Shown here: positions 1-64,000 of the stretch, piece by piece | Layout: every line of letters begins with the position of its first letter | Numbering within the stretch: position 1 is the stretch's first letter | Source: an uncultured Gammaproteobacteria bacterium | GTDB lineage: Bacteria > Patescibacteriota > Microgenomatia > UBA10105 > UBA927 | Length of the DNA: 64,000 nucleotides | Direction of reading: 5' to 3' | Assembly: GCA_964356315.1 (NCBI GenBank) | Contig: CAYHHA010000003.1 | Span: forward strand, 12,010-76,009 | The notes under the pieces: model-generated | The model's input: only the letters and a program-made list of their open reading frames with translations | Told to the model about the DNA's origin: nothing | Databases searched by the model: none | Made by a program: the position numbers and the translations under genes

Positions 1-3000
1 GGAGAGATATTCCATATCAAAAAAATACAGAGCTTTATAGAGGGGATTTTTACGCTGAAAGACATGCCACGCGACGCCATAAATTGGCAGAGCCTTCTTA
101 TACGTCTGTTCTATACTCATAAACATTGCCTTTTTCTGAGAAAGCGAAAGTGCTTTTCCATTTTCCCCGTAAATCTCAATATCTTCGTAATCTGCGGGAT
201 CAAAAGATTGCAAATCTTTGCGCAAAATTCCGTTTAACATCTGATTTGACAGTCGCCGTAGAAGCTCTTCATGTACTGCAGGAGGCAAGTTTATAATGCC
301 TTTCTTTTTCAAATCGTCTTCCAAAATCTTTCGGATATCTGCGGTAAGCTCTGTTGAGACAGCCGGTTGTCTTGCGTGCACATCATCTGGAGCATCGGGA
401 TACGTCGCTGTGGTGACATCTGTGACAGCCCGTGAAGGACCCTGGTTAGATCTACGAAATACCATTGCAAGACTATTGAAGAGGCGTTGAATGCGCGTAA
501 GAGGTTGCGTTTCCGGTGGAGTAGCTGGAGTGGCTTGAGAAGTAGCAATGGACGCTATGCGGGCCAGAAGATATGCTTTAATGGTTGCTATTTCTGGAGG
601 ACCTCGATCAGAGAACAGAGACTTATACTCAAGATCGCTTGGGATCATATCTACGATCTTTTCGAATTCCCCTGACTGGATAAGCGCTGGTTGAGCACTC
701 GCAACGCGCTGAGCGATTGCATCAAAATTCGAGAGGTACGCACGAGGCAACAACGCCGTAGCAGTATCGAGCGTTTCAGATCGACCAATAGTCCTAAACG
801 TCACTGTTTCCCCTTTGGTCACTCCAATGGATTTCGAAGATGGGGTGATAACTCCCCAAGACCCACCAGAGGTTGTGTACCACCCATAGGTGGGAATCGC
901 CACTGTTGTTACCCCATCAAAATACTCCCCTCCCGGAGCCATAAATACACAGTTCTCCCCCGCCGCAAACACACGGGAGACGAAGGGATTTAGAGCGGCT
1001 TCACAGCCGGAATCTTTCTGGACAAAGCCAGGGTTCATTTCTTGTACAGGCTTTTTCTGTTGTAAATATTCTGTCACAGGAGATATATCACGAAGCGATT
1101 TTCCTTCTTTCTCAAGCTCGATAACCCGATCAACACTGATTACATGCTGAGATACCCAATCAAATGCATTGACATTTGCTTCATTCATCCCATTCCTAAA
1201 ATAGTAATCATTCAATAGCCATGCCACAAACGCCTGGGCCTCATAGTCAGATCCTACCAAAAACATCAATGCATCGGGTGGAATAATATCTACGCCATTT
1301 ATTTCGTCCTTCACGATGATATCTTTCATTTTTACTCCTTTTGGCAAAACCATGAGCACTGCATATCCTTCAAAAAATCTTCCAGCCGACTCGCCGATTG
1401 GCGCCTTGCCAAATTCACCGTACATTAAACTTTCTCCCGGATTGTGACGAAAACCAAATTCGAGCGTATGCCGTAAGCCGTTCATTACCTCCTCTTTATC
1501 TCCACGGGACGGAGCGTGACCATATATACCATCTTTCTCTAATATCTTTCTCGCCACTTCGATTTTTGAATCATCATGATATTGATTCAGGAGTTTAGAA
1601 AGATTCACCATGTTGTCGTATGTCAGCCAATAAGGCACTAACTCATCGATCTTTAACTTATTCATCCGTGAAATCATTAATGTTTCAGGAAAGACAGCAT
1701 TCCCATTACTCCGATATGAAACTTTGTCTCTTAAGTCTGATGCGATATGTGTGTACGCTAATCCTCCAACAGCCATTACCGGTCTTTTCAGATAAACTGT
1801 GTTTCGACCAAACTCTTCAAACGTGAATAGTTGATTGTTATATTCAAATACATCATTGGGATGAATTTGGATTTTTTCCGAATCCACAGTCGTTCCATTT
1901 AGTAAAACGTTTTGAGCACCTGAAGGGATAACAACAAACCAATCGTTTCCTTCATGATGAATTTTTGCGTTTGTACCAATCAATACTGCGCTTGAATTAT
2001 CCTGAACAACCATCATGTCGAATACTGATTTGTTTAAAGAAGACAGCGGAATAATATCCGACCCCACGATGGTGATATCTGTTCCTACGATCATCATCGT
2101 CCGGTCGTTATCGAATTTAATCTGAGTATCTTTATCAAAGACATACTCATTTTTTTCTCCATTCAAGGTATATGTACCAGAAACCGGAATTGTAATCGTT
2201 TCGTTTTTGATCGTATATGTCTGACCGGCACTCAGAATCACGCAACCTGTTGAAGCACTTTGGGCAAACACACGGGAGACAAATGCCTTGAAGGGGATTT
2301 CACACCCTTTCTTTTTCTCTGTTTGAACCTCTATAGGGACTAAGTCGGTGGTTTTTGGAGTCTTTCCTGTCGATTTTCTAGCAGTGATTACACTTTGTTC
2401 TTCATACACATCCCACCCGAGACGTACGAGTTCGTTGATGAAATCGATCTTCGATCCATCCCTTTTTGAGTAATCAAAACGAAGGATAGCACCAGGACGC
2501 GCAACTCTGTCTATCGCCTGAACTGTCTTCCATTCTCCCCATTTGCCGATAGCTTGTACCGACATGATTCGATCGATGCTCTGATTTGGGATGTGCGCCA
2601 GACTATCCCAATCATCACGGACCAGCTGTACTCCCGATCGATTTGTCATCTGTCTATCGAAGCTATAGTTCAGATCAGCAGCTACCCATGAAATATTTCT
2701 ATCTCTATACTGTTGTTCGAGTTGTCGTATAGCGACCGCCTCGCCGGCTCCATCATCGAGCACCCGAGTGCCGGGGGTGAAAAATCCATCCACACCACCA
2801 AATATGGCCGATGGCTTCTCTCTCGCGAGGTATTGCTCCCCTGTCGACGCATAAAATGGTATCGACTGTATCTCCTCCGATGAGTTAAAAAGATGCGATA
2901 GATAGTCTGAGGCGTTTCGATTCGTCGTATTCCCATACTGAGTGAAGATTGGCTGCGGATCGATGATATCCCATACATATTGCCAGATAGATGTGTATGG

Positions 3001-6000
3001 GAGTGGTGCTACAGGAAGTGTAGTTTCCATCTCAGTATATCCCACGAATTTCGCTCTATCAAATCCTGGTAGCTCAATATCCTCTGGTATCCATACATCC
3101 TGACTTGGCTGCTCATCCGGCGTAACAGCTTTTTTGAAAGAACGTTTTGATAAAACCAGCTCATCACCACCTGGTGCTCGTGAAATCGAATACGTGACCC
3201 GGTGTCCTTCTCCAATTTCAAAAATATCATCTTCAAGGATATAGCGTGCATCCCAAATCCCGGTTTGCATATCTGATCCCAACAGTATGCGACCGGGTAT
3301 CGCACCAGGAGCATTTGCCAACGCGAGGTTTCCAGTCTTTGGATCGATAAAAAAGAGTGCGCCGTTATATGTAAACGTAGTGTATTTTTCTGGCCAAATG
3401 AGCGATCGAAGGTACCGCATCAGCTGTCCAAATGCACGAACCTGAGCTTCGCGTTTCGTTTTTGGAGTAGTATCTATCGTTATCTTTTTGGATTCCAAAT
3501 CAGCTATGAGCTTCTCTTCTGCCCTAAGCCAAGGAAATCTGGTTCGGAGCCAATACCCTGCTCCTTTTTTGAGAATCTTTTGCACATAGGCTGTATCAGA
3601 CGGAGTCACTGGCTTGACCGATCCCTTATCTGTTGTGAGTGTATCTATATAGGTGAGTAAATTGAGGTAAAACTCTCCATAGAGTGCTTCGGTATCGTTT
3701 AGATATGGTGGAGAGATAAATGAATTGGGAGAATCGAACGATAAAAATTGATCCTCATCGTCATTCAGAACAGATGGTTCTGGAAGCTCCCATTCGTGCG
3801 AGCGAAATATAGCTTCTGTAAGCTTTCTAGCTGAATCCGCAAACTGCAACGCTGCCTCATATCCTGCAGGTGATTGCATAGCTTCGCCCAATCTCTCCAT
3901 GATCTGCATTCCGAGGCCTGATTGTATGATGTCTTCGTCAAATGCATGATCCGTGAGGACATATGAGATGAGTTGCTCAAGCTTTTTCACTGCTTGTCCT
4001 TTATAAGAGTCCTTTCCTCTTTCGAGTAACCTATCTACTTCTTTTAGCGTTTTTTCGGTAACCAGTTTGATGTAGGAACAATCAGAACAGCGTCCTCCTC
4101 CCGTTTCCTGTATTACACTCTGCTGACTATTGGGCTTGCTACCATCTTTAGGTGCAATGGGTTCTGTGGAGTTTTTTGAAGCAACTCGTATGACCTCTTG
4201 TATGACAGACTCTTTTTCCGGGAAATTGGCAACCCCAAGATCAATGATCATCAGCCTACCATCTGGAGAGCGTCCGATCTGAGTCGTGGAAAAATCAAAT
4301 AATTCATATCGTTTCGCGAGGGCAAAAAGCCCAGGTAGTTGTTCCAAATCTCCCTCTGTGAGAAAATATTTTTGCATCAAGCGCTCTTTTTCCATGACGC
4401 CATTCGCGGAACTGATAGAAGCGAGTATTTTTTGATAATCCGACAGACCAATAATCTGATCAGTTTTATAATCAGATATTGTGACTATCGAAACAGCCTT
4501 TGAAAGAATAATGTAATATCCACCTGCTTCCGTCATCCCCCATCCCTTCAGAAACTGTTTCATATAGGGATCAGCGATCATCACGGCGATTTCGTTGAGC
4601 ATTTGTATTTGATTGGTTGTCGTCACAATGTTTATCTTCAACACTTCGTTGTTCCCTATGTCAAAGACTTGGCGTTGACCTCCAGATCCGATTGCCGTCA
4701 ATTCCCTAGTATTTATTTTCCTTACCGTTTCCTTCTGAGTTGCTTCAATAGTCATAGGCCTATACAAGCGATGAAGTTCGTCTGAAATGGAATTTTGGCC
4801 CCTCAGGAGAGGGATTTTCGTGAGTGGATCTGAGGGCGCTGGGGATTTTTCTTTAGCTTCAAGCGCTTTGCGTATATACGCGTCGATAGCATCGTTTTCT
4901 GGAGAGCCGCGTCCCGCCGTGAGATCTTTGTACCGTTGATCAGCTTTAATGATATTCATCACCACTTCCACATCACCTTGAGCCAGAAGCTCAGATTGGC
5001 TTATTACTACCTGAGAAATCATTGCATTGAGCTGGTGTTGAGTCGTACCATCGACATTTGCACTATTTTTCAAATAACTGGACATATTCATGAATATATT
5101 TTCCATTACTCCCATTTCTTGTTTATATATTTCAGCAGGTATTATCCTATAATCGTGCTCACCAAGAATATCCGCGATGATTTTCCTAATTACATTGATT
5201 TGGACATCTCCTGCATCCTTGAGATCAAATAACTTTCTATACTGTTGGAACATCACGAGATGAAGATCATTGTAAAATCCTCTCGTTCTCATGCGCTCAT
5301 CCGAAATTTGTAAAAGCTCACTGTTAATTTTCTCGTAGTCAAACGATGCTAGAAAATGTGCGTATTTTGATAGCGATTTGGTTTTTTGGAATATATATCT
5401 CTCTGTTGTTTTATCCTGGTATACGTCCCATCCGAACTCTTCAAAAATATCCAAGTACATCGGGTCAAAGTCTTGAGATGAGGTCAGCTGATCCAGAAGA
5501 ATTATTGCACCCATTTTCGCTTTTCTCGTCACCGCTGAAATCATTTTGATCGGATCCTCATTTGCTATTTCCGTGCCATGCAACATCGCACCCTGGTAAG
5601 ATAAAAACGTATCGACACTATTATCCGGAATCCCACCTAACACATTCCAATCTTCTTTTGATAGCTGCAAACCGGGTTTATGAATATCAATTGGCAACTG
5701 TTTTTCGTATCCGTTATCAATGCCGATAATTGTCGCATCTGGATACTTACGGGAAAATTCCAAATCCGCGACAGCCAGTCCGCTCCCCAAATTGAGCGTA
5801 ACATTTCCTTTTTTAAAGACATCTTGTTCAGTCGGAGATGCAAATGCAGGATCTGCGTCCGATGTTATTGCAGATAAATTCCTAGATCTGAAAAGAGACG
5901 CATATTCCGTCATGTTCCGTACAACTGACCATAGTCCTCTCCCGGCTTCCGTGTAAGTGACGCGTTTAAAAATCCCCATGGGGATTTTCACCGAACCATT

Positions 6001-9000
6001 TTCTTTAGGCTCCAACGCGATACTTTTCAAAATAAAATTTCCCACAGGATCATAAAGAGGAAATATACGGTTTATCCAAAACCTCTCAGCCTGTATCATG
6101 AATTTTTGAGAAAACGAAAGCCCGGTCAAATTGACGGAAAATATATCCTGTGACGCTTTGACAGGAGCATTGTGAAGATATGAGAGGACATATCGGATAT
6201 TTCCGCTATATGTCACCGCTACAGCTTCCCGATACAGTAACTCCAAATCCCGCGCCCACTGCTCATCTTCGTCAGAAAAGCCGAAATACCCAAAGAAAGA
6301 CGAATTTCCACCTACACTTCTATACTTTAATAGTATTTCAATTTCTTCTATTGTAAACAATTTAGAATTTTCCGCTGCTAACTTCAATTCGGCCTTTGAA
6401 TACTGTTTATTTAAAAAAATTGCATCATGGACTATCCATAAATCATTTTTTATCGGAGAAAAATTACGAAGAACTTTTTTTTGAATAATGGTAAAATTAT
6501 CATTGAAATTAACTGCATTCCGGGGAAACCCACTTATCAGACCATATCGTTTTTCTCCTTTGCTAAGATCATTAAAATTATTATTGATTGCATCTCTCAC
6601 AGTCTTTTCATCAACAATCCCTTTAAATTCAGTAAATACATCCCTATTATTGTTAATGACTCGAGTAACCGATCGAACATTTATAAGTGAACCATACATT
6701 GCATCCGATGTGTCAGAGATAAACAAATAATTTTTATCTTTTTCCATTATATTTTTTATAACCCTGGCTTCTTCGTTGGTAAAATATGCACCATTTTCCT
6801 GATAAATATCTTCAGGCTCTAGCTCTGGAATCACACCTGAATATAATGAGCGAATGCGAGGATATCTCTGTACTTTCTCAGCTAAGGTCTTTGGTAAAGC
6901 AACTAACATCTTATGATACGATTCTAATCCTAGAAGTGCTTCATCCCTCGTTACAAATAACGATTTCGAGAATTCTCGCGGCTGTGTATTTCCCACCACA
7001 TTCCTTCCATCTACTTTGAGTGTCGTGCGACTAAAAAACTGCATCATACCCCTAAATGGCATCATCCATGATCGAGCAACATCACTACTCGGATCTACTC
7101 CTCTAGCCTTGTGATATGCTGTAATAAATCGCTTTACCCATGTCAAAAATCTAGTACACGGATTCCCGTTCACCGCATAGACAGTCGAGAATATACCGAT
7201 ACCAGGTGTTGGAATACACGATTTCGCTTCATCCTCTACCCCTTCAACCGCGATTGCCGCTTTTGCAGCAACTGTCCTTGCTACTGTTTCGAGTGGACCA
7301 ATAGACGCGCTATCATCATGAGCTGCTTGTGACACTGCGTCAGGACTATTTGAGTTTGAGGCCACATCCTGAAGCGCGTCTTCTGCTTCTTGCGTGAGTG
7401 GTAGTTCATGCTCTACCCCACGACTTTCAAGTGTATCAAGAAAAGCATCAGCTATAGTTTTTTGTTTTTCAATTTGAGCTTCTGCCATCGAGATAGCCTC
7501 TCTAATGCTGTCAATTTTCCTTTTTACGGGTGAGGTGTGCAGAAATTCCAACACTTTTTCATCTCCGAGCTGCTTTTGCAAGGCTTTGCCAAGCATAATT
7601 CCTATCGAATAATACTTATCATCTGTACTAATAATTGATTGCCTCTGTAACTGATGTTCAATATCCAGTAACCGTACTTTTGCTGCCAATTCGTTTTCAC
7701 TATTTTGATCCATTCCATCAGCCAGCGTATTCAAAAATCTCGATGCTGCCAACTCACCACCCATCTCGTCGACTATGCTTTCAATATATTTTTCCTCATC
7801 GTTTAAATTCGGATGTACCAAAAACTGCTCTTGATAGGAATACGTAACAGCATGATCAATTTCATGGGCAATAAACGCTAGAGCGCTTACTAATCCTTGA
7901 TTATCAAATTCATCGCTAATAAACAACATGTGTCTAGGCTCTCCATTTATGGTGGTTTGGATTGCCACACCAAATGTCTGCGAAGCTTTTAGAAAAGACG
8001 ATTGCGCGTCCATATTTGTTACCATAATAGGAATTCGCATGGTCACGTTACCCGTTTGAATTACTATATGAGAGACATTCAGACCTTTGAGAAATTCTCT
8101 TTGCAGTGTAGAGTATTGATCCATCTTCTCGATAAGCTCTGCGGTAGGCAATGCCAAAAGCTCATCTCTCAAGCGCTTATCGCTAATAGCATTTTTTACA
8201 ACTTCCTCTGCAACTTTTCTTCGTATTTCATCATCAATAGACGCTGATTCTATGTGAATGTTAGCAATTTTTCCATAGACAGACCGTAAATATTCTTCAA
8301 AACTTGCTGGATTATGCTGAATATCGAAAAATGGTTTTTTTTCAGAATCAAGCAGTTGATTTAATAGAATTTGTTGCTGGGACGAAGCCATTTTTTGACC
8401 TTGCATTCTATTTTTGATAGCGTTATCGTACGTTTTTAAAATGTATATTAGAGATTGTGTATGCTTTGCAATATACGCAGAAAACTGTAATGAAAATTGA
8501 GGAATATTAAAAACTAAGTAGTTTTTGGCTCGATATTTCGTAGCGCCTGATTCTCGAGTGCTTTTATCGGATAACCCAGCTTTAACTGACTCTTCTAGAT
8601 AGGACGTAACCAATTCTTGTGCTATCAGCATACTGTCACCTGCGACTTTTGTAATAGTTTCCTTTTCGATAACGGCTGATTTTTGTTGTGGTACGTTTTC
8701 TTGCACTGGATTTTTCTTTATTAATATCCCATTTTGTTCAACCCAACCATATGCAGAAAATAGCTCAGCATACTCACCTTCGACATCCGCGGATATAATT
8801 CTCGCGCCATTTTTTGCTATTCTGGACACAGCGTTAATAAACTGAAGAGCTTTTTCTTCCCCTTCTTTCAATCCATGCATCATGCCCCCGTTATTGGATA
8901 AAAACGTATCGACACTATTATCCGGAATCCCGTCCAAGGTAAACCAATCTTCTTTAACGAGTTGTAATCCTCGCTTCGTAATGTCAACTTTTTTCCTGGT

Positions 9001-12000
9001 ATCATACCCAAAATCTATGCCAATAATTTTTGCCTTTGGATATACCCGAGAAAACGCTACATCAGCGAGCGCTTCGCCGCTGCCTAAATCCAGCACAACT
9101 TGATCATCGGCAAACACCTCCTGCTCTGTAGGCATATTTTCCGTACTGCCCGGTGTACGTTTTCTCAGCATTTTTGCATCGGCAAATAATAAATCAGTAT
9201 AATTACCACGATCTCTGTCCGTGTCCCATCCTCGGGAATTTAATGTGAATGTAATATTCTTGAACCAGCCTATCGTCACATGATATTTGGCGCCTACGGA
9301 AGGCATATGTTTTAGAGGTTTCTTTTGGGCTATATATCTTCCCGCAGGATCATAGATAGGAAATATATACTTCATCCAAAACAACTCAATACGACAGAGG
9401 GTACGTTCAGATCTAGATGCAGTATTCATATCCAGATAGGTAAGCTGATTGCTTGTATCCTTCGCATCTGCACCCAACTGCTTCAAAAATTGAAAGAAAC
9501 TCCTAAACATCGCACGGTGATACTGTGAAGACAAATTGTTCTGTATCGTTTCTTTTTCTTTTTCTGTCAAAAACGTCACTCCCTTTCTGGCTATAAATAT
9601 GTCTAAACTATCTTCTATGAGTCCTTTTATATATCCGCTATGTGCGTACTTCGGAATGCTTTGAATTCGTGCGATATAGTCACTATCCTTTACGATCGCC
9701 TCCTCTAGATTTTTTGCTGTAGCAAATTCAGCTTTTGCATCTGTTGATCTACTATTTTCCTGTATAAATTGAAGTGTTTTTTGAAGAAGCGGCTTTGTTT
9801 CAAAGTAACGTGAGTACTTTGAGGACTCTTCAAGTTCAAGTAATTTTTGAAGAGACGGAGGGCCAGTCTCAAATAACTTTCTGATTAACAGCGCTTTTGG
9901 ATTTTCAACATCAGGGTTTACCACAAATGCGACAATGTCCTCTTCTGATACTACGCCACTTTGGAGAGAAGGCAATACCGCCTGAATGATATCCAACACT
10001 TGAGTTATCTGCTCCGTATTCAGCACATTTTGTGCATGAGCCTGTGCAAACGCACGGTAGTCAGCAGGAACAGGCTGAGCTGAAGTTTCAGGTAAACCAA
10101 TAGACTTATCATCATCTTTTACAGCCGTACTATCCAAGGATGGCTGCTTATCTACTGAGCTACTTTGTCCCTGTTTTGATCGCTGAACATAAGCATCATA
10201 CCCAGCAATACTTCTCCCTTTTGGAAAAATCAAGAACGGCGCTGGTTCAACTTTATTGTATAACGACTCTAAGCTGTAAATAATTTGTAATTGATAAAGA
10301 TTCAGTAGAATCGCCCGAATTATTGATAAATCGTCTAACTGGATATTCTTCCATTGCCAAGAGATCTTCCCTGGAAATTCCTCGACTACTGCTTCTAAGA
10401 ACGCGTCTTCTGTCGGAAATTTTTCGCCTACTGTTTTCTGAAATGAATCCCACGATTCAAGATCTGCAACAGGAATATTCAACAATGTAGCAGTCTTTTC
10501 TTGTTGCTTTGCATCGTATAACTCAAGATAATCCTCATCACTCATTCCGACGCTCTGTGGCGCTCCTATAGGTACTGTCTTAAATACTTGTAGAGATATG
10601 CCTGTTTTCTCCCATTTTTGAGCAAGTTTTTGTATTTTTTGACGATCAAATTTCCTAATATAGGATCCTCGTAGAATCGAGTCAACAAAATCAATGAAGG
10701 TAGTCTGTTCACTCGTGAGCTGCATACTTCCCATATTCTTTGGATCAACATATTTATCTGTAATCATCTTTACATCATCCCCAAGAAGTGGATCTGTACT
10801 TTCTGCCCTAAACTGAATTTCCCTCTGAGAACCAGTTTTAGGTTTAACTTTAAAATATTGTCCTGGGTACCCAGCTCCTCCAGGAACTTCTCCTGTTTCA
10901 AACACTCCGGGAGTCCTCAACGCCACGAGCAAAGCCCCACCTTCAGGCCTGAGAGCGAATCGATCACTTTGTGTGTCGGAAAAACTAGTCGTCAATGTTC
11001 CCTCGGCGAATCCCAATTCCTCAACACTTTCAGCATTTTTCTGAGATGTTCCACTTAACAACAAGAGTGGATACCCTTCTGGGATAAATTCTGCCAACGG
11101 ACCAGTGATTTCAGATTTCGTTGGTGAGGCAAATACATCATTCTGAGAGGACGGCAACTCAGGTTCTGCAGCGATTTGCACCTGAGTCTGAGCTGGTCGA
11201 TTTTTTGTGGTAGAGGGCAGTGCTGATCGGATTGGTTGAATAAATCTTACGAAAAAACTCTTTAGGTATCCTGAAAATTGAGCAATATATGTGCGCGGTT
11301 TTGAGAATAACGCTTGTTCGTATGACGTATTAAGACTATTAATTTCTGTTAATACTTTTATGAATTGATTGAAATATCTGGAGACTCTTTCTGGTGTTGG
11401 TGGTTGCCAGTTGAGAAGCGCGGTTGCCTCAAGAGTCATGAGCCAATATTTCGCATTTTCATATCCTTCTTTGAAAGTAATTACACCATCTGCGACAATG
11501 AGTTTGCTATGCGCTCCTGCGCGCTTATGGTACAAAAGCGCAAGGTTCTTTTTCTCCTTCCCATTCAGTCCCCGATCATTGATATGCTCCATAATCGTAT
11601 GGAAAATCTGATCATACGCACTTTCTCTCAAATACTCATCCTGTATCACATCAGCTTCATCCATCTTTCCATCTATTTCACGAACAAGTAGTTTACAATC
11701 AGAACACTTTTTTGGTAGATCTTGCGTAATACTATTTTCTGCTTCTGGCGCCCTAAGGCCCGCAGCATACGAGCGTAAATACTCGCGTCTTCGTATCAAG
11801 ACCTCGGCGATTTTTTTCTTATCTACAACACGTAATGCAGATTGTTCTGTTAGATTGATTAGAACTTGATCTGTCATAGTGTCGACCAGTATATCTATTT
11901 GATTTACGATCGCTTCAGTATCCAACCCGGGGTATCCATCCAACATACTGATTAACTCAGTCACCTGTGCAGTCTGAAACCGTTCTTGCCGCCTCTCACC

Positions 12001-15000
12001 GAGGGATTTGAATAAGACTGAGGATCCATTATCTATACGAATTGCTCCTTTTCTATTTTTTTCGTATTTCATGTCGAAATTCATCAACCATGCGTCAAGT
12101 ACAAATCCATTTTTATAATCTTCAGCTATTCTAGGATCAGATTCTTCTACCCATCTTGAAGCTCGTCCTATTTTCACCCCATTTTCAGTTTCAACCTGAA
12201 CTATAGTAGATTCAACAACAGGAATTCCTAATCTTTTGTAGATAGAATCCATCAATACTTCGCTTGCGATGGCATCAGGTGATTGAAATTTTACGTACCA
12301 TTTTGATTTATCTGTTCGTTCGACTAACATGGCCTCATTGCCACCGCCGAGATCACTTGGCAAAATCGAGTATTCACTTTTTTTCCATATACCTAAGACA
12401 GGATTCGGATCTGTGAATTGAGATACCACCCTATTAATCGAGGCATTTAATCCCTCAGTATCCTCAGAGCCACGAACATATGGCTCAATGGTTTCCAACA
12501 CTTTCACATACGATGATTCAGTCAAGTTCATCACATAATTATCGAAGCTGTTACCTCGAAGATTTATGCCCGGATCATATATACCGTATTTACCCTTAAA
12601 CTCATCAATCGTAAGGACTCCACCATTCGGGTCATGAGCTGCGTCCCAAAATGTTTTCATTGCGATTTCCAGATTACCGTTATTGGATAGTATCCAGTTT
12701 TCTACACCTATGCCGCCCAATCCCGCTTGCCCGCCCGCCCCGGTGCCTTTTTTATACACCTTCGCCTCTTTGAGAATTCTCTTTGCCACAAGTATATTTG
12801 CTACAACGAAATTTCGCTTCTTCTCTGTTATGCTGTCCAATCGCCTTCTGACAGCCGCATGAGACGGAAGATTGATAAGGTCGATATAGCTATTTATTCC
12901 TATATCTATATCTATGACTCCTTCAATGCCTGAGAACTGTACATTGGTAAACCTAGTTTGAATAGATGTGCCTGTCGCGAGTGGATCGTGTATTTCTTGT
13001 CCTCCGAGGGCAGAGAAAGCAACCCTGAGATCCTGTGCAATCTGCGAACCATATTTTCCAACCAACGCCTGGTTGAGGGTCAGTGTATAGTCAAAGTCTG
13101 CATCTCCAGAAACATTTGTCCCTCTCCCCGTTGAGCCGATATCTTCAAGCACGGCGTCCTTCAGATCTACCTTTCCAACTTCATTGCCTGAGATTGGAAT
13201 CTTGTATTTCGCTAATATATCTCCGACAATACTCAGAACATTCGATCGGACAACAGACATCCTTTGCGCTTCTTTTTTAGTGTCGCGTTGAGCCACGACT
13301 GTTGTAATATCTTGTTGCAACGAGACACTCTTAATTGCCGTATTCACAGCAAGAGATTCTCCACTAAATTCTGGCAATCCCTTATATGACTCGCGGATAG
13401 TGTCATATTGATCTTCTGTAAAGATTAGCTTTCCGTCCTTATCAAAAATAGGGATATAATATCCATTTCTCGCTATGACTGAGTAGATCATTTTTTGTGT
13501 ATCGCCACTCGTATAAATCTCCGGATCAAGCAAAATTGCGCTGATGAGGTTTGATGGCAGGGCGCCCCGAATATCGACGTGTTTCATATTATCCTGCTTT
13601 ACGACATCTGTGATATACATTTCCGGTCGCGGATCAGAGGTAGTAGCTTTTCCTGTGTCATTCAGCCTTCCATCAGGGTGGACAAACACATATAAATGTC
13701 CATAACCTTTCAAGGCGTTCATCGCCAGCTGCACGCCTGAAATATCGGCATCTCCCTCGAAGCGCAAAAGGTCTAATCCAAACGGAGTTAAATCTTTCTC
13801 TGTATATCCCCCGCCAAGAGCTTCTCTCATAGAGGGACCCCTCTGTAAAAGCCCGTAAAAGTTACTCGGACTCAGTTGTCCCACCAACAGCTGACCCTTG
13901 ATCAAATCTCCTTTTTTAGCTTCAAATAGCTTTGAACCAAACTGTTTTGCGTAGGCTCGATTTCTTGCGTCCGCCTCAATCCGAGAACTTCTAATTTTTG
14001 AAACCACCTCTCCGAGAGACGCTCCCATATTTGTACCAATATTTTTCGGCCCTATAAGAAACAACTCATTCACTCTTTCCCGCAACGTCTGATTCGGATG
14101 AATTTGTAGGTTTGCATATAAGGTATTAACTGATTCTTGAAGCTCCTTATCCGTCATATCCTCTATCATGCCGAGATTCAGAAATATATTTTTTGGCTTC
14201 CTCTCCTTTTTGCTCACAAAGGCAACTGTCGAAAGACGAACCATGGTCATTTTCAATAATTTCCTCTCCTTTTCTATTAAGTGCTTACCACTTCTATACT
14301 TTTCTATGACGTTTAATCCTGCATCCAACTTCACTAGATATGTTTCCAGTTCATAATTTCCTGATCCAACGGCGGCAGACAACAAATCTCTCCAAATAAG
14401 CACCCTCCGGTGAGCATCATTAGTCCTAGAAAGCAACGTCGGGGAACCTATATCTGCCTTTGGAGTAAATTTCGCCTCAGGAAACAGAGAATTAAATACA
14501 TAAAATAGCTTGACGATGAGAGGTGTATTGTTTTGTGTAAATATTGTTCGAATATTTCTAAACGCTTCGAGTGGCTGTTCGAGATCCAACAGTGACTCCA
14601 TGATTTCTGTCTTTAATTTTTGAAGCTCCAATGAACCAGACTCATCAACCATTGCCTCAATAGCGAGAAATTGTTCAATTTTTCCTTCTTTTTGGAAGAT
14701 CTTCACAATCTCATCTGGTGTTTTTGTGGCAAATAACTCGCGCAACGAAGGAAGCTCAGAATGAACACGTAGTAGGATTACTGTGTCCAGAGGAAGCTCT
14801 AAAAATATTCGTTTTTTCCGCTCTGCCTCTGCTAAAATACCTGAAAACCAACGGAAAACCTGATCAATATTGCGACTTTCTACTTCACTTTTTATGAATA
14901 CCGCAATTTTTTGATCGCCGGTCAACTCACTCATTTTGTTTTTCGCATAAAATTCTAATCCATTTTGACTAAGTGGCGCTTGAAGATATGGCTCGGTTGC

Positions 15001-18000
15001 ATAGGTTTCCCAAAATGACCTATATTCATCAGGAAGTTCATTTAATACTATTGCTAGCTTTTCTGGATCGTTAAGCTCATGTTTGAAGCCCCAGACAACG
15101 CTTATGTTACCGGCATTTGTTTCGTGCTTTATGATGGACGCAACCATTCCAATATATGGATCTGTACGAGAATTCTTTTGTGCAGTTCGCTCCTGGAAAT
15201 ACACTAGTCCTTCTTTTCCACCAAAAAAAGATCGTAAACTACGATAGTCACGATAATACCGTAAAAATTCATTCTCAGGTGTTCTAGGAGTAGCAAATAT
15301 CTCATCCTGTATAAATTCAGCTTCGTGACCAAGGAAATCCAATCCATCTGATTTTGCATAGGATAATAGATATGCTCGCTTTTTGGCCTTCATTTCCTCG
15401 CCGCCACTCACCAAGCCTAACTTCTCTCCGACCAGAATCAGATCCAACCGAATGCGATCTACGTTTTTCACTGGGATTCCATTAAGCATTCCAGCGCCTG
15501 TTACCAACCGATACAAATCATCGGCTAACCAAGCAGACTCATTCAAATCTCCTTTTTTGAACTCTGTGTACAATATTTTCTCTGCAAGCTGTATCTCGAT
15601 ATCATCCCGCGCTATCAAGTCCCTAATTAGGATCCAAATGCTATCTGTTAGAGACTCTAGTTTATACAATTCCTCTGCATATCTCATCAGCTTCACTGCA
15701 CGATCTCTATGGAGGAAAGCCCGTATAAAGCTAGGTGGAGTATCTATTGCTAAAAATATTTTATCCAGGTACGATTGAGGCTCGTTTGGAAAAATAGACC
15801 GCATGAGACCGATGAATTCCTCAGTGTTCGTGTCGAACTTCAAAACAGATCCATTTGGCGGATCCGTTTTCATCTGCCCTAGCACTGTATAGAATAACCT
15901 CGTCTGTTCGTCAGTAAATGTATTCAGAGTTGCGACAACCTGTTCCCTAGGTATATTTGGGTACGCGAGTAATCGATCTCGCATCAATTCCACCCTATAT
16001 GATGTTGCATTTTGTGCTATCTCTTTATTTGCAAGAAGCGTCGAGAGTGTTTTCGGTATAGAGAGTACGTTCGTAGTATGAATCAGGAATTCACTAACCA
16101 GATCGAAACCTTGAAGTAACGCATCACCTGATGGGATAGGATCGTCAAAATATACAAGCGTTTCAAGAATTTTTTTTCGTACCTCAGGAAGTATCTTATA
16201 TTGTTCGAATTTTTTATCTAATTCAACCGAAATTCTTGCTAACTCTGGAATATCTGATAATTTTAGTTTTAATTTTTTTTCACCTGTGTCTTCAATCAAT
16301 ACATTGAGCGAAATATGATTTCGAAGGGCAAACAAACTAGTAAGCATACCAACAGGATCTTCAGACTGTGGAGAATACCGAAGTGCTATAGAAAATTGTT
16401 CAGGGTCACTATGCTCAAAAAGACTCAATCCGTCTAAATACTCACTTTTATCCGTTGCCTGAATATATCCAGCTATCAAATTCTCCGCTTGCCCCTGCCT
16501 ACTCATAGATCCAAGTGTATCTACAAATATCTTATTTGACTGCAATGTGCCCTTCGCATACAGCTCTAGAGCGTGAATTTCTTCATCGGATAACTCCATA
16601 AACTTTTGGTAAGAATCAGGAGATACGATAGTTTCAAAGTAGTACTTCAAACCAAGAACCAAGCGTTTGTCGCTGAATTTTTTCACCTGCATCGCAAACA
16701 GCTCTAATTCATGATTCGGATCTTCAGAATTAAGAGCACGCAGAAGCATATTAATCTCAGCATTCCCAAAGACTTCCCAGTTGGTAAACCCGGCCTGAGA
16801 CAATGAAAACATCACTGTTTCAAACATCTCCGGACGTATAGACTGAGCCTTATGGATTGCATCTTCGGGACGATCTGAAAGCAGTATTGCCGCAAGCAAT
16901 TGTTCAGAGTACCACACCCGTACTGAACCAATACTCTTTATATGAAATTGTTGGAATGTCGGGGCGAGCTCTGCAAAATGCTCATGTATATATTCGATAG
17001 TTTTTTTCTGTATGCGGTCAGTTTGCGTATATAGAATTGGCAAAACTCTAGCCGTCCAGTCCATTCTATTGGAATACAATGAACTACCACGCAGAGGATC
17101 CAGCACATTATTTTTTATTTTCACCCGACGTATATCCCTATTCAGCAATGCAATTTCTGGTACCAGATGTTGAACATACAGAAGTCGTTCATATAATCCT
17201 GAATCATTTTTTATGTATCTATCCGAATCTGATATCAATCTATGAACAAATGCTAGTGGTACACCACTCTGGGTCAATCTCGTATGTACATCCATATATG
17301 CATCGAGAAACGTACCAATAGGAATATCTTTCCGATAGTCAAACATATAGCCTATATATGAGGCTAATGCGATTGTTTCGGTTGAAAGTAATCTAATAAA
17401 ACGGGGGTTTTTTTGCATATATACTATCAATTCCTGAAGCTTCTCTGGGCTTATATATTTTTGATAGTAAACCGAATCTATAAAATAACTCTGATTTTTA
17501 TAAAAGAAATTTGAAAATGCTTGTCTTAAATCCACATCCATCTTCTTGGGAAATAAACCTTGAATTGTTAAAATTTTTTGTAGGTAATTTTTCCCGTTTT
17601 CAGTAGGATTTCGAATTAATTCGGTTATATACTTTTTTCCATCTTCATCACCAAGAACCAAACTCCATGCGGGATGAATCAATGGAACTGAAAGTTCATC
17701 AGAAAGTGCAGTCAACGCATCTCGCTGTTCAAATGGCAAAGAGGATATATATTCATTTGTAGCTCTATAGGCATACGGAATTTCGATATTTTGTTGCCAT
17801 ATATTTTTACCTATTTTCAGTTTTTTTGCTTGTTGGGATATAACTACCCACTCTTGTGCTTCTCTAATTGGCATTCGCCAAGATCGAGCAACATCACTAC
17901 TCGGATCTACCCCTCTAGCATTGTGATACGCGGTAACAATTCGATTAACCAAAGTCCAAAACGCACTACATGGATTCCCGTCCAAAGCGTACACGGTTGG

Positions 18001-21000
18001 GAATATACCCATACCTGTTTTTGGAGTGCATGTTTTCGCTTTCTCCTCTACTCCTGCAACTGCTATTGAAATTTCTTCTGAGAGAGGCTTTGCTGCCGCT
18101 TCAAGAGGACCAACTACTTGGTCCTCTGAGGCTTGTTGTAATTCATTTGAAGTTTGGTCCATCGTGGTTGGTTTGCTTGATGAGGAGTCCTTCCCAGAGG
18201 GGGAATTTAAATCAGGTTTGGGTTGCGTACTTTTTGTTTGTCTCAGTAGTCTCGCTACACTATCAAGAATTACTTTTATTGGACGTCTGCCTCCTTGGGT
18301 TCTGATTATTGCCGCAGCGGATTTACTCTGTCCTTCAATCATTGATGCAAATTTATCCATAACCCCAAATGCGATTCGTTCGTCCACTGACCGAACTATG
18401 TTCAATGTTCCAACTTTCGTAACCATGTGTATGATTCGATTAATCCATACTGTTTGTTTCCGAATATCGGATAATTCCTGTGCTGTAAGTTGTGGAACAT
18501 ATGCTTCTAATTTTGAGATAGCAAATATAGTCTTCCCTACTACATCAGGTGGAGCTGTTGTTACGCGCTGAACTGATTCCACAAGTAATTTTGCATTTCT
18601 TCCAAATTCTCCTTGAACAAGCGGAATATCTTTCGGTGCATCTGTCCAGCCTAATTCAGACAGTGCACGAAACACCATTTCCTGACTTCCAACTATCAAC
18701 CCGCTTAATAGATTACGAATCGCTGGCATTTGAGACTTCTCTACTCGTTCATTTAGTCCAGCGTCAAGAATAGAAACGATCAGATCTTCACCTTGTGTTT
18801 CTACAAATATATTTCCTGGTTGCAAATCAGCATGTACATTGCCCGTATCAAGAATTTCTGAGAGAAATTCTTTCACGATAGCGGAATTAACCAATCGTAT
18901 TACTTGAAGCATTGACTGTTTTTGCTCCCCCTCAGACATGTGAGAGAACTCTTCTAAAATGCTGTCAAATCCCCGACCTAGAGCTATTTCTTCTAAAATT
19001 ACCACATTCGAAGCAAATAATATTTGTGGTACGTGAAGCGCTACGTGTGGGATTGAACCTCGAGCACTAATATCTGCCGATAGTGCCTCTCGAAATGCTC
19101 TTTCATTTTCAAACACTAATTCTTCTTCAATTGCAGATCGAATCTGACGAGCAAATCCTGCAGGCAATTGAGATGCAACATTTCGTTGAGATAAAAACCC
19201 AACAACCTCACCCAAAAGGTTTATATCATGATCGAGCGCTCCCGACTTTTGAGCTGACGGTCGTTTAAACTTCCCTATCACGTCTTTAGTCTGAGTAATA
19301 CCAAAACTATCTTCATATTCAATGGTAAGAATGATTGCTTGTTTATTTGACGCTGCCCCTACTAACGGTCCAAATTTCACAATCCGTACCGGACTATGTG
19401 GATCTAACAATCCAGAACTTTGCGCTAAAATCATAATAGCCCGCTTCGTTAACCGATCGGCTTGACTTTGAGCAGATCTCAACTCTACACGATACTCTTC
19501 AGGGACCCAAAGGGCTTCAGACAAACTTTGTGCAACTTTTTTACCAGCGACACCTAGTTGAGAAAGAAAAATGGATAGCGCCTTTGGCGTCGTCATATCT
19601 TTTCCTTCAGACTTCAACGCAATTGATGATTCGATAAGTTTTTCCACAATCTGCGTTGATCGCGCAGGATCAGCTTTTTCCAGCAAAAAGACGAAGAGAT
19701 CGCGAAAAAGCCCAGAATTCTCACCCTCTTTTATGAATGCTTTTGAAAGCTCTGTAAGAAACGCTTTTCGCTCTGTTTGCGCTTTTTCCAGGACGCCTTT
19801 ATCTCCTGATTGCTCGGCAACACGCAGATCCAAGATGCCCTCAGCGCCTAAGAGCAACCGATTTAGGAATATTGTTCGTTCATCTGGCGTAATTCCAGCA
19901 AACACTTCTATAAGTCTATTTGCAGATCCATCTGAAACTGACTCTATGAATTTCACTTTCCCAGGTTTTTCAGTCGTTAATTGCATGAGCCACAAGGCCA
20001 AGTCAGATCGTTCCTTTCTCAATCCCGCTGCAAGTTGCGTCATAACAAACACACTGGGGTTTGCCTTCATATTCCCATCAGAATCCTGAGCTTGACCTTC
20101 TTCAGTCACACGCATTGAAACGAGACGCTCCAACTGCTCAGGCGTCACTGAAGTGTTATTTTCGATTTGCTCAAAATAATAATTTCTTGCAACTGATGGC
20201 TCTGATAAATACGTCACTACCGCTCGTACCGCTGAGTCAAAATCCTGATAGAAATTTGGCGTTGTTTCAATCAAGAGACGCAACGCAATAATTCCATATG
20301 TTTGTTTAATAGATGAGTTTGGCGACAATATACTGAGAAGTTCAGAAATTCGAGTTAGAGCAACCTTTTTGTCTATTTTTTGATAATCGATTGCCTCTTC
20401 AATAAGAAATTCTACATATGCATCTCGTACAGGAGAAGCAACCGGTGAAAGAGATGTTAGGAGTTTTACCCGATCAGTAAAATTCGTTTGTGGATCAAAT
20501 AGTTCTTTTTCATGGAAAAACAATTGTTCTGCCAAGTATCTTTTAACAAATGGATCACGTTCATCATACCCATGGAAATATTCATCTTTAACACTATCGG
20601 CAAATGTTCTATACCGCATAAACGACATCCGTCGACGAACAAGATCACCCTGAATTTCAGCCATCTTTCCTTTTGCCTTTAGATCACTAGCTAGAGCAAC
20701 CATGTCACCACCGGTTACATCTGGACCATTTAATAATGATAAAAATCGCGCTGAAGCAGGAATGACTATTTGCCCTAATAGTGGTGATGTCGGAATTTCG
20801 TTATATATCACCAAAAGCTTATCACGCATTGAAGATGAGGTGAAATGTTGTTCGATCCAGTCTAGATAGGCAGTTTCATTTGGAAATTCACGAACTGATT
20901 TTCGAACGATATTCCAAAACTCGACAACCCGCGTATTTTCTGGCGTACGGGATCCGGGCGGAACTAGTGAAAGAAGTGTACATACTTCTCCGAGAGATAG

Positions 21001-24000
21001 ATCCCCATACATTGCTTGGTATCTTTCATCATAAAATGGGTGAGAATTTACTGAGGAAAATAATCTTCCCAATTCTTTTAATGTATCTGCTGATGCATAG
21101 TTCACTATGTCTATAAATACTGGCTTCTGTATCTTGACAGTAAATGTATCACTCCAAAAGTCTGGAACAATTCCATTTGATGTGAGAGTGTGAATTACTC
21201 TGATGATCTGCTGCTCTTCCTCCTTAGTAAATGCGTTAATTGTCTTTTCTTGCTCCTTTCTCTTCACGATATCAGGAATTGCTTGTAAAAAAAGGTGATT
21301 AAATATTTCATCTTTACGGACTCTTGCATTAATCTCTTCCCCTCTTTCTCTTTCTTTATACAGTCGAGCAAAAAATTTCAGTAATCGTTCAGTCTCACCA
21401 TCCGTTGAACTTTTTGATTTCTTAGCTAGATCAATAAATTGGCGTATCCGACCCTTTCCTTCCCATGGAGAATGATCATAAAGATAGATAAGATCGTCAG
21501 AGGATAACGATATAGAAAACTTACCCATGGATCGAATAATAGTAAGAATCTCGGAAGACGCAGATCCGTTTGCTCGCATCTGAGAGATATATGTGTTTAG
21601 GATATCTTCTCGTGAAGTCAAAAGAGCTTTAAATTTATCAACACCTGGGATATGTATGTACGGAGTCGGTGAATTTGTAAAAATATCAGTCGCTAATCCC
21701 CATTCTGATTCGGATAGGTTCAATAGTTTTGGATTTTCAAACACCGGGGAGATGTCACCTTCAGACACACCTCTTGAAATCAATTCCCACCCAAACATAG
21801 ACCTAAGTGCTTCTTCGTATTCGTGCACATAGTAATATCTATCAGATTGTTTCACGACAGGGACACCGTCAACCCGCTTCATCCTCTGTGAAGTTGACGG
21901 ATTTATTTTATCTAGAAGCGGATGGGTCATATATCCACGTGCTTGAGGAATTTCGAGTGCTTCCCTCGTTAAATCTCCATTTACAATAGTTCTCAGAGAT
22001 TCCATATATGATTTACCTTGTTCATGAGGGGAATTTCGCATAGGCAGTATTGGTGCTACTACGGATAATTTTTTATAGAGTGATGGGATTCTTTCCCTAG
22101 GATAGGCACGCAAAAATGCAAACCACTTTACCTCCCCTTCAGGGGATTGCATTATCCATCCTGCAAACGCTCGAGCCTCCTCAAGAGAAACGCCAGCTTC
22201 ATTCTGAATGAGGACGCTAAGAACCTGTTGAGCATCGGTATTCTCTGGAATTTGCTCAAGCAACCCAAACACTAGATTTGTAGCCGACGTACTCTTTAGC
22301 TCATGTATCGATTGTGGTTCTGAAATATCTTTTGTAATCGTACGTTCTGCAGGTAATCGCACCCCATTGTTGATTGCTATTTTTCGAGCTTGGTCATTTA
22401 AATACGAATTAACATGTTGTGAATTCTCTGGAAATGCTGTTTCAAGAATTGCTAAAGGTGGATCAACTTCATAATTGCCCACTTGTGTGTAATCTAGAAC
22501 AGACTGAAAAAATGATTGATTTTTTGTAGAGAAATTTGTGTTTGCTTTATTCTTTGAGATTAATTCGCTAATCGCCACGTCCAGTATTCTATTTAGTTCA
22601 GCTATATGTGCAGATATTTGCTGGACTTCGGCATCATTCACTCGCCCACTTGGTAATTGAGAACGATATACCGAGTCAACCATCAAACTACGTGTAATTA
22701 CATCATAGTAATTCATAGTCTTTGAATCATAAATTATACTGAGTATCTGACTTCGCATATGCTCTTTTATATTTGTAAATTTTGGAAAATCCACGATTGA
22801 ATCATCCAGAACCTGCAATCCAGATCGTAAACTTTGAAGAGCTATTAGTCTTCGAATCGTTGGTTGTAATTCATCATTAATTTTTTCTGCTATGCCCTTT
22901 GAAGCCTCGACTCTCTGTGCATGACGTTCAGCTTGGTAGTACAGCCAAAAATCAGTTATTGTTTCTGCCTTTCGCATTTTTTCCAATGCTTCACTAGATG
23001 ATAAGGTCGCCATATCATCGATGACATACACTTTCGACTCGGCATCAAACAATGCTAACAACCGTGGTGATAATTTCTGGGAGGTGTAAGTAGCAATCGG
23101 ATGCAGATCATCCGTTGCGGTCAATTCTAGATGCGAAATGCGATCTATAATTTCTCCATGACTCGAGCCCCTGTCAGTTGTTAATCCCATCGCCGTGTAT
23201 GCATCAATCATCGCCTGATAGTTATATTTACCGATGTTTGCCAAGAGCATCATTCCTTCTCGGTCTGCACGGAATTCTTCACTCGTGATGCTCGTCTTTT
23301 TGTTTGCAACATTAGCTAACCAATCTCCTGATTCACCCAACCGATCTTTCGTATCTTTGTGCATAATTTCGTGTGCAAATATAGCTGCGACATGGTCTTC
23401 TGTAAGCACCCTACCTTTTTTAGCGAGTTCACTTTTAATTTGCCTAATTAATCCTGTAGTCATAACAATTATTTTTTCTGTTTCATTTGCAATATGAAAC
23501 GCGTTTTGAGTGTCTGAATCCAACGCAATGATCTGATAATCGGAAGGCAGCTGAAGTCGCTTTGCTATCGCATGAAGTAGCTGAGTGAACTCATGGTCAT
23601 CGGGCAACGGTTCTCCCATATTCCATAACACTTGTTTCAAATCATCAGCTATTTGGAATCTATCGAGCCCACTAGCTTGAGTCAAACTAGATACATTTGA
23701 ATTAACGCTGAGAGCGTTTGGAGCAGTCTTTATATTTTTCAGAACAAGGCTTGACTCATTCTCGCTCTGAGGAATAGTACCGCTGTACATCGAACTCTCC
23801 AACTCTATGGCTTTTATAACTTCTTGAAGCAAAGATGCGGGAGGTGTTCGTGCTAAAATCGATGCCACATCATCATACTCTTTAACAATTGAGAACACCT
23901 CATCTCCACTGAGTGCATCAATGCGTTTTACGGATAGAATATCTTGTAAATACGGTAGTATTGCATCGAATAGTTGAATTGCCTGCGCTTGTAGTTTTGG

Positions 24001-24600
24001 ATCTGTTATCTCTCCTACTATTAGCGCTCTCCCCTGCTCACCCAAAAGTATAGATGCCTGTGTTATACGCACGGGCGCTTCTGATTGAAAATTTGATTGA
24101 GTCTGACTATCTCTCGTTACTCTTTGCATCAGAAATAATGAATTCCCTCTCAAAAACGTTGAAACGGAGCTCCATGGCCTTTCGGCGATAGCATTGGTAA
24201 TCCTATTCACGGTAAGCTCTCGATCCAATATTAGTTGTTGTGCACGTAATCTATCCTCATCCGTCATCTCAACACATTGATCTGTCGCGGCATACACCTT
24301 TGGAATAAATCGGTACGTTCGGATCACAGCAAATGGAGAGCCACAGCTTCCTGATTGCTGCAGCGCAAAGGCAAAGGAAAACAAAAATCCTGCGAGAAGT
24401 CCGAGAGAGCCGGGAACCATATGATTGCGAGTGAGCTTCGTAGTTTCGTAGCTTAGTAGCTTAGTAGAACGAGACATGGGACATGAGACATGGGAAGCGT
24501 AGCTTCGTAGCTTAGTAGAACGAGACATGGGACATGAGGCATGAGACAGGAAACAAGAAAAGCGGGAAACGTAGCTTCGTAGCTTAGTAGAACGAGACAT
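1..24600 (-). CDS. Giant multidomain protein A (≥8,160 aa, 3' end/C-terminus beyond window start); N-terminal repeat + signal-peptide-like segment; M48-like metalloprotease, ABC1/UbiB kinase-like, 3× SAM-MTase-like domains. Candidate start codons at 24600, 24528, 24477 (24420 less likely)
   Basis: Minus-strand frame hand-translated over 24,600→17,800, ~12,000–12,750 and 4,900→1 with no stop; the intervening stretches were not translated end-to-end. Only short out-of-frame ORFs appear on the track across 1–24.4 kb (no in-window stop, so the tool cannot report it). An in-frame stop (TGA) lies just upstream of ATG 24600. The protein reads MSRSTKLLSYETTKLTRNHMVPGSLGLLAGFLFSFAFALQ...; motifs are listed as separate features. 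Confidence 0.85.
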   Translation of the reverse strand, partial: MSRSTKLRSYVSRFSCFLSHASCPMSRSTKLRSYASHVSCPMSRSTKLLSYETTKLTRNHMVPGSLGLLAGFLFSFAFALQQSGSCGSPFAVIRTYRFIPKVYAATDQCVEMTDEDRLRAQQLILDRELTVNRITNAIAERPWSSVSTFLRGNSLFLMQRVTRDSQTQSNFQSEAPVRITQASILLGEQGRALIVGEITDPKLQAQAIQLFDAILPYLQDILSVKRIDALSGDEVFSIVKEYDDVASILARTPPASLLQEVIKAIELESSMYSGTIPQSENESSLVLKNIKTAPNALSVNSNVSSLTQASGLDRFQIADDLKQVLWNMGEPLPDDHEFTQLLHAIAKRLQLPSDYQIIALDSDTQNAFHIANETEKIIVMTTGLIRQIKSELAKKGRVLTEDHVAAIFAHEIMHKDTKDRLGESGDWLANVANKKTSITSEEFRADREGMMLLANIGKYNYQAMIDAYTAMGLTTDRGSSHGEIIDRISHLELTATDDLHPIATYTSQKLSPRLLALFDAESKVYVIDDMATLSSSEALEKMRKAETITDFWLYYQAERHAQRVEASKGIAEKINDELQPTIRRLIALQSLRSGLQVLDDSIVDFPKFTNIKEHMRSQILSIIYDSKTMNYYDVITRSLMVDSVYRSQLPSGRVNDAEVQQISAHIAELNRILDVAISELISKNKANTNFSTKNQSFFQSVLDYTQVGNYEVDPPLAILETAFPENSQHVNSYLNDQARKIAINNGVRLPAERTITKDISEPQSIHELKSTSATNLVFGLLEQIPENTDAQQVLSVLIQNEAGVSLEEARAFAGWIMQSPEGEVKWFAFLRAYPRERIPSLYKKLSVVAPILPMRNSPHEQGKSYMESLRTIVNGDLTREALEIPQARGYMTHPLLDKINPSTSQRMKRVDGVPVVKQSDRYYYVHEYEEALRSMFGWELISRGVSEGDISPVFENPKLLNLSESEWGLATDIFTNSPTPYIHIPGVDKFKALLTSREDILNTYISQMRANGSASSEILTIIRSMGKFSISLSSDDLIYLYDHSPWEGKGRIRQFIDLAKKSKSSTDGETERLLKFFARLYKERERGEEINARVRKDEIFNHLFLQAIPDIVKRKEQEKTINAFTKEEEQQIIRVIHTLTSNGIVPDFWSDTFTVKIQKPVFIDIVNYASADTLKELGRLFSSVNSHPFYDERYQAMYGDLSLGEVCTLLSLVPPGSRTPENTRVVEFWNIVRKSVREFPNETAYLDWIEQHFTSSSMRDKLLVIYNEIPTSPLLGQIVIPASARFLSLLNGPDVTGGDMVALASDLKAKGKMAEIQGDLVRRRMSFMRYRTFADSVKDEYFHGYDERDPFVKRYLAEQLFFHEKELFDPQTNFTDRVKLLTSLSPVASPVRDAYVEFLIEEAIDYQKIDKKVALTRISELLSILSPNSSIKQTYGIIALRLLIETTPNFYQDFDSAVRAVVTYLSEPSVARNYYFEQIENNTSVTPEQLERLVSMRVTEEGQAQDSDGNMKANPSVFVMTQLAAGLRKERSDLALWLMQLTTEKPGKVKFIESVSDGSANRLIEVFAGITPDERTIFLNRLLLGAEGILDLRVAEQSGDKGVLEKAQTERKAFLTELSKAFIKEGENSGLFRDLFVFLLEKADPARSTQIVEKLIESSIALKSEGKDMTTPKALSIFLSQLGVAGKKVAQSLSEALWVPEEYRVELRSAQSQADRLTKRAIMILAQSSGLLDPHSPVRIVKFGPLVGAASNKQAIILTIEYEDSFGITQTKDVIGKFKRPSAQKSGALDHDINLLGEVVGFLSQRNVASQLPAGFARQIRSAIEEELVFENERAFREALSADISARGSIPHVALHVPQILFASNVVILEEIALGRGFDSILEEFSHMSEGEQKQSMLQVIRLVNSAIVKEFLSEILDTGNVHADLQPGNIFVETQGEDLIVSILDAGLNERVEKSQMPAIRNLLSGLIVGSQEMVFRALSELGWTDAPKDIPLVQGEFGRNAKLLVESVQRVTTAPPDVVGKTIFAISKLEAYVPQLTAQELSDIRKQTVWINRIIHMVTKVGTLNIVRSVDERIAFGVMDKFASMIEGQSKSAAAIIRTQGGRRPIKVILDSVARLLRQTKSTQPKPDLNSPSGKDSSSSKPTTMDQTSNELQQASEDQVVGPLEAAAKPLSEEISIAVAGVEEKAKTCTPKTGMGIFPTVYALDGNPCSAFWTLVNRIVTAYHNARGVDPSSDVARSWRMPIREAQEWVVISQQAKKLKIGKNIWQQNIEIPYAYRATNEYISSLPFEQRDALTALSDELSVPLIHPAWSLVLGDEDGKKYITELIRNPTENGKNYLQKILTIQGLFPKKMDVDLRQAFSNFFYKNQSYFIDSVYYQKYISPEKLQELIVYMQKNPRFIRLLSTETIALASYIGYMFDYRKDIPIGTFLDAYMDVHTRLTQSGVPLAFVHRLISDSDRYIKNDSGLYERLLYVQHLVPEIALLNRDIRRVKIKNNVLDPLRGSSLYSNRMDWTARVLPILYTQTDRIQKKTIEYIHEHFAELAPTFQQFHIKSIGSVRVWYSEQLLAAILLSDRPEDAIHKAQSIRPEMFETVMFSLSQAGFTNWEVFGNAEINMLLRALNSEDPNHELELFAMQVKKFSDKRLVLGLKYYFETIVSPDSYQKFMELSDEEIHALELYAKGTLQSNKIFVDTLGSMSRQGQAENLIAGYIQATDKSEYLDGLSLFEHSDPEQFSIALRYSPQSEDPVGMLTSLFALRNHISLNVLIEDTGEKKLKLKLSDIPELARISVELDKKFEQYKILPEVRKKILETLVYFDDPIPSGDALLQGFDLVSEFLIHTTNVLSIPKTLSTLLANKEIAQNATSYRVELMRDRLLAYPNIPREQVVATLNTFTDEQTRLFYTVLGQMKTDPPNGSVLKFDTNTEEFIGLMRSIFPNEPQSYLDKIFLAIDTPPSFIRAFLHRDRAVKLMRYAEELYKLESLTDSIWILIRDLIARDDIEIQLAEKILYTEFKKGDLNESAWLADDLYRLVTGAGMLNGIPVKNVDRIRLDLILVGEKLGLVSGGEEMKAKKRAYLLSYAKSDGLDFLGHEAEFIQDEIFATPRTPENEFLRYYRDYRSLRSFFGGKEGLVYFQERTAQKNSRTDPYIGMVASIIKHETNAGNISVVWGFKHELNDPEKLAIVLNELPDEYRSFWETYATEPYLQAPLSQNGLEFYAKNKMSELTGDQKIAVFIKSEVESRNIDQVFRWFSGILAEAERKKRIFLELPLDTVILLRVHSELPSLRELFATKTPDEIVKIFQKEGKIEQFLAIEAMVDESGSLELQKLKTEIMESLLDLEQPLEAFRNIRTIFTQNNTPLIVKLFYVFNSLFPEAKFTPKADIGSPTLLSRTNDAHRRVLIWRDLLSAAVGSGNYELETYLVKLDAGLNVIEKYRSGKHLIEKERKLLKMTMVRLSTVAFVSKKERKPKNIFLNLGMIEDMTDKELQESVNTLYANLQIHPNQTLRERVNELFLIGPKNIGTNMGASLGEVVSKIRSSRIEADARNRAYAKQFGSKLFEAKKGDLIKGQLLVGQLSPSNFYGLLQRGPSMREALGGGYTEKDLTPFGLDLLRFEGDADISGVQLAMNALKGYGHLYVFVHPDGRLNDTGKATTSDPRPEMYITDVVKQDNMKHVDIRGALPSNLISAILLDPEIYTSGDTQKMIYSVIARNGYYIPIFDKDGKLIFTEDQYDTIRESYKGLPEFSGESLAVNTAIKSVSLQQDITTVVAQRDTKKEAQRMSVVRSNVLSIVGDILAKYKIPISGNEVGKVDLKDAVLEDIGSTGRGTNVSGDADFDYTLTLNQALVGKYGSQIAQDLRVAFSALGGQEIHDPLATGTSIQTRFTNVQFSGIEGVIDIDIGINSYIDLINLPSHAAVRRRLDSITEKKRNFVVANILVAKRILKEAKVYKKGTGAGGQAGLGGIGVENWILSNNGNLEIAMKTFWDAAHDPNGGVLTIDEFKGKYGIYDPGINLRGNSFDNYVMNLTESSYVKVLETIEPYVRGSEDTEGLNASINRVVSQFTDPNPVLGIWKKSEYSILPSDLGGGNEAMLVERTDKSKWYVKFQSPDAIASEVLMDSIYKRLGIPVVESTIVQVETENGVKIGRASRWVEESDPRIAEDYKNGFVLDAWLMNFDMKYEKNRKGAIRIDNGSSVLFKSLGERRQERFQTAQVTELISMLDGYPGLDTEAIVNQIDILVDTMTDQVLINLTEQSALRVVDKKKIAEVLIRRREYLRSYAAGLRAPEAENSITQDLPKKCSDCKLLVREIDGKMDEADVIQDEYLRESAYDQIFHTIMEHINDRGLNGKEKKNLALLYHKRAGAHSKLIVADGVITFKEGYENAKYWLMTLEATALLNWQPPTPERVSRYFNQFIKVLTEINSLNTSYEQALFSKPRTYIAQFSGYLKSFFVRFIQPIRSALPSTTKNRPAQTQVQIAAEPELPSSQNDVFASPTKSEITGPLAEFIPEGYPLLLLSGTSQKNAESVEELGFAEGTLTTSFSDTQSDRFALRPEGGALLVALRTPGVFETGEVPGGAGYPGQYFKVKPKTGSQREIQFRAESTDPLLGDDVKMITDKYVDPKNMGSMQLTSEQTTFIDFVDSILRGSYIRKFDRQKIQKLAQKWEKTGISLQVFKTVPIGAPQSVGMSDEDYLELYDAKQQEKTATLLNIPVADLESWDSFQKTVGEKFPTEDAFLEAVVEEFPGKISWQWKNIQLDDLSIIRAILLNLYQLQIIYSLESLYNKVEPAPFLIFPKGRSIAGYDAYVQRSKQGQSSSVDKQPSLDSTAVKDDDKSIGLPETSAQPVPADYRAFAQAHAQNVLNTEQITQVLDIIQAVLPSLQSGVVSEEDIVAFVVNPDVENPKALLIRKLFETGPPSLQKLLELEESSKYSRYFETKPLLQKTLQFIQENSRSTDAKAEFATAKNLEEAIVKDSDYIARIQSIPKYAHSGYIKGLIEDSLDIFIARKGVTFLTEKEKETIQNNLSSQYHRAMFRSFFQFLKQLGADAKDTSNQLTYLDMNTASRSERTLCRIELFWMKYIFPIYDPAGRYIAQKKPLKHMPSVGAKYHVTIGWFKNITFTLNSRGWDTDRDRGNYTDLLFADAKMLRKRTPGSTENMPTEQEVFADDQVVLDLGSGEALADVAFSRVYPKAKIIGIDFGYDTRKKVDITKRGLQLVKEDWFTLDGIPDNSVDTFLSNNGGMMHGLKEGEEKALQFINAVSRIAKNGARIISADVEGEYAELFSAYGWVEQNGILIKKNPVQENVPQQKSAVIEKETITKVAGDSMLIAQELVTSYLEESVKAGLSDKSTRESGATKYRAKNYLVFNIPQFSLQFSAYIAKHTQSLIYILKTYDNAIKNRMQGQKMASSQQQILLNQLLDSEKKPFFDIQHNPASFEEYLRSVYGKIANIHIESASIDDEIRRKVAEEVVKNAISDKRLRDELLALPTAELIEKMDQYSTLQREFLKGLNVSHIVIQTGNVTMRIPIMVTNMDAQSSFLKASQTFGVAIQTTINGEPRHMLFISDEFDNQGLVSALAFIAHEIDHAVTYSYQEQFLVHPNLNDEEKYIESIVDEMGGELAASRFLNTLADGMDQNSENELAAKVRLLDIEHQLQRQSIISTDDKYYSIGIMLGKALQKQLGDEKVLEFLHTSPVKRKIDSIREAISMAEAQIEKQKTIADAFLDTLESRGVEHELPLTQEAEDALQDVASNSNSPDAVSQAAHDDSASIGPLETVARTVAAKAAIAVEGVEDEAKSCIPTPGIGIFSTVYAVNGNPCTRFLTWVKRFITAYHKARGVDPSSDVARSWMMPFRGMMQFFSRTTLKVDGRNVVGNTQPREFSKSLFVTRDEALLGLESYHKMLVALPKTLAEKVQRYPRIRSLYSGVIPELEPEDIYQENGAYFTNEEARVIKNIMEKDKNYLFISDTSDAMYGSLINVRSVTRVINNNRDVFTEFKGIVDEKTVRDAINNNFNDLSKGEKRYGLISGFPRNAVNFNDNFTIIQKKVLRNFSPIKNDLWIVHDAIFLNKQYSKAELKLAAENSKLFTIEEIEILLKYRSVGGNSSFFGYFGFSDEDEQWARDLELLYREAVAVTYSGNIRYVLSYLHNAPVKASQDIFSVNLTGLSFSQKFMIQAERFWINRIFPLYDPVGNFILKSIALEPKENGSVKIPMGIFKRVTYTEAGRGLWSVVRNMTEYASLFRSRNLSAITSDADPAFASPTEQDVFKKGNVTLNLGSGLAVADLEFSRKYPDATIIGIDNGYEKQLPIDIHKPGLQLSKEDWNVLGGIPDNSVDTFLSYQGAMLHGTEIANEDPIKMISAVTRKAKMGAIILLDQLTSSQDFDPMYLDIFEEFGWDVYQDKTTERYIFQKTKSLSKYAHFLASFDYEKINSELLQISDERMRTRGFYNDLHLVMFQQYRKLFDLKDAGDVQINVIRKIIADILGEHDYRIIPAEIYKQEMGVMENIFMNMSSYLKNSANVDGTTQHQLNAMISQVVISQSELLAQGDVEVVMNIIKADQRYKDLTAGRGSPENDAIDAYIRKALEAKEKSPAPSDPLTKIPLLRGQNSISDELHRLYRPMTIEATQKETVRKINTRELTAIGSGGQRQVFDIGNNEVLKINIVTTTNQIQMLNEIAVMIADPYMKQFLKGWGMTEAGGYYIILSKAVSIVTISDYKTDQIIGLSDYQKILASISSANGVMEKERLMQKYFLTEGDLEQLPGLFALAKRYELFDFSTTQIGRSPDGRLMIIDLGVANFPEKESVIQEVIRVASKNSTEPIAPKDGSKPNSQQSVIQETGGGRCSDCSYIKLVTEKTLKEVDRLLERGKDSYKGQAVKKLEQLISYVLTDHAFDEDIIQSGLGMQIMERLGEAMQSPAGYEAALQFADSARKLTEAIFRSHEWELPEPSVLNDDEDQFLSFDSPNSFISPPYLNDTEALYGEFYLNLLTYIDTLTTDKGSVKPVTPSDTAYVQKILKKGAGYWLRTRFPWLRAEEKLIADLESKKITIDTTPKTKREAQVRAFGQLMRYLRSLIWPEKYTTFTYNGALFFIDPKTGNLALANAPGAIPGRILLGSDMQTGIWDARYILEDDIFEIGEGHRVTYSISRAPGGDELVLSKRSFKKAVTPDEQPSQDVWIPEDIELPGFDRAKFVGYTEMETTLPVAPLPYTSIWQYVWDIIDPQPIFTQYGNTTNRNASDYLSHLFNSSEEIQSIPFYASTGEQYLAREKPSAIFGGVDGFFTPGTRVLDDGAGEAVAIRQLEQQYRDRNISWVAADLNYSFDRQMTNRSGVQLVRDDWDSLAHIPNQSIDRIMSVQAIGKWGEWKTVQAIDRVARPGAILRFDYSKRDGSKIDFINELVRLGWDVYEEQSVITARKSTGKTPKTTDLVPIEVQTEKKKGCEIPFKAFVSRVFAQSASTGCVILSAGQTYTIKNETITIPVSGTYTLNGEKNEYVFDKDTQIKFDNDRTMMIVGTDITIVGSDIIPLSSLNKSVFDMMVVQDNSSAVLIGTNAKIHHEGNDWFVVIPSGAQNVLLNGTTVDSEKIQIHPNDVFEYNNQLFTFEEFGRNTVYLKRPVMAVGGLAYTHIASDLRDKVSYRSNGNAVFPETLMISRMNKLKIDELVPYWLTYDNMVNLSKLLNQYHDDSKIEVARKILEKDGIYGHAPSRGDKEEVMNGLRHTLEFGFRHNPGESLMYGEFGKAPIGESAGRFFEGYAVLMVLPKGVKMKDIIVKDEINGVDIIPPDALMFLVGSDYEAQAFVAWLLNDYYFRNGMNEANVNAFDWVSQHVISVDRVIELEKEGKSLRDISPVTEYLQQKKPVQEMNPGFVQKDSGCEAALNPFVSRVFAAGENCVFMAPGGEYFDGVTTVAIPTYGWYTTSGGSWGVITPSSKSIGVTKGETVTFRTIGRSETLDTATALLPRAYLSNFDAIAQRVASAQPALIQSGEFEKIVDMIPSDLEYKSLFSDRGPPEIATIKAYLLARIASIATSQATPATPPETQPLTRIQRLFNSLAMVFRRSNQGPSRAVTDVTTATYPDAPDDVHARQPAVSTELTADIRKILEDDLKKKGIINLPPAVHEELLRRLSNQMLNGILRKDLQSFDPADYEDIEIYGENGKALSLSQKKAMFMSIEQTYKKALPIYGVAWHVFQRKNPLYKALYFFDMEYLS
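2440..2800 (-). other. Class I SAM-dependent methyltransferase-like domain (copy 3) in giant A
   Basis: GTRVLDDGAGEAVAIRQLEQQYRDRNISWVAADLNYSFDRQ…QLVRDDWDSLAHIPNQSIDRIMSVQAIGKW. Confidence 0.45.
5640..5870 (-). other. Class I SAM-dependent methyltransferase-like domain (copy 2) in giant A
   Basis: GNVTLNLGSGLAVADLEFSRKYPDATIIGIDNGYEKQ…DWNVLGGIPDNSVDTFLSYQ. It is paralogous to copy 1. This is also the source of the look-alike + strand artefact ORFs at 5720 and 8882. Confidence 0.55.
7070..7330 (-). repeat. Intragenic dispersed repeat X, copy 2 (~80–85% nt identity to 17,882–18,140); encodes GPLE…GIGIF.TVYA.NGNPC…TAYH.ARGVDPSSDVARSW module
   Basis: Direct comparison gives 'gatcgagcaacatcactactcggatctac[t/c]cctctagc…' at 7,070 versus 17,882. 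The proteins also align. Confidence 0.7.
8890..9125 (-). other. Class I SAM-dependent methyltransferase-like domain (copy 1) in giant A
   Basis: ADDQVVLDLGSGEALADVAFSRVYPKAKIIGIDFGYD…DWFTLDGIPDNSVDTFLSNN. Motif I is VLDxGxG, motif II is IIGID, and post-II is D.SVD. Confidence 0.55.
12020..12480 (-). other. Possible atypical (lipid/protein) kinase-like segment in giant A
   Basis: …GGGNEAMLVERTDKSKWYVKFQ…DSIYKRLGIPVVE…NGFVLDAWLMNFDMKYEKNRKGAIRIDNGSSVLF. This fits a Lys – catalytic D..N – (I)D.G arrangement reminiscent of PI3/4K- or CotH-like atypical kinases. Motif-level only. Confidence 0.25.
17882..18140 (-). repeat. Intragenic dispersed repeat X, copy 1
   Basis: See copy 2. The two copies are ~10.8 kb apart within giant A. 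Confidence 0.7.
18650..19600 (-). other. ABC1/UbiB-family atypical kinase-like domain in giant A
   Basis: LGVAGKKVAQSLSEALWVPEEYRVELRSAQSQAD (ABC1 N-lobe LGP.fIKlGQ..StR.DllP.ey..eL..LQD); IVKFGPLVGAASNKQ (P.AaASiaQVH); VHADLQPGNIFV…ILDAGL (HaDpHPGNilv…IDfG). HADLQPGN lies at ~18,820–18,843. Confidence 0.6.
23128..23580 (-). other. Peptidase M48 (HtpX/Ste24)-like zinc metalloprotease module in giant A
   Basis: Translation …DSDTQNAFHIANETEKIIVMTTGLIRQIKSELAKKGRVLTEDHVAAIFAHEIMHKD…SEEFRADREGMMLLAN. It matches the M48 pattern NAFA…V.V.TGLL…E.EAV.AHEI.H … EF.AD. The HEIMH codons sit at ~23,359–23,373. Confidence 0.6.
24343..24420 (-). other. Signal-peptide-like / N-terminal hydrophobic segment of giant protein A (…KLTRNH-MVPGSLGLLAGFLFSFAFALQQSGS)
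   Basis: A positively charged n-region (K, R) is followed by a ~18-residue hydrophobic core and an A-x-A-like site (AFA|LQ). There is no lipobox. Confidence 0.5.
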
Positions 24601-24612
24601 GGGACAAGAAAC
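24434..24612 (-). repeat. Tandem repeat (units of 51 and 72 bp, core gtagcttcgtagcttagtagaacgagacatgggaca ×3) overlapping the 5' end of giant gene A; each unit carries an in-frame ATG (MSRSTKL[R/L]SY)
   Basis: Exact cores lie at 24,499–24,534 and 24,571–24,606, with a variant at 24,440–24,478. ATGs at 24477, 24528 and 24600 are all in frame, so the unit lengths are multiples of 3. Confidence 0.8.
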
Positions 24613-24699
24613 ATGAGACAAGAGAGTAGAAATGAGATGAAAGAATAGATGAAATAATTTCACGGTAATTACGGCGTAAAATAGCCTCAATTATCAGTA

Positions 24700-24735
24700 T
24701 GCAGAACCCCGTGAAATAGTGCAAGGGGTTATTAT
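24700..24735 (+). terminator. GC stem hairpin aaccccgtgaaatagtgcaaggggtt followed by ttattatatata (terminator-like on + strand; function unclear because no + strand gene lies upstream)
   Basis: Inverted repeat aacccc/ggggtt with a 14-nt loop and an A/T-rich tail. Confidence 0.2.
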
Positions 24736-24930
24736 ATATAAGTTGGTTAAGAAGCTTGGTAGCTTAGCAAATGGAAGTAGCTTAGACGGACAAAAAAAGC
24801 ATTTAGATTAGGATGAGAGTGAGCTTCGTGGCTTTGAATTTGGGGTAAGTAGCATGTAGTATGGAGAAAGGAGTACGACAATTCTCCCCTTATCCCTTAC
24901 TACATATACCGTACTACATTGCGGGATGTT

Positions 24931-25020
24931 GGATTTAGGATTTATGATTTAGGATTTTAGAGAGGCACAGGATACTAAATACTCGATACAAAATACAAGA
25001 TATTGGATTTAGGATTTAAG
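24931..25020. repeat. Dispersed direct repeat copy 1: (GGATTTA)n array + 66-bp core gatttaggattttagagaggcacaggatactaaatactcgatacaaaatacaagatattggattta + GGATTTA units
   Basis: It is identical to copy 2 (25,511–25,593) apart from one core mismatch and one extra heptamer unit. Confidence 0.8.
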
Positions 25021-25025
25021 AGTTC

Positions 25026-25050
25026 GAATTATGAATTATGAATTATGAAT
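25026..25050. repeat. Heptanucleotide tandem repeat (GAATTAT)3+GAAT
   Basis: Direct reading gives gaattatgaattatgaattatgaat. Confidence 0.8.
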
Positions 25051-25092
25051 AGTTGGGATACGGGAACCATAACGACAAAAACTATTCCATTT

Positions 25093-25110
25093 TGTCTACT
25101 ATAGTAGACA
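25093..25110. promoter_or_regulatory. 18-bp perfect palindrome tgtctacta|tagtagaca (candidate operator); third TGTCTA half-site at 25,127
   Basis: A perfect inverted repeat, with one additional half-site 17 bp downstream. Confidence 0.45.
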
Positions 25111-25424
25111 TTTTAGTGTTGTTTTTGTCTATACCACGTTGTATGAGGCATGTTATTTTTTCAGAAACACCAGTTTGTGACTGCAACGATGGGTATATAC
25201 CAAATCGAAGCAGTATATCAAGATGATCTTTAGGAGATGTTAGTGTATCAATGGGTATCTCCGAAAGTGCTAATGGGTAGAGAAAAAACTGTCGGATACG
25301 ACAAGTAAGTAGCTCCGGATCTTTTAAAGATACTCTATTACATTAATCTATAGTTCTATCAAATATCATGATTACGTTACACTATACGTATAGGTAATTG
25401 TCAATTTCTAACTAGAAAGACACG

Positions 25425-25480
25425 GCCAAAGCTAAGCTTTTTCGGCAGAATTGATCCACAAAGCTTAGCTTTTTCCGTTA
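25425..25480. promoter_or_regulatory. Pair of 13-bp quasi-palindromes aaagctAagcttt / aaagctTagcttt (mutual reverse complements) 33 bp apart, each followed by ttc(g/c)g
   Basis: Direct reading; a candidate paired regulator-binding site. Confidence 0.4.
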
Positions 25481-25510
25481 TGAATTTCAGAGCTATTTAC
25501 GCTACGCTTT

Positions 25511-25593
25511 GGATTTAAGATTTAGGATTTTAGAGAGGCACAGGATACTAAATACTCGATACATAATACAAGATATTGGATTTAAGATTTAAG
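25511..25593. repeat. Dispersed direct repeat copy 2 (580 bp from copy 1)
   Basis: See copy 1. Confidence 0.8.
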
Positions 25594-25644
25594 ATTTTGG
25601 AATACAGAATACTGTATACAAAATACTAGAATGGGGCGAGCGAG

Positions 25645-26283
25645 TCACCGTATGCTTTCTGACTGAAGAAACTGCTTGACAGTTTCATCCGGCACCTCAT
25701 GCCCTGGCATATACGTGACTTCCTCCGTATAATCAATATCGTCAAAATATCCCAGCTGTTCACGAAATAATTTCTCATTAAATTCGCCACCAAAAATCTT
25801 TCGACTTTGGCGTATAACATCCGCAAAAGGTATTGTTCGAAAGATTTGGTACAAATCGACGTAATCTTTCCATTTTGCACGTCTCGATAGAGCGTACGCC
25901 TTCATTGCGGATAGCGATAACAGGCTTGGCATGCCGATAATTCCGTCAAAATCGTCAGGACATTCGAGTGAAAATGGATACTGAAGAAATGTCCATTTCA
26001 CCCCTCCAAACGCAAGCGTCAGCTCCTGTTCCTCTGAAACGAGAATACTGTCGATGCCACCATGTTTCCTCAGGGTATCCTGGATGGCATCCCGTTGTAG
26101 AGATTCCTGTGTCATGCAGTCAAAATCCACGGAACGCCGGTGACCCAAATGAAGCGCAATTGCCGTTCCCCCGATAAGGCTGAAGGAATGACGAAACTGC
26201 GCAAGGACCGGAAGAAGTTTATATTGCTCTGGCGCTAAAATATCAGGATGCATAGGCTGTATAATATCTGGAAAAATACGCAA
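25645..26283 (-). CDS. AbiEii/AbiGii-like nucleotidyltransferase (DUF1814-type type IV TA toxin family) – 212 aa; alternative start at M11 (26253)
   Basis: LIGGTAIALHLGHRRSVDFDCMT matches the AbiEii GGTaL…R.SeDiDf nucleotidyltransferase signature. It overlaps the upstream small ORF by 41 nt. Confidence 0.55.
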   Translation of the reverse strand: MRIFPDIIQPMHPDILAPEQYKLLPVLAQFRHSFSLIGGTAIALHLGHRRSVDFDCMTQESLQRDAIQDTLRKHGGIDSILVSEEQELTLAFGGVKWTFLQYPFSLECPDDFDGIIGMPSLLSLSAMKAYALSRRAKWKDYVDLYQIFRTIPFADVIRQSRKIFGGEFNEKLFREQLGYFDDIDYTEEVTYMPGHEVPDETVKQFLQSESIR

Positions 26284-26521
26284 TCGTTTTTTTTCGGAGG
26301 TTTACGCGGTTACTCGAACACATCTCTTCAAATAATTGTTTTGTTTTTTGGATACCGAGCGTGCGCTCCGTCAACACATAATCATCCCAATCCCCATAAT
26401 TGAGGATATGTTCAAGGATGCTCTTTTCTGATAGCCGGGATGTGTCTGCCAAATACCAGGTCAAATATGGCTTTTTTTGAAGCATTTCACTCAATGTTTC
26501 CATACATGCAGTATACCTCAT
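26243..26521 (-). CDS. Small hypothetical protein (92 aa) translationally coupled to the AbiEii-like gene; putative cognate antitoxin/partner
   Basis: The ORF sits directly upstream of, and overlapping, the nucleotidyltransferase gene. GAGG lies 13 nt before the internal ATG (METLSEM…). No recognisable domain. Confidence 0.4.
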   Translation of the reverse strand: MRYTACMETLSEMLQKKPYLTWYLADTSRLSEKSILEHILNYGDWDDYVLTERTLGIQKTKQLFEEMCSSNRVNLRKKTIAYFSRYYTAYAS

Positions 26522-26537
26522 TTTTACGAATCATGAG

Positions 26538-26567
26538 TAGTGTACACCCCTAAACTATTGAATATCA
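26538..26567 (-). promoter_or_regulatory. Candidate sigma70-like promoter for the small-ORF/AbiEii pair (minus strand TTGATA-18-TACACT)
   Basis: In the AT-rich 150-bp gap between the ATPase gene and the 92-aa ORF. Confidence 0.25.
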
Positions 26568-26673
26568 ATCACCATGCTTTACTATATCGATATATATCAT
26601 ACTATGATCTATATGGATCTTTTCAGATAGAAACTCTAGTTTGCGATTTGCGTGCAAAATCATAAAGCTCACT

Positions 26674-27900
26674 TCATACTGGGCGGGTAACAAAGTCCAA
26701 CACATTCTCACGATGGATTATCGCATAGGTAGAATCGGGATAATTTGTACTCCACGCGACCGGCGCCTTTTGTTTTTTCACCGTCCACTTTAATTCAAAC
26801 GCCTGCAACTTTCCTCCAGCATCTTCTACATAATCCACCTCTGCGCCATCCCACGTGCGCCAAAAATATGAGTTCACAGAATTTCCTGAATTATTCATAC
26901 ATTTGATCCGCTCTGATATGCAGAAATTTTCCCACAACGCTCCTGTGTCGGTCCGAAGTGACAGCGGGTTCACGTTATTGATAATGGCGTTGCGTACACC
27001 CACATCATAAAAGTATACTTTTCTCAGCTTCGAAAGTTCTTTCCGATGATTTCGCGCCAGGGGCCGTAGGGTAAATATAATAAACGCCTGTTCTAAAATC
27101 CGGATATAATTCATAACTGTTTTCTGATCAATGCCTAGCAAATTGCTCAGCTCAGTGCCTGATACTTCGTTCCCGATCTGTAACGCCAACGCCTGTACGA
27201 GTTTTTCTAAAATATCCGGATTTTTAATCCGCTGATATCCCAATACGTCTTTATACAGATAACTTTTGGTCAATACGTTCATCGACTCCCCCGCCTCACT
27301 TGGTTTGAGAATAGCGCTTGGATACATACCATATTGGAGATATCGCTCAATAAGTCTCATGGTCTCCAGTCGGTCCGATACTGAAAGAATCTCATCAAGA
27401 GAAAATGGATATAAATAAAATTCATAAATTCGGCCGGTTAATGGTTCTGAAATTTTATTTGACAGATCAAATGAGGAGGAGCCGGTCGCTATAATCTGCA
27501 TCCCCGGTGATGTATCAATGAGTAATTTCAGCGTGAGCCCAATATCAAGCACACGCTGCGCCTCATCGAAAACTACGAGCTTTTTATCTCCGATATAGGC
27601 ACGAAGTTCGGTTGATGTTTTATGTGTGAGCGCCTGGCGAACATCCGGCTCGTCGCAATTTAAATATACCGAATCGGTTTTATAGTGATTTAATATCTCG
27701 GTGACAAGAGTAGTTTTCCCAACCTGACGGGCTCCGTAGATTATAATTGCCTTCCCTTGGAACAATTTCGCTTCTACTCTCGGTTGAATACTCCGTTTAA
27801 TCTGCATAGTTAAGTGATTCAATTCCTTTAACTTATACCTATTTAGAGGATTTGTCAACAAAATCGGAAAGTCCCCTTTATATATCTCTTCTTTCCACAT
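26674..27900 (-). CDS. AAA+ ATPase of the AAA_14/DUF4143 family (ATP-binding protein); 408 aa from first ATG, 377 aa if it starts at MQIKRS… (27807)
   Basis: Walker A IIIYGARQVGKTTLV and Walker B LVVFDEAQ, with the overall architecture typical of DUF4143 ATPases. AGAGGAGAGGA lies upstream of ATG 27900. Confidence 0.7.
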   Translation of the reverse strand: MWKEEIYKGDFPILLTNPLNRYKLKELNHLTMQIKRSIQPRVEAKLFQGKAIIIYGARQVGKTTLVTEILNHYKTDSVYLNCDEPDVRQALTHKTSTELRAYIGDKKLVVFDEAQRVLDIGLTLKLLIDTSPGMQIIATGSSSFDLSNKISEPLTGRIYEFYLYPFSLDEILSVSDRLETMRLIERYLQYGMYPSAILKPSEAGESMNVLTKSYLYKDVLGYQRIKNPDILEKLVQALALQIGNEVSGTELSNLLGIDQKTVMNYIRILEQAFIIFTLRPLARNHRKELSKLRKVYFYDVGVRNAIINNVNPLSLRTDTGALWENFCISERIKCMNNSGNSVNSYFWRTWDGAEVDYVEDAGGKLQAFELKWTVKKQKAPVAWSTNYPDSTYAIIHRENVLDFVTRPV

Positions 27901-27927
27901 CTGTGCACCACGACCATCCTCTCCTCT

Positions 27928-30900
27928 TTAACAGGGATTAGTCACAGGCACGGTACGATCCTGCCTAAAGAAATCGTATAGATCATACCCAGCAGTAACA
28001 AACGGTCGGATTAAGTAATCTTTTGCAAGCTCTGTGATATCTTCACGTGATGGGAGTGATGCACGGATGCTTTGGATAGATATCGCTGGGACTGTGGCCC
28101 CTGCTTCACCACCAAACACTGCGCTGGCGTTCCTTTCCGCTTCAGAGGTAAACAGAGAATTTGTAAACGACGCGAACCCTGCACCTAAACCATCTTTCTT
28201 ACCTACGGTAAAGGCCTTGATTGCCTCTGCTTTTGCCCGGAACGGCGCACGAAGGAAAAGTACACAGGTATTCCCCACCTCGCCGAATGTCACGGCATAC
28301 ACGCGTCCTACGAGAGGGTTGAAAGAAACACAGTCAGACGCGCGTGCAACAAGACCTTGTTTCGTACTTTTCACCGGACGCATTAGAACGAATCCAAAAT
28401 CATCTACATTTCTAATTGACATTGCTTTTTGCTTTGGCACACCAAACAACATATCAGACCAGCTTTGTGCGCCTGTCTGCGCTCCCACATAAATCGATTG
28501 AATCGTACTTGCTGCATTTTGCAGGGTAGTTGATTTTTTTATAGCTTCACTAACTTGTTTTAACCTATCAGAAACATCTGAAGTACCTTTCTCCACGGCA
28601 TCGGATCCGAAAAAAAACGTATCACCATCTTGTATCGGGTAGCTATTTCCGTACGCAATCATATTTGGCAATAAAAACGATACAGGAGTGGAACCTGTGC
28701 CCGAGTTGTATAAAAACTGATATTTTTGACGCTCTGAGTCGTCTAGAGCAGACCACGCCTTCACAAACAAATCTGTATCTTCCCAAGAGGCTGGGTTCTG
28801 ACGATTGAGAATCCTAGTCACATCTTCGGGAGTCAATGATTTTGTCGTAAAGAGACTTTCGTAGGCTCCGTTGGCATGAATCACATATTGATTCGGATCA
28901 CCTACAACATAGGAGAACATATACTGCATTCCATTTTTCTCGTAAGGAATATGAATAGAAAACACCATGTTTCCAGTGACCAGCATCTCTTTAGAGAGTG
29001 CGTCATCCACTGCTTGCCGTACTTTACTAGAAATAGCATTGCGTCGATCAGAATCACTCTCAAATAATACTGGATTAAAATTGTTCATCGCACTATCAAC
29101 GAGTTTCGCAAATGTAACTGCGCTTGCTTGAATTTCTTGGGCTGACAATTCTCCGATAATAGATGGACTATCCACTACGATTGAATACCGGTCGTTCGTA
29201 ACGGTCACATCTCCCCCACCAACATGGATAGTAGATGTATGAAATGGGATATCCGAAGAATCCGCTAGTCCTTTTCCTATTTTCCCAACCGCTAACGATG
29301 CGCTTTCCACAGGAACTGTACTTGGAACGCTGGATTTCTTCGTAGACAACACTTCTTTGGATGGTGTTGTAGTCACTGCTTGTGGCGCCGTTTCTCTCTG
29401 TAGCTTCCATGCTGAAAACGCAATAGTATTATTCACGCGCACAAGTATGTCTATGGTACGACCATCGGATAATTTAATAGTCGTAGTCTCACTACTACTC
29501 ATTGAGTATTCTTCTAAAACTCTCTTTACGGATAATGCGTCAGCTGCGTTAAGCGAATATTTGGAATCGATAGCATTGAGTATCTTTGATCTTGCGTCTA
29601 CCAAATCAGAATGGGCGATAATTCTTCCCATAAATACACCGCGTTCTGCATTTATATACACCCCATTTTTTGGTGATATCTCAGAATCAAATTGAACAAC
29701 CGGCTCGCCTAACAAATCACCTTGGTTGAAGAGCGCCACCCGTCCTTTCACATCAATTCCTACTATATAAACCGTTTCAGACCCATTAAATTCGACTGTA
29801 TCGCCGACTCGTAGATCTGTACTCCTAATTAAAGTAGATTCACCTAACCTCATCATACCGCCCCCGATATCCGCAGGAGCAGATCGATACTGTTTATGTG
29901 GAAAAGCAATTCCATTTATTTTAACTATCGATATATCACCCTTCACATCAATTTGTACTGCATCAGGCGTTATCACGATTTCTGAGCTCGTATACAATGT
30001 ACGAAGACTTTGTTTCCCATTTTGCAATGCTCCAACCACTACTTCTTTTTGTTCTGGGGTGGAGGATGATGGTTGACTCGCGATACTAGATTTTTTTGAA
30101 CTTGGGGCCATTAAATAGTGCATTGGTGGACTATTTACATCCAAACGTTCCTCGGCGCTCATAACTGCGGCTGCTAACATATATTCACCATCCCCAGGTG
30201 AAACACAGGGGATTCCCCGAATACGTAATGCAGTATTAGAATATATAACAACAGGGATATTTAATGCGTTTCGAATTTTTTCAGGATCATCATGCCCATC
30301 CACAATAACAACATTTGGAGATTCGTTAACATACCTCTTAAATGTCGCTTGAGAATCAGCAATTAAAATATTATCCCTATCAGCCCCGTAATTCAATAAG
30401 TTTCTTCGTATTTCTTCTCGAACATATTCGTTTTGAACTACTACAAGTATCCTATAAGGCTGAAGATTTATTCCTGCTTTCTGTGCATACGACGGGTAAG
30501 TTCCAGTAATTGCCACATCCATTTTTATCGGTATATTGTCTGATTCATTTTGCAGAAAATCAGTACCTTTCAAATACGCTTCTATCTCGCCAGGATTCAA
30601 TGAGCTCGCCCTGCTCCCAAGAGCCGCTCGAAACGCTTCAGCCATCGCTTTTTCTATGCCTGCTCTTCCAAGTTTAGATGGTTTCAATTCCCGTGTCGCG
30701 TTGAAATATGAGGCAATTGCAAGTAAGCGATCTTCTGTTGACACATTTCCTGCAAAAAGGACGCGAAAGATACTCGTTTCAAATTGGTGATACAGCTCTG
30801 CATAGGCCTCTGAAACGATCCCCGGATTCTCTTCGAGATTTGCCGGATCCCCAATAACAGAAAGTGTTGCCTGTTGCCAAACGCTTCCACTCGCAGAGTC

Positions 30901-33900
30901 CACCGCTCCGTTTTGCCGTAATTCATGTGCTCGTCTGGCAATCATAAGCACGATTGCAAGCTTCTCGTTGGCCTCTGGTGTCAGATATGGACTGTATTCC
31001 CTCACGAGATCATGGGATAATTCATGTGCTATCAGATCCCGAATATACGCTCTATTTGGACCATCCGCACCTTCACTTTTTGCCAAAAAGGCCACACTTG
31101 AGCGAATTACGATGACACCTGTTCTTTGATCATATATACCAAGGATCGATTTTAGTCGTTCTTGAATGTCTGTTTCAGTAACAGATTCAGGCCTTGTTCC
31201 TTTTGGCAATTCGTTAATCAACTGCTCTTTCACATTTGCATAGAGGGATTTCTCAAACGCGACATCATCTTTAGAGACAATAGGCACTGTTTTTGCATCT
31301 GCGTTAGCGGTTTTCAACGGCATGCCCATTTCGGTGAATTGATCATTCACACGGGTATATTCTGCATCGAACACATCACGGTGCAACACCTCTTGCTCGA
31401 CTAACCATTTTCGGAGTTGCTTTTCAAGACTTGTCACATCACCAGAGGACAATTGCTTTGGAGAATCGAGTAGCAATTGCTCCACAAATCCGCGAATTGG
31501 ACTTGACTCGAGCTCCCCATAAAGAAGTGATGTCAGAGGAGAAAGATTCACAGACTTATCGCTGTTGTATGCCGTTACTACCCGCGTCAAATCCTTTTTC
31601 GCTTTGGCAAAATCTGTGGTTCGTTCTATTTCATCCTTAACTGATCGCCATGGAGATGTAGCTATGTCAAAATTCGCACGGAATTCCGCGATAACACTGG
31701 CCACTTCCTTCGCCGGTACTATTAACCGATCAAGAAAATTTGGAGAGGATTGGGATGATTGGACAGATTTAGGACTGATCGGATTACTATTGATAATTTC
31801 TTTCGAATAAAACTGTTCGCGAGCCTTGAGAACGGCGTCGATATTCTTGGCCGGAATATTGATAAGATAGAGGTCGCCTGATTTGTCTATGTACACTCGA
31901 AAATACTGCGGGGTCATTATACCGTAATATGCCAAACCTAAAACATCACCTGACTGCAAATCGGTGTTATCTTTAGCTGAATATCTTCTTGTCACTGATG
32001 GTCTTTGTTTTGCATTTTTCCACCACGGTCCGTTTGTGATAACAAAGTTTTTCGTAGTTTTATGAACTCCCACATACACCGAATTTTCTTCATTCAGAGA
32101 AGTTGTTGAAATGTCGCCAGATTCGCCTATTTTTACGAAGTATTTTTTGTATTCGACTGGAGCATCTGCTAGGGTGATATCTGATTTTTGGATCACAAAC
32201 ACACTTTCCGTATATACACTGCGTTTTTCCTTAGATTCTTTCGGATTTATACGGATTGCAGATTGTACATCTGGTTCTTCTGGCCATAGAGACATGTCGA
32301 CATTTACTTCTGAATTCTCTGGTGATGTAGGAGCCTGCCCTTGCATGCTATCATTCCACATGGTGTCGTGATACGCATCTATCCCCGCATTTATCCGCTG
32401 TATTGTATCCTCTGTAGTACCCAGGAATGTCTGCAACGCTGTGATGGTTCTATCATTCACTTTGGATGCAAATATATCGAAGGAGAGAATCGGTTCTGCC
32501 TGTGGAACAATCACAGTAGCGCTCGCTTCATCAGCTTTAAACAGTCGCGAAGCAGTAGATAAAGATATGCTTTCTGTTTGAACGTCATCAATAGATTTTA
32601 TATTTCCTATAGTGTTAGCAAACCTTATCATCTGGAGACCATATATATATAGCTGTGCCTCAGTCTCAAACCGATCAGCATATACCATAGCTGTGCTTGC
32701 GATCTCTGCATATCGTGCGAATTCACTGACAATTGTCGCTACCTCAGTTTTAAACGCTTCTATGATGATTTGTTTGTCTCCTTCAGGTAATGCTTCAAAG
32801 TGCGCAGAAATGGCAGGACGTTCTACCTGTGAAAATAAACCAGTTCCAAACAACCCATCGGTTTTTACTTCGTCCTGCGCATCAATACGTTTTCCTTGCT
32901 TTATCTTAAACTCAGCCATGCGGTAAGCATTCTCTATACGTTTCTTCAATCCCGCTTCATACTGTACTGCGAGATCCTCATAGGTCGTAGATTCGAGCAG
33001 TGTTTCTGCTTCTTCCAATTCCGTCCGCTGTGTCAGGCCTCCCAATGTAACCTTTCTATTATTCTCTGTGAATTCTTTCACTAACATTTTTATTGTTATC
33101 GGAGACGTATTTACTCGCTCTTTTGCTTCATTGGTCAGAGTTTCAAATATTGTTTGCACGTTTTTCATTCTCTTTATAGTTTGTTGGGTAAAAAAGTACG
33201 AATTCAGATCTGCTCCGTACTTTTTAACAAATACATGTATAGCATCGAACATCTCAATTGATTTTGATTTATAATATTTATCCCATCCGTTATCTTCAAA
33301 ATCTGGACCAAGTGAGACCCGATATGTAGAGGTTGTAGTCTTTGCCATTACCAGTAGCAACGAAGTCAACCACTCTTCTGGTGATGTCTTTAAATCACTA
33401 TGGGCATATAACATACTCAGCGTTACCCAGTTATTATTATCAAAGGTCAATGATTCAATAAGCGAAGCGATGACATCAGGATCATTAAATACTAATTTCT
33501 CCTCTTTTGATTTTTTTGCAACCTCTTTTTGTTTCTTTAAGAGATACTGCTTCAGTGTCCCATCTGCAAACTCTATAAATTCAATTTTTGATTTCCACGG
33601 ATAGGCTGATAGTTGCACGGACGGTGTACCAAACAGTTGCAAAAATACCAGTTCACCGATATACGGATTATATGCTGGATCCACAGATTTCCATGATTCT
33701 AGCCATTCGGCAAATACTCCTTCATTCGTTTGTAGAGCTATTTTTTCGAATAAAAATTTATCATATATATCCCCAATTATTGCCCCGTATGAGTTACTAA
33801 AACCTATTTTTTGCAATAATTCCGGTTTTTCCTCCTTGCTCAATGTATTGATATAGAGAGTCATAACCGAATATATATTCTCTACCCCTTGTAGCCGATT

Positions 33901-36900
33901 CCATTCCGATTGAATGTTTTTTGCAAACTCTTCTCTACCCAAATATTCATACCTTGACTCAAAATAGGACCATGCATTGAGTTTATTTGCAATAAATGTC
34001 AGAGCTTTTGGTTGAATTAGCTCGCCAAAGTAGCCTCGTTCGGCAAATGGCCAATCCAATATCTGCTGAATCGTTGAAACTTCCTGAACGTCATCATCAG
34101 TGGCGTTTATATCAGATCCCATATTTTTTAGCGATTCCTGAACGATGAATGGCTGAATATATGACCATAATTGGTCTGCAGCTTCAGGGGGCAATGTTAC
34201 GGATAAATTTAATAATTTCTCTGCCAGAATTTGATGCCCTTCTCCTTCTATATCCGATAAATTCAACGCAAATTTGACCATGCCTTTCGGCAAACCTAAT
34301 ATTTTTAGGGCATACTCAGCCTGGCTTGTATCTTGAGCAATTTCCAAACTGGAGAGAATGTCAGGATCTCTAATACCCGTTGTGTACAAAAACACCAGTA
34401 AGTCCTGCTTCGTACCTCTGGACTCCCTGAAATTCAAGATGCCTCCGAGCTTCTTTGCTGCCGATTGGGTAAAATATTTCACACCGCCCCGTACGTCATA
34501 GCACTTCCCACCACATAAATCTTTCTCATTGGCTTCCATAACTTCCAGAATTTTCCCTCTTCCCTGATCTATCAACAATTGTGGCGTAAGATCGCGATAA
34601 TATGCGACTATTTTTTCACCGGTCTTTATTTGCTCCTCCAATGCTTTTGTCTGACGATGATGCCCATCATCCACCCAGCGCTTGTCTGAGGCATCAACCC
34701 ATGTTCCCATAATACCCGCACGCCGAAGATCATACCTCTTTCCTTCTATGGCAACATTTATTTTTTTTCCTAATTTTGTAACTTTTTCCTGCAAATCCTG
34801 GTGAATACCTACGTCGTCTACCGGTAATTTCAATATATTTGCAAACGGATTTATGGTTGTTTTACCCTCAAAATATCGCAATCTCAACTCGATTTCATCA
34901 AGGTTTGAATAAATTGCAGTATTATTTATGGAACTGGCACTTTGCTTTTCATTCTTATGGATAAAAGGAACAGCATTTTCCGCCATTAACGCAATGGCTA
35001 ATTTTTTGATTCCCCATTTATCTTTAATAGCGGTAAGGATAAGTGAAGATACTAACGACTCTTCGAGTAATGATTCCTCATGTTCAATTCCATATGTAAA
35101 TCGGGCTCGGTTTCCATACGTCAGAGTTTCTATAATCGGAAGATATTCGGGATTCTCAAGGGCCAGAGTAAACCATTTTGCCCGATCATCATACAGTGCG
35201 AGCTGCTTTTTTAGAAACACCTGCTGCTGTATATATGCTATATATGGATTTGGAACTTTAGTGATGATAAATACCCCATATCCAACGTCCTTCATTTGTA
35301 TCGGCTTATCATACGTTTTTTGACTGTTCATGACCATAAATCCTATGGATCCCATAGAGCCATATGACACCACAGTCGGAAGTTGCGCCAATTGCGTAAC
35401 TTTCTGTTGGCTCGTCAGTGTCATATCACTCTCTATAAATGCACGCAGTTGGACTAATTCATGAGGAGTTGGAGTTGTTATATCGATCACAACATCATGC
35501 CCACTCTTATCTTTAAATGTAAATTTGAACCCATCATTTCCAACATAATAGATTCCCAATGTCTGATATTGTTCCTGTAATTTTTTTGCCAGAGCTTCTA
35601 TATTTTTATTGAGTTCGACGCGATCAAGATTTTCATTGCTGTTTGCACGTGCTTTATCTGCCTCCAGAGTCTGAATATCGCCAATAATCGTTCGAATGGT
35701 AGTCTCGTCAAAAGCAACCGAGTCAGAAATCTTTAGCACATCGTGTAACGATTGTGTCGAGGCACCCGTGCGCAGTTGGCGTTGGACTGCTGTCTGCAAT
35801 TGGTCCACGTCTCCATGCTCTTTGCGACTCTCGTCGTATTTTTTCGCCAAAAGAGTACGGTCTTCTCGCAAATATTCTGCTGTAACATCTAAAATCGAAT
35901 CATTGCCAAATTCAGATATATTTAAGTAGTCTTCTTTGTGCGAGGATGTCATCTCTGGAATCTTTAATCCATACGATTCGCCCGTTTTCGCATCTGCAGC
36001 GATCCGATTCCACAGATAGATACCTATCGCGTCGACGAATGCATTGACGAGCGACGGTTCCTGAGATATGCCTTGAGATGTAAATAAAGCTCCTACAATT
36101 TCCCGTAGGCGTGCTTCATTCGCCGTAGTAAAGCCGTTGGCTGTGGCATCGGCAGACACATACCACCCTTCTGGAGTTATAGAAGTCTGCATAAGAGATC
36201 TTATGGATTCAAAAAATGCTGCCGTATCCCCTGTTACATCCTTTTTGATAGCCGCACGTAGTATTGCATTCACCATAGGAATTGCATCTATCGGAGCAAC
36301 CCCATCTGATACAAACTGCGCTGCAATTCCAGCACTTTGTGACACTACCTCAGCACTTCTTGCAAGATCAAATCCCGCGTCCATAGCAGCTCCAATGGGA
36401 AAGACTCCGGAGAGAAGCGCATCGATCATATGTTTTACGTTTGGCACAGAACGTAGATATGATGGCAAATTTCTGTATATAATGTGCCTGAGCGTTCTCC
36501 TTTCAATCTGAGAGATCTGTGCCTCTGACGGCACTTCATACACGGCAAACTGACCATCTTGGCTTCCAACCAACAGCACTGTTTTATCTTTGTATGTAAT
36601 CAGTACTTTTCCTTGAAAGACAGGAACTTGAGGTGATCCCATTGCCTTCCAGAGACTGATAGTTGAAAGTGTCGTTTCACTTTTCTTGTCACCTTCAAAT
36701 TGTACAGTCATCGATTCTTTGGATGATACGCCTATGTTAAACGTTTTTGCCAACTCAGTGTAGATCTGTACCATCGTCGAAGCAGTTTTTTCTATGGTTG
36801 AATGATACGTCACGCCATCGAATTGAACCGATGTGTATGGGAAATCTGCTGAATCACGCTCAAAGTATTTATAGGCCACATCAGTTTTGTCCTCATTCGA

Positions 36901-39900
36901 TTGTATGAGTATTGATCGGCCATCTCTTGATATCACAACGGGCCGGTGTGCACGCAGCTCTGTTTCCACCTGATAATCAGTGAGATTATTTCTGTACCCT
37001 CCGGGTACATCATCATGTCCCGCCAATTGCCCCATCATTGATTCGGCAGGATCATACCCCACAAAGCGTTTAACGGCTTTCACAATATCTTCCGGAGGAA
37101 GTAGCCAAGATGAGACACTATCGGAGAATATTGTGCTGAACTCTACTGATTCCCACGAGGTAGATGCAAATTCCCCAACTTGTGCTTGAAACGGCAGTGT
37201 GGATGGATCAAAAATGACATCAGGAGTTATAGATTTAACTTCAAGGAAAGCTGGATCAACATGAAACAGAGGAGCTGTGGCCAGTGATGATCCTTTTGTG
37301 TTTGCGTTACCACCGCGTGGTGCTTCTATCGGTTTTGACTGTTGCAGTCGTGCGTACACATACCTTCCCAGCTCGTTGGTAAGCCTGAGGAGCGCTACAT
37401 TGGATATAGCGGAATTATTACGTCCCAGAGAATTCTCTGCAAGTACTTTGGTTATTTTTGTGGTATTTGCTTGCGCTAAGACGAACGCAGACTCAGGGTT
37501 TTTATCATCTGCCTTGGGCATGACCCAACCTGTCTTCATACCATCCAGATCATCTACAGATTTTTTCAAGGCAGACAGAACCGTAGGAAGCTCGCTTCTT
37601 TTTTCAAACCCCACACTAAATATGGTCTGAACATACACAGACAACAACCGCTCCACGGAAACTGCAGACTCACGTGCCTCGTTGAGTTGAGATTGTATGC
37701 CCGTGAGAGCCATCCTAAATTCCGGATTTGCCTGAATTGCTTCAACAGCATCTGTCAACTGCGATACTGATGTATAGAGTCCGAGCGCGGGCAGGATTGA
37801 TTTAATGACCGAGTCTCTGGATGCGTCTGCAAGAGTGATGGTTGGTTCCATGGTCAACAGGAGGTCGATCATGGTATTCCCCGCTGATTTTTTCTCATCC
37901 TGAACTGCTTTATCGGGAATTTGGGAGAATACTGCTTCTGCAAACGGGCGAAGGAATACGTACAGATCGTAGTTTTTTCCCGAAGTATTCAAAGAAGCGA
38001 GGTGTGCTGCAAGTATTGGTCTGTTTAACTCTTTGGTTTGCAAACCTGTGGGAGCAATGAATGCAAGAAGCTCTTTGAGAAATGCAGGATTTGTGAGGAT
38101 TTCATCTGCATTTTTTGGTTCAGGTTCGCCAAATGATGTCACCTTTTGAATTGCCGCAATCGCCTTTTGGAGTTCCGTTACAACAGTCGGCAGATCTTTC
38201 ATACTCACACTTCCAAGCAACTGCACTAGAGATGGCATATAGAGGGAAAATTGTTGCATAGCCTCTTGAGGAGTATTGGTACCCGTTTGGAATGATGTAG
38301 CCAGCTCCCCCATCGCTTTTTGAAGTCTTGTCACTTGAGCTCCGGTTCCCGCCATATCTGACTGAATCTTATCGAGTGGAAACCCCGAAGAGACAAATTC
38401 GTTTATAAATCCAGTGGCTAGCGCTTCATACTCCGTGGTACTTTCTTTCCATGTTTGTGGAACTTCCTCAAGCAGTTTAACTGTCAGATTTCGTACCCGT
38501 TGCATTGGAGGCTCTGTGTATAAAAAGAGCTTTTTATATGCGTCCACTTTTTGACCGTCTTTTTCAAGCGCGGCAATCAGGATTGATGCATTTTGTTCCA
38601 GTGTTAGAGATTCATTGTATGCAATCCCCAAACCGAATTTGATGTTTGCTGATTTCATCAACTGGGTAAGTTTGTTGCGTGTTGAATCGGGAGCGTCTTT
38701 CACCTGCTCTGCGGTTCCACCTTTCAATTTTTGCACATCAAGGAGTTGTTTATCCATACTTCTCCATACGTTCACATAGGCTCCAGCTATAGCCAACCTT
38801 CCTTCGGGTGTCTGTATAGTTTGCTGAAATGCAGACAATGGCGATCCTGCAAAATTCTTTATATTTACATTTGCACTCTTCAGAACCGCTTCCAGAAATT
38901 TACCGGGAGATACGGCTATCTGTTCTTCCGTTACCCCATATGTACCGACCGTAGCTCCCATCAGATTATCAAATTCACTCAACTGTGCCATATCGATGGT
39001 ACTACTTTTTTTCACCTGCTCGGCAAATTCTTCGAGTTTTGCTATGACCGTAGACTCAGGTGGAACTTTTGCAAATATCGAACTCCCGAGTGAGGAGAAT
39101 TCTCCATGTAACGATCCTTGAGAGTCCTGCATATTTTCAAAGAGTGCCCGTATAAACGATGGGTCCAAGAGCACTAAAAATGAATTAGGATTTGATGCTA
39201 CACTCGCTCGCACCGCATCTAAAAATGTATCCTTAGTACTTTTCACCGGTGATTTTATTTCCGATAACACTGATGTCATTTTTTGTTCCATCTGCTTCAT
39301 TGTTTCCTCATCACTTAACTTCGTCCCTTTGTAGCCGTCCAAAAGCGCCTGTATTGATTCCAATGACTTCTCCATTTGTAGTTTAATAACTGAAGGACCG
39401 GCATCTGTTGGAGTCAGAGAATCCAGAAGACTCTGTACCCAGGTAGTTAATCTATCAGCATACACTGCATCATTCCATAGCGTTGCGTCTTCTGCTTTTG
39501 GAGCCGGGTAGAGTTCCAGTAATCCTGTTTGTCCCACAGCTTCACTGACTCGATTTTGAAGCAAACTCAGGACATTGCGAGTAGCCTTCATTACAGCATC
39601 TGCGTTTGATAGTTCTTTTCTGAGGCTCTCCAAAGGCTTTATGACACGTTCATATGACTGATCTGCAATTTCTGTTCTAAACGCTCTGACATCAGTACCG
39701 ACTGAATTTGTATTCCAATCGCCTTTTTGTATAATACCGACCAACACATGGACAGCAAATTTTTTATAACCACTGAGCCGCGCAAACGTATGAGCAAATT
39801 TCTCTGTTCCTGCAGTCAATTCAATAAACTCAGGGGCAAAGCCATATTGTTTTCCGTACGCTTCAAGTAGCGCTTTCAGTCGCTGAACAACCTCATCCGT

Positions 39901-42900
39901 AACCAAATCAAATGCAATTATATTAGCGTTTGAATTATCAAAATCCGATGGCTTAAACTCTGGTTTTACTAACTCATCAAATAGTTGCGCGATGTCTTTG
40001 GTCAGAGTATCCGGTATTTGCGTGCCATAATCTCGAAGCGCTATTTCAACGTTTCTAAGTAATTCAGCATGTTCGATTCGATTTGTTGGGACAAGAACAG
40101 CACCTTCTTTATCGGTATTCATTGCACCTGCATAGACAGCTGATACGTCTGACCCAAAGACCTGTTTTACATTGCCTAACGCCTTCTGCACCGAATCTGC
40201 ATACCCTACATTTTCAACAGGTTGCGTTCGACTGATTTCCTGCTGTAACTTATCCAACGCTTCAGAAATTGGTTGAGCTTTTTCTATAACAGGATTTGTG
40301 GCAACTTCAAGCTGTCTGTTCCAGAGAGCAAATGTTTCAGCAGGAATACTTCCATCTGGTGTCTTTTGCACATTCTCTATGACAGTCAACGGAAGGTCGT
40401 GTAGAACCTGGTCATTCATCAAAGACACCACCAAAAGTGATTCCTGATCATTAGAAGCGGTGAGAATAGCAGTGATACTTTTCACCAGCGCGTCTATAGC
40501 AATGGAATCTGCGGATCCACTCATATACCCACCGTTTCTCTGCATTGTTTGAGAGTATAGTGACGCAATGATTCTGGCATAGTGCTTTGACTGAAGATCT
40601 GCAGGAAGAATGCTGAGTCCTACCCTCTGTATGCCTTCCACTTCACGGGTAAATGATTCCTGCTTATCATCCCGACCCGACAACTTTGCCACCTGTGCTG
40701 ACAGGTCGGTGACTTGCTGTATGCGCGAGAGGTTTGCCACTAGAGGCGCCTGATTTTTCAAACCATTGAGGACTCCAGTAAGCATCTTGTCCATAAACTC
40801 GAGTTCTCCTTTTTGAAGATTTTTACCTAAACGATCTTGGACATGGATCTCGACATAGGTTAGAAACGCCTGTAAATCACCAAGTGATTTTTTCGTTAGA
40901 TTTATTTGCGCGAATGCTTTGAATTTGTCTTTTCCCTTGACCAAGGGCATTACCACAGTCTTCAAAAATGCAGAGGCTTGTATGTCTAATGCTTCTCTTT
41001 TGCCTGCATCATATTGCTCCTGCATTGCAGCTTCCAATTCCGTTTCAGTCCAATATGTTGAAGCTTCGTCTTTCGACTTTTTTGGTTTGGCGGTATTCGT
41101 GACATTCAGTTGAAACAGTTTCAACTGTGATTCAACAGACGTAGTATCAGAAGCACCTACTTTATTTCTAACTGGAGGCAAATCACCACCGGTTTTCCCT
41201 GCTTCATACGCTACCTCAAGAGTTTTTGCTATGACTCCCCGCGCTCCCCGCTGTCGTATAAATCTCGGGTTTGTAAAATCATCACCCTCAAACATGGCCA
41301 TTTCGTTGTAGTTGGATAGTAGTATCCCAAGGAGTCCCGCGTGTTCTTTGTTTCCAAATAGAAATGCATCTGCCTGTGCTATTTCCTCCGGAATTTTAAG
41401 CACATCGGTAAAAAATGTAGAAAACGTACTTTTCCATTGTTTTTTAGCTTCATCCTTCGATCCTGAGCTGATAAACTGTGCAAATAAAGTCGCCAATTGT
41501 TTGCCGTTATCCGTAGAGATATCCCGTAATGCATCCACGACCGTATAGAGAGATGTCACTACATCCTCAGACCACATCGGAGCCGGTACAAACCCGATCA
41601 TAAGAGACATAGCCTGCAGATATTGTTTCGCTACCACTGGGTCTACATCTTTTGCTTCCAGAAAACTCCCAATCATATCCGCATTTTTAGGATCAATGAG
41701 AGCTGCTGCCAGCTCTGATTGATTTTTACTATTTACCTCCAACATTCCGGATGCTCCCTCTATCAACACATATAACTGAATATATGTCGCACGATTTAAC
41801 GGTTCCCCCGGAGTCGGCAGTGAACTTGCTGCGAAGGCAAACTGCTGTTTACCCGTCAGACTCAACGACGGCGTCGCTGATCCAAGTGACCTCGTACCCT
41901 TTAAGAACGTTTGAAACCAATCTATAGCACCATCAGTAGTATTCACAACTGTGTACCATGGAGCATCTGTAAGAGTGTTTAGGGCATAGGTCAGCGCTTG
42001 ATTTGGCGCACAGGATGTAGCTTGGGCATATACCACAGGAAGTATATGAATACCAACCTCACACCCAATACCGGACCGAGCCACTAGATCACCAATACGG
42101 GTACGCTTTCGTGCTGAAAATTCATCTCCCCCATCCATCATCGCCTGAAATTGAGTAGGTAAGTACGTACGGACAGATGTTTTTGTATTTGATGGACCTC
42201 CACCTCCAGCTAGAGGAGATTTGAATGAATTTCTGATATCTTTAGTGGCTTGAGGGGCAATGGCCACAGCCATAGTTCTCGCAGCATCCATGTCTCCGAA
42301 TAGAACCTGTAAAAGTTGTTCTTCCTGTGCACCAACAGTAATATTGAGAGTAATATGTCTCCATTCATCGCCGGCAATAATTGCTTGAATATGCCCTGAC
42401 ACCATTAGTGATAATCTAGATGGACTTTGCGAGTTTACTGATATATATGCCCCTCTTCGTTTCTTATTTATAGGATCAGGTGATGATAATTCAGCCTGTA
42501 TCGCCACTATGATAGATCGTGCGATTTCTCGTACGGATGGATCAAGTCCAATTGTGGTAAAGGCTTTTTCTATGTCATCATTTGGCGCTTTTGTTGAGGC
42601 TGTCGATTTTGTCACCGCGGGTTTTGTTTGCGCTTGTTTAAGTGGAGCTTGAGATTGTACTTTCTCGGCTGCAGGCTTTTTCTTATCAGCCGTTGCAGCA
42701 AACATCTGTGCCTGAAAACTCTTTGCCAGTAGTTTCATCTGTGCATCCGTGTTTGGTGGGAATTTTTTGGTATCAAGTAATTTTTTGTAAATATTATTAG
42801 TGACATTTGTGCTGTCCGGTTTCCAACCAGCACTGTTTGCTCTTTGTTGAATAAATTGTCTAATCGCTACACTATCTCTTACTCCAACAGTGGCGGCAAG

Positions 42901-45900
42901 AAGTTGTGCCTGTAGCGTAGGTTCCTTTGTAATTGTGGCTATGATAGTTTCCAATTCCGTCTCGGCATTAGTAGCGGTTGACGTCGAAGCACTCGATGAC
43001 GGCTGCGTGTTTGTCGTCCGATTTGCGACAGTTGTAGCTGTGAGCAGTAAGTTTCCTTCAGCATCAAAGGAAACAGTAAATGCATCATGGCGGGTATTTC
43101 CAAACCGTATCTCATCTCCGGCTTTAAGGATCTGAGGTTTTGTAAACTCTCTTCCGTTGATTGCAACATCTTCAGATGATGCTTTGTTTATAAACCATTC
43201 GCGTTTATCTGGATTTCGGTCCAAATCATACTGATTTGATATCTCCATATTCCCAGATATCACCCGAATATGGGCATTTTCGGTGCTATTCATCTTGAGA
43301 GATTTTGCCGTTCCGCCGAACATTGATTGTTGTAATCTGTATATGACTCCTGCTTGTGGAACTACACGTGATTCAGGCACTATTTCTGTGGTTTTTGCCA
43401 AAGAGGCATCGAACTCGGCTTGTTTTTGTGCATATGCTGCAAGCACCGGGGTAAGGATTTGTGGATTGATCAATCTAAAGTAGTTCACTCCTCCTACTGC
43501 CACTTCTCCGGTTGGAGAACCTGTTCGCTCATAGTCCCCCACTGTTTGACCGGAAAATGGCATCGTCTGTGTTATTGTATTGTTTCTGTTATATCCAATC
43601 GTTCCGCCTGTTACCGTTCCCTTAAATGTCTTAAAGCCATTCTCTTCTTTTACAAACACCTCTAAGCTCGTATTTACTGTCTGATATAGCGTTATACGAG
43701 TACTACTCATTTGATTACTAAAGGTTCTGTACAAAGGATTTTGGTTTATGTTGAGTGCTGCATCCCTAAACCAAAGTTGTCGGATAGCAACGAGTGAAGA
43801 GAACTCATCACGAGATCGAATCTGATAGTTGCCTAAAAATTCTAGTGCTGCATTTGCAATCGCAGGCTGTACTACATCAGCATTGGAGAGATTCAAAACT
43901 AACGTAATTTTCTGTGCATCAGTGACAAGTTTTGATTTCAGAGCATTCACAATCTGCTCTTGATTGCCTGCTACATTTGGCTGAGCGGGGGCGGATTGAG
44001 CTGCCACATTTTTCTCTTCAAACAAATCAAATCCACCATTTGCTGACCGTTTAAAATTGATGGTTATAGTATCAATAGTGAATGAGCCAGCATTAGTATT
44101 GTTTAGTGAAAAAACAAATGGACGCAGTGTCGATGTTACGGGAACATTATTAACCCTATGAGAACCGATTGAACCAACCGTTAGATTTTCACTCGTCGTG
44201 CTCGCTTCAACTGAAACGAGTGGATCTGTAGTCTCTAAACGATTTGCACGAATTTCCATTTTTCCATTATTCATCCAAAGATAATATGACTTACCATCCT
44301 TTGGAATAGTGCCGATTGATACTTCCTGTTTGACAGTTGAATCCGACGCTTGAGCTTGTGATGCGGGGGCATCACTTTTTGGCGGCGCTGTAGTTATACC
44401 AACATAGACAATTTTCTCGTCATCGCCTTTTCGCAATATAAATGCCTGGAATTCATTTACTTCGGCTTTCGTCTTTGCGTTTAGCTCATCAAGGGTAGAT
44501 TGTTTAATCACCGGCCCGAGGGTGGAAGATTGCGGAAAAAGTTGAGAGGCAACGAGCATCTTCATGTCCCTCTGCGCGCTTATCAAAATTTCTTGAGAAT
44601 TATAAAAATATCCATCGGTCACTGAGGAAAAGTACTCCGCAATTTTTTTCTTATCTCCACCAAACGCTTCTACATAGGCTTCGATTACTGGTGAAAAATT
44701 ACTAGAGAGAGCCATCTTATATAATTCTGATCTTTTTATAGGATCAGTCCAATCAAATTTTCCAGAAGTTTTCAATCGCTCAAGCACGCGGGCTAAACCG
44801 ATCGCTCCACCCCAATACTTTGAACTTTTTTCTATTTGCTCTGTGGGTAATCCTATTTTTTTTGCGTAAAGATACTGAAGTGCAGTCACGACGATCTCTT
44901 GGGACTCTGAATCAATTGGCATCCAATATGATTCTGTCGTGGAAGCATCGCGAAGTGCAGATATCTTCAAATGAAGTTTTTCATGAAAAAGTGTTAAGGC
45001 TTTATCCTGATCTGTTGTATCAGTCCGTGCTAAATTTAATGCGCCACCACCTTGCACATGAGCTTTATCACTATCTTCTTTACGAAATACGATAATATCG
45101 TTTATCGGATCTGAAACACTGTTTTCATCATATACATACGATGAATTTTCTTGTTGTAGTAGTTTGATAAGTGTTTCTTTCGTTTGGATTGGCAAATCAT
45201 ATTTTAGTGCCTCTTTTGCAACAACTGCAGAAATAACTTCTTTCAGATCTGAATCCGTAAGTGTTTTAAGAGCAAATGAATTGTTTTTAGAGCCAAGTAT
45301 GTATTCCAAACTTACGCTAATTGCATCTGCCTCATGAGGAGCTAAAAACCCAGGAAATTCAGTATTAACTTTTATAATCGCATCCCCTATATTGTTTATT
45401 CTATTATCCAAGGCAACAAGCACATGTATTGTGTATCGAGCAATTTTATTTTTCTGAGCCTCAGTAAGATTCGAATATGTTGAAAGAATGCTAGTAATTT
45501 GAGCACGCATTTCATCAGTTATGATGACAAAGTCTGCTTCAGACCTCGCAAGTTTTTGCGTGAGCAATTCTTTTGCAGTTCTCTCTTCCTCTTTCATCCC
45601 CTGTACAATCAGCTCGAGATCGGAAGAACTAGGAACTTGGGATGTTTTAAGATCTTCCTGGACTATTTTCAACACATCACGCACTTCCACCATTTTGTTA
45701 CCAGCGCCAAGCGGGATTATGGACGCGCTTACAAGTGCTTTAAGAATATCTACATTTCCCGCCTTCTGAACCGCTCTAATCGCCCTTGCGAGAGATCCAA
45801 TTGCAGTCTTTGTATTTTTCAAATCTACCTGTCCTACTTTTTGTATCTGACCCAGTGCTGTTACTGCTTCTCTCACTCTTGTGACATCACGATCCTTCAG

Positions 45901-48900
45901 AGCGTCCGTTAAATCGGATAGTAACGTTTTAAAATCAACATCGACGACTGGCGCAGCAATAACTACCACTACTGGCTTCTGCGCGTTTGCCGGAGGCGTT
46001 GGAACTGGTGTTAAATAATACATCTTCGCACCTTTGTAATATGCTTCAATAGTCGCCGTCTCAGTCAGGGCCATTCCGTTGTATTTAAATAATCCATATA
46101 CCGTATCATCTCCCACATGAAATGTGCCTGATACAACATCATAGACACCATAATCTTCTAAAAACTGTAGTAGAGAGCTAACAGACCGATATTCCACCCG
46201 AGATCCTAAGTCTACCGCAATCACCAGATCCTTCCCTGCACTTTTGGTTAACCACGCCTGCATCGTACGTTTAAATTCAGCGAAGTTTGAAAATACAAGC
46301 GGAGCTTCAGAAGTGACCACCTCATACTCGGGTTGTTTAATAAAAACTGCCGTTGACAGGCGATTTTTTCCTGCCTGTATCTCATTTATCGCATATTGAA
46401 TTTCTTCTGGAGTATTTGAATGTTTTGCGACAGCTACATCAAGTATTGTTTTACGCGCTTTCAAATTGATAAAGCTTTCTCTCAACTCCTGTACATTCGC
46501 GCTATTTTCAAAACCAAACTCAGTCAATACCTTCAAAAATGGATCTGAAACTCCCAATACTGCATTTATATACGTCAAGTCGTTAGACTTTTTCAGAGAA
46601 TCAATACTCACCTTCAATTCCGTGATCATCAATGCAAATTCGTTTACATTCCCCTTACTAATTTCTATTGAATGATTCTTATACACATCTGCAAATGGAT
46701 TTTGCGATCGAATCGTTTTCTGGATATGACCGTCCAACCTTTTATACAGAATAGGCCGTAATTCATCTAGGGATTTCCATTTTTCAATAACCGGCTTTAG
46801 CGTCATGACAATTGCATCGATATTCGCTTCGTCTCGAATCTTGCCAAACGCATCTATAACCTGTTTCACAAATGAATCAGCTTGAGGCTGAGCATTAAAT
46901 GTTGACACAGCGCTCTCCCATGAAGCAATAGACAAAGCTGTCGCAGTCTTCACCGCGGCCGCAAGTGCAACTGTATCAGTGGTGGTATTGGCATTCTGCA
47001 ATGCGGTTAGTAATTCATTAAATACCGCTTGAGCAACAGAGGATTGACTCTCCCCCGTCGCATTGATCGCTTTTAATTTCTTATTCAATTGGGCTACCGT
47101 TTTGTTGAAATCAGTTATTTTCTTCACAATGCTTGTAAATGGATGAACACCAGTCCACTCAGATTGAATAATTGAGGCAATCTGCCCGAACCATACTAAT
47201 TCATCTGCAGCTGTTCTAGTTCTAAGTGTTCTTTGCAGTTCACGGGTAAAGAGTGTTAGGTATTTCTGTATCACTTTTCGAGCGTCGCCAACACTGGAAT
47301 CTGCGGTAATTGTAGATAAGAGATCAAGTAACGCTTGATCTTTTGTGTTTGCCTTAAGAGCGTCGATTGCTCTGTTCATGTCCGCTAAATCCTTTGCATT
47401 TGCTAGCATATCCTTTGAATATGAAGTTATTTCTTTGGATGTATATCCAAGCTGTGTAAGAATTGCTTCGTATGAGGCTATAACTTGTGCTGTTTCGAAA
47501 TTTGGATCAGCATATAAGCCTACATACAACTCTCTTAATGTCATAGGATCTATCGTTTCCTCTATTAAATCTGTAAGTGCTCCAGTAGCTTTTTGTGCGA
47601 GAGCAAGTGCCTCAGGATTTTCAGCATCGCGATCCTCGTCTTTTACCATAGCGCTGATAAGCATTGAGGTAGGGCTTTGTATATCTCCTGTAATGACTGC
47701 TACTTCTGCTGAAATATCCCTAATAGTTTCAATAACATATGATTTTCTCTCGCTTGGTCCTGCCGGTAGCTGGTGAAGTCTTATGTATGCTGCTGCTATC
47801 ACTCCAACATAATCATTTGCCTGAATATATTCTTCAGGAATGTTGATGCCAAGTTTTTCCAGATCTTGTAACAGATCTTTGTATAACCGTATTGCCCAGG
47901 CTTTGTTTCTTTTTTCCTTGAGAGACGCAATAGACTGTGTTAACTTCGTGGTTCGGGAAATCACATCGTATACTGGTAATTGTGTCTTTAGGTCAGTCTG
48001 AATTGAATAAAGAACCTGCGACCAGAAAGATAGTGTTTGGCGGTCTACCTGTGCGCCTCGAGTATTTTGCTCAGCTTCACGTACAACAACTTTCACCAGT
48101 TCTGCAATTCCTTTCACACCCGTGGATTGCGCGCTATTTATAAGTTTTGCAACTGCGGCAGGTACATTCCCTTCAAATGCCGGGAGAAGTGTTTGTTGTA
48201 TAAATTCATTTACTCGTGCGATCTCACCATTTTCTTTTCCGAGCGCGTATTGAGTGCTTAGTTCTGTGCGAAGCGATGCTGCTGTCCAACGTGTTTTTGC
48301 TCCAATACGATGCACATCGGTAAGCTGAACTCCCAATGCATTTAACCGTTTGTTAAGCTTTTCGATTGTATCAGAAGCCTGTTTGACGCCATCATACCCC
48401 TGCTTTTCTACATCACTAAGACTCATCGCAATTACATGATGAACTACATTCATTTTCTGATTGGCTATATATGCTCGAAGCGGTGCAACACGACCTCGAA
48501 GAGAGATAAGTGTGTTATCTGTCTCTATCCTTTTGAGATCTGCTTCAATACGGGCCGGAGTGTCGGATAGGAACCATGCCTCATCCAGATCTTCTGTTTC
48601 TATGCTCTGCATAATTGCGCTTAGAATAGTGCGATCCATTTGAGCCTTTCCCAAGCGGGCATTGAGAGTGGTTATGAAAGTTTTTGTGGTTTGTGCAACC
48701 CAAAACGAACGCACAGCTTCAGGAATTGCTTTACCGTCAAATTTCGCGGCTTTAGCAACTGCTGTTAGTTGAGTTACGGCTTCTGTATATGGATCATCGG
48801 CAGCCAAAAACGCTGTTTCAACTTCTTCCCGTTTGCGGGCAAGCGCACCTACCATTGCTCTATCCATGCCATTTGCTTTTGTTTTTGCGGCTTCGAATAC

Positions 48901-51900
48901 TTTCTTATACACACCAACGCTATCTGCGTCATCATCAGCTAAATTCGGCCTTCCGGAAATAAAATCCAACATGCCTACGGTTGCATTGCGGGATCCCTGT
49001 TCTTCACGCAAAATATTTAACAATAAATCTGCTTCGTTGATAGGATCAGCAAAAAAGTTGACGAATGCAGTGCGTTTTTCCTCAACTGTTGCGGACTGCA
49101 ACTCTATCTTTTTATTGTGTCGCATGTAGAGGATGGTAAACAAAAGTTCTTTCGCTGTAAGATTCCCCATATAGCGTATATCTACTCTCCAAGTTGGATT
49201 CTCTAGGCCATCAACTCCTGCAAGAAGACTAGATATACCGGCATTAAATGTTCTTCCATCACCATATGGATACGCGCGGAGTGCAGAGACATCCACAAAT
49301 TGTTTTGCAGAACTTAGTAGTATAGAGCCGTCTCTGAGTGCAAGTTGGATGCCTTTAAGTACTTGTTTGATATACTCTACACGATCCGCAGGTGTCAGAT
49401 CGTTTGCCAGTGCAGCTCGCACGATAAGCTCTGCCCAATAAGGTTGTTCTGCTTTTTTGGTGTCCACAGGCAGGTTTAATAGAGCGTCTTTCAATAATGC
49501 TACTACCACTGGGTCGTTCAGAGCAGCAAGAGCTGCATTAAACACGCCTTCTGTTGTTCCATTTTCCTTGGCCACTTTTTCTACTATCTTTGGAAAATCG
49601 CCTTTGGCGGGAGTTATGCCTGTGTTAGATGCAAAGGCGCTCGACAATACTTCCTCTACCTCTACTTTCGGATCCTTTTGCACGGGTGCAAAAAAGAGCA
49701 TATACGCAAAACCCGTATCATCATTTATCATTCTCGTAAATTCTGCCAACGTGAAATCTCGGGCGACATTTAATCGTTGATCCCAACCTAATATTTTTTT
49801 GTTTACTCCATCATATCCATAGAGAAGCATTGCATGATTTTCTCCTGGGACGCCGAAGGTAGCTACCCCTCCCCTACGGAATGTTTCCATGAGTGCAGGG
49901 ATTGACCTGCTGTTTACTCCCCTATTTCTATCCGATAACGTATCTATTTTTTCACCATAGAGTTCCTCCACAACATGTGTTGCCGTCTGCATCATAAAAC
50001 CGACAGGATCAGCTGCTGAGTACGCGTTGGGATCAGGCTTGTTTGTCGTACCAAATTGAATTTCTATCGCTTTATTTATAAGCTCCGCTTCACCATTTTT
50101 TGGCAATGGGATTTCCGGATTATTCTGATTCAATATAATAATCGCATTTTGAAGAGATGCCGTGACACACGATGAAAAATTACAATTTCTCAAAACTGGG
50201 TTTCTCCCACCATTGTACATCTGTGGTTTCATTTCAGATGGTCGCAGTAATTTAGGACCTATGACAGTAGTTGGCAACTGCCCACTCGCCAAATATCGTG
50301 TGTTGATAAGTGAGATCGCATCGTTGGACGATCCGAATAGACTTCCAGAACTATGAAGCGCATAGGCGAGACTCGGAATTCCGGTAAATTCTACGGTCTT
50401 ATATTCAGGCTCTTTCTTTTTCGCTTCCGCTATATCATGACGAATATTTTGAATCTGAGTTTTGGCATACTTTTGAGCGCCAACTTTTGCTTTTGGATTG
50501 ATTCCAACTATGCCGTCCACAATTTTTTGTATTTCTGCCTCTGCCGTATAGGTAAAGTTAGATTGAATACCTGCTTCCGCAGACTGAAGTGCTTCAGACA
50601 TAAAATCAACACCGAATGAGAGTACTTGTCCAGCTGCTTTTTGGAAAAATCCGTAGGATATGTCGGTAAATTCACTTTCGGTAAATAGAAGTGTTCCACT
50701 ACTGAGATATATAGGAACATAAAAATCAAAAGATAATGCAGCATCGATTGCGGTGTCTAAATCAGCGCGATCGTTTATGATAATCGCACGGACAGCAGTG
50801 GCTGGAACACCAATTGAGGCAATAAAATCTTTGGAATCTGAGACCTGCCCTGCGCTTCTCTGTTGCATCGTCTGGTCGTCAAAATCCATGACCAGCGTGA
50901 CGCGTTTTTCTGCTGCAGTGCTAACACCATATTCTTTTGCTTTTGTTCTATTTATCACATCTATCGGCGTATCTTTTTGGAAAATTTGTCCCGGCTTTGA
51001 CATAAATACTGCATTTGGGATAGTCCCTACACTTCCGTAATAATCCGCTGCTAGGACACCATATTCACCCTTGTCTGATACCTGAGCCAGCGGGACACCG
51101 TGAAGTACTACATTTCCCGTTCCTTTTTGATCAAAGAGATTATTTTCCGCCACTAGTTGGACATTTCGGTCGTGAGCCTTCTGTACCGCTGCCGGGTCAT
51201 GACTTTGGTTTGCAATCACAAGTGCTTCGTCTATAAACAATTTTTCCAGGTTACCGTTATAGTCACTTACCTGTTTGTTACTTGGTAGTGAACGGATCGT
51301 GCTTTGACTCTGCATTGCTGTAGATCCCGATTGTGCAGCGCGTACCAGTTGTCGTATGGCATCCTCGCGTGGATCCCCAAAAACAAGACCAACTTTCTTC
51401 GTAGGAGCAGCTACTCCACGAGCGGCATCTAGAACACTTCGCAGATCCTTCAGTGATTGATTTACTCCCTTAACCGGGAATGCTGCATTCGCAAATTCGT
51501 TTGCAACAAAGGCTATCATACTGACACGTTTTGTGCTCTGCAGTGCTGTGATAGCATCTGTTATCTTTAGTACTCTTGGGGCATACTTTAGACCCACTGT
51601 TTTCCATTGTTGTGGAGATAATCTGGCAAGTGTGGTGAGCGCAGTCTGCGCCTTTTTCACATCTGGAGCTTTCCCGCTTTCAATAGCACTTTGCAGGTCT
51701 TTGAGAGCTTTTGCATATTCTTTTTCGGTAACGTCTGCCGGTTGAGATTGTTTTTTCCAAATCATAGATTTTCCATGCCAATCCCCACTTCTCATATCTC
51801 CTGATCTCAGTGCCAGCGCAAATCCAAATTTCTCGTACATAGAGACGAGCACATCTATATCTGCCTCATCCAATATTGTTCCCTTAGCTATCGGCAAACC

Positions 51901-54900
51901 ACTTGGCACTGCCTGAAGTGTGATTTCTTGAAATAACTCCTGTGCTTTTTTGATCATTGTTGTTGCAATATCCTGCCCCTGATAGTCCGGATGCACGATC
52001 ATCCTATCTGCTTCTGCCTTTTTTCCATTTGAATCTGTTGTATGGAGAGTCAAAAATCCGACTAATTCATTGCTATCATTGCGTACTGTGATTACGTGGG
52101 TAGTTTTGTTGTACGCAGGATCGGCTTGATTCCAATTTTCCAACGGATTCGCATCAGCAATAGATTGTTTAAATGCTTTAATTTCGTCGATGAGTGATGA
52201 AATATTACTTTTCTTCGTTTCAACGACAGGATTTATGTTTGTGAGAGTATTTGTACCGGAGGAGCCCGTTGATGATACTTCATATTGTATCCATTGAGGC
52301 TGACCGCTTGTATCAAGCCCTGCAAAATATAGATATACTGGCTCAGCCAGTTCGGATGACTCAATTTTCACGAGAGGTGTTTCCCCACCTGTTTTAGTTT
52401 GAATACTTGCACGCTCACGGTCAACATTAAATGAACCACCTGAAGGCGTGTTTGTAGCCTCAAATACTCCATTGGCTCTTTTGAAGTATGTGGCAGTATA
52501 TGCGGTCACTCCTGAAAAAATACTGGTAAATTGATCTGATGTAACCAGTCCTTTGTCAACAAGTGTCGGACCATTCTTTATCGTGATTTGTTGTGGGGTA
52601 TTTTTTTGAACTGTTGCTAATTTCTTATTCAACTTCGTTACGGTTTTGTTGAAATCTACGATCTTTTTCACAATGCTTGTAAATGGATGAACACCAGTCC
52701 ACTCAGATTGAATAATTGAGGCAATCTGCCCGAACCATACTAATTCATCTGCAGCTGTTCTAGTTCTAAGTGTTCTTTGCAGTTCACGGGTAAAGAGTGT
52801 TAGGTATTTCTGTATCACTTTTCGAGCGTCGCCAACACTGGAATCTGCGGTAATTGTAGATAAGAGATCAAGTAACGCTTGATCTTTTGTGTTTGCCTTA
52901 AGAGCGTCGATTGCTCTGTTCATGTCCGCTAAATCCTTTGCATTTGCTAGCATATCCTTTGAATATGAAGTTATTTCTTTGGATGTATATCCAAGCTGTG
53001 TAAGAATTGCTTCGTATGAGGCTATAACTTGTGCTGTTTCGAAATTTGGATCAGCATATAAGCCTACATACAACTCTCTTAATGTCATAGGATCTATCGT
53101 TTCCTCTATTAAATCTGTAAGTGCTCCAGTAGCTTTTTGTGCGAGAGCAAGTGCCTCAGGATTTTCAGAGAGAAGTGTTTCGAGTTCTTGATATCTTGGT
53201 AAGAGATCTTGTACTGTTTGTTGCAACTCCTCTACTGTCGATATCGTTCCATATTGTTTGTTTAGCTGCTCAATCTCTTGATTGGTCTTTTCCAACACTG
53301 CTGCATCATATAGAGACTGTGCCTGATCTAATAATTTTGAATTTGCCAGAGAAATAGCACGAGGTGTAACACCAACTTCTTTCCATTTTAGAAGCTCTGC
53401 TTTTTCTATGGTGCCGTCATACTCAGGATCATTTTCCCACGCGGCTGCAATATCTGTAGCATATGCTGTGACTGTGGAGGCAAACACTTCGCCCCGCAAT
53501 TTGGTAAATGCAGCATTTGCTTCATCCACCTGACGCTGCATCTTAGCTGTATTTATATCTCTTTGAACGATAGCTCCAATTAGGGCACTGGCATCCTTAA
53601 ATCCTTCAAGGGTTATGTCTGGTTGTGCGAGAATTTGTGATACTTCACCAAGCGCTTCGGTTACGCGAGTTTTTGCCTCATTTTGTTTTGTTGGCACCAG
53701 TGGCTTTAACAATCCCTGCAATTTTCTTAAGCCTTCTTTGAGTCCATTTGGAGCTATACCAATCAGACGAGAAATTTCCTGTTCCAATGGTATTGCCCTA
53801 TCTACCTTAAGATTATTATTTGCGATGGTCATTTGGACTAATTCATAAAGAGCAACGGAGATAACATTATTGATGGTACTATCCGTATAGCTTGGCCCAT
53901 CAAGCAGACCGTCATATTCTGGGAATATTTTGCGCAACTCTGTCAAGATTTCTTGTGCTTTCACAGTAGATGCCACCGATTTTTGTGTTCCTGGAATAAA
54001 CTGTATGACTTTTTTGCCTCCTGGTGCCACCGGTGCCTGTTGGATAACAGGAACAGCTACAGTCTCAGAGGATTTCGGAAGCTTTGATACTCTCATGACA
54101 GCTACAGACACATCATCCGGTGCTTTTGGTCCTCGAGATTCCACTATTGGCTTGATCAGATTAAATATACTTCGTTCTATCTCAAGTGGGCTACTGCCTT
54201 TTCCTGCTTTGACCATGTGTTCTGCGTAGCTTTCTGTCTTGGTGCTATCTTTTGAGAAATATTTATGCAAACCGTCTGATGAGATTAGGATGGTGTCACC
54301 TTCCGTGACCGCAAATGAGGTAATTTTTGCTCCCCAGAATGCGTCGCGGCCGAGCATGTTTGGAATTAGACCCATGGTACCCGTTGATTTCATCGCATAC
54401 ATATCCTGGTACGCTGATGAGCTTGGATAGTCAGGGCCATTTTGTTTTTGTGTCCAGGTATTTACTTCGTCCAGTTCATACACTTTTCCATCACGGCCAA
54501 ACATAATATCTCCATCTCCTACCCGAATGGTAAACACATACCCGGCAGGATGGATAAACGCACCTGTGTATGTGGATGCGCCATCCTCACCAAATTCATC
54601 CATCACTTTTCTGTTTATTTCAAATGCCTGTTGTTCCAGGAAGGACTGCACTTTGTTTAGCGGCAGTTTTTTTGCTTCTGCCTTTACCTCTTCCATCAGA
54701 TCAGCTATATAACGGGCGCCCTCAGGGGAACGCGAGACATGCTTACTTGATACACCGTCAGCGGATCCTATAGATGCCGGTTTTACTGCTATAGCGTCTT
54801 CTCCTGACTTTTTGGACTTTGGTTTGCTTACATGGACTGCAGCGATAACGCCATTTGGCCCGCCTTGTTCCATAGTTATGTTACCCTCCGACTGGTTATC

Positions 54901-57900
54901 TACTACATGTACTGTGCCATCGAGCTCTACAGAAAGAGTATATTTGTTATTGATTTCGACCAAATCAAGACGATCTCCTCTTGCACTTATAACTGCTGTC
55001 CATGCCTGATTGTCGAGGCGAATGACAGTCCCATTCTGAAGAGGAATCCCACTTAATGGTTGTCCATCAAAGGTGCCAACTCTTCCACGAGAAGGCATAT
55101 TATTGATCGTAAATACACCTGTCGCGGTTCTGACTATGTTAAAGGCCTTTCCTACAAATCCAGGATCAAGCACTTTTATATTTTGATCTGAATCAGAACC
55201 AAGTGACACTTTCCATTCTCCTGTAAACGGCTTTACATCTACAATTTCCATCCCGCCATTTGCAAACAGTTTATACATGCGTTCACTTGCGGGATCATAG
55301 ACAGCCAATGTCCCTTCATACTCTCTGACAAAGTACGAAATGCCGTTATGAACGACTGTGGTGCCTTCCACAATCGGATCGCTTGCCTGATCTTCCGCTA
55401 AAGGTTTTCCATCTACAATTGCATTATTATTTTTTGGCATCACTACGAACGCACCATCTCCCCGGCGTTCTATGACAAAGACTCTGGTTCCTACATTATC
55501 CTCAATTGTCGGCCAGCTTGTAACAATTTCATTGCGAGCCAGAATTTCTGCAAGATAGCCGTCTATTGCTTTAACGAATGCGGAATTGGCTTTTATCTGA
55601 GCAAATACAGATTTGATGTCTGCTTCAGAAATATTCAAACCCTTCAATCGGTCAGCAATTTCATCTGACAGAACAGGATCTGACGAATTTTGGAAATCAG
55701 AAGAAAAATGATCACCTAAGATAGTCCGAATCTCGGTCAGCTTTTGTGCGTCAGTTAGTGCGCTATACTCTGCTACTTTCATCCCCCCATATTTTCTGGT
55801 CAGTAATACGTCGACAAGATTGGACACAATAACATCTGCTGCTTTTGCAGCATTTATATACCCCACCAATTCCTGCCAGGTTTGAACGTTGTTTATATCC
55901 AGTGGCGCCGGTCGGGTGGCTAATTTTGCCTGAAGTCTGGAAAGAGCACTTATGAGTACCTGAGAATTTTTTATCACGCTAGCAAATGGATGAACATCGG
56001 TCCATCGGGATTGAATATATTCTGCGACTGATTGCAGTGCACTGAGCTTTTCATAATTTGGCTTAGTTCTACCAACTTCTGTATCTATAGCAGCTATCAA
56101 TAATCTGACGAATGCTCGCGCTGCGCGCTGGGATGATATGAGGTTTTTCCCAAGTTCAGGAATTGCGCGGGCCAGTTCTGTGGCTTTTGTACTCCCAACA
56201 AAACTGATTAAATGTTGCCAGACACTTTTAGAATACGCATAGTCTGCTACCTGTTTTGCTTCTGCCAAAAGTGACTGTATGTTAGCCTGAATTGTTCTTA
56301 TCGCAATACGTTGGGCGGCATATACATTGCGTATGCCATCCAACTCTGTTGTGACAATATAGTCAGGTTCTAGTACCAGCCTACCTGCTACATCTCGAAC
56401 AGCAGTATCGTAGAGTGCATCAATTTTCTTTTGCAGCGCCTTTTCAAATTTGCTCAAATTTCCGGGAGTTAGAGCTGCAGAATCTTTCACTTTCGGAGGT
56501 AACTTTTTGAGTTTTGCAATCAGCTCGACGGCCTGTACAACCTCTGTTTCATTCACAGTCGCTGAGGTTAAAAGTGGTAACAGCGTTGCAATGTCACTTT
56601 TCGCCTTTTGCTCCGGTGTAGAGCTTGCGATAAAAGCAGTTCGAGCTTTTTCAGTCAAGATAGTTGTCTGGGCACCTACCCATGCCTCATAGATCGGCAA
56701 GTCAACGGTAGCTGGTTTTATCACTGCATCCCGAACTTTCGTTTCTATGATAGTGCGTGCACCCGCTTCTCCTGCACCAAATACCGCTATGCCAGCACTT
56801 ACTATCGGAGCTGTATTTGGAGGAATATTGAGTTCAGCAAGTTGAGGTTTCAGCAACGCAAGTTCATCTCCTATATATGTCTTTGGATCCGCTGATGTAT
56901 CAACACCTTTTAACAAAGTAAATTCAGATGTTAGTTTCAGTATACCTTCGGATTTGGCAAGTATATCCGTCTGCGACACTCCAGTTACGAGGCTTTCTAT
57001 GAGAGATACCCGTTCGGAAACGACCTTTGTATGAAAGGCTGACCGTTTTTCTGCTATATCTTTTGCTTTGGCTTTGATGGCGTCTGTGGCTCTGGCGATT
57101 TCTGCAGATTTTACATTAGCCGTTGAGTACGTAAATCCACCCAGAAGTGTATTTATAGCCGTTTCCACATTTCCGAGTGTCGTTAGGTTTTCATCGTAAG
57201 CGTTTTTGTTTACCAGCAACAGTGCAATTCGTTCTATTTCGCGATCTGATACTTTTTGTTTTGCATCACGGGCAACGGCCACTCTCTCTTTTAGATCGGT
57301 ATATGCGATGAGTGCTACATCTTCATCTTCTTGCAAATCCACGATTAAGACAGGAGGAATTGATAAACCAACGGCTTCCTTGTTTAGGGGGGTAATTTTA
57401 GTGATGAGATCATAATATCCTGCTGTTCTGATTTTTGCACCACCACCACCACCTCCACCAGCTCTTAATCTCGCGGTAGATATCTCTGTGAGTGGGATAA
57501 CGTATGTTTTACCTGCGCGATGGATAAAAACTCCATATCCAAGAGAAGTAATATTAGTGGGTACGGTATGTGAAAAAGATAAATTGCGACCTAACGTCTC
57601 AGAACCCTCTACCGTAACATGGACTCTACCAGTTGCCTGTGCCACGTGTATAAAACCGTAGTTAATCGTGTCGGTCGGCAAAATAGTCACTTTCTCACGT
57701 ACATCACCTTTTTCAACGGAGGGCGTTTCTCCACTGGAGGTATTACTGACTAACATCTGCACTTCATCTCCGACATTTAATTGCCCTGGAGTTGCAAGGG
57801 TTTGATTTACAGGAATTACTACCACAGGAGTTGTACCACCACCAATAGAGTTTATTTGCGCGGCCTTTTGTTTCACCCACGCTAGATACAGGGCGTTATA

Positions 57901-60900
57901 TCGCTGGTCAACTATACCGAGCTTCCCTACGATCGCTGTCTCTACTCCTAGGCCTGCTACCGGTAAACCACCAGCTGCAACCATTGTTTCCCAATCTTTT
58001 ATTTGCGCTACGATATCTTTGGCAAAAGCATCTGCGCGATCTTGCAAAACAGATACCTCAATTGTTGGAGAAATACCGGTAGTAGTAGCCGTTTTCAATA
58101 AATCTAATATTGTTTTTATAGCTGTTGGATCGGCAAGTGTTGGAGCGGTTATACCAGCTTGGATAATAGCTGGCGTATTTGCTACTACAACTGCATCCAT
58201 AGCAAGACGTAAGGCAAATAATCGCTTCGCAAGTGCAACAACGATCGCCATTTCATCGTTTACCGTTTGTGTTCGGAGTCCTGAATCAGTAATAGTCGAA
58301 TTAGCAGCAACTATCTGAGCGCGTGCATCTGCAACAAACGTATTTGTGGAAACATCTATATCAGCCAGTCCGCCAACATTTTCAGCGATTACCACTGCCT
58401 TTTTATATTGTGGAATTTTCGAAACATCGCTCGTTCCAGCTATCGATTGATCAAACGCATCGGGTGAAATAAATGCCCAGAATCCACCAGGAGTAAAAGA
58501 AATTCTTATAGCATCAAATATCCACAATGCCATATTTCCCAAAAATTCTGTGATCGCTAGAGGAAGCGGAACAAATTGTTTCCAAAGGAATGCGCCACCA
58601 GTGACACCCCGAGTCAGATAATACGATGGGTTAGCTCCGGGCGTTGCAGTAAGTAATTTTATAACCCACGAAATAAATTTATTGGGCGTGGTTGGATTAT
58701 GTATCCAAAGACCTCGTTGTAAATCATTAAGCTGTGACCACTGAGGTGGATCCTGAAACGGTGACAAGTACGATAGCACTGTTTTCGCTTTGCTAGGAAG
58801 CCACGTGACCGCATCTAATTTTGTAGTTGTTACGACGCGAGCTGGAGCATTTGCCCAATAATCTATTTGTCGCAGCACATCCATCGCAGGAAGCCACCAA
58901 TTTCCAGATACAATAGCAGATGCTCGAGTTCCGAGAAAAATTACAGTTTTAACGATAAAATGCACATTTTTCACAGTTGCGTTACCAACAGGTATACTGC
59001 GTCCGAAAGTTGGAAGTACGGTTTCATATGCCACAAGTGCGAATTGCTTCCACCCTGTCTCAGGCATTCGCTCTATATAGCGTCTCGATTCATTCATGAC
59101 AGCTACTGCTACACCTCTGAATCCACCACCCAGCATGTACCATCCAGCTATTCGGTTTGCCCCCTGTAATACTTGTGTCACTTTTGTTCCATTCGACTGT
59201 GATGCGTTGACATCAGAAGACACCCCAGAAGAGAGAACATATTTTATATACCCAGTCGGAGATTTCGAGGTAGTGCTTGGTGTCATGACATATCCAATAG
59301 ACCCGAGAAGTAGTGAGATTCCTCCAAATACGGCAAATACTTTATTGATTGACCAGACTGCCTTTGTCGCAACCTCTGAGGACGCTACCGCTTCAGTTGC
59401 GGTTACCGTTGCGACAGCTCCCCCAGCTCCCGCGATCGCTCCGATTCCCGCTACAACTAATGCTCCGACCGCCAGTGCGATTATTCCTGCTACCCATCTT
59501 GGCAGAGAAATATTTGAACTCACTGGAGCACTAAACCATGTGCCAACATCTTTGAGCGCAGGCACCACTGTATTCGTAAACCAGTTTGATTTCGCAGGCG
59601 CCTGTGCGGGAGTGATTGAACTCACAGTAAACTGTGCGCCTCGGGCGTTTAGATTTGAACTGAGCACTATCCGAGTCCCATCAAAATCAACGACATCATC
59701 TTTTTTCAACTCAAACAAAGCCGTAGATGTAACATTTACAGGCCTGTTATTTATCAGTAAAGTTTCACTTCCCGATGCGGGGCCAACTTTTGCAACCATT
59801 CGGCCACCCACTTGTTCAACTAATACTTGAATTTTATCTGCTGGATCTCTTCCCGTAGTCAATCCATTTGTATTTGACATCCAGAATAGATCATTAGTCT
59901 TTACTAAGACATCTTTTGTCACAAAGCTAGACACTGTTACTTTCGTAATCACATTATGCATCCCTGCCCCTATGTCTTTTGCCTGATATGTTATTAGATT
60001 TCCTGCCACGTCGATGGTTATCGATGAGCCATCTGTGGCAATAGCGGTCACCTTCCCAGTTTGTTTTTGACCATAGATAAATGAACTTGGTGTTACCGTA
60101 ATAGTTTCTCCAATAACAATTGGAGCGCCATTTTTGTCTAAAATTGGAGCTACAGCTGGAATGACTGGAACTGATACTGGAGCAACACGCACCATTTCAT
60201 CATCAATATGCTTGGTAATACCATTTACGATAGCTTGTATTTTTGTTGGATCAGTTATTGTTTTTGTCGCTAATACCTTGGCAACTTCGGCCTCTAATGC
60301 CGTATGAGCAGCCGTGGCATCCTGCCCCGCCGTCTTGATAATCTCATAATTCATAGCAATATGCGCAAGCGCTGTCACATCAACACCTGGCGCTCCTTGT
60401 GCAACAAGTAAAGAAGAAAGCTCTGCTGCTACTATCGGCAAATATACTTTCACTGCCGAATTCATCCTTGTTTTTGAGTCATTCTTAGCCGTATCCGAGT
60501 CAGATTTTTCAATTGGCGTTTGATTTGGTGTCGTAATGTTAGTCAAACGACCCGCGACATCTTTATCGACCGCTCCTTTTTGACCTGATAAATCCTCAAC
60601 GGTAAAATCGATTGATGGAATAGGAATTGGCGTACCTATTAATGGAACGCCGTTAATTTTAAATCTCGCTTCCAGTTTCATAGTGGTCGTTACTCCATTT
60701 ATCACAACAGGTATTTCATCTCCAATAGAGAACATCTTCTGTTTTTGTATGGTCGCTTGCGTTCTACTATTTGCTAAATAATCCAAATTTAATGCAGTAA
60801 TTGCAATCACCCGTTGAACTCTGTTTGCAGTCGCTTTGACACCATCTGCTATGGTTGCACTGCGCTTAGCAGATTCTATGGCTGGATGAGAAGCACGCGC

Positions 60901-63900
60901 AACAGGTGGTGTTCCTAAGCTTCCATCAATATCTGTGGTTGATCGAGGCGTTTCTCTGGATGTGGCGCCCAAGTCACGCATTTGAATCGGCTCACCTCGG
61001 AACACATCTTGATCAAACAATGCTTTTTTAGTCGCCGTTTCCATAGAACGGATAGAATTAACATATTGATCCAGGCTCTTTACCTCATTAAGTGGCGTAA
61101 ACTTTGCTCCTGGTTCTGGCGAATTAGTAAGCAATTCTTGTCCATAGGATATTCTCTCGCGGCTGACTCGCTCATAATATACTTGTTTCACTTCAGGCGG
61201 GAGTAGTTTGAAGAATTTGTTATTTGAAGGGATGAGTTCAATACCACGTAGAAATGAATGAACTCGATTGATGGTCGCTAGTATATCTGCCGCACCTTTT
61301 GTACTTCCTCCACCGAGGGAATAATTTAAATCCGTCACTTGCCTGGCGTCCGCCATAAGTTGTTCTATGAATATCTTTGTTGTTGCGTATTCGGTTGTAT
61401 TAAATCCAGTGATTAACCGTCGTGCATTCATAGAATCCATAGCCTGATACATGGAGGCCAGTGTATCTCCGATCAAATTATCCGCCACTCGTTTGACTGC
61501 GGAGAGCTGACTGCGGGCAATAAGATCTGTTTCATTTTTATTTAGGAATTCCCGAAGCGTCGTCTGATTGGTGAAGGATGTGCCAATACCCACAATGTCC
61601 AATTCTGAATATCCGTCAAATCGTCCTCGATCACGACCTATTGCTTGGGAGAGCTCTGTCATTGTGGTGTCTTTTCCTGCGATAACCGTAAACTTTTCGC
61701 CAAATTTCGTCACTGAATCAACCCCCTTATGCATGCCGTACTCATAGACAGTGATAACTTTTTTACCTTTATTTGACCCACTGCGATACGTCTCGACTAA
61801 TGCGTCTAGCTCTGCGAGGTCTTTTATTTCCGTTCTCGTGCCATCTTTGGCGATTCTATAATGCTTCAAATTCGCATCGCGTACGATAATGTCCATTTCG
61901 GTGTGCTGTGACCGAATTCGACTTATAAGATCCAAGCTTGATCGTTCACCAGTTGCAATGACGACATGCTGAATATCTCCTCCTTTGATTTGAGTTGCGA
62001 AATCTCCATATGATGCCGATACAACTTTTGATATAGCATGTTGTGATGTGTATGTTTTACCGTCAAATACACCACCAAATATAAATGTATCCTGACTGAT
62101 TCCACCCACACCCATGTCGATGCCATAAATATTTTTAAACTGTTCCGCGACATATTTTGGCGTACCGGTAAAGCCGAATATTTCTGTGAAGTTTTTAAGG
62201 AAGGTGGCATAGTTTGTGGATGTGGCCGATGCAGTGATTGAGATGGCATTTACATCAACCGGCCCAAGCTTCGTGCCATTATGATACGTTGGTACTCCGT
62301 TATATACCTCTGTGCCGATCACTTCGAGGGCCAGTGCATCGTAGCCTTTACTCGGCGTGCGACCGGATATTTGATTTTCCTCGGCAAGCACTATTCGCCC
62401 ATCGCCATTCCTATAATGCACGCCATATTCTTTGGCAATAATATCTACGATTGATTCTGCTGCTGTTTTGCGTTCAAAAAAATCTGTCCGCATTTGTGTA
62501 AGCGCTTCTCTGGCAACTCCTGGGATTTCTGTTTTTTCTAATAATTCACCCAGCTTTGTTTGGTAGTCTTTACCTGTCTTACCCGCAAGCTCACGAGCTA
62601 TATACTCTTGAACCTTTGCTTTTGATGCAGGGTCCGTCATTTTTTCTACTGATTGTTTTAATAATTGTTCATACAATTTGCTTTGCACGCCATCGTCAAC
62701 AATCCTCCCCTGTTCTCCTGTGCGCGCTTCTGTTTTCAGTAGATTTCTTGCGCCATCCAAATCTCCACGTTTTATCAAATCTATAGCGTCTTTAATGAGA
62801 GATTCACCTTTTGTCACTTCATTGAATACCGATATTTGTGTTTTTCCACGTAAAGTTGAGCCTAAATTGGAGCGCTCACCATGGGACATCACATAATCTA
62901 CTTCCAACCGAAGAGATAACTGAGCCTCATCAGCTAGAAGCACTCCACCCTTCATTTTTTCCATGATGGCATACCCCTCTACCCCCTTGATGGATTCGAA
63001 AATGACATCTTTAGTCGTGAGTATAATTCTGGCATCAGCAAGCTCTGATGCTGTGCGTGGGCGCTGACCCTCGAAAATTGCGACCTTTTCGCCAAACACT
63101 TTTGAAAGCACCGCTTCTGCTTCATGAAGTTGCTTTGGGGTCAACTCTGATAGTGACTTCCCTTGTGGCAAATCAACATAATTTTCGATAAACAATCTCA
63201 ACTGTGCTTTATCACTTAAGACCGATGTCACCACTTTCCCTGTAACTTTTGCTTTCATGACAGCGATTTCAGGGATCAGCATAGTTGTTTTCCCGATGCC
63301 TGTGAGTGCTTCAAATAAAATACCCCGTTTCCCAACCTCGACTGTCATAGCTTTTAGAACGACGGAGGCTTGGTTTTTCAGCCCACCCTCAAATCCTCGA
63401 AGCGCGGATATCGACATATCACGCACTGGTACAAGCGTACCTCCTTCACCTGGAGTCAGAGTGATATAGGTTGATTCTCCTGCTTTTGTCGCTTTTTCAA
63501 ATACCACTTTTTGTCCGTTAACTGTGAATTCATATTTCCCGTCCAGTTGGCTTTTGAGAAGTTCTGCGACGTGTTTCCCAACACTTCGATCAGTGGCCGC
63601 TCGAATTGTGGGATCCAACCCGGTAACCGTTTCCGGCGTCGTAGCACCGAGTTTTTTGAACGATAATTCTGTTGGAACGTTTTTCCCTAGTATCGAATCA
63701 ATCTTCGCATCGACACTCACAAAAGAAGATAACTTTCCTTCTTTATGTGTTTCGAGGCGCACTTCATACTCAGCCATTTCCTTGTTCAACGTGTCGATGA
63801 TACGGTCGGATAGTTTGAATTTATTTAGGGATGATCCATCAGAAACATGGAATCGAGTTTCGGTTTTTAACACCCCATCGGCAAGCTGTAAATCTGCCGT

Positions 63901-64000
63901 ACTGCCAACCTGTGTTTTGCTTGCTACATCTAGATACAGGTTGCCTTTTTCATAGAGTATGTTTACTTTTTGCCCATTTATCTCCAGTTGATATCTACCT
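27928..64000 (-). CDS. Giant multidomain protein B (≥12,020 aa; 5' end/N-terminus beyond window end): SF2/SecA-like ATPase, internal TM helices, PP2C-like phosphatase, GNAT, Cys-peptidase-like, zincin-like motif, internal repeats
   Basis: The track ORF 27928..63873 (11,981 aa) is extended to 64000: the codons upstream of the first Met (GTG TTA AAA…) continue in frame with no stop to the window edge (…RYQLEINGQKVNILYEKGNLYLDVASKTQVGSTADLQLADGV-LKTETRF). The stop codon is TAA at 27928–27930. Confidence 0.9.
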   Translation of the reverse strand, partial: GRYQLEINGQKVNILYEKGNLYLDVASKTQVGSTADLQLADGVLKTETRFHVSDGSSLNKFKLSDRIIDTLNKEMAEYEVRLETHKEGKLSSFVSVDAKIDSILGKNVPTELSFKKLGATTPETVTGLDPTIRAATDRSVGKHVAELLKSQLDGKYEFTVNGQKVVFEKATKAGESTYITLTPGEGGTLVPVRDMSISALRGFEGGLKNQASVVLKAMTVEVGKRGILFEALTGIGKTTMLIPEIAVMKAKVTGKVVTSVLSDKAQLRLFIENYVDLPQGKSLSELTPKQLHEAEAVLSKVFGEKVAIFEGQRPRTASELADARIILTTKDVIFESIKGVEGYAIMEKMKGGVLLADEAQLSLRLEVDYVMSHGERSNLGSTLRGKTQISVFNEVTKGESLIKDAIDLIKRGDLDGARNLLKTEARTGEQGRIVDDGVQSKLYEQLLKQSVEKMTDPASKAKVQEYIARELAGKTGKDYQTKLGELLEKTEIPGVAREALTQMRTDFFERKTAAESIVDIIAKEYGVHYRNGDGRIVLAEENQISGRTPSKGYDALALEVIGTEVYNGVPTYHNGTKLGPVDVNAISITASATSTNYATFLKNFTEIFGFTGTPKYVAEQFKNIYGIDMGVGGISQDTFIFGGVFDGKTYTSQHAISKVVSASYGDFATQIKGGDIQHVVIATGERSSLDLISRIRSQHTEMDIIVRDANLKHYRIAKDGTRTEIKDLAELDALVETYRSGSNKGKKVITVYEYGMHKGVDSVTKFGEKFTVIAGKDTTMTELSQAIGRDRGRFDGYSELDIVGIGTSFTNQTTLREFLNKNETDLIARSQLSAVKRVADNLIGDTLASMYQAMDSMNARRLITGFNTTEYATTKIFIEQLMADARQVTDLNYSLGGGSTKGAADILATINRVHSFLRGIELIPSNNKFFKLLPPEVKQVYYERVSRERISYGQELLTNSPEPGAKFTPLNEVKSLDQYVNSIRSMETATKKALFDQDVFRGEPIQMRDLGATSRETPRSTTDIDGSLGTPPVARASHPAIESAKRSATIADGVKATANRVQRVIAITALNLDYLANSRTQATIQKQKMFSIGDEIPVVINGVTTTMKLEARFKINGVPLIGTPIPIPSIDFTVEDLSGQKGAVDKDVAGRLTNITTPNQTPIEKSDSDTAKNDSKTRMNSAVKVYLPIVAAELSSLLVAQGAPGVDVTALAHIAMNYEIIKTAGQDATAAHTALEAEVAKVLATKTITDPTKIQAIVNGITKHIDDEMVRVAPVSVPVIPAVAPILDKNGAPIVIGETITVTPSSFIYGQKQTGKVTAIATDGSSITIDVAGNLITYQAKDIGAGMHNVITKVTVSSFVTKDVLVKTNDLFWMSNTNGLTTGRDPADKIQVLVEQVGGRMVAKVGPASGSETLLINNRPVNVTSTALFELKKDDVVDFDGTRIVLSSNLNARGAQFTVSSITPAQAPAKSNWFTNTVVPALKDVGTWFSAPVSSNISLPRWVAGIIALAVGALVVAGIGAIAGAGGAVATVTATEAVASSEVATKAVWSINKVFAVFGGISLLLGSIGYVMTPSTTSKSPTGYIKYVLSSGVSSDVNASQSNGTKVTQVLQGANRIAGWYMLGGGFRGVAVAVMNESRRYIERMPETGWKQFALVAYETVLPTFGRSIPVGNATVKNVHFIVKTVIFLGTRASAIVSGNWWLPAMDVLRQIDYWANAPARVVTTTKLDAVTWLPSKAKTVLSYLSPFQDPPQWSQLNDLQRGLWIHNPTTPNKFISWVIKLLTATPGANPSYYLTRGVTGGAFLWKQFVPLPLAITEFLGNMALWIFDAIRISFTPGGFWAFISPDAFDQSIAGTSDVSKIPQYKKAVVIAENVGGLADIDVSTNTFVADARAQIVAANSTITDSGLRTQTVNDEMAIVVALAKRLFALRLAMDAVVVANTPAIIQAGITAPTLADPTAIKTILDLLKTATTTGISPTIEVSVLQDRADAFAKDIVAQIKDWETMVAAGGLPVAGLGVETAIVGKLGIVDQRYNALYLAWVKQKAAQINSIGGGTTPVVVIPVNQTLATPGQLNVGDEVQMLVSNTSSGETPSVEKGDVREKVTILPTDTINYGFIHVAQATGRVHVTVEGSETLGRNLSFSHTVPTNITSLGYGVFIHRAGKTYVIPLTEISTARLRAGGGGGGGAKIRTAGYYDLITKITPLNKEAVGLSIPPVLIVDLQEDEDVALIAYTDLKERVAVARDAKQKVSDREIERIALLLVNKNAYDENLTTLGNVETAINTLLGGFTYSTANVKSAEIARATDAIKAKAKDIAEKRSAFHTKVVSERVSLIESLVTGVSQTDILAKSEGILKLTSEFTLLKGVDTSADPKTYIGDELALLKPQLAELNIPPNTAPIVSAGIAVFGAGEAGARTIIETKVRDAVIKPATVDLPIYEAWVGAQTTILTEKARTAFIASSTPEQKAKSDIATLLPLLTSATVNETEVVQAVELIAKLKKLPPKVKDSAALTPGNLSKFEKALQKKIDALYDTAVRDVAGRLVLEPDYIVTTELDGIRNVYAAQRIAIRTIQANIQSLLAEAKQVADYAYSKSVWQHLISFVGSTKATELARAIPELGKNLISSQRAARAFVRLLIAAIDTEVGRTKPNYEKLSALQSVAEYIQSRWTDVHPFASVIKNSQVLISALSRLQAKLATRPAPLDINNVQTWQELVGYINAAKAADVIVSNLVDVLLTRKYGGMKVAEYSALTDAQKLTEIRTILGDHFSSDFQNSSDPVLSDEIADRLKGLNISEADIKSVFAQIKANSAFVKAIDGYLAEILARNEIVTSWPTIEDNVGTRVFVIERRGDGAFVVMPKNNNAIVDGKPLAEDQASDPIVEGTTVVHNGISYFVREYEGTLAVYDPASERMYKLFANGGMEIVDVKPFTGEWKVSLGSDSDQNIKVLDPGFVGKAFNIVRTATGVFTINNMPSRGRVGTFDGQPLSGIPLQNGTVIRLDNQAWTAVISARGDRLDLVEINNKYTLSVELDGTVHVVDNQSEGNITMEQGGPNGVIAAVHVSKPKSKKSGEDAIAVKPASIGSADGVSSKHVSRSPEGARYIADLMEEVKAEAKKLPLNKVQSFLEQQAFEINRKVMDEFGEDGASTYTGAFIHPAGYVFTIRVGDGDIMFGRDGKVYELDEVNTWTQKQNGPDYPSSSAYQDMYAMKSTGTMGLIPNMLGRDAFWGAKITSFAVTEGDTILISSDGLHKYFSKDSTKTESYAEHMVKAGKGSSPLEIERSIFNLIKPIVESRGPKAPDDVSVAVMRVSKLPKSSETVAVPVIQQAPVAPGGKKVIQFIPGTQKSVASTVKAQEILTELRKIFPEYDGLLDGPSYTDSTINNVISVALYELVQMTIANNNLKVDRAIPLEQEISRLIGIAPNGLKEGLRKLQGLLKPLVPTKQNEAKTRVTEALGEVSQILAQPDITLEGFKDASALIGAIVQRDINTAKMQRQVDEANAAFTKLRGEVFASTVTAYATDIAAAWENDPEYDGTIEKAELLKWKEVGVTPRAISLANSKLLDQAQSLYDAAVLEKTNQEIEQLNKQYGTISTVEELQQTVQDLLPRYQELETLLSENPEALALAQKATGALTDLIEETIDPMTLRELYVGLYADPNFETAQVIASYEAILTQLGYTSKEITSYSKDMLANAKDLADMNRAIDALKANTKDQALLDLLSTITADSSVGDARKVIQKYLTLFTRELQRTLRTRTAADELVWFGQIASIIQSEWTGVHPFTSIVKKIVDFNKTVTKLNKKLATVQKNTPQQITIKNGPTLVDKGLVTSDQFTSIFSGVTAYTATYFKRANGVFEATNTPSGGSFNVDRERASIQTKTGGETPLVKIESSELAEPVYLYFAGLDTSGQPQWIQYEVSSTGSSGTNTLTNINPVVETKKSNISSLIDEIKAFKQSIADANPLENWNQADPAYNKTTHVITVRNDSNELVGFLTLHTTDSNGKKAEADRMIVHPDYQGQDIATTMIKKAQELFQEITLQAVPSGLPIAKGTILDEADIDVLVSMYEKFGFALALRSGDMRSGDWHGKSMIWKKQSQPADVTEKEYAKALKDLQSAIESGKAPDVKKAQTALTTLARLSPQQWKTVGLKYAPRVLKITDAITALQSTKRVSMIAFVANEFANAAFPVKGVNQSLKDLRSVLDAARGVAAPTKKVGLVFGDPREDAIRQLVRAAQSGSTAMQSQSTIRSLPSNKQVSDYNGNLEKLFIDEALVIANQSHDPAAVQKAHDRNVQLVAENNLFDQKGTGNVVLHGVPLAQVSDKGEYGVLAADYYGSVGTIPNAVFMSKPGQIFQKDTPIDVINRTKAKEYGVSTAAEKRVTLVMDFDDQTMQQRSAGQVSDSKDFIASIGVPATAVRAIIINDRADLDTAIDAALSFDFYVPIYLSSGTLLFTESEFTDISYGFFQKAAGQVLSFGVDFMSEALQSAEAGIQSNFTYTAEAEIQKIVDGIVGINPKAKVGAQKYAKTQIQNIRHDIAEAKKKEPEYKTVEFTGIPSLAYALHSSGSLFGSSNDAISLINTRYLASGQLPTTVIGPKLLRPSEMKPQMYNGGRNPVLRNCNFSSCVTASLQNAIIILNQNNPEIPLPKNGEAELINKAIEIQFGTTNKPDPNAYSAADPVGFMMQTATHVVEELYGEKIDTLSDRNRGVNSRSIPALMETFRRGGVATFGVPGENHAMLLYGYDGVNKKILGWDQRLNVARDFTLAEFTRMINDDTGFAYMLFFAPVQKDPKVEVEEVLSSAFASNTGITPAKGDFPKIVEKVAKENGTTEGVFNAALAALNDPVVVALLKDALLNLPVDTKKAEQPYWAELIVRAALANDLTPADRVEYIKQVLKGIQLALRDGSILLSSAKQFVDVSALRAYPYGDGRTFNAGISSLLAGVDGLENPTWRVDIRYMGNLTAKELLFTILYMRHNKKIELQSATVEEKRTAFVNFFADPINEADLLLNILREEQGSRNATVGMLDFISGRPNLADDDADSVGVYKKVFEAAKTKANGMDRAMVGALARKREEVETAFLAADDPYTEAVTQLTAVAKAAKFDGKAIPEAVRSFWVAQTTKTFITTLNARLGKAQMDRTILSAIMQSIETEDLDEAWFLSDTPARIEADLKRIETDNTLISLRGRVAPLRAYIANQKMNVVHHVIAMSLSDVEKQGYDGVKQASDTIEKLNKRLNALGVQLTDVHRIGAKTRWTAASLRTELSTQYALGKENGEIARVNEFIQQTLLPAFEGNVPAAVAKLINSAQSTGVKGIAELVKVVVREAEQNTRGAQVDRQTLSFWSQVLYSIQTDLKTQLPVYDVISRTTKLTQSIASLKEKRNKAWAIRLYKDLLQDLEKLGINIPEEYIQANDYVGVIAAAYIRLHQLPAGPSERKSYVIETIRDISAEVAVITGDIQSPTSMLISAMVKDEDRDAENPEALALAQKATGALTDLIEETIDPMTLRELYVGLYADPNFETAQVIASYEAILTQLGYTSKEITSYSKDMLANAKDLADMNRAIDALKANTKDQALLDLLSTITADSSVGDARKVIQKYLTLFTRELQRTLRTRTAADELVWFGQIASIIQSEWTGVHPFTSIVKKITDFNKTVAQLNKKLKAINATGESQSSVAQAVFNELLTALQNANTTTDTVALAAAVKTATALSIASWESAVSTFNAQPQADSFVKQVIDAFGKIRDEANIDAIVMTLKPVIEKWKSLDELRPILYKRLDGHIQKTIRSQNPFADVYKNHSIEISKGNVNEFALMITELKVSIDSLKKSNDLTYINAVLGVSDPFLKVLTEFGFENSANVQELRESFINLKARKTILDVAVAKHSNTPEEIQYAINEIQAGKNRLSTAVFIKQPEYEVVTSEAPLVFSNFAEFKRTMQAWLTKSAGKDLVIAVDLGSRVEYRSVSSLLQFLEDYGVYDVVSGTFHVGDDTVYGLFKYNGMALTETATIEAYYKGAKMYYLTPVPTPPANAQKPVVVVIAAPVVDVDFKTLLSDLTDALKDRDVTRVREAVTALGQIQKVGQVDLKNTKTAIGSLARAIRAVQKAGNVDILKALVSASIIPLGAGNKMVEVRDVLKIVQEDLKTSQVPSSSDLELIVQGMKEEERTAKELLTQKLARSEADFVIITDEMRAQITSILSTYSNLTEAQKNKIARYTIHVLVALDNRINNIGDAIIKVNTEFPGFLAPHEADAISVSLEYILGSKNNSFALKTLTDSDLKEVISAVVAKEALKYDLPIQTKETLIKLLQQENSSYVYDENSVSDPINDIIVFRKEDSDKAHVQGGGALNLARTDTTDQDKALTLFHEKLHLKISALRDASTTESYWMPIDSESQEIVVTALQYLYAKKIGLPTEQIEKSSKYWGGAIGLARVLERLKTSGKFDWTDPIKRSELYKMALSSNFSPVIEAYVEAFGGDKKKIAEYFSSVTDGYFYNSQEILISAQRDMKMLVASQLFPQSSTLGPVIKQSTLDELNAKTKAEVNEFQAFILRKGDDEKIVYVGITTAPPKSDAPASQAQASDSTVKQEVSIGTIPKDGKSYYLWMNNGKMEIRANRLETTDPLVSVEASTTSENLTVGSIGSHRVNNVPVTSTLRPFVFSLNNTNAGSFTIDTITINFKRSANGGFDLFEEKNVAAQSAPAQPNVAGNQEQIVNALKSKLVTDAQKITLVLNLSNADVVQPAIANAALEFLGNYQIRSRDEFSSLVAIRQLWFRDAALNINQNPLYRTFSNQMSSTRITLYQTVNTSLEVFVKEENGFKTFKGTVTGGTIGYNRNNTITQTMPFSGQTVGDYERTGSPTGEVAVGGVNYFRLINPQILTPVLAAYAQKQAEFDASLAKTTEIVPESRVVPQAGVIYRLQQSMFGGTAKSLKMNSTENAHIRVISGNMEISNQYDLDRNPDKREWFINKASSEDVAINGREFTKPQILKAGDEIRFGNTRHDAFTVSFDAEGNLLLTATTVANRTTNTQPSSSASTSTATNAETELETIIATITKEPTLQAQLLAATVGVRDSVAIRQFIQQRANSAGWKPDSTNVTNNIYKKLLDTKKFPPNTDAQMKLLAKSFQAQMFAATADKKKPAAEKVQSQAPLKQAQTKPAVTKSTASTKAPNDDIEKAFTTIGLDPSVREIARSIIVAIQAELSSPDPINKKRRGAYISVNSQSPSRLSLMVSGHIQAIIAGDEWRHITLNITVGAQEEQLLQVLFGDMDAARTMAVAIAPQATKDIRNSFKSPLAGGGGPSNTKTSVRTYLPTQFQAMMDGGDEFSARKRTRIGDLVARSGIGCEVGIHILPVVYAQATSCAPNQALTYALNTLTDAPWYTVVNTTDGAIDWFQTFLKGTRSLGSATPSLSLTGKQQFAFAASSLPTPGEPLNRATYIQLYVLIEGASGMLEVNSKNQSELAAALIDPKNADMIGSFLEAKDVDPVVAKQYLQAMSLMIGFVPAPMWSEDVVTSLYTVVDALRDISTDNGKQLATLFAQFISSGSKDEAKKQWKSTFSTFFTDVLKIPEEIAQADAFLFGNKEHAGLLGILLSNYNEMAMFEGDDFTNPRFIRQRGARGVIAKTLEVAYEAGKTGGDLPPVRNKVGASDTTSVESQLKLFQLNVTNTAKPKKSKDEASTYWTETELEAAMQEQYDAGKREALDIQASAFLKTVVMPLVKGKDKFKAFAQINLTKKSLGDLQAFLTYVEIHVQDRLGKNLQKGELEFMDKMLTGVLNGLKNQAPLVANLSRIQQVTDLSAQVAKLSGRDDKQESFTREVEGIQRVGLSILPADLQSKHYARIIASLYSQTMQRNGGYMSGSADSIAIDALVKSITAILTASNDQESLLVVSLMNDQVLHDLPLTVIENVQKTPDGSIPAETFALWNRQLEVATNPVIEKAQPISEALDKLQQEISRTQPVENVGYADSVQKALGNVKQVFGSDVSAVYAGAMNTDKEGAVLVPTNRIEHAELLRNVEIALRDYGTQIPDTLTKDIAQLFDELVKPEFKPSDFDNSNANIIAFDLVTDEVVQRLKALLEAYGKQYGFAPEFIELTAGTEKFAHTFARLSGYKKFAVHVLVGIIQKGDWNTNSVGTDVRAFRTEIADQSYERVIKPLESLRKELSNADAVMKATRNVLSLLQNRVSEAVGQTGLLELYPAPKAEDATLWNDAVYADRLTTWVQSLLDSLTPTDAGPSVIKLQMEKSLESIQALLDGYKGTKLSDEETMKQMEQKMTSVLSEIKSPVKSTKDTFLDAVRASVASNPNSFLVLLDPSFIRALFENMQDSQGSLHGEFSSLGSSIFAKVPPESTVIAKLEEFAEQVKKSSTIDMAQLSEFDNLMGATVGTYGVTEEQIAVSPGKFLEAVLKSANVNIKNFAGSPLSAFQQTIQTPEGRLAIAGAYVNVWRSMDKQLLDVQKLKGGTAEQVKDAPDSTRNKLTQLMKSANIKFGLGIAYNESLTLEQNASILIAALEKDGQKVDAYKKLFLYTEPPMQRVRNLTVKLLEEVPQTWKESTTEYEALATGFINEFVSSGFPLDKIQSDMAGTGAQVTRLQKAMGELATSFQTGTNTPQEAMQQFSLYMPSLVQLLGSVSMKDLPTVVTELQKAIAAIQKVTSFGEPEPKNADEILTNPAFLKELLAFIAPTGLQTKELNRPILAAHLASLNTSGKNYDLYVFLRPFAEAVFSQIPDKAVQDEKKSAGNTMIDLLLTMEPTITLADASRDSVIKSILPALGLYTSVSQLTDAVEAIQANPEFRMALTGIQSQLNEARESAVSVERLLSVYVQTIFSVGFEKRSELPTVLSALKKSVDDLDGMKTGWVMPKADDKNPESAFVLAQANTTKITKVLAENSLGRNNSAISNVALLRLTNELGRYVYARLQQSKPIEAPRGGNANTKGSSLATAPLFHVDPAFLEVKSITPDVIFDPSTLPFQAQVGEFASTSWESVEFSTIFSDSVSSWLLPPEDIVKAVKRFVGYDPAESMMGQLAGHDDVPGGYRNNLTDYQVETELRAHRPVVISRDGRSILIQSNEDKTDVAYKYFERDSADFPYTSVQFDGVTYHSTIEKTASTMVQIYTELAKTFNIGVSSKESMTVQFEGDKKSETTLSTISLWKAMGSPQVPVFQGKVLITYKDKTVLLVGSQDGQFAVYEVPSEAQISQIERRTLRHIIYRNLPSYLRSVPNVKHMIDALLSGVFPIGAAMDAGFDLARSAEVVSQSAGIAAQFVSDGVAPIDAIPMVNAILRAAIKKDVTGDTAAFFESIRSLMQTSITPEGWYVSADATANGFTTANEARLREIVGALFTSQGISQEPSLVNAFVDAIGIYLWNRIAADAKTGESYGLKIPEMTSSHKEDYLNISEFGNDSILDVTAEYLREDRTLLAKKYDESRKEHGDVDQLQTAVQRQLRTGASTQSLHDVLKISDSVAFDETTIRTIIGDIQTLEADKARANSNENLDRVELNKNIEALAKKLQEQYQTLGIYYVGNDGFKFTFKDKSGHDVVIDITTPTPHELVQLRAFIESDMTLTSQQKVTQLAQLPTVVSYGSMGSIGFMVMNSQKTYDKPIQMKDVGYGVFIITKVPNPYIAYIQQQVFLKKQLALYDDRAKWFTLALENPEYLPIIETLTYGNRARFTYGIEHEESLLEESLVSSLILTAIKDKWGIKKLAIALMAENAVPFIHKNEKQSASSINNTAIYSNLDEIELRLRYFEGKTTINPFANILKLPVDDVGIHQDLQEKVTKLGKKINVAIEGKRYDLRRAGIMGTWVDASDKRWVDDGHHRQTKALEEQIKTGEKIVAYYRDLTPQLLIDQGRGKILEVMEANEKDLCGGKCYDVRGGVKYFTQSAAKKLGGILNFRESRGTKQDLLVFLYTTGIRDPDILSSLEIAQDTSQAEYALKILGLPKGMVKFALNLSDIEGEGHQILAEKLLNLSVTLPPEAADQLWSYIQPFIVQESLKNMGSDINATDDDVQEVSTIQQILDWPFAERGYFGELIQPKALTFIANKLNAWSYFESRYEYLGREEFAKNIQSEWNRLQGVENIYSVMTLYINTLSKEEKPELLQKIGFSNSYGAIIGDIYDKFLFEKIALQTNEGVFAEWLESWKSVDPAYNPYIGELVFLQLFGTPSVQLSAYPWKSKIEFIEFADGTLKQYLLKKQKEVAKKSKEEKLVFNDPDVIASLIESLTFDNNNWVTLSMLYAHSDLKTSPEEWLTSLLLVMAKTTTSTYRVSLGPDFEDNGWDKYYKSKSIEMFDAIHVFVKKYGADLNSYFFTQQTIKRMKNVQTIFETLTNEAKERVNTSPITIKMLVKEFTENNRKVTLGGLTQRTELEEAETLLESTTYEDLAVQYEAGLKKRIENAYRMAEFKIKQGKRIDAQDEVKTDGLFGTGLFSQVERPAISAHFEALPEGDKQIIIEAFKTEVATIVSEFARYAEIASTAMVYADRFETEAQLYIYGLQMIRFANTIGNIKSIDDVQTESISLSTASRLFKADEASATVIVPQAEPILSFDIFASKVNDRTITALQTFLGTTEDTIQRINAGIDAYHDTMWNDSMQGQAPTSPENSEVNVDMSLWPEEPDVQSAIRINPKESKEKRSVYTESVFVIQKSDITLADAPVEYKKYFVKIGESGDISTTSLNEENSVYVGVHKTTKNFVITNGPWWKNAKQRPSVTRRYSAKDNTDLQSGDVLGLAYYGIMTPQYFRVYIDKSGDLYLINIPAKNIDAVLKAREQFYSKEIINSNPISPKSVQSSQSSPNFLDRLIVPAKEVASVIAEFRANFDIATSPWRSVKDEIERTTDFAKAKKDLTRVVTAYNSDKSVNLSPLTSLLYGELESSPIRGFVEQLLLDSPKQLSSGDVTSLEKQLRKWLVEQEVLHRDVFDAEYTRVNDQFTEMGMPLKTANADAKTVPIVSKDDVAFEKSLYANVKEQLINELPKGTRPESVTETDIQERLKSILGIYDQRTGVIVIRSSVAFLAKSEGADGPNRAYIRDLIAHELSHDLVREYSPYLTPEANEKLAIVLMIARRAHELRQNGAVDSASGSVWQQATLSVIGDPANLEENPGIVSEAYAELYHQFETSIFRVLFAGNVSTEDRLLAIASYFNATRELKPSKLGRAGIEKAMAEAFRAALGSRASSLNPGEIEAYLKGTDFLQNESDNIPIKMDVAITGTYPSYAQKAGINLQPYRILVVVQNEYVREEIRRNLLNYGADRDNILIADSQATFKRYVNESPNVVIVDGHDDPEKIRNALNIPVVIYSNTALRIRGIPCVSPGDGEYMLAAAVMSAEERLDVNSPPMHYLMAPSSKKSSIASQPSSSTPEQKEVVVGALQNGKQSLRTLYTSSEIVITPDAVQIDVKGDISIVKINGIAFPHKQYRSAPADIGGGMMRLGESTLIRSTDLRVGDTVEFNGSETVYIVGIDVKGRVALFNQGDLLGEPVVQFDSEISPKNGVYINAERGVFMGRIIAHSDLVDARSKILNAIDSKYSLNAADALSVKRVLEEYSMSSSETTTIKLSDGRTIDILVRVNNTIAFSAWKLQRETAPQAVTTTPSKEVLSTKKSSVPSTVPVESASLAVGKIGKGLADSSDIPFHTSTIHVGGGDVTVTNDRYSIVVDSPSIIGELSAQEIQASAVTFAKLVDSAMNNFNPVLFESDSDRRNAISSKVRQAVDDALSKEMLVTGNMVFSIHIPYEKNGMQYMFSYVVGDPNQYVIHANGAYESLFTTKSLTPEDVTRILNRQNPASWEDTDLFVKAWSALDDSERQKYQFLYNSGTGSTPVSFLLPNMIAYGNSYPIQDGDTFFFGSDAVEKGTSDVSDRLKQVSEAIKKSTTLQNAASTIQSIYVGAQTGAQSWSDMLFGVPKQKAMSIRNVDDFGFVLMRPVKSTKQGLVARASDCVSFNPLVGRVYAVTFGEVGNTCVLFLRAPFRAKAEAIKAFTVGKKDGLGAGFASFTNSLFTSEAERNASAVFGGEAGATVPAISIQSIRASLPSREDITELAKDYLIRPFVTAGYDLYDFFRQDRTVPVTNPC
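30935..31070 (-). other. HEXXH zincin-like motif near C-terminus of giant B (AYIRDLIAHELSHDLVREYSPYLTPEANEKLAIV)
   Basis: HELSH is followed by a Glu-containing helix. It is possibly an ImmA/IrrE- or minimal-zincin-like fold. Confidence 0.3.
47123..47623 (-). repeat. Intragenic direct repeat copy B (aa ~5417–5586)
   Basis: See copy A. The offset between copies is 5,544 bp (1,848 codons, so in frame). Confidence 0.9.
49684..50260 (-). other. Papain-like cysteine peptidase-like segment (C39/C70-like Cys…His arrangement) in giant B
   Basis: …NPVLRNCNFSSCVTASLQNAIIIL… (candidate nucleophile Cys) … GENHAMLLYGYDGVNKKILGWDQ (His followed by an aromatic/Gly-rich strand). Motif-level only. Confidence 0.35.
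51754..52191 (-). other. GNAT-family N-acetyltransferase-like domain in giant B
   Basis: HVITVRNDSNELVGFLTLHTTDSNGKKAEADRMIVHPDYQGQDIATTMIKKAQELF. This is GNAT motif A (V.P.yqG.GiG..L). Confidence 0.5.
52667..53168 (-). repeat. Intragenic direct repeat copy A (~501 bp, 100% identical to 47,123–47,623); encodes ENPEALALAQKATGALTDLIEE…SEWTGVHPFTSIVKKI (aa ~3569–3738)
   Basis: Nucleotide-for-nucleotide identity read directly from the sequence. The track shows identical + strand ORFs at 47345 and 52889. Confidence 0.9.
54088..54771 (-). other. PP2C/PPM-type Ser/Thr phosphatase-like domain in giant B
   Basis: …YTGAFIHPAGYVFTIRVGDGDIMFGRDGKVYELDEVNT… (anvGDSR.yl.r.G…lT.DH), …GDTILISSDGLHKYF… (lll.SDGl.d) and …PDDVSVAVMRV (DDiTvvvv). 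Confidence 0.5.
55900..56420 (-). repeat. Third, diverged copy of the same ~170-aa module in giant B (…SVAEYIQSRWTDVHPFASVIKNSQ…)
   Basis: 'gcaaatggatgaacatcggtccatcgggattgaatatattctgc' at ~55,981 versus 'cttgtaaatggatgaacaccagtccactcagattgaataattgaggc' in copies A and B. Confidence 0.5.
57439..57459 (-). repeat. (GGT/GGA)7 run encoding Gly7 (RAGGGGGGGAKIR) in giant B
   Basis: + strand reads accaccaccaccacctccacc. Confidence 0.8.
59284..59499 (-). other. Two predicted transmembrane helices inside giant B (aa ~1459–1488 WVAGIIALAVGALVVAGIGAIAGAGGAV; ~1508–1530 WSINKVFAVFGGISLLLGSIGYVM)
   Basis: Strongly hydrophobic Ala/Gly/Ile/Leu-rich stretches. The mirror-image + strand ORF 59096..59830 is the Ala/Pro-rich antisense artefact. 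Confidence 0.6.
61590..63320 (-). other. SF2 helicase/translocase-like ATPase (SecA/DEAD-like) region of giant B
   Basis: Walker A EALTGIGKTTML (aa 189–200, nt ~63,283–63,300), motif II LLADEAQ (aa 313–318, nt ~62,925) and helicase-C/arginine-finger ELSQAIGRDRGRFDGYSE (aa ~740–757). This resembles SecA's QLRGRSGRQGDPGSS. Confidence 0.55.

Follow-up and report, generated by a model that had tools for sequence, protein, structure and literature searches.

A giant gene pair on one contig

The window, the whole 64,000-nucleotide stretch of DNA that was analyzed, is identical to ENA contig ERZ4201063:NODE_68_length_123744 (123.7 kb). It carries most of a giant gene, here called gene A:

1..24420, minus strand: giant gene A, first 8,140 of 11,849 codons (open frame, coding periodicity, source gene call)

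On computational translation, its frame was open from 24,690 down to base 1, i.e., over 8,230 codons in which, given the base composition of the strand, chance would produce ~551 stops (log10 P(no stop) = -248); the two alternative minus-strand frames contained 54-98 stops per 1,000 codons. The GC content at codon positions 1/2/3 was ~0.51/0.36/0.33 in each 3-kb block, a uniformity which indicates that the stretch is coding throughout in this frame. Because the open frame reaches base 1, the gene continues past the left edge of the window. In the gene call of the source contig, it starts at the ATG at 24,420, spans ~35.5 kb, and stops ~11.1 kb past that edge with a product of 11,849 aa, such that the window carries the first 69% of it. 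A sequence-only reading had proposed this second giant gene with an off-window stop from a partial translation by hand, and the stretches which it had left untranslated (~4,900-12,000 and ~12,750-17,800) turned out to be equally free of in-frame stops. TGA terminates the three small neighboring genes, which tells that the standard bacterial code holds, and a recoded genetic code was rejected for that reason.

The start of gene A lies most likely at 24,420. In-frame ATGs also occur upstream at 24,477, 24,528, and 24,600, the first and last of which are both within a tandem repeat. The earlier choice of 24,477 gave way to 24,420 on account of the source gene call and of an alignment in which ATG 24,420 coincides with the Met that opens the homologous region in the sole relative that we found (locus L005). 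No Shine-Dalgarno sequence was visible upstream of gene A.

We weighed whether the frame might be an artefact, that is, a chance open frame, a misassembly, or a decayed pseudogene. Positions 1-16,673 depend on a single contig of modest coverage (~9.7x by its name), and a 551-bp repeat with 98% identity in the neighboring giant gene B points to repeats at this locus that complicate its assembly. Against this, independent assemblies from sister samples matched the window at 16,674-37,900 with 0-1 mismatches, which confirms the N-terminal 7.7 kb of gene A; the stop statistics and the uniform codon periodicity, the domain matches and conserved catalytic residues along the full length, and a homologous architecture in an unrelated MAG (L005) speak for a real gene as well. 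With a likelihood close to nil, the artefact reading is effectively refuted. Gene A is confirmed as a genuine protein-coding gene of an uncultivated bacterium, encoding a single polypeptide of 11,849 aa.

Gene B, whose first ~2,783 codons lie outside the window, has a called length of 14,806 aa on the source contig and carries PP2C (a Ser/Thr phosphatase), GNAT, and membrane segments. A SecA/helicase assignment for its N-terminal P-loop region was unsupported (E 0.29 to one helicase, no Pfam match). The sequence-only reading had gene A directly downstream of gene B in >60 kb of contiguous giant-gene DNA. The sum holds, at 60.5 kb in the window; the contiguity does not, as an AAA_14/DUF4143 ATPase gene, an AbiEii toxin gene, and a 92-aa ORF lie between the two at 24,421-27,927, along with ~1.2 kb of repeat-rich noncoding DNA. 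Rfam gave no match in this intergenic region. Genes A and B together fill ~65% of the 123.7-kb contig, a share that suggests a heavy investment of the organism in the pair. With 40-46% identity to plasmid genes of Treponema, Desulfosarcina, and Bacteroides, the small ATPase gives no taxonomic clue, and its 90% cluster has one member. The window contained no marker gene.

At L005, which is labelled Gammaproteobacteria, the end of a B-like ORF is followed by 590 bp and then by an A-like ORF. The latter has an N-terminus homologous to that of gene A (37% identity), the conserved cassette described below, and four Cys-loops. It was the sole other genome found to share N-terminus, cassette, loops, and the order of the two giants. 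The module chain, on the other hand, differs almost completely between gene A and this relative.

Gene A encodes a chain of enzyme-like modules

The window part of gene A contains at least 11 enzyme-like modules, among them two zincin-type protease motifs, an ABC1 kinase, two further kinase-like segments, three SAM-methyltransferases, and an ART-like plus a nucleotidyltransferase domain. Long, mostly unannotatable spacers separate them, and ~95% of the residues carry no Pfam label. Apart from the cassette and the Cys-loops, which are listed below, the modules are as follows:

23221..23589, minus strand: M48/HtpX-like zincin module, aa 278-400 (Pfam PF01435 and motifs)
18625..19608, minus strand: ABC1/UbiB-type atypical kinase module, aa 1605-1932 (Pfam PF03109; TIGR01982; phrog_9248)
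11695..12393, minus strand: kinase-like segment, aa 4010-4150, then CSDC at aa 4239-4242 (G-rich loop, DAWLMNFDMKYEKN, and IDNG motifs)
8743..9417, minus strand: SAM-methyltransferase module 1, aa 5002-5226 (Pfam PF13649/PF13847; paralogy)
7471..8733, minus strand: second zincin-like region, aa 5230-5650, HEIDH at ~aa 5519 (motif; relatives)
6217..6963, minus strand: module without assigned function, aa 5820-6068 (exhaustive phmmer search)
5407..6117, minus strand: SAM-methyltransferase module 2, aa 6102-6338 (42% identical to module 1 over 239 aa)
4078..4716, minus strand: second protein-kinase-like segment, aa 6569-6753, then CSDC at aa 6778-6781 (phrog_4301; motifs)
2392..2781, minus strand: SAM-methyltransferase module 3, aa 7214-7343 (30-33% identical to modules 1 and 2)

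The first zincin module matched Peptidase_M48 (PF01435) at aa 278-359 (E 4.7e-9; 36.8 bits versus a Pfam cut-off of 20.3) and shows both HExxH and ExxAD, as HEIMH at aa 348-352 and EFRAD ~30 aa downstream. It has no flanking transmembrane helices, as the window part of gene A has no hydrophobic segment besides aa 2-20, and it scored 13 bits with the NCBIfam HtpX equivalog, below the cut-off of 422. The ABC1 module matched PF03109 at aa 1711-1913 (E 3.5e-10; 39.9 bits versus 22.9) and displays HADLQPGN and DAG motifs, which provide a catalytic loop of the HxDxxxxN type. Its match to TIGR01982 (E 1.6e-12) reached 46.7 bits versus an equivalog cut-off of 487.55; judged by these scores, the module is a domain relative and not a UbiB orthologue.

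The two further kinase-like segments gave fainter signals. For aa 4010-4150, the only Pfam match was a sub-threshold HipA_C (E 0.015; 15.4 bits versus 30.5) and a PDB sequence search returned no match; the segment may be called PI3/4K- or HipA-like by motif only, and the PI3K/CotH-like kinase of the sequence-only reading was not established. The segment at aa 6569-6753 contains the motifs GSGGQRQVF..VLKI..IIDLG and matched phrog_4301 (E 9.7e-4) with no match in Pfam.

Methyltransferase module 1 has a Pfam match at aa 5106-5217, with PF13649 at 31.5 bits versus a cut-off of 27 and PF13847 also above its cut-off. Motif I reads LDLGSG, LNLGSG, and LDDGAG in the three modules, as in class I SAM-methyltransferases, and their mutual identities of 42%, 33%, and 30% mark them as paralogues. 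Stand-alone relatives of module 1 of ~250 aa exist elsewhere. The module at aa 5820-6068 likewise occurs as ~280-aa stand-alone proteins, in which we found no Pfam match, and the second zincin-like region has relatives of 442-1,751 aa, one with a weak Peptidase_M78 match. An exhaustive HMMER search with aa 5001-6200 gave 76 matches in 1.84 billion representatives, which formed three separate groups of one module each and were mostly small stand-alone proteins. Several modules of gene A are thus also separate small proteins in other bacteria. In all, the M48/HtpX-like module, the ABC1/UbiB kinase-like domain, and the three methyltransferases of the sequence-only reading were borne out, as was its claim of a coherent multidomain protein, by Pfam matches and internal paralogy.

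A search of Pfam with E up to 1 across ten unannotated segments returned noise only, bar the weak HipA_C match. No NRPS or PKS domains were present in gene A, and a megasynthase was rejected on that ground. Most other very long bacterial proteins are giant surface adhesins or structural fibers, a class that the signal-like N-terminal segment and the great length of gene A, as well as the beta-rich domains that follow Cys-loops 4 and 5, could fit. Its recognizable content is enzymatic, however, with no Ig, cadherin, RTX, dockerin, or similar Pfam domain found, and internal similarity amounts to six short paralogous pairs with no tandem repeat arrays, which makes an adhesin or fiber highly improbable.

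A conserved ART-like and nucleotidyltransferase cassette

One part of gene A, with no match in Pfam or in PDB sequence searches, could be modeled well:

12463..14682, minus strand: conserved ~740-aa cassette, aa 3247-3986 (helical, ART-like, and nucleotidyltransferase domains)

The cassette consists of a helical domain, an ART-like domain (~aa 3499-3669), and a Pol-beta nucleotidyltransferase with a PAP/OAS-type helical domain (~aa 3749-3987). The AF2 model is confident, with a pLDDT of 85.3, and shows the cassette as an ADP-ribosyltransferase-like domain plus a CCA/PAP/OAS-type nucleotidyltransferase. The predicted fold comprises the catalytic palm of the Pol-beta type together with the helical PAP/OAS domain. 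The catalytic GS, DxD, and D were invariant in 37 sequences including gene A (G493, S494, D506, D508, and D570 in segment numbering), i.e., the GS and all three carboxylates are in place. The ART-like domain was compared with the Tpt1/KptA-DarT clade by the ART fold and the catalytic residues of that clade. Relative to the archaeal class I CCA-adding enzyme, Cid1/PAP, OAS, and CD-NTases (PDB 4x4n, 4e7x, 1q78, 4rwn, 7ljo), the cassette is 8-16% identical, and differs from them in that its nucleotidyltransferase is fused to an ART-like domain inside a giant protein. A PDB profile search gave only a spurious match (E 0.1).

Genomes with the cassette numbered at least 120 and came from CPR bacteria, gut Bacilli/Clostridia, and MAGs labelled Gammaproteobacteria. 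It recurs in proteins smaller than gene A in CPR bacteria and gut Bacilli, with the closest relatives in CPR bacteria. Pieces of gene A had no close relative in GTDB representative genomes, IMG/VR, or JGI metagenomes; an N-terminal alignment had no match in JGI metagenomes; and PDB sequence searches with both halves returned none. Word-index searches with aa 6641-8140 and aa 1-1000 gave no match either, with the source protein itself likewise not returned.

The distribution of the cassette bears on whether gene A could belong to a phage or plasmid. Polyvalent proteins of phages and conjugative elements combine from two to 15 conflict-type enzyme domains, methyltransferases, zincin peptidases, and ARTs among them (Iyer et al. 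2017, PMC5512222), and gene A resembles them in that its single polypeptide has methyltransferases, zincin peptidases, an ART-like domain, and a nucleotidyltransferase. Such a protein would enter the recipient along with the DNA and disarm that cell. Gene A has as neighbors an AbiE toxin-antitoxin pair and a DUF4143 ATPase, both of kinds that are frequently mobile, and the two giants take up ~65% of the contig, as might be the case on a mobile element. Yet neither 50,697 phage nor 72,556 plasmid records gave a tblastn match to aa 1-3000, IMG/VR had no relative of gene A or of the cassette profile, and the window contains no phage or conjugation gene. Cassette homologues, moreover, have chromosomal housekeeping genes (e.g., gyrA, ftsH, and thrS) as neighbors, and gene A is much larger than polyvalent proteins and begins with a hydrophobic segment that is foreign to that class. 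We therefore give this origin only a slim chance.

A single hydrophobic segment and paired cysteines

The following features concern the N-terminus and the cysteines of gene A:

24361..24417, minus strand: N-terminal hydrophobic segment, aa 2-20, VPGSLGLLAGFLFSFAFAL (hydropathy scan)
24274..24345, minus strand: Cys-loop 1, aa 26-49, C...FIPKVYA...C, directly past the hydrophobic segment
17863..18186, minus strand: Cys-loop module copy 1, aa 2079-2186, loop C2131-C2151, then TAYH..ARGVDPSSDVARSW
7051..7359, minus strand: Cys-loop module copy 2, aa 5688-5790, loop C5735-C5755 (paralogy with copy 1)
1741..2304, minus strand: Cys-loop 4, C7373-C7393, and beta-rich domain
721..1005, minus strand: Cys-loop 5, C7806-C7824, and beta-rich start (43% identical to loop 4 over 54 aa)

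A hydropathy scan of the 8,140 aa found a single strongly hydrophobic segment, at aa 2-20, in keeping with the signal-peptide-like start that the sequence-only reading had described. The segment is conserved in the giant ORF of L005 (>6,300 aa), again as its only one. Judged from sequence, it would be signal-peptide-like or a membrane anchor, and export or surface anchoring of the product is plausible. The start at 24,420 leaves it without a positively charged n-region, and it is therefore not a textbook signal peptide; the basic residues R34, R37, and K41 come after it and none before. No secretion-system gene was found within the window.

Cysteine was scarce, with 16 of 8,140 residues in gene A (0.20%) and 10 of 12,023 in the window part of gene B (0.08%), compared to 7 of 712 (0.98%) in the three small neighboring proteins. 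All but two of the 16 cysteines of gene A occurred in close pairs, chiefly in the loop motif C-x(3-18)-ΦΦ[PS]xV[YF]A-x(1-11)-C. One of these Cys-loops follows the N-terminal segment directly, and the other four mark the starts of internal modules. The motif is highly specific: shuffled sequences gave 0.001 matches per shuffle, the heptad was confined to the loops (7/7), and outside the gene pair we found the motif only in the two L005 giant ORFs (326,000 ORF residues, 80 other loci). In loop 1, both cysteines and PKV.A were invariant in the L005 alignment. Module copies 1 and 2, which the sequence-only reading had already recognized as a duplicated GNPC/TAYH module, are 52% identical in protein and 79% identical in DNA, and the loop 4 region has a homologue in L005, namely the domain at the C-terminal end of the upstream giant ORF (E 1.8e-7). 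A structure model of the Cys-loop region at aa 7190-7600 with window paralogues was of low confidence (pLDDT 39.6).

These data bear on a possible role within the producer itself, where gene A would be a membrane-anchored cytoplasmic scaffold whose kinases, methyltransferases, and nucleotidyltransferase modify the cell's own proteins or RNA. Every module needs cytoplasmic cofactors, the smaller cassette homologues showed no N-terminal signal by eye, and the placement of R34, R37, and K41 fits such a topology; a published analysis, too, reads many giant proteins as anchored with their domains in the cytoplasm (10.64898/2026.06.07.730766). On the other side, a start at an upstream in-frame ATG would make the n-region basic and reverse the topology, and cysteines that are at least five-fold depleted and otherwise occur in close pairs match the expectation for proteins in an oxidizing compartment, although the closest smaller cassette homologues are Cys-poor too, such that low cysteine may in part be a family trait. 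A regulatory role also leaves the near-total difference in modules between two relatives unexplained. We consider such a scaffold somewhat unlikely, with a sizeable residual chance.

A putative enzyme chain acting inside another cell

The reading that we favor, at a probability of about 0.5, is that gene A encodes an exported or membrane-anchored chain of enzymes that works inside another cell, an "effector train" made together with gene B. The N-terminal segment would target the protein to the membrane or take it through, disulfides would form between the paired cysteines outside the cytoplasm, and the modules would do their work once delivered into a host or prey cell, since the ATP, SAM, NTPs, or NAD+ that they need are found only inside cells. 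The Cys-loops may be sites where the chain is nicked or recognized. Points for this reading are the module matches, the modularity, the single hydrophobic segment, the cysteine pattern, the family shared with L005, and published precedent.

Genes of this kind are rare and already recognized in uncultivated bacteria as giant multi-enzyme genes. Published examples have been read as effectors against other cells, and one class has a signal peptide and no other membrane segment (bioRxiv 10.1101/2023.11.21.568195; 10.64898/2026.06.07.730766). Among the giants of Omnitrophota, an "Archaeovorin" type (West-Roberts et al. 2023, 10.1101/2023.11.21.568195) and a "multi-enzyme" class (Nielsen & Lui 2026, 10.64898/2026.06.07.730766) were described. 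Gene A resembles these giants in its length of >10,000 aa, its very low Pfam coverage and almost unique sequence, its signal-like N-terminal segment with no visible Shine-Dalgarno, and the tiling of one polypeptide by diverse enzyme domains, i.e., methyltransferases and peptidases, with GNAT and a Ser/Thr phosphatase in gene B. It does not fit the Archaeovorin type: gene A has 11,849 aa versus ≥30,000 aa, its window part (8,140 aa) has one hydrophobic segment versus many transmembrane helices, and in that part Pfam gave no match for glycosyl hydrolases or transferases, NUDIX, C39/S8 peptidases, or SecA_DEAD. The Cys-loops and the ART-nucleotidyltransferase cassette are without mention in the two Omnitrophota papers.

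The arrangement is also reminiscent of a better-known system. MARTX toxins are single secreted polypeptides with a train of unrelated effector domains that act inside the target cell. By analogy, gene A may be seen as one chain of unrelated enzymatic modules, at more than twice the MARTX length. Unlike MARTX, its window part showed no RTX or GD-rich repeats and no autoprocessing cysteine protease domain in Pfam, and it has an N-terminal hydrophobic segment in place of a C-terminal T1SS signal, the C-terminus of gene A being off-window.

A more specific proposal, which is speculative and in our judgment unlikely, is that the ΦΦPxV[YF]A Cys-loops are a family-specific processing code and that both giants are polyprotein precursors, nicked at each loop and held together by disulfides until release in the cytoplasm of the host or prey. 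The nick might fall, e.g., after V[YF]A, which resembles a signal-peptidase site, and the reducing cytoplasm of the target cell would then free a dozen enzymes at once. Disulfide-bracketed activation loops are known from AB toxins such as diphtheria toxin, botulinum neurotoxins, and Pseudomonas exotoxin A. There, as in gene A, two cysteines ~14-25 residues apart enclose a short conserved motif at a module junction. This likeness is an analogy from sequence: the loops of gene A contain no protease site of a known type, and ΦΦPxV[YF]A resembles a signal-peptidase c-region rather than a furin or trypsin site.

Genes of such length are rare and their products almost wholly uncharacterized, and gene A indicates that they can be built from modules that circulate as ordinary small genes. 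Two of its elements offer a way in. The cassette has no Pfam family, models confidently, and is small enough to express and assay. The Cys-loop, short and highly specific, marks module starts in two giant-gene pairs and could reveal whether giant proteins get cut into pieces, a point left open in published giant-gene work. If the loops do form a processing code, they would extend the principle of the AB-toxin activation loop to multiple cargoes, in a host-dependent bacterial lineage. And if the protein does work inside another cell, gene A would be a compact catalogue of the enzymes that one bacterium uses against another cell.

Results

Only two very long open stretches emerged when the minus strand was translated, 27,931-63,999 (12,023 codons) and 1-24,690 (8,230 codons), both of which extend past the window edges. 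The sequence-only reading had proposed a stop-free frame for the left one, gene A, from partial translation, and this held over its whole length: We found zero in-frame stops in 1-24,690, previously untranslated parts included, where base composition predicts ~551 over 8,230 codons (log10 P = -248) and where the two alternative frames show 54-98 per 1,000 codons. The GC content at codon positions 1/2/3 was ~0.51/0.36/0.33 in each 3-kb block of gene A, and its three small neighbor genes terminate with TGA, i.e., there is no recoding. The source contig corresponds to NODE_68_length_123744 of ENA assembly ERZ4201063, on which gene A is called as an 11,849-aa product starting at window position 24,420, and gene B, the second giant, as a 14,806-aa product. 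The window accordingly holds 8,140 codons, or 69%, of gene A. Three further assemblies (sister runs) match window 16,674-37,900 with 0-1 mismatches, and the leftmost 16.7 kb is supported by a single contig only. Gene A is established as a real, modular, multi-enzyme giant gene.

In-frame ATGs of gene A occur at 24,600, 24,528, 24,477, and 24,420. The first three all lie within 51/72-nt tandem repeats; the ATG at 24,420 opens with MVPGSLGLLAGFLFSFAFAL and aligns to the Met that starts the homologous region in the sole relative found (locus L005, see below). We took 24,420 as the start; one further upstream would give gene A a basic n-region. No Shine-Dalgarno sequence was found 5' of any candidate start. 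The repeats (24,420-24,614; 51- and 72-nt units, each divisible by three) abut the 5' side of the gene A start and overlap it, each providing an in-frame ATG followed by SRSTKL, and could serve as alternative N-termini or as promoter or leader repeats.

Gene A had been placed directly next to gene B, which proved incorrect, as three small genes and ~1.2 kb of non-coding DNA separate the two:

Features between gene A and gene B
26,674-27,900, minus: AAA_14/DUF4143 ATPase gene
26,243-26,521, minus: 92-aa ORF
25,645-26,283, minus: AbiEii nucleotidyltransferase toxin gene
Between gene A and gene B: non-coding DNA (~1.2 kb) that includes a 97-nt direct repeat

Because the corresponding giants of L005 lie just 590 bp apart, the genes in 25,645-27,900 look like an inserted toxin-antitoxin or defense-type module. 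The copies of the 97-nt repeat (24,935-25,031 and 25,508-25,604; 92% identity, with AAATC/TAAAT-type sub-repeats) flank 476 bp of non-coding DNA that holds a 28-nt palindrome (25,074-25,129). Rfam gave zero matches for this region, which could be regulatory, a small mobile element, or an RNA of unrecognized type.

Pfam labeled only ~400 of the 8,140 residues of gene A. The M48 and ABC1 domains recognized earlier by eye were both recovered, as Peptidase_M48 at aa 278-359 (with HEIMH and EFRAD) and ABC1 at aa 1711-1913, alongside a SAM-methyltransferase at aa 5106-5217; NCBIfam agreed at the domain level and rejected UbiB and HtpX orthology. Chunked self-BLAST likewise bore out the three proposed methyltransferase paralogues (aa 5002-5226, 6102-6338, and 7214-7343) and the duplicated GNPC/TAYH module (aa 2079-2186 versus 5688-5790, 52% identity). 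Three further segments were located by motif:

Additional enzyme-like segments of gene A (minus strand)
~aa 5519: second HExxH region, HEIDH
aa 4010-4150: kinase-like segment
aa 6569-6753: another kinase-like segment, also with a weak PHROG match

A PI3K/CotH-like identity had been suggested for aa 4010-4150, whose sole match was a sub-threshold HipA_C.

Searching with gene A aa 3501-4300 retrieved 102 proteins (top E-value, 1.7e-66), all of which align to a single ~740-aa unit, aa 3247-3986. This cassette, an ART-like domain plus a CCA/PAP/OAS-type nucleotidyltransferase, usually occupies the C-terminal half of 1,000-1,700-aa proteins, is covered by no Pfam family, and has invariant GS, DxD, and third-Asp residues, gene A included. 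Family members often carry DUF4116 repeats N-terminal to the cassette and sometimes a C-terminal membrane tail. Scanned with a cassette profile, species-representative genomes yielded 120 loci, distributed over CPR (Collier-, Magasanik-, Sacchari-, Gracili-, Peri-, Uhr-, and Nomurabacteria, and others), Bacilli and Clostridia MAGs from the gut, and Gammaproteobacteria-labeled MAGs; the profile gave zero loci in IMG/VR. The cassette is also embedded in longer ORFs, of 2,449 aa in a Collierbacteria locus (L006) and at least 4,488 aa in L027.

Other modules also occur as separate genes. When aa 5001-6200 were searched exhaustively with HMMER against 1.84 billion representatives, only 76 matches (best, 2.7e-25) came back, in three groups, one module per group: mostly stand-alone methyltransferases of ~250-300 aa (on aa 5023-5230), proteins of 442-1,751 aa (on the HEIDH region), and proteins that are either stand-alone at ~280 aa or 590-2,598 aa long (on aa 5820-6068). 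The TAYH module had zero matches in this search. Given these one-module groups, gene A appears to string together units found elsewhere as ordinary genes, with lineage-specific sequence connecting them.

Cysteines are scarce in both giants (16 of 8,140 residues in gene A and 10 of 12,023 in gene B, versus 7 of 712 in the three small neighbor proteins). In gene A, 10 of the 16 form five loops of 19-24 residues around ΦΦ[PS]xV[YF]A:

Cys-loops of gene A (minus strand)
aa 26-49: loop 1, directly after the hydrophobic N-terminus
aa 2131-2151: Cys-loop
aa 5735-5755: Cys-loop
aa 7373-7393: Cys-loop
aa 7806-7824: Cys-loop

Each internal loop is preceded by a polar linker and starts a new module. The heptad never occurs outside loops, and shuffled sequences gave a mean of 0.001 motif matches; among 326,000 residues in long ORFs of 80 other loci, the motif was found in L005 only. 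Since the loops sit at the mature N-terminus and at every module start, and the motif resembles a signal-peptidase c-region, they would fit processing or recognition sites, a role we offer purely as a hypothesis. Four further cysteines form two CSDC pairs, each shortly after a kinase-like segment, which points to distant paralogy of the two kinase-like modules, with a C-terminal element in common. The identical CSDC motifs lie at aa 4239-4242 (11,695-11,706) and aa 6778-6781 (4,078-4,089), about 25-90 residues beyond the respective segment.

Gene B, which occupies 27,928-63,999 on the minus strand and stays open as far as the right window edge, showed zero BLAST-level similarity to gene A. It encodes a PP2C domain (~aa 3080-3261, window numbering), a GNAT domain (~aa 3961-4060), hydrophobic segments clustered around aa 1500-1570, and two Cys-loops (aa 7313-7330 and 11890-11912), one within the last 135 residues. 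Profile comparison with the ART-like domain (71% probability) suggests that part of this domain may be present as well. By eye, gene B also has FHA-like stretches, and its last residue is a Cys. An internal 551-bp direct repeat (47,074-47,624 and 52,618-53,168; 98% identity), encoding 187 aa at 96% identity, reflects either a very recent duplication or a possible assembly collapse or mis-join.

The relative L005 lies on a 250-kb contig (CAYGFH010000002.1) of a MAG labeled uncultured Gammaproteobacteria, where a giant pair spans L005 1-22,106. Its A-like ORF (at least 6,366 aa) shares 37% identity with the first 110 residues of gene A, matches it in the lone hydrophobic segment and the first Cys-loop, and also carries the cassette and three further Cys-loops. 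Outside the N-terminus and cassette, we detected no similarity to gene A, and Pfam gave zero matches over its 6,300 aa. Upstream, a second long ORF that runs off the locus ends in a Cys-loop and beta domain homologous to gene A aa 7373-7509, with a Cys near its C-terminus as in gene B. These A-like and B-like features indicate that the two-giant-gene order is conserved.

Discussion

Since the modules of gene A require ATP, SAM, NTPs, or NAD+, their activity must be confined to the interior of a cell. Either they would act in another cell, following delivery, or the product is an anchored scaffold whose modules act inside the producer. We lean towards export and delivery, at about even odds, because the lone N-terminal hydrophobic segment is conserved in L005, cysteine is used very sparingly and in pairs, and the enzyme repertoire is a typical effector one.

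Omnitrophota and a few other phyla are known to encode giant ORFs in which many different enzyme domains follow one another; these ORFs have signal peptides, near-unique sequences, and very little Pfam coverage, and have been interpreted as weapons aimed at other cells (10.1101/2023.11.21.568195; 10.64898/2026.06.07.730766; 10.64898/2026.06.04.730025). Gene A is of this general kind rather than a new category. It differs from Archaeovorin in length and, over the part within the window, in having neither SecA_DEAD, nor carbohydrate enzymes, nor the many membrane helices. We found no earlier description of the cassette or the Cys-loop motif in the literature. Gene A thus adds both to a known kind of giant gene, the Cys-loops being the most original lead, and its locus is both solid and unusual and offers handles that can be tested.

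Follow-up and report, generated by a model that had tools for sequence, protein, structure and literature searches.

Two giant multi-enzyme proteins encoded at a locus most likely belonging to a Patescibacteria bacterium

The minus strand of the 64,000-nt window (the whole stretch of DNA analyzed here) was largely taken up by two stop-free giant reading frames, G1 and G2, both of which are truncated by the window ends. The two very large multi-enzyme polypeptides encoded at this locus are real, and by sequence comparison G1 belongs to a rare family, specific to its lineage, which is marked by a conserved SF2 ATPase core and by an FHA-PP2C pair. The locus most likely belongs to a Patescibacteria (CPR, Microgenomates-like) bacterium, that is, to a group of ultrasmall, host-attached bacteria. 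G1 and G2 are a lineage-specific variant of the giants described in other tiny host-dependent bacteria; the lineage variant is new and the kind has already been described.

The locus and its two giant genes

The giant frames and the elements lying between them were located as follows:
27928..63999, minus strand: G1 giant ORF, 12,023 codons in the window, no stop between 63999 and 27931
26674..27900, minus strand: DUF4143/AAA_14 ATPase gene, 408 aa (Pfam E 9e-40 and 9e-32)
25645..26503, minus strand: 86-aa ORF overlapping an AbiEii nucleotidyltransferase toxin gene (Pfam AbiEii E 5.8e-12; gene calls)
24420..25604, minus strand: G2 leader, repeat-rich, non-coding, 1.2 kb (repeat analysis)
1..24420, minus strand: G2 giant ORF, 8,140 codons in the window, from ATG 24420

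As called on the source contig (ENA ERZ4201063 NODE_68, 123,744 bp), G1 comprises 14,806 aa, of which the N-terminal 2,783 aa lie beyond the window edge, and G2, called on the same contig, comprises 11,849 aa with the C-terminal 3,709 aa beyond the window edge. The G2 frame is open from 24690 to 1. Stop-free frames of such length cannot be attributed to chance, and both genes showed coding periodicity (GC1>GC2>GC3). The G1/G2 junction was found again in another assembly, where 17.7 kb showed a single mismatch, and the same sequence was present in two assemblies and in two Logan run assemblies. Recognisable domains covered about 5% of the approximately 20,000 residues in the window, the other 95% or so being without an assigned fold.

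A sequence-only reading of this DNA, whose genes A and B correspond to G2 and G1, respectively, had described a tandem pair of giant genes. Two giants were indeed found, but they are not strictly tandem, being spaced by 3.5 kb which holds three small genes and the 1.2 kb of repeat-rich DNA. The DUF4143 ATPase gene had a GC3 of 0.44 compared with 0.35 in the giants and is probably an inserted cassette. Judged from their sequences, the 86-aa ORF, which gave a weak DUF6922/AbiJ_NTD3 match (Pfam), and the AbiEii gene look like a type IV toxin-antitoxin pair. Three tandem repeats of 51-72 nt occupied 24420-24614 of the G2 leader, and an in-frame ATG was present in every one of them; the leader also contained a direct repeat of 97 nt, its copies lying at 24935-25031 and 25508-25604. 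The length of the G1-G2 spacer appeared to differ between assemblies, which was explained by a different start call only. Rfam and tRNA scans of the window gave no match, and the window contained no secretion-system, virion or T4SS genes.

Modules of the two proteins

The following features were located in G1, with residues in window numbering:
61000..63435, minus strand: SF2 (DEAD/ResIII-type) ATPase core, aa 189-1000, conserved in the family
59281..59511, minus strand: hydrophobic hairpin of two membrane-helix-like segments, aa 1497-1573 (crude hydropathy scan and sequence)
55015..55209, minus strand: FHA-like domain, aa 2931-2995, just upstream of the PP2C (Pfam FHA E 0.012)
54088..54762, minus strand: PP2C/SpoIIE-type Ser/Thr phosphatase domain, aa 3080-3304 (Pfam PP2C_2 E 1.1e-8)
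52609..53169, minus strand: internal repeat copy a, aa 3611-3797, about 500 nt identical to copy b
51820..52122, minus strand: GNAT acetyltransferase domain, aa 3960-4060 (Pfam Acetyltransf_7 E 3.5e-9, Acetyltransf_1 E 1.5e-8)
49720..50232, minus strand: candidate papain-like Cys peptidase, aa 4590-4760 (motif reading only)
47065..47625, minus strand: internal repeat copy b, aa 5459-5645 (tiled self-search)
31000..31497, minus strand: HExxH (HELSH) module, aa 10835-11000, conserved in the relative L007

The G1 ATPase core contained the motifs ALTGIGKTT, LLADEAQ, FGFTGTP, VYEYGMHKGVD and GRDR, and its fold model was confident (pLDDT 76.6, pTM 0.78). On this model the core is of the SF2 class, in agreement with the ATPase motor noted earlier. 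Solved SecA and SecA2 structures were the best Foldseek matches with TM-scores of only ~0.3, while helicases (PRP22, DinG/XPD, RIG-I-like) scored equal to SecA and giant-virus DUF3638 proteins scored higher. The G1 ATPase resembles SecA and SecA2 in its two RecA-like lobes, in the motifs Walker A, DExx, TGT(A/P) and GR.R, in the large insertion (~250 aa) that separates motifs II and III and in the long helix that follows lobe 2; it differs from them in that the insertion is mostly helical, and the SecA_DEAD, SecA_PP_bind and SecA_SW Pfam models gave no match to the core, SecA_DEAD being absent in 10/10 core sequences. A PDB sequence search with the ATPase core profile gave weak helicase matches only, and a search with the whole window part of G1 gave 0 matches.

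Several of the modules previously read from the letters of G1 were recovered. The hairpin found in the hydropathy scan corresponds to the internal TM helices proposed for this protein, and the PP2C domain held up, as did the GNAT domain by its Pfam scores. The PP2C_2 match exceeded the Pfam gathering score, the metal-binding Asp motifs I, II, VIII and XI were intact (GEDAIAV, SADGVS, SSDGL, PDDVSV) and the domain was homologous to that of the relative L010 (E 6e-17). An inspection of catalytic residues, suggested at that time, found the PP2C Asp residues and the HExxH+E of the M48-like zincin intact; in the GNAT domain, motif A (Q/R-x-x-G-x-G/A) reads QGQDIA, with Asp for Gly at position 4, and the Pfam scores were above cut-off. 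The Cys peptidase claimed for G1 is at most a candidate: the papain-like arrangement C4611/H4722/D4740 is plausible, but the AF2 single-sequence model had a pLDDT of 38.7, no Pfam match was obtained even at E 10, and BLAST did not align the region with the C39-like module found in the relative P0015. The zincin assigned to the same protein was misplaced, as the M48 match lies in G2 and G1 contained only bare HExxH motifs (HEKLH, HELSH) without Pfam support.

The modules of G2 were as follows:
23221..23589, minus strand: M48-like zincin, aa 278-400 (Pfam Peptidase_M48 E 2.6e-10)
18682..19290, minus strand: ABC1/UbiB-type atypical kinase, aa 1711-1913 (Pfam ABC1 E 3.9e-10, NCBIfam UbiB E 7e-9)
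8716..9135, minus strand: SAM methyltransferase module 1, aa 5096-5235 (Pfam Methyltransf_25/31/11, paralogue HMM, alignment)
7498..8622, minus strand: second zincin-like module, aa 5267-5641 (IAHEIDHA, EMGGE)
5410..5835, minus strand: SAM methyltransferase module 2, aa 6196-6337 (HMM of modules 1 and 3, E 1.5e-38; alignment)
2386..2805, minus strand: SAM methyltransferase module 3, aa 7206-7345 (Pfam Methyltransf_25 E 0.012; paralogue HMM, alignment)

The M48 match of G2 scored 40.9 bits against a cut-off of 20.3 and covered the N-terminal half of the model only, with HEIMH at aa 350 followed by EEFRAD at aa 381 (HExxH and downstream Glu ligand). The ABC1 kinase-like domain and the three methyltransferases expected in this protein were both confirmed. 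The kinase match (Pfam E 4e-10) was above the gathering score and its motifs were intact (GKFKRP with the Lys, EEELVFENE with the Glu, HADLQPGN and LDAG), while the methyltransferase modules, recovered by Pfam, paralogue HMM and alignment, are paralogues of generic class I type without an NPPY motif. The second zincin was homologous to the module at the C-terminus of P0018, which is a G1-type giant; a PDB search with its profile gave no match. A signal peptide had also been proposed for G2, and the N-terminus is hydrophobic and signal-peptide-like, but the proposal hinges on an uncertain start, which the gene callers placed at ATG 24420 for one assembly and at GTG 24663 for the other. No full-length relative of G2 was detected, and its N-terminus had no match in a scan of JGI metagenomes.

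We infer that G2 is the partner of G1 because the two have the same codon usage (JS divergence 0.008; GC3 0.35 in both) and the same Cys-loop motif, C..V[YF]A..C, with 7 occurrences versus 0.0025 expected, and because a zincin module of G2 is fused to a G1-type giant in another genome. The Cys content of the giants was 5-10 fold below that of the neighbouring small genes. Cys depletion and paired-Cys loops would also fit a tail exported unfolded.

The G1 family and the giants of other lineages

Members of the G1 family, which was defined in this analysis, are labelled P0001-P0027 (phmmer) and L005-L014 (GTDB/JGI loci). A phmmer search with G1 against 1.84 billion representatives gave 24 matches only (clusters), the best of which were giants of 3,899-7,512 aa, and the named relatives were all Gottesmanbacteria, Beckwithbacteria or 'Patescibacteria group'. 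As the sole relatives of G1 are Patescibacteria/CPR giants, the link to an episymbiotic lifestyle made in the sequence-only reading is reasonable. The G1 core matched P0001 with 43% identity (E 3.7e-173). Six loci of the family were found in GTDB species genomes and four in JGI metagenomes, each filled by giant ORFs; relatives sit on contigs of 417-567 kb, comparable to CPR chromosomes, and two related MAGs bear a Gammaproteobacteria label. A word-indexed protein search with the PP2C-GNAT and ATPase regions gave no match and missed the query's own protein as well; with the family profile it returned one 923-aa fragment only.

The family core of ~800 aa is marked by G.GKT, DE(A/G)Q/H, (F/Y)TG(T/S)P, YE.G.H.G.D and GRDR, all of which are present in G1. 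The order of FHA then PP2C was also found in L010 (FHA E 2.8e-13, PP2C E 1.8e-10), FHA domains were found in L006 and P0008 too, and those of L006 and L010 also matched the YscD cytoplasmic-domain model. An N-terminal anchor, a Cys-rich ectodomain and a second membrane segment were seen in P0002, P0007, P0015, P0018 and P0025, the anchor lying near aa 15-22 (crude hydropathy scan). In complete homologues these elements follow in that order and lead into a Cys-poor tail with the ATPase and enzymes, the Cys content being 1.5-6.5% before the second membrane segment versus 0-0.6% after it. The tails of relatives vary and include Metallophos, HATPase_c, NYN and intein matches (Pfam), with GGDEF- and HD-like stretches in P0007 from sequence reading only. 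HINT/intein matches were confined to L005 and L007; the L007 tail gave Hint/PT-HINT and NYN nuclease matches, and a weak LPD3 match (E 0.0016) lay within an intein of L005. Apparent frameshifts were seen in L006 and L007. In L006, the only relative with a giant gene that ends inside the locus, the next gene is small rather than a second giant, a point against the paired reading given below. A LysM-M23 peptidase gene lies upstream of L010.

The domain set had been thought undescribed, but the same kind has been reported in Omnitrophota and Actinobacteria giants, with methyltransferase, GNAT, Ser/Thr phosphatase, peptidase and SecA-DEAD-like modules (bioRxiv 10.1101/2023.11.21.568195; 10.64898/2026.06.07.730766). 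G1 (14,806 aa) and G2 (11,849 aa) are both at least 10,000 aa and both below the 'giant' threshold of at least 30,000 aa set by West-Roberts et al. 2023 (bioRxiv 10.1101/2023.11.21.568195). Like the Omnitrophota giants ('Archaeovorin'-type, 'multi-enzyme' class; West-Roberts et al. 2023, Nielsen & Lui 2026), they are ORFs exceeding 10,000 aa from ultrasmall bacteria that depend on a host, consist mostly of unique sequence with many unannotatable segments, and have scattered methyltransferase, GNAT, peptidase and Ser/Thr-phosphatase modules without a dominating repeat, a divergent DEAD-like ATPase beside membrane-helix-like segments, and mobile or defence genes close by. Unlike those giants, they most likely belong to another phylum, the relatives of G1 being in Patescibacteria only; they gave no Pfam matches to SecA_DEAD, glycosyl-transferase/-hydrolase, dockerin or NUDIX models; they have few membrane-helix-like segments and far fewer recognisable domains; and G1 has its own conserved ATPase core and FHA-PP2C signature, with two giants side by side. 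Within the CPR, surface proteins of Absconditicoccaceae are 1,500 aa or somewhat longer with adhesion repeats (PMC13059738). G1 and G2 would resemble these as large membrane- or surface-targeted proteins of CPR episymbionts or predators but differ in being 12,000-15,000 aa, non-repetitive and enzyme-bearing.

A possible host-contact pair and its alternatives

G1 and G2 may form a membrane-anchored pair for host contact whose enzyme tail lies at the cytoplasmic face, a reading to which we give about an even chance. The anchor and ectodomain of G1 are taken from complete homologues, and the side of the tail from homologues and cofactor needs; because of the domain order in complete homologues, the ATP-, SAM- and acetyl-CoA-dependent modules would be cytoplasmic, at least initially. 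In G1 an N-terminal membrane anchor would come first, then a Cys-rich ectodomain exposed on the outside, serving contact with the host or a sensing role, and then another membrane segment. The remainder would be a very long tail, depleted in Cys and lying at the cytoplasmic face; its first parts would be a coiled coil and the ATPase, and lineage-variable signalling or modification enzymes would follow, in G1 the FHA-PP2C, GNAT and HExxH modules. On the inner side of the contact site the tail could act as an ATP-driven platform under phospho-Thr regulation, with G2 (zincins, ABC1 kinase, three SAM methyltransferases) acting as its partner, and the embedded peptidases would probably cleave the polyproteins into functional pieces. 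FHA-PP2C phospho-threonine membrane switches occur in the T6SS Fha/PppA/PpkA pathway, and FHA domains in T3SS YscD and T7SS EssC. As in these switches, the FHA of G1 is directly upstream of the PP2C, and a kinase-like domain is found in the partner G2; unlike in the switches, the modules form part of a giant polypeptide, the kinase is of the ABC1 and not of the Hanks type, and a secretion apparatus was not identified.

Rather less probable, though to be taken seriously, is an exported multi-effector array, in line with the exported or envelope-spanning assembly suggested in the sequence-only reading and similar to MARTX or polymorphic toxins, in which the SF2/SecA-like ATPase would drive the Cys-poor tail out after host contact and zincin or papain-like peptidases would free kinase, phosphatase, acetyltransferase and methyltransferase modules to act in the host cytoplasm. 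G1 and G2 share with such toxins their giant size, modular enzyme cargo, candidate internal peptidases and tails variable among relatives, and variable tail content beside a conserved core is also a feature of conflict systems. Export would fit the strong Cys depletion of the tails, the SecA/SecA2 structures as best solved matches to the ATPase, the position of the ATPase insertion (that of the SecA preprotein-binding domain) with the long helix after lobe 2, the four HExxH modules, and the Hint/PT-HINT and NYN matches of L007. Kinase, phosphatase, acetyltransferase and methyltransferase types are also typical of injected effectors. However, the SecA_DEAD match was found in 0/10 core sequences, the window is without a linked secretion system, and G1 and G2 are without RTX/RHS repeats, a CPD domain, PT-HINT or an immunity gene. 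The Hint matches of the relatives resemble ordinary inteins that carry inserts, and the FHA-PP2C pair is conserved in position, as expected for a cis-acting regulatory module.

We consider improbable a CPR-specific contact-dependent system of self-delivering polyproteins, in which the ectodomain would dock on the host and the SecA-like SF2 motor would thread the tail, poor in Cys and over 10,000 aa long, through the envelope. The zincin or papain-like peptidases would then cut it, perhaps at the C..V[YF]A..C loops, and the freed kinase, phosphatase, acetyltransferase and methyltransferase effectors would reprogramme the host bacterium. If true, this would be a protein-delivery route without a known secretion apparatus.

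Little credence is given to a role as polyvalent proteins of a CPR phage, plasmid or conjugative element, which would enter with the DNA and counteract the defences of the host in the way that Iyer et al. 2017 (PMC5512222) described for phages and conjugative elements. The many unrelated enzyme domains per polypeptide, the potentially processing zincins, and the SF2 helicase-like ATPase found together with methyltransferases are alike in both, and the AbiEii toxin and DUF4143 ATPase of the locus and the weak LPD3 match in L005 point the same way. We ranked this reading low because there were no relatives in IMG/VR, phage or plasmid collections, tblastn giving no match in 50,697 phage records, in 72,556 plasmids or in IMG/VR. 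Unlike polyvalent proteins, G1 and G2 were without MuF, ArdC-N, LPD36 and the NPPY adenine-methylase-helicase dyad (Pfam scans), their class I methyltransferases being on another polypeptide than the ATPase; they are several times larger, and their homologues have membrane anchors and Cys-rich ectodomains. Virion and T4SS genes are absent from the window, and relatives lie on contigs of CPR chromosome size. It is hardly credible that the locus is an artefact, whether a chimera of the assembly or a giant pseudogene that is decayed or not expressed. In favour of an artefact, the perfect repeat of ~500 nt inside G1 could reflect a mis-join and two relatives show apparent frameshifts, but the 36-kb and 24-kb stop-free frames with coding periodicity, the recurrence of the sequence in separate assemblies, the conserved catalytic motifs and homologues up to 43% identical speak against it.

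To our knowledge, little is established about the molecular basis of CPR host dependence beyond type IV pili. Because CPR/Patescibacteria genomes are typically ~1 Mb, the ~80 kb spent on two genes would be a very large investment, presumably for the host-dependent lifestyle. The intact catalytic motifs provide concrete modules which could be expressed. The locus and its ~30 relatives give a conserved handle (SF2 ATPase core, then FHA-PP2C) with which such proteins can be found and compared, and which allows one to ask whether giant multi-enzyme proteins have separate origins in CPR and in Omnitrophota.

Two giant genes and the DNA between them

Every feature described in the window lies on the minus strand, including two neighbouring giant genes, G1 and G2, whose residues are numbered from position 63999 and from the ATG at 24420, respectively.

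63999 (window edge) to stop codon 27928-27930, minus strand, G1, stop-free over 12,023 codons
24690 to the other window edge, minus strand, stop-free frame of G2, 8,140 codons from the ATG at 24420

The full gene calls (G1, 14,806 aa; G2, 11,849 aa) were obtained from NODE_68 (123,744 bp) of ENA assembly ERZ4201063, which was matched by exact identity of the 408-aa protein encoded between the two genes. Because these calls are longer, the window is without the first 2,783 residues of G1 and the last 3,709 of G2. Gene callers differed on the start of G2 (ATG 24420 or GTG 24663). The sequence of the G1-G2 junction was the same in a second assembly (ERZ4201064) and in two Logan run assemblies, apart from a single mismatch across 17,765 nt. 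Both genes showed coding periodicity (GC1>GC2>GC3) and their codon usage was near-identical (Jensen-Shannon 0.008, GC3 0.35); these are real genes and not chance ORFs.

The sequence-only reading had described the pair as tandem. The giants are indeed neighbours, but they are not strictly tandem, since small genes and non-coding DNA separate them.

26674-27900, minus strand, DUF4143/AAA_14 ATPase gene, 408 aa, beginning 27 nt past the G1 stop
25645-26503, minus strand, 86-aa ORF overlapping an AbiEii nucleotidyltransferase toxin gene (Pfam and gene calls)
24935-25031 and 25508-25604, AT-rich direct repeat of 97 nt, its two copies offset by 573 nt and 92% identical
24420-24614, minus strand, three tandem 51-72-nt repeats immediately preceding the called start of G2, with an in-frame ATG in each

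GC3 of the intervening small genes was 0.42-0.44 versus 0.35 in the giants, and their codon usage fell just beyond the 95th percentile of same-sized pieces of G1, which weakly suggests an inserted or acquired defence or toxin-antitoxin cassette. Approximately 1.2 kb of non-coding DNA lies between the AbiEii gene and G2; within it, the two copies of the direct repeat, which contains GGATTTA-like sub-repeats, enclose ~570 nt, and there is a 28-nt palindrome at 25074-25129. Promoter-like and terminator-like matches between the giants were not above shuffled expectation. The peptide MSRSTKL(R/L)SY is encoded after the in-frame ATG of every tandem repeat upstream of G2, and these repeats could serve as alternative starts or as a leader with a regulatory role.

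Enzyme modules, repeats and a shared cysteine motif

Domains were searched with Pfam on 1,000-aa tiles of both proteins, and with NCBIfam.

G1 aa 212-359, weak ResIII match
G1 aa 2931-2995, FHA-like (E 0.012)
G1 aa 3080-3304, PP2C_2/SpoIIE (E 1e-8)
G1 aa 3960-4060, GNAT (E 3.5e-9)
G2 aa 278-359, Peptidase_M48 (E 2.6e-10)
G2 aa 1711-1913, ABC1 (E 4e-10)
G2 aa 5106-5218, class I methyltransferase
G2 aa 6196-6337, third methyltransferase (E 1.5e-38 with an HMM from the other two copies)
G2 aa 7220-7310, class I methyltransferase, weak match

The kinase, phosphatase, acetyltransferase and three methyltransferases proposed in the sequence-only reading were all confirmed, and their catalytic motifs, GNAT apart, read as intact: the Lys, Glu, HADLQPGN and LDAG of ABC1, the four Asp motifs of PP2C (EDA, ADGVS, SDGL, DDVS) and, by alignment, the G-x-G loop and motif-II Asp in 3/3 methyltransferases. 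GNAT carries a variant motif A (QGQDIA). The expected zincin protease was present as an M48 module with HEIMH and EEFRAD, but it sits in G2 and not in G1, where it had been placed. The HExxH motifs of G1 are bare, one of which, HELSH (aa 10992), falls within a segment conserved in a related locus, L007. A papain-like Cys peptidase in G1 (C4611/H4722/D4740) is a plausible candidate from its residues; it gave no Pfam match even at E 10, and its single-sequence model was unusable (pLDDT 38.7). Around 95% of the residues of G1 and G2 had no match in Pfam, NCBIfam or PDB sequence.

At G1 aa 1400-1450 (window ~59650-59800) the stretch LLINNRPVNVTSTALFELKKDDVVDFDGTRIVL, where Pfam had no match, resembles by eye an FHA domain towards its C-terminus; it lies just upstream of a hydrophobic hairpin, and in two relatives (L006, P0007) an FHA domain follows the ATPase at about the same spacing.

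Tiled self-comparison of both proteins revealed internal repeats.

52609-53169, minus strand, ~187-aa repeat, copy a (G1 aa 3611-3797)
47065-47625, minus strand, ~187-aa repeat, copy b (G1 aa 5459-5645)

Over ~500 nt the two copies, 5.5 kb apart, match perfectly and in frame, which could reflect recent duplication, gene conversion or assembly collapse; there is also a weaker third copy around aa 2644-2695. In G2 the three methyltransferase modules are parts of a larger repeated unit, and two more repeated modules are present.

Cysteine is very rare in both giants (10 residues in G1, 16 in G2), compared to 0.7-0.9% in the neighbouring small proteins, and 22 of the 26 lie within 25 residues of another Cys versus 1.8 expected. 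The motif C-x(4-22)-V-[YF]-A-x(3-10)-C occurs seven times (0.0025 in shuffles).

G1 aa 7313-7330 and 11890-11912, Cys-loop motif
G2 aa 26-49, 2131-2151, 5735-5755, 7373-7393 and 7806-7824, Cys-loop motif

The first G2 copy (window 24274-24345) immediately follows the hydrophobic N-terminus, and the motif was not found in the homologues. At the level of sequence these idiosyncrasies are common to G1 and G2, and the motif ties the two together; candidate roles for it are those of a disulfide or metal loop, of a boundary between modules and of a processing site.

The ATPase core and its relatives

The ATPase of the sequence-only reading also held up, as an SF2-type core in G1. An AlphaFold2 model of this core (window 60853-63435), built from a 10-sequence family alignment, was confident (pLDDT 76.6, pTM 0.78) and contained two RecA-like lobes, a 50-residue helix past lobe 2 and a mostly helical ~250-aa insertion that separates motif II (DEAQ) from motif III (TGTP). 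Foldseek against the PDB placed B. subtilis SecA, M. tuberculosis SecA2 and C. difficile SecA2 at the top (E 1e-9 to 2e-7, TM ~0.3), followed by RIG-I-like and DinG/XPD helicases. Pfam matched SecA_DEAD in 0/10 family cores, with ResIII in 8/10 and DEAD in 4/10. It is safe to describe the core as a conserved SF2 ATPase with domains arranged in a SecA-like way, short of calling it a SecA family member. Among predicted viral structures, those of Klosneuvirinae DUF3638 / 'ubiquitinyl hydrolase' proteins fitted better than solved SecA (E 3e-12, TMq 0.43), with 'ubiquitinyl hydrolase 1' matches from Hokovirus, Hyperionvirus and Fadolivirus; judging from the models, a link between this CPR core and eukaryotic or giant-virus DUF3638 ATPases is possible.

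Queried with HMMER, a set of 1.84 billion cluster representatives yielded only 24 matches to G1 aa 150-1349. The best, P0001 (7,512 aa), was 43% identical across 886 residues (E 3.7e-173); other top relatives were P0002 (3,899 aa), P0007 (5,270 aa), P0015 (5,602 aa) and P0018 (6,230 aa). All named matches were Candidatus Gottesmanbacteria, Candidatus Beckwithbacteria or 'Patescibacteria group bacterium', and the contigs of two of these measure 417 and 567 kb. When one genome per GTDB species was scanned with a profile, six loci emerged (four Patescibacteria/Gottesmanbacteria MAGs, two bins labelled Gammaproteobacteria), in all of which the giant ORF occupied the entire 17-21 kb examined, and four further loci came from JGI metagenomes, one of 0.2-um-filtered Hainich groundwater. 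The phage, plasmid and IMG/VR collections gave no match. Judged by its homologues, the source of the window is most likely a Microgenomates-like CPR bacterium. The MAGs of L007 (CAZQTD010000001.1) and L010 (CAYMYO010000005.1) are labelled 'uncultured Gammaproteobacteria bacterium', whereas all other named members are Patescibacteria; the labels may stem from mis-binning, from mislabelling or from binning of a CPR contig together with its host. In L006 (12597-12727) and L007 (12655-12820) the giant ORF overlaps briefly with, and resumes in, a different frame, an apparent frameshift through either sequencing error or real disruption.

In complete homologues the N-terminus is basic and a membrane anchor lies near aa 15-22, with a QDIR.RA motif often coming next; then there are 600-2,000 aa of Cys-rich sequence (1.5-6.5%) with Pro/Thr linkers and a second hydrophobic cluster. 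The remainder is Cys-poor (0-0.6%): a long coiled coil leads to the conserved core of the ATPase, and an extended tail comes last. Similarity to G1 is patchy beyond the core, and tail content varies.

L010, FHA then PP2C, in the order of G1
L006 and P0008, FHA
L005, metallophosphatase and intein
L007, inteins or Hint, NYN, HATPase_c
P0007, GGDEF- and HD-like, by reading sequence only
P0015, C39-like, by eye only

The FHA-PP2C pair is conserved. The intein/Hint domains lie at ~15060-16000 in L005, with a weak match to the polyvalent-protein domain LPD3 inside, and at ~14770-15720 and ~20730-21390 in L007, where a Hint N-terminal half runs directly into a strong NYN nuclease match (E 5e-57).

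No full-length relative of G2 was found. Its second zincin module (aa 5267-5641; IAHEIDHA, EMGGE) shared 29% identity with the module at the C-terminus of P0018, and this fusion to a G1-type giant hints, in Rosetta-stone fashion, that G1 and G2 may work together.

Earlier work describes giant multi-enzyme membrane-associated proteins from Omnitrophota and notes them in Actinobacteria; they carry methyltransferase, GNAT, peptidase, phosphatase and SecA-DEAD-like modules, are mostly sequence-unique and in some cases adjoin mobile or defence genes (bioRxiv 10.1101/2023.11.21.568195; 10.64898/2026.06.07.730766). Large surface proteins are known from CPR Absconditicoccaceae (PMC13059738). In the searchable literature we found no description of the Microgenomates-type G1 family, its ATPase-FHA-PP2C signature or a side-by-side pair of 12,000-15,000-aa genes.

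A proposed working of the giants

We favour, with middling confidence, a membrane-anchored host-contact protein with a cytoplasmic enzyme tail and G2 as its partner. The main rival, put forward in the sequence-only reading, is an exported effector array acting in the host; Cys depletion, the SecA-like layout of the ATPase, the variable tails and the embedded peptidases all fit it, but MARTX and polymorphic toxins carry hallmark delivery and processing domains which are absent from G1 and G2, and we regard it as possible but rather doubtful. A polyvalent protein of a mobile element is improbable and an artefact very improbable.

For the membrane-anchored protein, the Cys-poor tail of G1 would begin on the cytoplasmic face, because of the order of anchor, ectodomain and second membrane segment in the homologues and the dependence of the modules on ATP, SAM and acetyl-CoA, and the hydrophobic hairpin (aa 1497-1573) would hold it on that side. 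The polyproteins would probably be cut by their embedded peptidases. The ectodomain would be directed at a partner cell, and the tail, with G2 as partner of G1, would form an ATP-driven, phospho-Thr-regulated platform of modifying enzymes.

Follow-up and report, generated by a model that had tools for sequence, protein, structure and literature searches.

The tandem repeat upstream of giant gene A is probably a leader satellite and not a set of alternative N-termini

In the window (the whole 64-kb stretch of DNA analysed), giant gene A is preceded by a tandem repeat, raising the question of whether this array is translated as the beginning of the protein or lies ahead of its start codon. The first-pass annotation placed the gene start inside the repeat and proposed three alternative N-termini. 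The ENA gene call on the 123.7-kb contig starts at ATG 24420 (product of 11,849 aa), and another call made for this DNA starts at GTG 24663. Most likely, the array is leader that is not translated, with translation of the last copy as the most that is expected; the repeat is of a fairly ordinary kind, and it is the gene that is unusual. The features of the locus are as follows.

24740..24836, minus strand: more members of the octamer motif family AAGCTA/GAGCTTCG, 5' of the closing stop (repeat and motif search)
24731..24736, minus strand: perfect TATAAT, candidate -10 element (motif search)
24691..24696, minus strand: TGA (24696-24694) and TAA (24693-24691) closing the gene A frame upstream; translation SAY, two stops, LRLF
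24604..24640, minus strand: decayed heptamer array 5' of the first core, atctcat ttctact ctcttgt ctcatgt ttcttgt (in-register parse and TRF period-7 rows)
24570..24603, minus strand: core copy 1, 34 nt, in-frame ATG 24600, would read MSRSTKLRSY
24532..24569, minus strand: spacer 1 (38 nt), ttt followed by the five heptamers cccgctt ttcttgt ttcctgt ctcatgc ctcatgt; ATGs 24542 and 24535 out of frame
24498..24531, minus strand: core copy 2, same as copy 1, in-frame ATG 24528
24481..24497, minus strand: spacer 2 (17 nt), ctt followed by the two heptamers cccatgt ctcatgt; ATGs 24491 and 24484 out of frame
24447..24480, minus strand: core copy 3, one G>T mismatch, in-frame ATG 24477 (MSRSTKLLSY), candidate start
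24453..24614, minus strand: 53-aa ORF in another frame, entirely within the repeat (gene call in the ENA annotation)
24421..24446, minus strand: end of the octamer array (aaac tacgaagc), then a 14-nt unique stretch tcactcgcaatcat abutting ATG 24420
24361..24420, minus strand: ATG 24420 and hydrophobic segment MVPGSLGLLAGFLFSFAFAL, A-x-A site AFA/LQ (ENA gene call; hydropathy)
1..24420, minus strand: giant gene A, 8,140 codons in the window, running off its end; 11,849 aa on the source contig
Gene A, aa 278-359: M48-like domain
Gene A, aa 1711-1913: ABC1 kinase-like domain
Gene A, about aa 5106-5217, and weakly about 7220-7310: methyltransferase-like domain

The architecture first described was recovered. 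Indeed, a minus-strand repeat search returned three copies spaced by 51 and 72 nt, TRF reported a period of 51 nt (95% matches, score 180), and the 22-mer ATGTCTCGTTCTACTAAGCTAC occurred exactly three times in the window versus none in 100 shuffles. Copies 1 and 2 of the core are identical (cccatgtctcgttctactaagctacgaagctacg), and the single mismatch in copy 3 turns LRSY into LLSY. Each unit carries an ATG in the gene A frame, as does 24420 itself, and this frame is open from the TGA-TAA pair, through the array, down to window position 1.

Unit lengths divisible by three and in-frame ATGs, previously taken as meaningful, both follow from the sub-repeats. Each unit is composed of 7-nt YYCATGT and 8-nt TACKAARC repeats, and the two unit lengths differ by 21 nt, i.e. 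three heptamers. Because the heptamers set ATGs 7 nt apart (24614/24607/24600, 24542/24535/24528, and 24491/24484/24477, with TTG at 24607) in frames 2, 1, and 0 within every unit, a start codon is available per unit in any chosen frame. In the decayed heptamer copies ahead of the first core, both the ATG and the peptide are lost. Dinucleotide shuffles left frame 0 free of stops in 2% of cases over 270 nt and in 6% over 180 nt; as they disregard unit-to-unit copying, the true chance is higher, and a rough estimate of about 15% came from the phases in which the octamers carry TAA triplets. Heptamers containing CATG, together with a purine-poor strand, account for the ATGs in frame and for the frame staying open. 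The 53-aa ORF is almost certainly a spurious gene call. The out-of-frame upstream ATGs would encode peptides of 7-53 aa, with stops at 24514-24453, 5' of ATG 24420, and might damp or couple the initiation of gene A.

Codon usage argues against translation of the two distal units (24600..24478), which scored -0.64 bits per codon versus 0.305±0.11 for 41-codon windows of giant genes A and B; this is below every such window and typical of off-frame sequence. Between 24640 and 24470, the cumulative codon log-odds dropped by about 38 bits, levelling off thereafter. Pyrimidines account for 66% and G for 13.7% of the array region, a composition similar to that of the upstream spacer (13.9% G), whereas G makes up 22.7% of the gene A coding strand; at codon position 1, its share is 10% in the array region versus 32% in gene A. 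The switch in base composition lies near 24420-24480. In addition, the putative extension would contain 5% Cys, 5% His, and 25% Ser, with 0.1-0.2% Cys in the giant proteins. Young repeats may still differ from the codon usage of their gene; nevertheless, the two distal MSRSTKLRSY units are most likely not part of the gene A protein. Of the earlier proposal, a gene start at the 3' boundary of the array or within its last unit is supported.

The surroundings of the array also speak against a coding N-terminal feature, as the octamer motif runs on past the closing stop. TAGCTT is enriched 22-fold over 24421-25644, with copies beyond that stop at 24760, 24778, and 25466. The array belongs to a 1.2-kb repeat-rich spacer upstream of gene A; no more than two tandem arrays in the 64-kb window score 50 or higher, and both lie in this spacer. 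If the TATAAT at 24731..24736 were used, the transcript would hold all the ATGs; this element lacks an acceptable -35 hexamer and was absent from the output of the consensus promoter scan. The array region matched no RNA family. The probable explanation is a satellite generated by slippage and located in the leader, with 24420 or 24477 as the start codon of the giant protein. Replication slippage may have built a composite satellite of heptamer runs alternating with octamer runs, one block of which would later have been duplicated into the 72- and 51-nt higher-order units. The array would then be transcribed as a pyrimidine-rich, unstructured 5' leader without a Shine-Dalgarno motif, translation of the giant protein probably beginning at its 3' edge.

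Concerning the start codon, ATG 24420 is tentatively regarded as the most likely candidate. It leads straight into a hydrophobic segment (LGLLAGFLFSFAFA followed by LQ), the signal-peptide-like segment noted earlier, which is the only 19-residue stretch with a mean Kyte-Doolittle value above 1.6 among the 8,140 residues in the window and may represent a Sec signal or anchor. No Shine-Dalgarno motif occurs directly upstream (24421-24446). A start at 24420 leaves no Lys or Arg, and hence no basic n-region, ahead of this segment, which is unusual for bacterial Sec signal peptides. ATG 24477 in the last unit, a possible but somewhat doubtful second candidate, would add MSRSTKLLSYETTKLTRNH, a normal basic n-region. 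Among the relatives from the HMMER search described below, all three distant ones with an N-terminal hydrophobic segment (P0032, P0036, and P0037) carry K/R before it, unlike a start at 24420. Paired cysteines suggest that the gene A protein may be exported, which puts more weight on ATG 24477. For the proximal unit the score was ambiguous, at -0.105 bits per codon; codon usage does not decide against this unit, because the first 40 or so certain codons of gene A score poorly too (-0.255 for 24363..24307).

The likeness to extended signal peptides was not borne out, as none of the candidate N-termini matched ESPR, YSIRK, or a further model from Pfam or NCBIfam, even at a threshold of E≤10. No homologue of the N-terminal 200 or so residues emerged from an exhaustive HMMER search; all 39 relatives aligned to query residues of about 224-566 (numbered from ATG 24477), and none covered the extension or those first residues. 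As to the suggested variation in unit number, the copy number was equal in both assemblies spanning the array, which are essentially one clone and have little bearing on its stability. If read in the gene A frame, the two distal units would encode peptides such as STKLRSYVSR and FSCFLSHASCPMSR.

Gene A, a giant gene on the minus strand that runs off the end of the window, is preceded by a tandem array with three 34-nt cores (24603-24570, 24531-24498 and 24480-24447). The repeat, its unit lengths, the in-frame ATG codons and the upstream closure were all found as described in the first-pass annotation, on the basis of TRF (51-nt period, 95% matches, score 180), a repeat search of the window (three copies, spaced 51 and 72 nt), translation of the frame, and the 22-mer ATGTCTCGTTCTACTAAGCTAC, which occurred three times in the window and in none of 100 shuffles. 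The third core differs by a single G>T change. The frame of gene A (frame 0) is open from TGA-TAA (24696-24691) to window position 1, which gives 8,140 codons from ATG 24420. An alternative genetic code was rejected, as these codons contain no in-frame TGA and the closing TGA is backed by TAA.

Features of gene A, gene B and the array (window coordinates)
1-24420, minus strand: gene A, 11,849 aa on the source contig
27928-64000, minus strand: gene B, the second giant gene, 14,806 aa on the source contig
24600, 24528, 24477 and 24420, minus strand: ATG codons in the frame of gene A
Units with ATG 24600 and ATG 24528 (distal units 1 and 2), minus strand: specific peptide, if translated, FSCFLSHASCPMSR
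24453-24614, minus strand: ORF of 53 aa within the repeat but not in frame 0; called on one contig, almost certainly spurious

Considered as a 51/72-nt coding minisatellite, the array did not hold up; in register, two short-unit repeats are seen to make it up. Heptamer runs (cccatgt, ctcatgt, ctcatgc) alternate with octamer runs (tactaagc, tacgaagc, tacgaaac), and decayed heptamers (ttcttgt, ttcctgt, cccgctt) occur among them. The difference between the 72- and 51-nt units amounts to exactly three heptamers, and the last unit carries two extra octamers, followed by a 14-nt unique stretch up to ATG 24420. As ATG is part of the heptamer, each unit harbours a ladder of start codons in 7-nt steps, in frames 2, 1 and 0, so that an in-frame ATG in each unit is automatic. 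The TAA inside the octamers is the sole source of stop triplets on the array strand; those of two octamers in the last unit close frames 2 and 1, so that frame 0 alone stays open. The chance that the phases of these TAA triplets left frame 0 open is estimated at ~15%. The array is most likely a slippage-made leader satellite and not a set of three N-termini; the last unit of the array is its only serious candidate for translation.

Codon usage was scored with a model trained on genes A and B, in which 41-codon windows of these genes reached 0.305±0.11 bits per codon and off-frame windows -0.88±0.41.

Codon-model scores in frame 0 (minus strand)
24600-24478: two distal units, -0.64 bits per codon; under all coding windows, ordinary for off-frame sequence
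24477-24421: proximal unit, -0.105 bits per codon; 1st percentile of coding windows
24420-24364: certain coding sequence, 0.10 bits per codon; low
24363-24307: certain coding sequence, -0.255 bits per codon; under the score of the proximal unit

The codon score cannot judge the proximal unit, because the certainly coding first codons of gene A score poorly as well. The cumulative log-odds fell by ~38 bits from 24640 to 24470 and remained flat afterwards. The array region contains 66% pyrimidines and 13.7% G, compared with 13.9% G in the upstream spacer and 22.7% in gene A; at codon position 1, G accounts for 10% in the array region versus 32% in gene A. Furthermore, the motif of the octamers (plus strand TAGCTT, minus strand AAGCTA) is 22-fold enriched over the whole repeat-rich 1.2-kb spacer to which the array belongs (24421-25644), including copies of TAGCTT at 24760, 24778 and 25466, upstream of the closing stop. 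In the whole 64 kb, just two tandem arrays score 50 or more, and both are in this spacer.

These data make it quite unlikely that the whole array is coding, either with ATG 24600, ATG 24528 and ATG 24477 as three N-termini or with gain and loss of 51/72-nt units varying the length of the n-region without a frameshift. Such a role would fit the open frame, closed only at 24691-24696, and unit lengths that are multiples of three with an ATG in each, but the ATG codons follow from the 7-nt ladders; also in favour, frame 0 stays open in only 2-6% of dinucleotide shuffles, though these ignore the kinship of the unit copies. MSRSTKL resembles a basic n-region, and every ATG lies in unstructured RNA; yet the hypothetical extension would be high in Ser (25%), Cys (5%) and His (5%) for giant proteins with 0.1-0.2% Cys, the distal units score below all coding windows, and the motif family extends past the closing stop. 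The proposal of three alternative N-termini is thus not supported. The likeness to the extended signal peptides known from secreted proteins of very large size, suggested at the same time, found no counterpart in the families searched. A Pfam scan at E<=10 returned no ESPR (PF13018) or other family for the N-termini from ATG 24600, ATG 24477 and ATG 24420, YSIRK (PF04650, TIGR01168) gave no Pfam or NCBIfam match, nor did any other NCBIfam model, and the YSIRK motif is missing from the translated sequence. If an upstream ATG were used, gene A would share with ESPR and YSIRK proteins a giant size and a long N-terminal region before the hydrophobic core, but their extensions are conserved motifs and not tandem repeats.

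The translation start of gene A is tentatively placed at ATG 24420. This codon opens directly onto MVPGSLGLLAGFLFSFAFA/LQ, in which an A-x-A site is present, and the hydrophobic segment that follows it is the sole strongly hydrophobic stretch in the 8,140 residues of gene A that lie in the window. A Sec-type (SPase I) h-region followed by small residues at -3/-1 was recognised as LGLLAGFLFSF and AFA/LQ. A lipobox ([LVI][ASTVI][GAS]C) was absent, as Q-S-G-S precedes Cys26, with Ser at -3 and the cysteine located 5 residues beyond the h-region. The n-region from ATG 24420 is MVPGS, with zero K or R, and a Sec signal without a basic residue before the h-region is unusual in bacteria. A start at ATG 24477 would add MSRSTKLLSYETTKLTRNH, a normal basic n-region with four K/R and one E; this start is possible, albeit with less confidence, and the distal ATG codons are unlikely starts.

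More weight falls on ATG 24477 because the protein of gene A looks exported, as judged from its cysteines. The window is identical to ENA contig ERZ4201063 NODE_68 (123.7 kb), on which gene A was called from ATG 24420, and the adjacent genes A and B take up ~80 kb of that contig with almost no Pfam domains. Cysteine is very rare in both proteins (0.2% in A, 0.1% in B), and it is paired at a distance of <=25 residues in 14/16 cases in A and 8/10 in B (P≤1e-5 in both). In A, the pairs include 26/49, 2131/2151, 5735/5755 and 7373/7393, besides CxxC at 4239/4242 and 6778/6781. This suggests that the paired cysteines form disulphide loops in an extracytoplasmic location, and the protein of gene A is, as far as its sequence tells, probably exported. 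Paralogy of A and B was rejected, as BLASTP gave no similarity between them; internal repeats in A were likewise sought and none were found.

A cytoplasmic location has its own indications. Approximately the first 1,900 residues of gene A (aa 278-1913; about 18680-23590, minus strand) resemble a family of ~1,800-aa proteins of Candidatus Daviesbacteria and Peregrinibacteria, which combine an N-terminal M48-like HExxH domain with a C-terminal ABC1/UbiB kinase-like domain. The N-termini of this family are hydrophilic and without a signal peptide, which counts against export of A. Gene A looks like such an M48/kinase module with a ~200-aa orphan N-terminal addition, hydrophobic segment included, and roughly 10,000 residues more. 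The kinase- and methyltransferase-like domains would fit a cytoplasmic bulk held on an uncharged N-out helix, and hence a start at ATG 24420.

Homology was unable to fix the start, because no relative reaches the N-terminus and no related locus was found. Indeed, a word-indexed search returned no homologues of the first 700 aa, and the 39 relatives retrieved by an exhaustive HMMER search all aligned with the M48-like domain (query residues ~224-566, counted from ATG 24477), none of them (0/39) covering the N-terminus; loci related to the N-terminal 500 aa were absent from genome, metagenome and viral contig collections. Upstream of the candidate ATG codons of gene A, no Shine-Dalgarno or purine-rich motif was present. 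This tells nothing, because other gene starts in the window, namely the homology-supported ATG 27807 of an ATPase gene and the called starts of the toxin-antitoxin genes (n=2), display weak, distant or no purine motifs. RNA accessibility around the start was similar for all candidates. A promoter scan near the array yielded nothing except a lone TATAAT (24736-24731). This hexamer is perfect, lies on the minus strand and directly adjoins a hairpin downstream (AACCCC-14 nt-GGGGTT; 24730-24705), without a good -35 hexamer or T-run.

Gene calls on identical DNA differed, with ATG 24420 plus the 53-aa ORF on one contig versus GTG 24663 on another. The locus thus illustrates how gene calling can be misled by short-unit repeats, with two starts called and one spurious gene. 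The choice of N-terminus decides whether an orphan protein of 11,849 residues is predicted to be secreted, anchored or cytoplasmic, and the answer in turn shapes ideas on the role of giant genes in what is probably a very small genome.

To find the array in other samples, exact matches were sought for three proteins: the ATPase and the AbiEii protein encoded nearby, and the product of the 53-aa ORF. Only two contigs, from ERZ4201063 and ERZ4201064, span the array, which is identical in both, without a gap over 5.9 kb; a third sample contains the same strain, on a contig ending at 25534 within a 97-nt repeat. The comparison of copy number put forward in the first-pass annotation could thus be made and gave the same array twice, but it brought no variant to light and says little on stability, as both spanning assemblies, with 1 SNP in 17.7 kb, represent one clone. 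To that limited extent, the unchanged copy number also counts against gain and loss of coding units. If the array were variable in length, it would represent repeat-mediated control of a giant surface protein outside the classical pathogens; no variation is shown here. It is scarcely credible that the number of units was made by the short-read assembler. Coverage is low (~9.7x and ~5.8x, according to the contig names), and the dispersed 97-nt repeat nearby interrupts Logan k-mer contigs from these samples (at 25534), a sign that short-read assembly has difficulty with repeats of this spacer, but ERZ4201063 and ERZ4201064 are independent assemblies and agree on the array.

A further possibility, distinctly unlikely, is that of a contingency locus, in which slippage by 7 or 8 nt would alter the length of the leader or the frame of upstream ATG codons and thereby switch or grade a giant exported protein; it is compatible with either start. 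Neither sub-repeat period (7 and 8 nt) is divisible by three, ATG codons occur in all three frames, and the array directly precedes a segment resembling a signal peptide in a giant protein that is probably exported. The tracts of known contingency loci are long and perfect. Those found here are short and degenerate, no more than 2-3 perfect units following one another, with TRF scores of 35-47 for the 7/8-nt arrays, and the 51/72-nt units are multiples of three. In addition, the array has the same length in the two assemblies of the one clone, a weak test, and with a start at ATG 24420 the frame cannot shift by slippage. As long perfect tracts are lacking and no polymorphism was seen, the locus was not filed as a contingency locus.

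Repeats in comparable places are known from genes of surface proteins, both in the leader and in the part that encodes the signal peptide (PMC3899988, PMC4679880). Neisseria opa (P.II) carries CTCTT coding repeats in its signal-peptide region, and Haemophilus influenzae lic1 has CAAT repeats with alternative ATG codons in different frames (PMC3899988). As in the array, the repeats are short and pyrimidine-rich, their unit length is not divisible by three, and they stand at the very 5' end of a gene whose product is exposed on the surface. However, the opa and lic1 tracts are long, perfect, demonstrably polymorphic and located within proven coding sequence, whereas the tracts described here are short and degenerate, displayed no polymorphism, and are for the most part argued by codon statistics to be untranslated. 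Moraxella catarrhalis uspA2 contains AGAT in 6-23 perfect copies in its 5' untranslated region, where copy number tunes expression, as tested experimentally (PMC4679880). Like the array, this tandem repeat belongs to a large surface protein gene and lies after the promoter and ahead of the start codon, but its unit is 4 nt, compared with a composite of 7/8-nt units here.

The closest analogue of the array is the TAACTGA-type heptamer repeats, found ahead of start codons in marine Beggiatoaceae and in some Cyanobacteria and Bacteroidetes (MacGregor 2015, PMC4679880). They take the place of the ribosome-binding site, binding of an S1, Csp or Csr-type protein was proposed for them, and related strains differ by indels in 7-nt steps (PMC4679880). 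The likeness lies in a 7-nt unit that comes in brief runs (2-6 copies), often broken by related heptamers, oriented to the downstream start codon and ending within a few nt of it without a recognisable Shine-Dalgarno. The last recognisable octamer of the array ends 14 nt before ATG 24420, in forward orientation, and a Shine-Dalgarno is absent. Unlike TAACTGA, the heptamer of the array is YYCATGT and contains ATG, an 8-nt unit (TACKAARC) is interleaved with it, higher-order copies of 51/72 nt exist and the frame is open throughout; TAACTGA itself does not occur in it. Moreover, many sets per genome belong to that type of repeat, whereas one locus is known here, from 64 kb. The array is of interest chiefly for deciding on the N-terminus of the unusual giant orphan gene A.

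The direct repeats could also be binding sites of a regulator, either a transcription factor on the 34-nt cores or a protein of the S1/Csp/Csr type on the pyrimidine-rich leader, although this is very improbable. The three cores are near-identical, their spacing of 72 and 51 bp corresponds to roughly 7 and 5 helical turns, AAGCTA is enriched over the whole spacer, and the array adjoins the start codon at the position of a ribosome-binding site, as in Beggiatoaceae (PMC4679880). Against this, neither a candidate regulator nor a sign of a regulon was found, and the core 22-mer had no match in genome or metagenome (JGI) contig collections or elsewhere in the window. Similarly, the predicted fold of the leader is no more stable than that of shuffles (z = +0.45), and no Rfam match was obtained at E<=1.

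An improbable but more far-reaching option is that the composite 7/8-nt array switches translation of a giant exported protein in an uncultivated bacterium, probably of the Patescibacteria (CPR), where the choice between Met-24477 and Met-24420 could alter the topology or fate of the product. The ATG ladders run in all three frames and the TAA triplets of the octamers would block two of these, so that slippage would select which ATG, if any, reads into gene A. Met-24477 would then provide a basic n-region, N-in, and an exported product, and Met-24420 an uncharged N-terminus, possibly N-out, and a product tethered in the cytoplasm.

Several other features were noted in the vicinity of the array. 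The 97-nt direct repeat (24935-25031 and 25508-25604) is 92% identical between its copies and rich in GGATTTA-type heptamers; the copies flank 476 bp without a convincing ORF, and the Logan k-mer contigs of two samples end inside it at 25534. A GAATTAT array of 3.6 copies occupies 25026-25050. Further upstream, an AbiEii-like nucleotidyltransferase toxin gene (202 aa) overlaps by 11 nt with an upstream 86-aa ORF (both within 25645-26503, minus strand); judging from their sequences, the two are likely a type IV toxin-antitoxin pair between the giant genes. A cyanobacterial origin, suggested by the heptamer repeats, was rejected, as the 64 kb contain only one HIP1 site and Patescibacteria predominate among the named relatives of neighbouring and fused domains. 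The DUF4143/AAA_14 ATPase gene (26674-27900, minus strand) is probably annotated ~31 codons too long, since the N-termini of its homologues align with ATG 27807 (MQIKRSIQPRVEAKLF...); its named homologues, the chief pointer to the source organism, share ~60% identity and are mostly from Patescibacteria (CPR).

Follow-up and report, generated by a model that had tools for sequence, protein, structure and literature searches.

Gene order at the locus and a syntenic relative

The stretch of DNA analysed here (64,000 nucleotides, referred to as the window) represents the reverse strand of NODE_68 from the ENA metagenome ERZ4201063, a contig of 123.7 kb in full. The window is almost all coding, and its gene content comprises two giant genes, an ATPase and a toxin-antitoxin pair. 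According to the gene calls, the genes around the spacer studied here all lie on the minus strand, and in the direction of transcription they are arranged as giant gene B, a DUF4143/AAA_14 ATPase gene, a small gene, an AbiEii-like gene, the spacer and giant gene A. The location given in the first-pass annotation, between the AbiEii-like gene and giant gene A, is correct, the spacer lying downstream of the former and upstream of the latter. The genes are:

1..24420, minus strand: giant gene A, runs off the window; 11,849 aa (35.5 kb) on the full contig, start called at ATG 24420
25645..26253, minus strand: AbiEii-like nucleotidyltransferase gene, 202 aa as called, 212 aa from the TTG at 26283
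between the AbiEii-like and ATPase genes, minus strand: small gene, 86-92 aa
27900-26674, minus strand: DUF4143/AAA_14 ATPase gene
running off the right end of the window, minus strand: giant gene B, 14,806 aa on the full contig

The AbiEii-like protein matches Pfam PF08843 (E 5.8e-12, 46.5 bits, cut-off 22.5), and all its named homologues in the match table are from Patescibacteria or unclassified 'bacterium' MAGs. Relatives of the DUF4143 ATPase, about 60% identical, are spread across many phyla, and many of them are patescibacterial. Giant gene A had been taken for a 24-kb gene, which falls short of its length on the full contig. It encodes M48 peptidase, ABC1 kinase and methyltransferase domains, and its conserved hydrophobic N-terminus starts at 24417. 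An alternative genetic code, considered in view of a gene call longer than the listed open reading frame, was rejected: the giant gene B frame runs off the window, and the code is standard because three of the genes here end in TGA. Neither a tRNA or tmRNA nor a gene for a DNA-binding regulator was found in the window.

Homologues of the giant gene A N-terminus are scarce. Word-indexed searches with its first 1,000 aa and with a two-sequence N-terminal alignment gave no matches, and viral relatives of this N-terminus were not found. An exhaustive search returned no more than 34 representatives, all remote and aligned to the M48-like region, which leaves no further upstream regions to compare.

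A search with the AbiEii-like protein yielded the only syntenic relative recovered, the 2.3-kb Logan contig L092. Its gene order is that of the window (giant gene B, small gene, AbiEii-like gene, giant gene A), with the DUF4143 ATPase gene absent. The AbiEii-like proteins are 84% identical, and the small gene and AbiEii-like gene together share 81% nucleotide identity with the window. The first gene fragment of L092 aligns with the giant gene B C-terminus (36% identity, E 1e-17), and the first 145 aa of its last gene match the giant gene A N-terminus (E 2e-19), an alignment that takes in the hydrophobic segment together with an SRDSQTQSN motif. A further AbiEii relative, L093 (68% identical), is not syntenic downstream. 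The distance from the AbiEii-like gene to giant gene A in L092 is only 134 nt, and the sole spacer block shared with the window is 24654-24736, aligned to L092 1839-1921 with 82% identity over about 83-84 nt. Upstream of this block L092 has 76 nt, the window ~900 nt.

Repeat anatomy of the spacer

The repeat-rich spacer comprises positions 24421-25644 (~1.2 kb). It is AT-rich (33-37% GC), and its sense strand is C-rich and G-poor over ~800 nt. Repeat density had originally been attributed to 24613-25644; the density was confirmed, but the left boundary has to be moved, since the repeats reach left to 24421. All of the repeats listed at that time are present, far beyond chance expectation. In the spacer, bases seven positions apart are identical with a frequency of 0.367 (lag-7 identity); the remainder of the window, cut into 46 pieces of the same size, gives 0.251 +/- 0.015. 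Lag 14 shows a corresponding pattern, and all but two of the 171 heptamer-periodic positions of the window (169) fall within kb 24-25. Over the whole window, arrays with a TRF score of at least 40 were detected only at 24434-25050. The density is unusual within the window. The arrays reported by TRF consist of GGATTTA (x3.9), GAATTAT (x3.6, 100% matches), GACATGG (x3.3) and GAGACAT (x3.9), and further of GATTTAA (x3.3 and x2.7) and GAATACA (x4.6); they are short, with about 2-4 units, and mostly imperfect. The heptamer AGCTTAG occurs eleven times in the window, eight times within the spacer and mostly in one orientation. From left to right the spacer contains:

24420..24640, minus strand: three tandem composite units of (CGTAGCTT)n octamers and (GACATGR)n heptamers, with spacings of 72, 51 and 57 nt; unit lengths 51-72 nt at 24420-24625, TRF period 51
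24654..24736, minus strand: conserved block with a TATAAT box (24736-24731), a leader, GAGG (24688-24685) and the first conserved codons GTG AAA TTA from 24663
24917..25059, minus strand: heptamer mosaic copy 1, with GGATTTA units, the core (24946-25011), more GGATTTA units and (GAATTAT)3.6
25074..25129, unstranded: imperfect 56-nt palindrome centred on TGTCTACTATAGTAGACA, with the outer stem GACAAAAAC/GTTTTTGTC
25289..25304, minus strand: small terminator-like hairpin of weak energy (z -1.7), followed by TTTTTTCTCT on the sense strand
25422..25478, minus strand: strong hairpin formed by a 13-mer pair, with 19-nt arms that are 89% complementary, 167 nt past the AbiEii-like stop codon
25503..25632, minus strand: heptamer mosaic copy 2, with GGATTTA/AGATTTA units flanking the GGATACT...AGATATT core (25519-25584), then GAATACA-type units

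The two cores align over 66 consecutive columns (24946-25011 and 25519-25584) with one mismatch. A 56-nt core probe matches 24956-25011 with no and 25529-25584 with one mismatch, and no match was obtained in 100 shuffles. The similarity extends to ~90 nt at 94% identity (24935-25024 and 25508-25597). Of the earlier description, a 66-bp core present twice with one mismatch and 580 bp apart, copies and mismatch hold; the spacing is 573 nt start to start. The GGATTTA brackets reported to differ in unit number do so by one unit on each flank, the left flank containing four GGATTTA-type units in copy 1 and three in copy 2, the right flank two and three. In heptamer register the core reads GGATACT AAATACT CGATACA AAATACA AGATATT GGATTTA GGATTTA. 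Core and brackets are therefore not separate things but a single degenerate heptamer array, the core being continuous with its flanks. The edges of the duplication fade out within heptamer arrays and carry no inverted ends. The (GAATTAT)3 array listed previously is present with 3.6 perfect units at 25026-25050.

RNA folding detected no structure in the duplicated 97-nt element on either strand (z 0.14 for copy 1, 0.04 for copy 2). A search of Rfam 15 with a permissive threshold found nothing, the sole match being to a plastid 3'UTR model (E 4.8, 23 bits compared to a gathering score of 54.3). A 22-mer of the core has no exact match in 185,579 species genomes and a 20-mer none in IMG/VR. Two JGI metagenome contigs that match the core 20-mer were dismissed as chance matches, since they have 60% GC and share nothing else. 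Other copies of the core or of the segment between the mosaics were found neither in the window nor in the loci fetched for comparison, and the whole spacer has no relatives in plasmid and phage collections, where only low-complexity matches of 34-35 nt were obtained.

The spacer is stable across samples. No difference separates the consensus sequences of ERZ4201063 and ERZ4201064 in the 1,700 nt compared (100% identity), and a contig from SRR24858483, which belongs to a separate accession series, is likewise 100% identical at consensus level over 27407-25534, a stretch that spans the right-hand arrays of copy 2. Variation in unit number was thus not seen at consensus level in two assemblies and, over the part covered, in a third sample. 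Logan contigs from ERR3856787 and SRR24858483 both end at ~25534, inside the copy 2 core; this is expected of a sequence present twice and has no further meaning.

Two palindromic features lie between the two heptamer mosaics. The perfect 18-bp palindrome TGTCTACTATAGTAGACA at 25093-25110 is unique in the window, where 0.02 matches with up to three mismatches are expected, and a second TTTGTCTA lies at 25124-25131. Palindrome and extra half-site were both listed before and are both present, the half-site being part of the outer stem of the 56-nt palindrome. The latter has an RNA fold z of about -3.1 on both strands and is terminator-like on the plus strand only. In IMG/VR the palindrome has one 22-nt match, which is intergenic on an unrelated contig; about one chance match is expected for an 18-mer. 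The other feature consists of the 13-mers AAAGCTAAGCTTT (25428-25440) and AAAGCTTAGCTTT (25460-25472), exact reverse complements as annotated and 32 nt apart start to start. The 13-mer motif is unique to the hairpin site 25422-25478, which on the minus strand folds with a dG of -27.9 kcal/mol (z -5.5), a value reached by none of 200 shuffles. This hairpin is a candidate terminator or stabiliser of the AbiEii-like operon, and the small hairpin at 25289-25304 could act as a terminator as well. The 18-bp palindrome and the 57-nt hairpin, both far beyond chance, are likely to have some specific function.

The conserved block and the start of giant gene A

The block shared with L092 contains, in this order, TATAAT, AACCC, TTGCACTATTTCAC, a variable patch of 6-7 nt, TGCATACT, ATAATTGAGGCTATTTT and the GTG called as start codon in L092. 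At the position of this GTG the window has ACG (24677-24675), with a 1-nt indel just after, so the ancestral start is gone from the window. The block is the putative promoter and leader of giant gene A. A sigma-70 promoter scan returned three sites where 6.2 are expected. Both mosaic copies, the (GAATTAT) array, both palindromes and the unique inner segment are located within the ~900 nt of extra DNA upstream of the block. By this alignment, the ~900 nt of repeat DNA appears to be lineage-specific, the choice between loss in L092 and gain here resting on one relative.

Downstream of the block the alignment is interrupted by the tandem units. In L092 the residues V-K-L-Y run straight into the hydrophobic sequence RKTHLLF-VIPG; in the window ~230 nt of tandem units separate V-K-L-F from M-VPGS. 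Each unit contains an in-frame ATG (24600, 24528 and 24477), and two of the units differ by exactly three heptamers. Between 24690 and 24420 the giant-gene frame contains no stop codon, compared to four and three in the other two frames, and the spacings of the units are all multiples of three, for which the probability by chance is ~1 in 27, counting the spacings alone and in one genome. The open frame and these spacings suggest that the 24420-24640 block adds a translated extension to the N-terminus or is at least frame-constrained. The composition of the block is unlike that of the coding region, and no start codon with a good ribosome site is present in it. Giant gene A would start no further downstream than 24420; ATG 24267 is excluded, since conserved protein sequence sits upstream of it. 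According to the comparison with L092, its N-terminus would have been remodelled through in-frame repeat expansion.

Origin of the repeat DNA and its relation to known heptamer repeats

The frequency of such repeats was assessed in 80 unrelated bacterial loci from many phyla (592 kb), which had been fetched for the ATPase gene and were not planned as a control. Among their tandem blocks, 29 have a period of 7, compared to 0-5 for each of the periods 4, 5, 6, 8, 9, 10 and 11. About half of the period-7 blocks are located outside long open reading frames, although such DNA makes up only ~15% of the 592 kb. Mixed AT-rich heptamer mosaics with a repeated longer core, closely resembling the present one, were found in several of the loci (L020, L040, L063 and L065); L063 and L065, which are related Elusimicrobia loci, show a threefold difference in array length at the same spacer.

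These observations agree with published surveys: in many bacteria no other long simple-sequence class is as abundant as the heptanucleotide repeats, which are enriched in intergenic regions and vary in length between relatives (PMC4679880, PMC4692102). Some genomes contain long intergenic regions with several kinds of heptamers that are absent in close relatives (PMC4679880). The spacer has the corresponding features: its 7-nt units are arranged head to tail, they are non-coding with the exception of the possibly translated 24420-24640 block, the array length differs between the two copies, and L092 is without the arrays. Non-coding tandem 7-nt units in mixed variants, with lengths differing between related genomes, also characterise the STRR of Calothrix and Nostoc, the GGGAATC arrays of Xanthomonas and the long-unit SSRs of prokaryotes. 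In contrast to the named STRR/SSR units, those found here (GGATTTA, GAATTAT, GATACA-type, GACATGR) are AT-rich, match none of them and form short arrays. The window also differs from the cyanobacterial hosts of STRRs in that HIP1 occurs only once in 64 kb and is not enriched, and in that the neighbouring genes resemble Patescibacteria genes.

Three systems in which heptamers or other short repeats lie upstream of genes were compared in particular. The TAACTGA repeats of marine Beggiatoaceae, some Cyanobacteria and Bacteroidetes are, like the arrays described here, intergenic direct heptamer repeats upstream of genes (MacGregor 2015, PMC4679880), but in most cases they sit directly at the start codon, in place of the ribosome site. 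The mosaics, by contrast, are separated from the promoter block by hundreds of bases on its upstream side; neither TAACTGA nor TCAGTTA occurs between 24267 and 25645. The heptamers at recF/recO of Nostoc PCC 7120 (bioRxiv 10.1101/2022.06.06.494920) share with the spacer that they are contiguous, close to a promoter and of unresolved regulatory influence. Those arrays consist of a single unit, lie within 30-100 nt of the start codon or -10 box and precede numerous genes. The present case is a single locus whose units are mixed and distant from the -10 box. The AGAT leader repeats of Moraxella catarrhalis uspA2, in the passage of PMC4679880 that describes them, likewise occupy the interval between one gene and a following large gene of surface or effector type, whose expression could in principle be tuned through repeat copy number; according to that passage they are long and differ in copy number between strains, while the arrays here are short and degenerate, and no polymorphism was seen among the samples.

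Taken together, we consider it likely that the spacer is mostly lineage-specific simple-sequence DNA, generated by slippage and one local duplication, with few functional elements in it. The heptamer arrays (GGATTTA, GATACW-type, GAATTAT, GAATACA and GACATGR) and those of the octamer CGTAGCTT would have arisen and decayed via replication slippage, and a stretch of array of ~90 nt would have been doubled, at a distance of 573 nt, through local duplication or unequal exchange. Slippage, already proposed in the first-pass annotation, is the natural origin to infer from the array anatomy and the differences in unit number, and passages in PMC4692102 and PMC4679880 give it as the accepted origin of such arrays. 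The repeats would have accumulated at one site between the end of the AbiEii-like (toxin-antitoxin) operon and the giant gene A promoter and leader at 24654-24736, and, preserving the frame, at a second site in the tolerant N-terminal end of giant gene A. In this scheme the hairpins at 25478-25422 and 25304-25289, the latter with its T-run, would stop the upstream transcript, and the conserved TATAAT box (24736-24731) would drive transcription of giant gene A. Probably only a few elements are functional, namely one or two transcript-ending hairpins and the block of TATAAT box, leader and ribosome site. Slippage does not account for the 18-bp palindrome, the 57-nt hairpin and the recurrence of AGCTTAG, which could be a binding motif rather than the product of mere amplification, and the C-rich, G-poor bias of the sense strand is not predicted by a purely neutral model.

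The first-pass annotation had read the region as iteron-like and operator-like control DNA. A working regulatory platform for giant gene A formed by arrays and palindromes appears rather unlikely to us. The heptamers could be read as DNA upstream of the promoter, with the 18-bp palindrome as a repressor operator; if transcription starts further upstream, the arrays would instead be present as unstructured, pyrimidine-rich RNA bound by a cold-shock/S1-like protein or Rho. The palindrome and the 13-mer pair are indeed unique and non-random, and a C-rich, G-poor and unstructured sense strand extends across the arrays. Roles for heptamers near promoters or start codons have been proposed in Beggiatoaceae (PMC4679880), and heptamers are reported to alter promoter responses in Nostoc (bioRxiv 10.1101/2022.06.06.494920). 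Against this stands L092, which keeps the giant-gene arrangement without any of the extra DNA. Moreover, the arrays are located 180-900 nt upstream of the TATAAT box and not beside the start codon as in the proposed cases, their units are heterogeneous and decayed instead of one repeated recognition sequence, and the window provides no candidate gene for a DNA-binding regulator. The description as iteron-like or operator-like is not supported in view of the single degenerate array, the absence of ~900 nt from L092 and the lack of an origin-like arrangement. Clearly unlikely is the insertion of a non-autonomous mobile element of ~0.5 kb (25032-25507) into a heptamer array, with a duplicated target at its ends. 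The 90-nt direct repeats do bracket a unique segment of 476 nt that holds two strong hairpins, the whole segment is absent from L092, and the neighbouring ATPase gene is missing there too, showing that the locus does accept insertions. However, terminal inverted repeats were not found, a target duplication of 90 nt is far longer than those made by transposases, and the longest open reading frames of the inner segment (57 and 34 aa, both with TTG starts) have no convincing coding potential. No other copy was detected in the window, in the fetched loci or by exact-word scans, in which the core words are unmatched save for the chance JGI matches; the repeat-bounded insertion suggested earlier is therefore not supported.

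Two related readings assign a switch to the repeats. It is very unlikely that the tandem units at 24420-24640 constitute a slippage-driven switch at the 5' end of the 11,849-aa gene, which has lost its ancestral GTG start. If this were true, gain or loss of one heptamer would pick the start codon and the N-terminus or silence the gene, and the cost of a 35-kb gene would become conditional. Phase variation more generally, in which gain or loss of a single heptamer toggles giant gene A by changing the promoter geometry or by a frame shift at 24420-24640, is very unlikely indeed; its frame-shift route presupposes a translation start upstream of the 24420-24640 units. The reading draws on a 7-nt unit that is not a multiple of three, on tandem units that occupy what is coding sequence in L092, with an open frame and spacings in multiples of three, and on the unit numbers that differ between the two mosaic copies. 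Yet no difference was seen between the two assemblies, compared over 1,700 nt, or in the third sample over the part covered, and this identity argues against frequent phase variation, which had been raised as a possibility. The arrays, with 2-4 imperfect units, are expected to have low slippage rates, translation lost through a frameshift could be restored from one of the in-frame ATGs (24600, 24528, 24477 and 24420), and the large mosaics lie outside any promoter spacer, upstream of the TATAAT box. A replication origin with iterons, of a plasmid or a phage, would fit direct repeats in AT-rich non-coding DNA (33-37% GC), but we give it almost no credence. Iterons are typically 17-22 nt long. 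Here only two long copies, 573 nt apart, are present, and the short units of 7 nt are not iteron-sized. In addition, the GC skew has the same sign in all 16 bins across the 64 kb, no initiator gene is among the genes of the window, and relatives in phage or plasmid collections are lacking. The anatomy already contradicts an iteron origin.

Compared to these alternatives, the spacer looks like an ordinary lineage-specific case of intergenic heptanucleotide repeats, with no dedicated control region. Dense direct repeats and palindromes in front of a very large gene can mimic elaborate control DNA, and such regions should be interpreted with caution. The comparison with L092 suggests that nearly all of the spacer DNA is dispensable and recently expanded, and that the conserved control block measures only 83 nt. 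This 83-nt block at the left edge of the spacer is the element worth annotating. The frequency of period-7 blocks in the 80 loci suggests that heptamer mosaics are common background in uncultivated bacteria, which fits the earlier surveys.

Giant genes A and B and their order

Two very large genes, A and B, are arranged in tandem on the minus strand, each of them running off the window, and between them lie a DUF4143/AAA_14 ATPase gene, a toxin-antitoxin pair and a repeat-rich spacer. The gene order giant B / antitoxin-like gene / AbiEii-like gene / giant A is retained in a syntenic relative, the 2.3-kb Logan contig L092, whose AbiEii-like protein is 84% identical.

Giant genes, the ATPase gene and the portions found in the relative (positions in the window unless stated)
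1-24420, minus strand: giant gene A (11,849 aa on the full contig)
26674-27900: DUF4143/AAA_14 ATPase gene, with giant gene B on one side and the toxin-antitoxin pair on the other
27928-64000, minus strand: giant gene B (14,806 aa on the full contig)
3-782 of L092: portion of giant gene B
1897-2331 of L092: portion of giant gene A

In both proteins only a few domains can be recognised: an M48 peptidase, an ABC1 kinase and a methyltransferase in A, and in B a PP2C and a GNAT domain. When the first 1,200 aa of giant gene A were used as query, an exhaustive search returned only 34 representatives, all of them remote.

Giant gene B contains a 551-bp direct repeat (47074-47624 and 52618-53168, 98% identity, 5.5 kb apart), by which a segment of approximately 180 aa is encoded twice; this repeat could be a genuine recent internal duplication or else an effect of the assembly. 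Two repeats in giant gene A, one of 205 bp (79%; 7052-7256 and 17864-18068) and one of 218 bp (68%; 5576-5792 and 8873-9089), are older internal duplications. Also within the coding sequence of giant gene A, at 5969-5988, is AAAATCCCCATGGGGATTTT, a perfect 20-bp palindrome and the longest of its kind in the whole window.

The start of giant gene A and the adjoining spacer

In the relative, giant gene A begins at a GTG located 7 nt past a GAGG. Since the window has ACG at this place (24675-24677), followed directly by a 1-nt indel, giant gene A must start elsewhere. Candidate starts are GTG 24663, ATG 24600, ATG 24528, ATG 24477 and ATG 24420, and a good ribosome site was found at none of these five positions. 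Gene callers placed the start differently in two assemblies, at 24420 in one and at 24663 in the other.

Between 24300 and 25300, the sense (minus) strand of the spacer is markedly rich in C and poor in G. Plus-strand GC skew ranges from +0.2 to +0.37 in the spacer versus about -0.1 in the flanking genes, and the switch is sharp, occurring between about 24200 and 24500.

The perfect 18-bp palindrome of the spacer (25093-25110) is matched exactly over 22 nt, TTTGTCTACTATAGTAGACATT, by the IMG/VR viral contig IMGVR_UViG_3300022818_000194 (L085, 3331-3352), which is otherwise unrelated to the window; the match falls in an intergenic gap. About one chance match is expected for the 18-mer; in the viral contig four additional flanking bases match too.

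Heptamer arrays and the DUF4143/AAA_14 ATPase gene

Tandem periods were counted over 80 unrelated loci, all flanking DUF4143 ATPase genes. Period 7 was by far the dominant one, with 29 blocks compared to 0-5 for the other periods in the range 4-11. Heptamer tandem arrays are present in loci L014, L017, L020, L026, L030, L040, L042, L043, L051, L063, L065, L066, L077 and L084, and in L063 and L065 they lie on either side of the ATPase gene. The arrays may be linked to this gene or may just be widespread in the genomes concerned.

The syntenic relative lacks the DUF4143/AAA_14 ATPase gene at the corresponding place, where 91 nt separate the stop of giant gene B from the small gene. A gene has therefore been either gained or lost at this site in the recent past.
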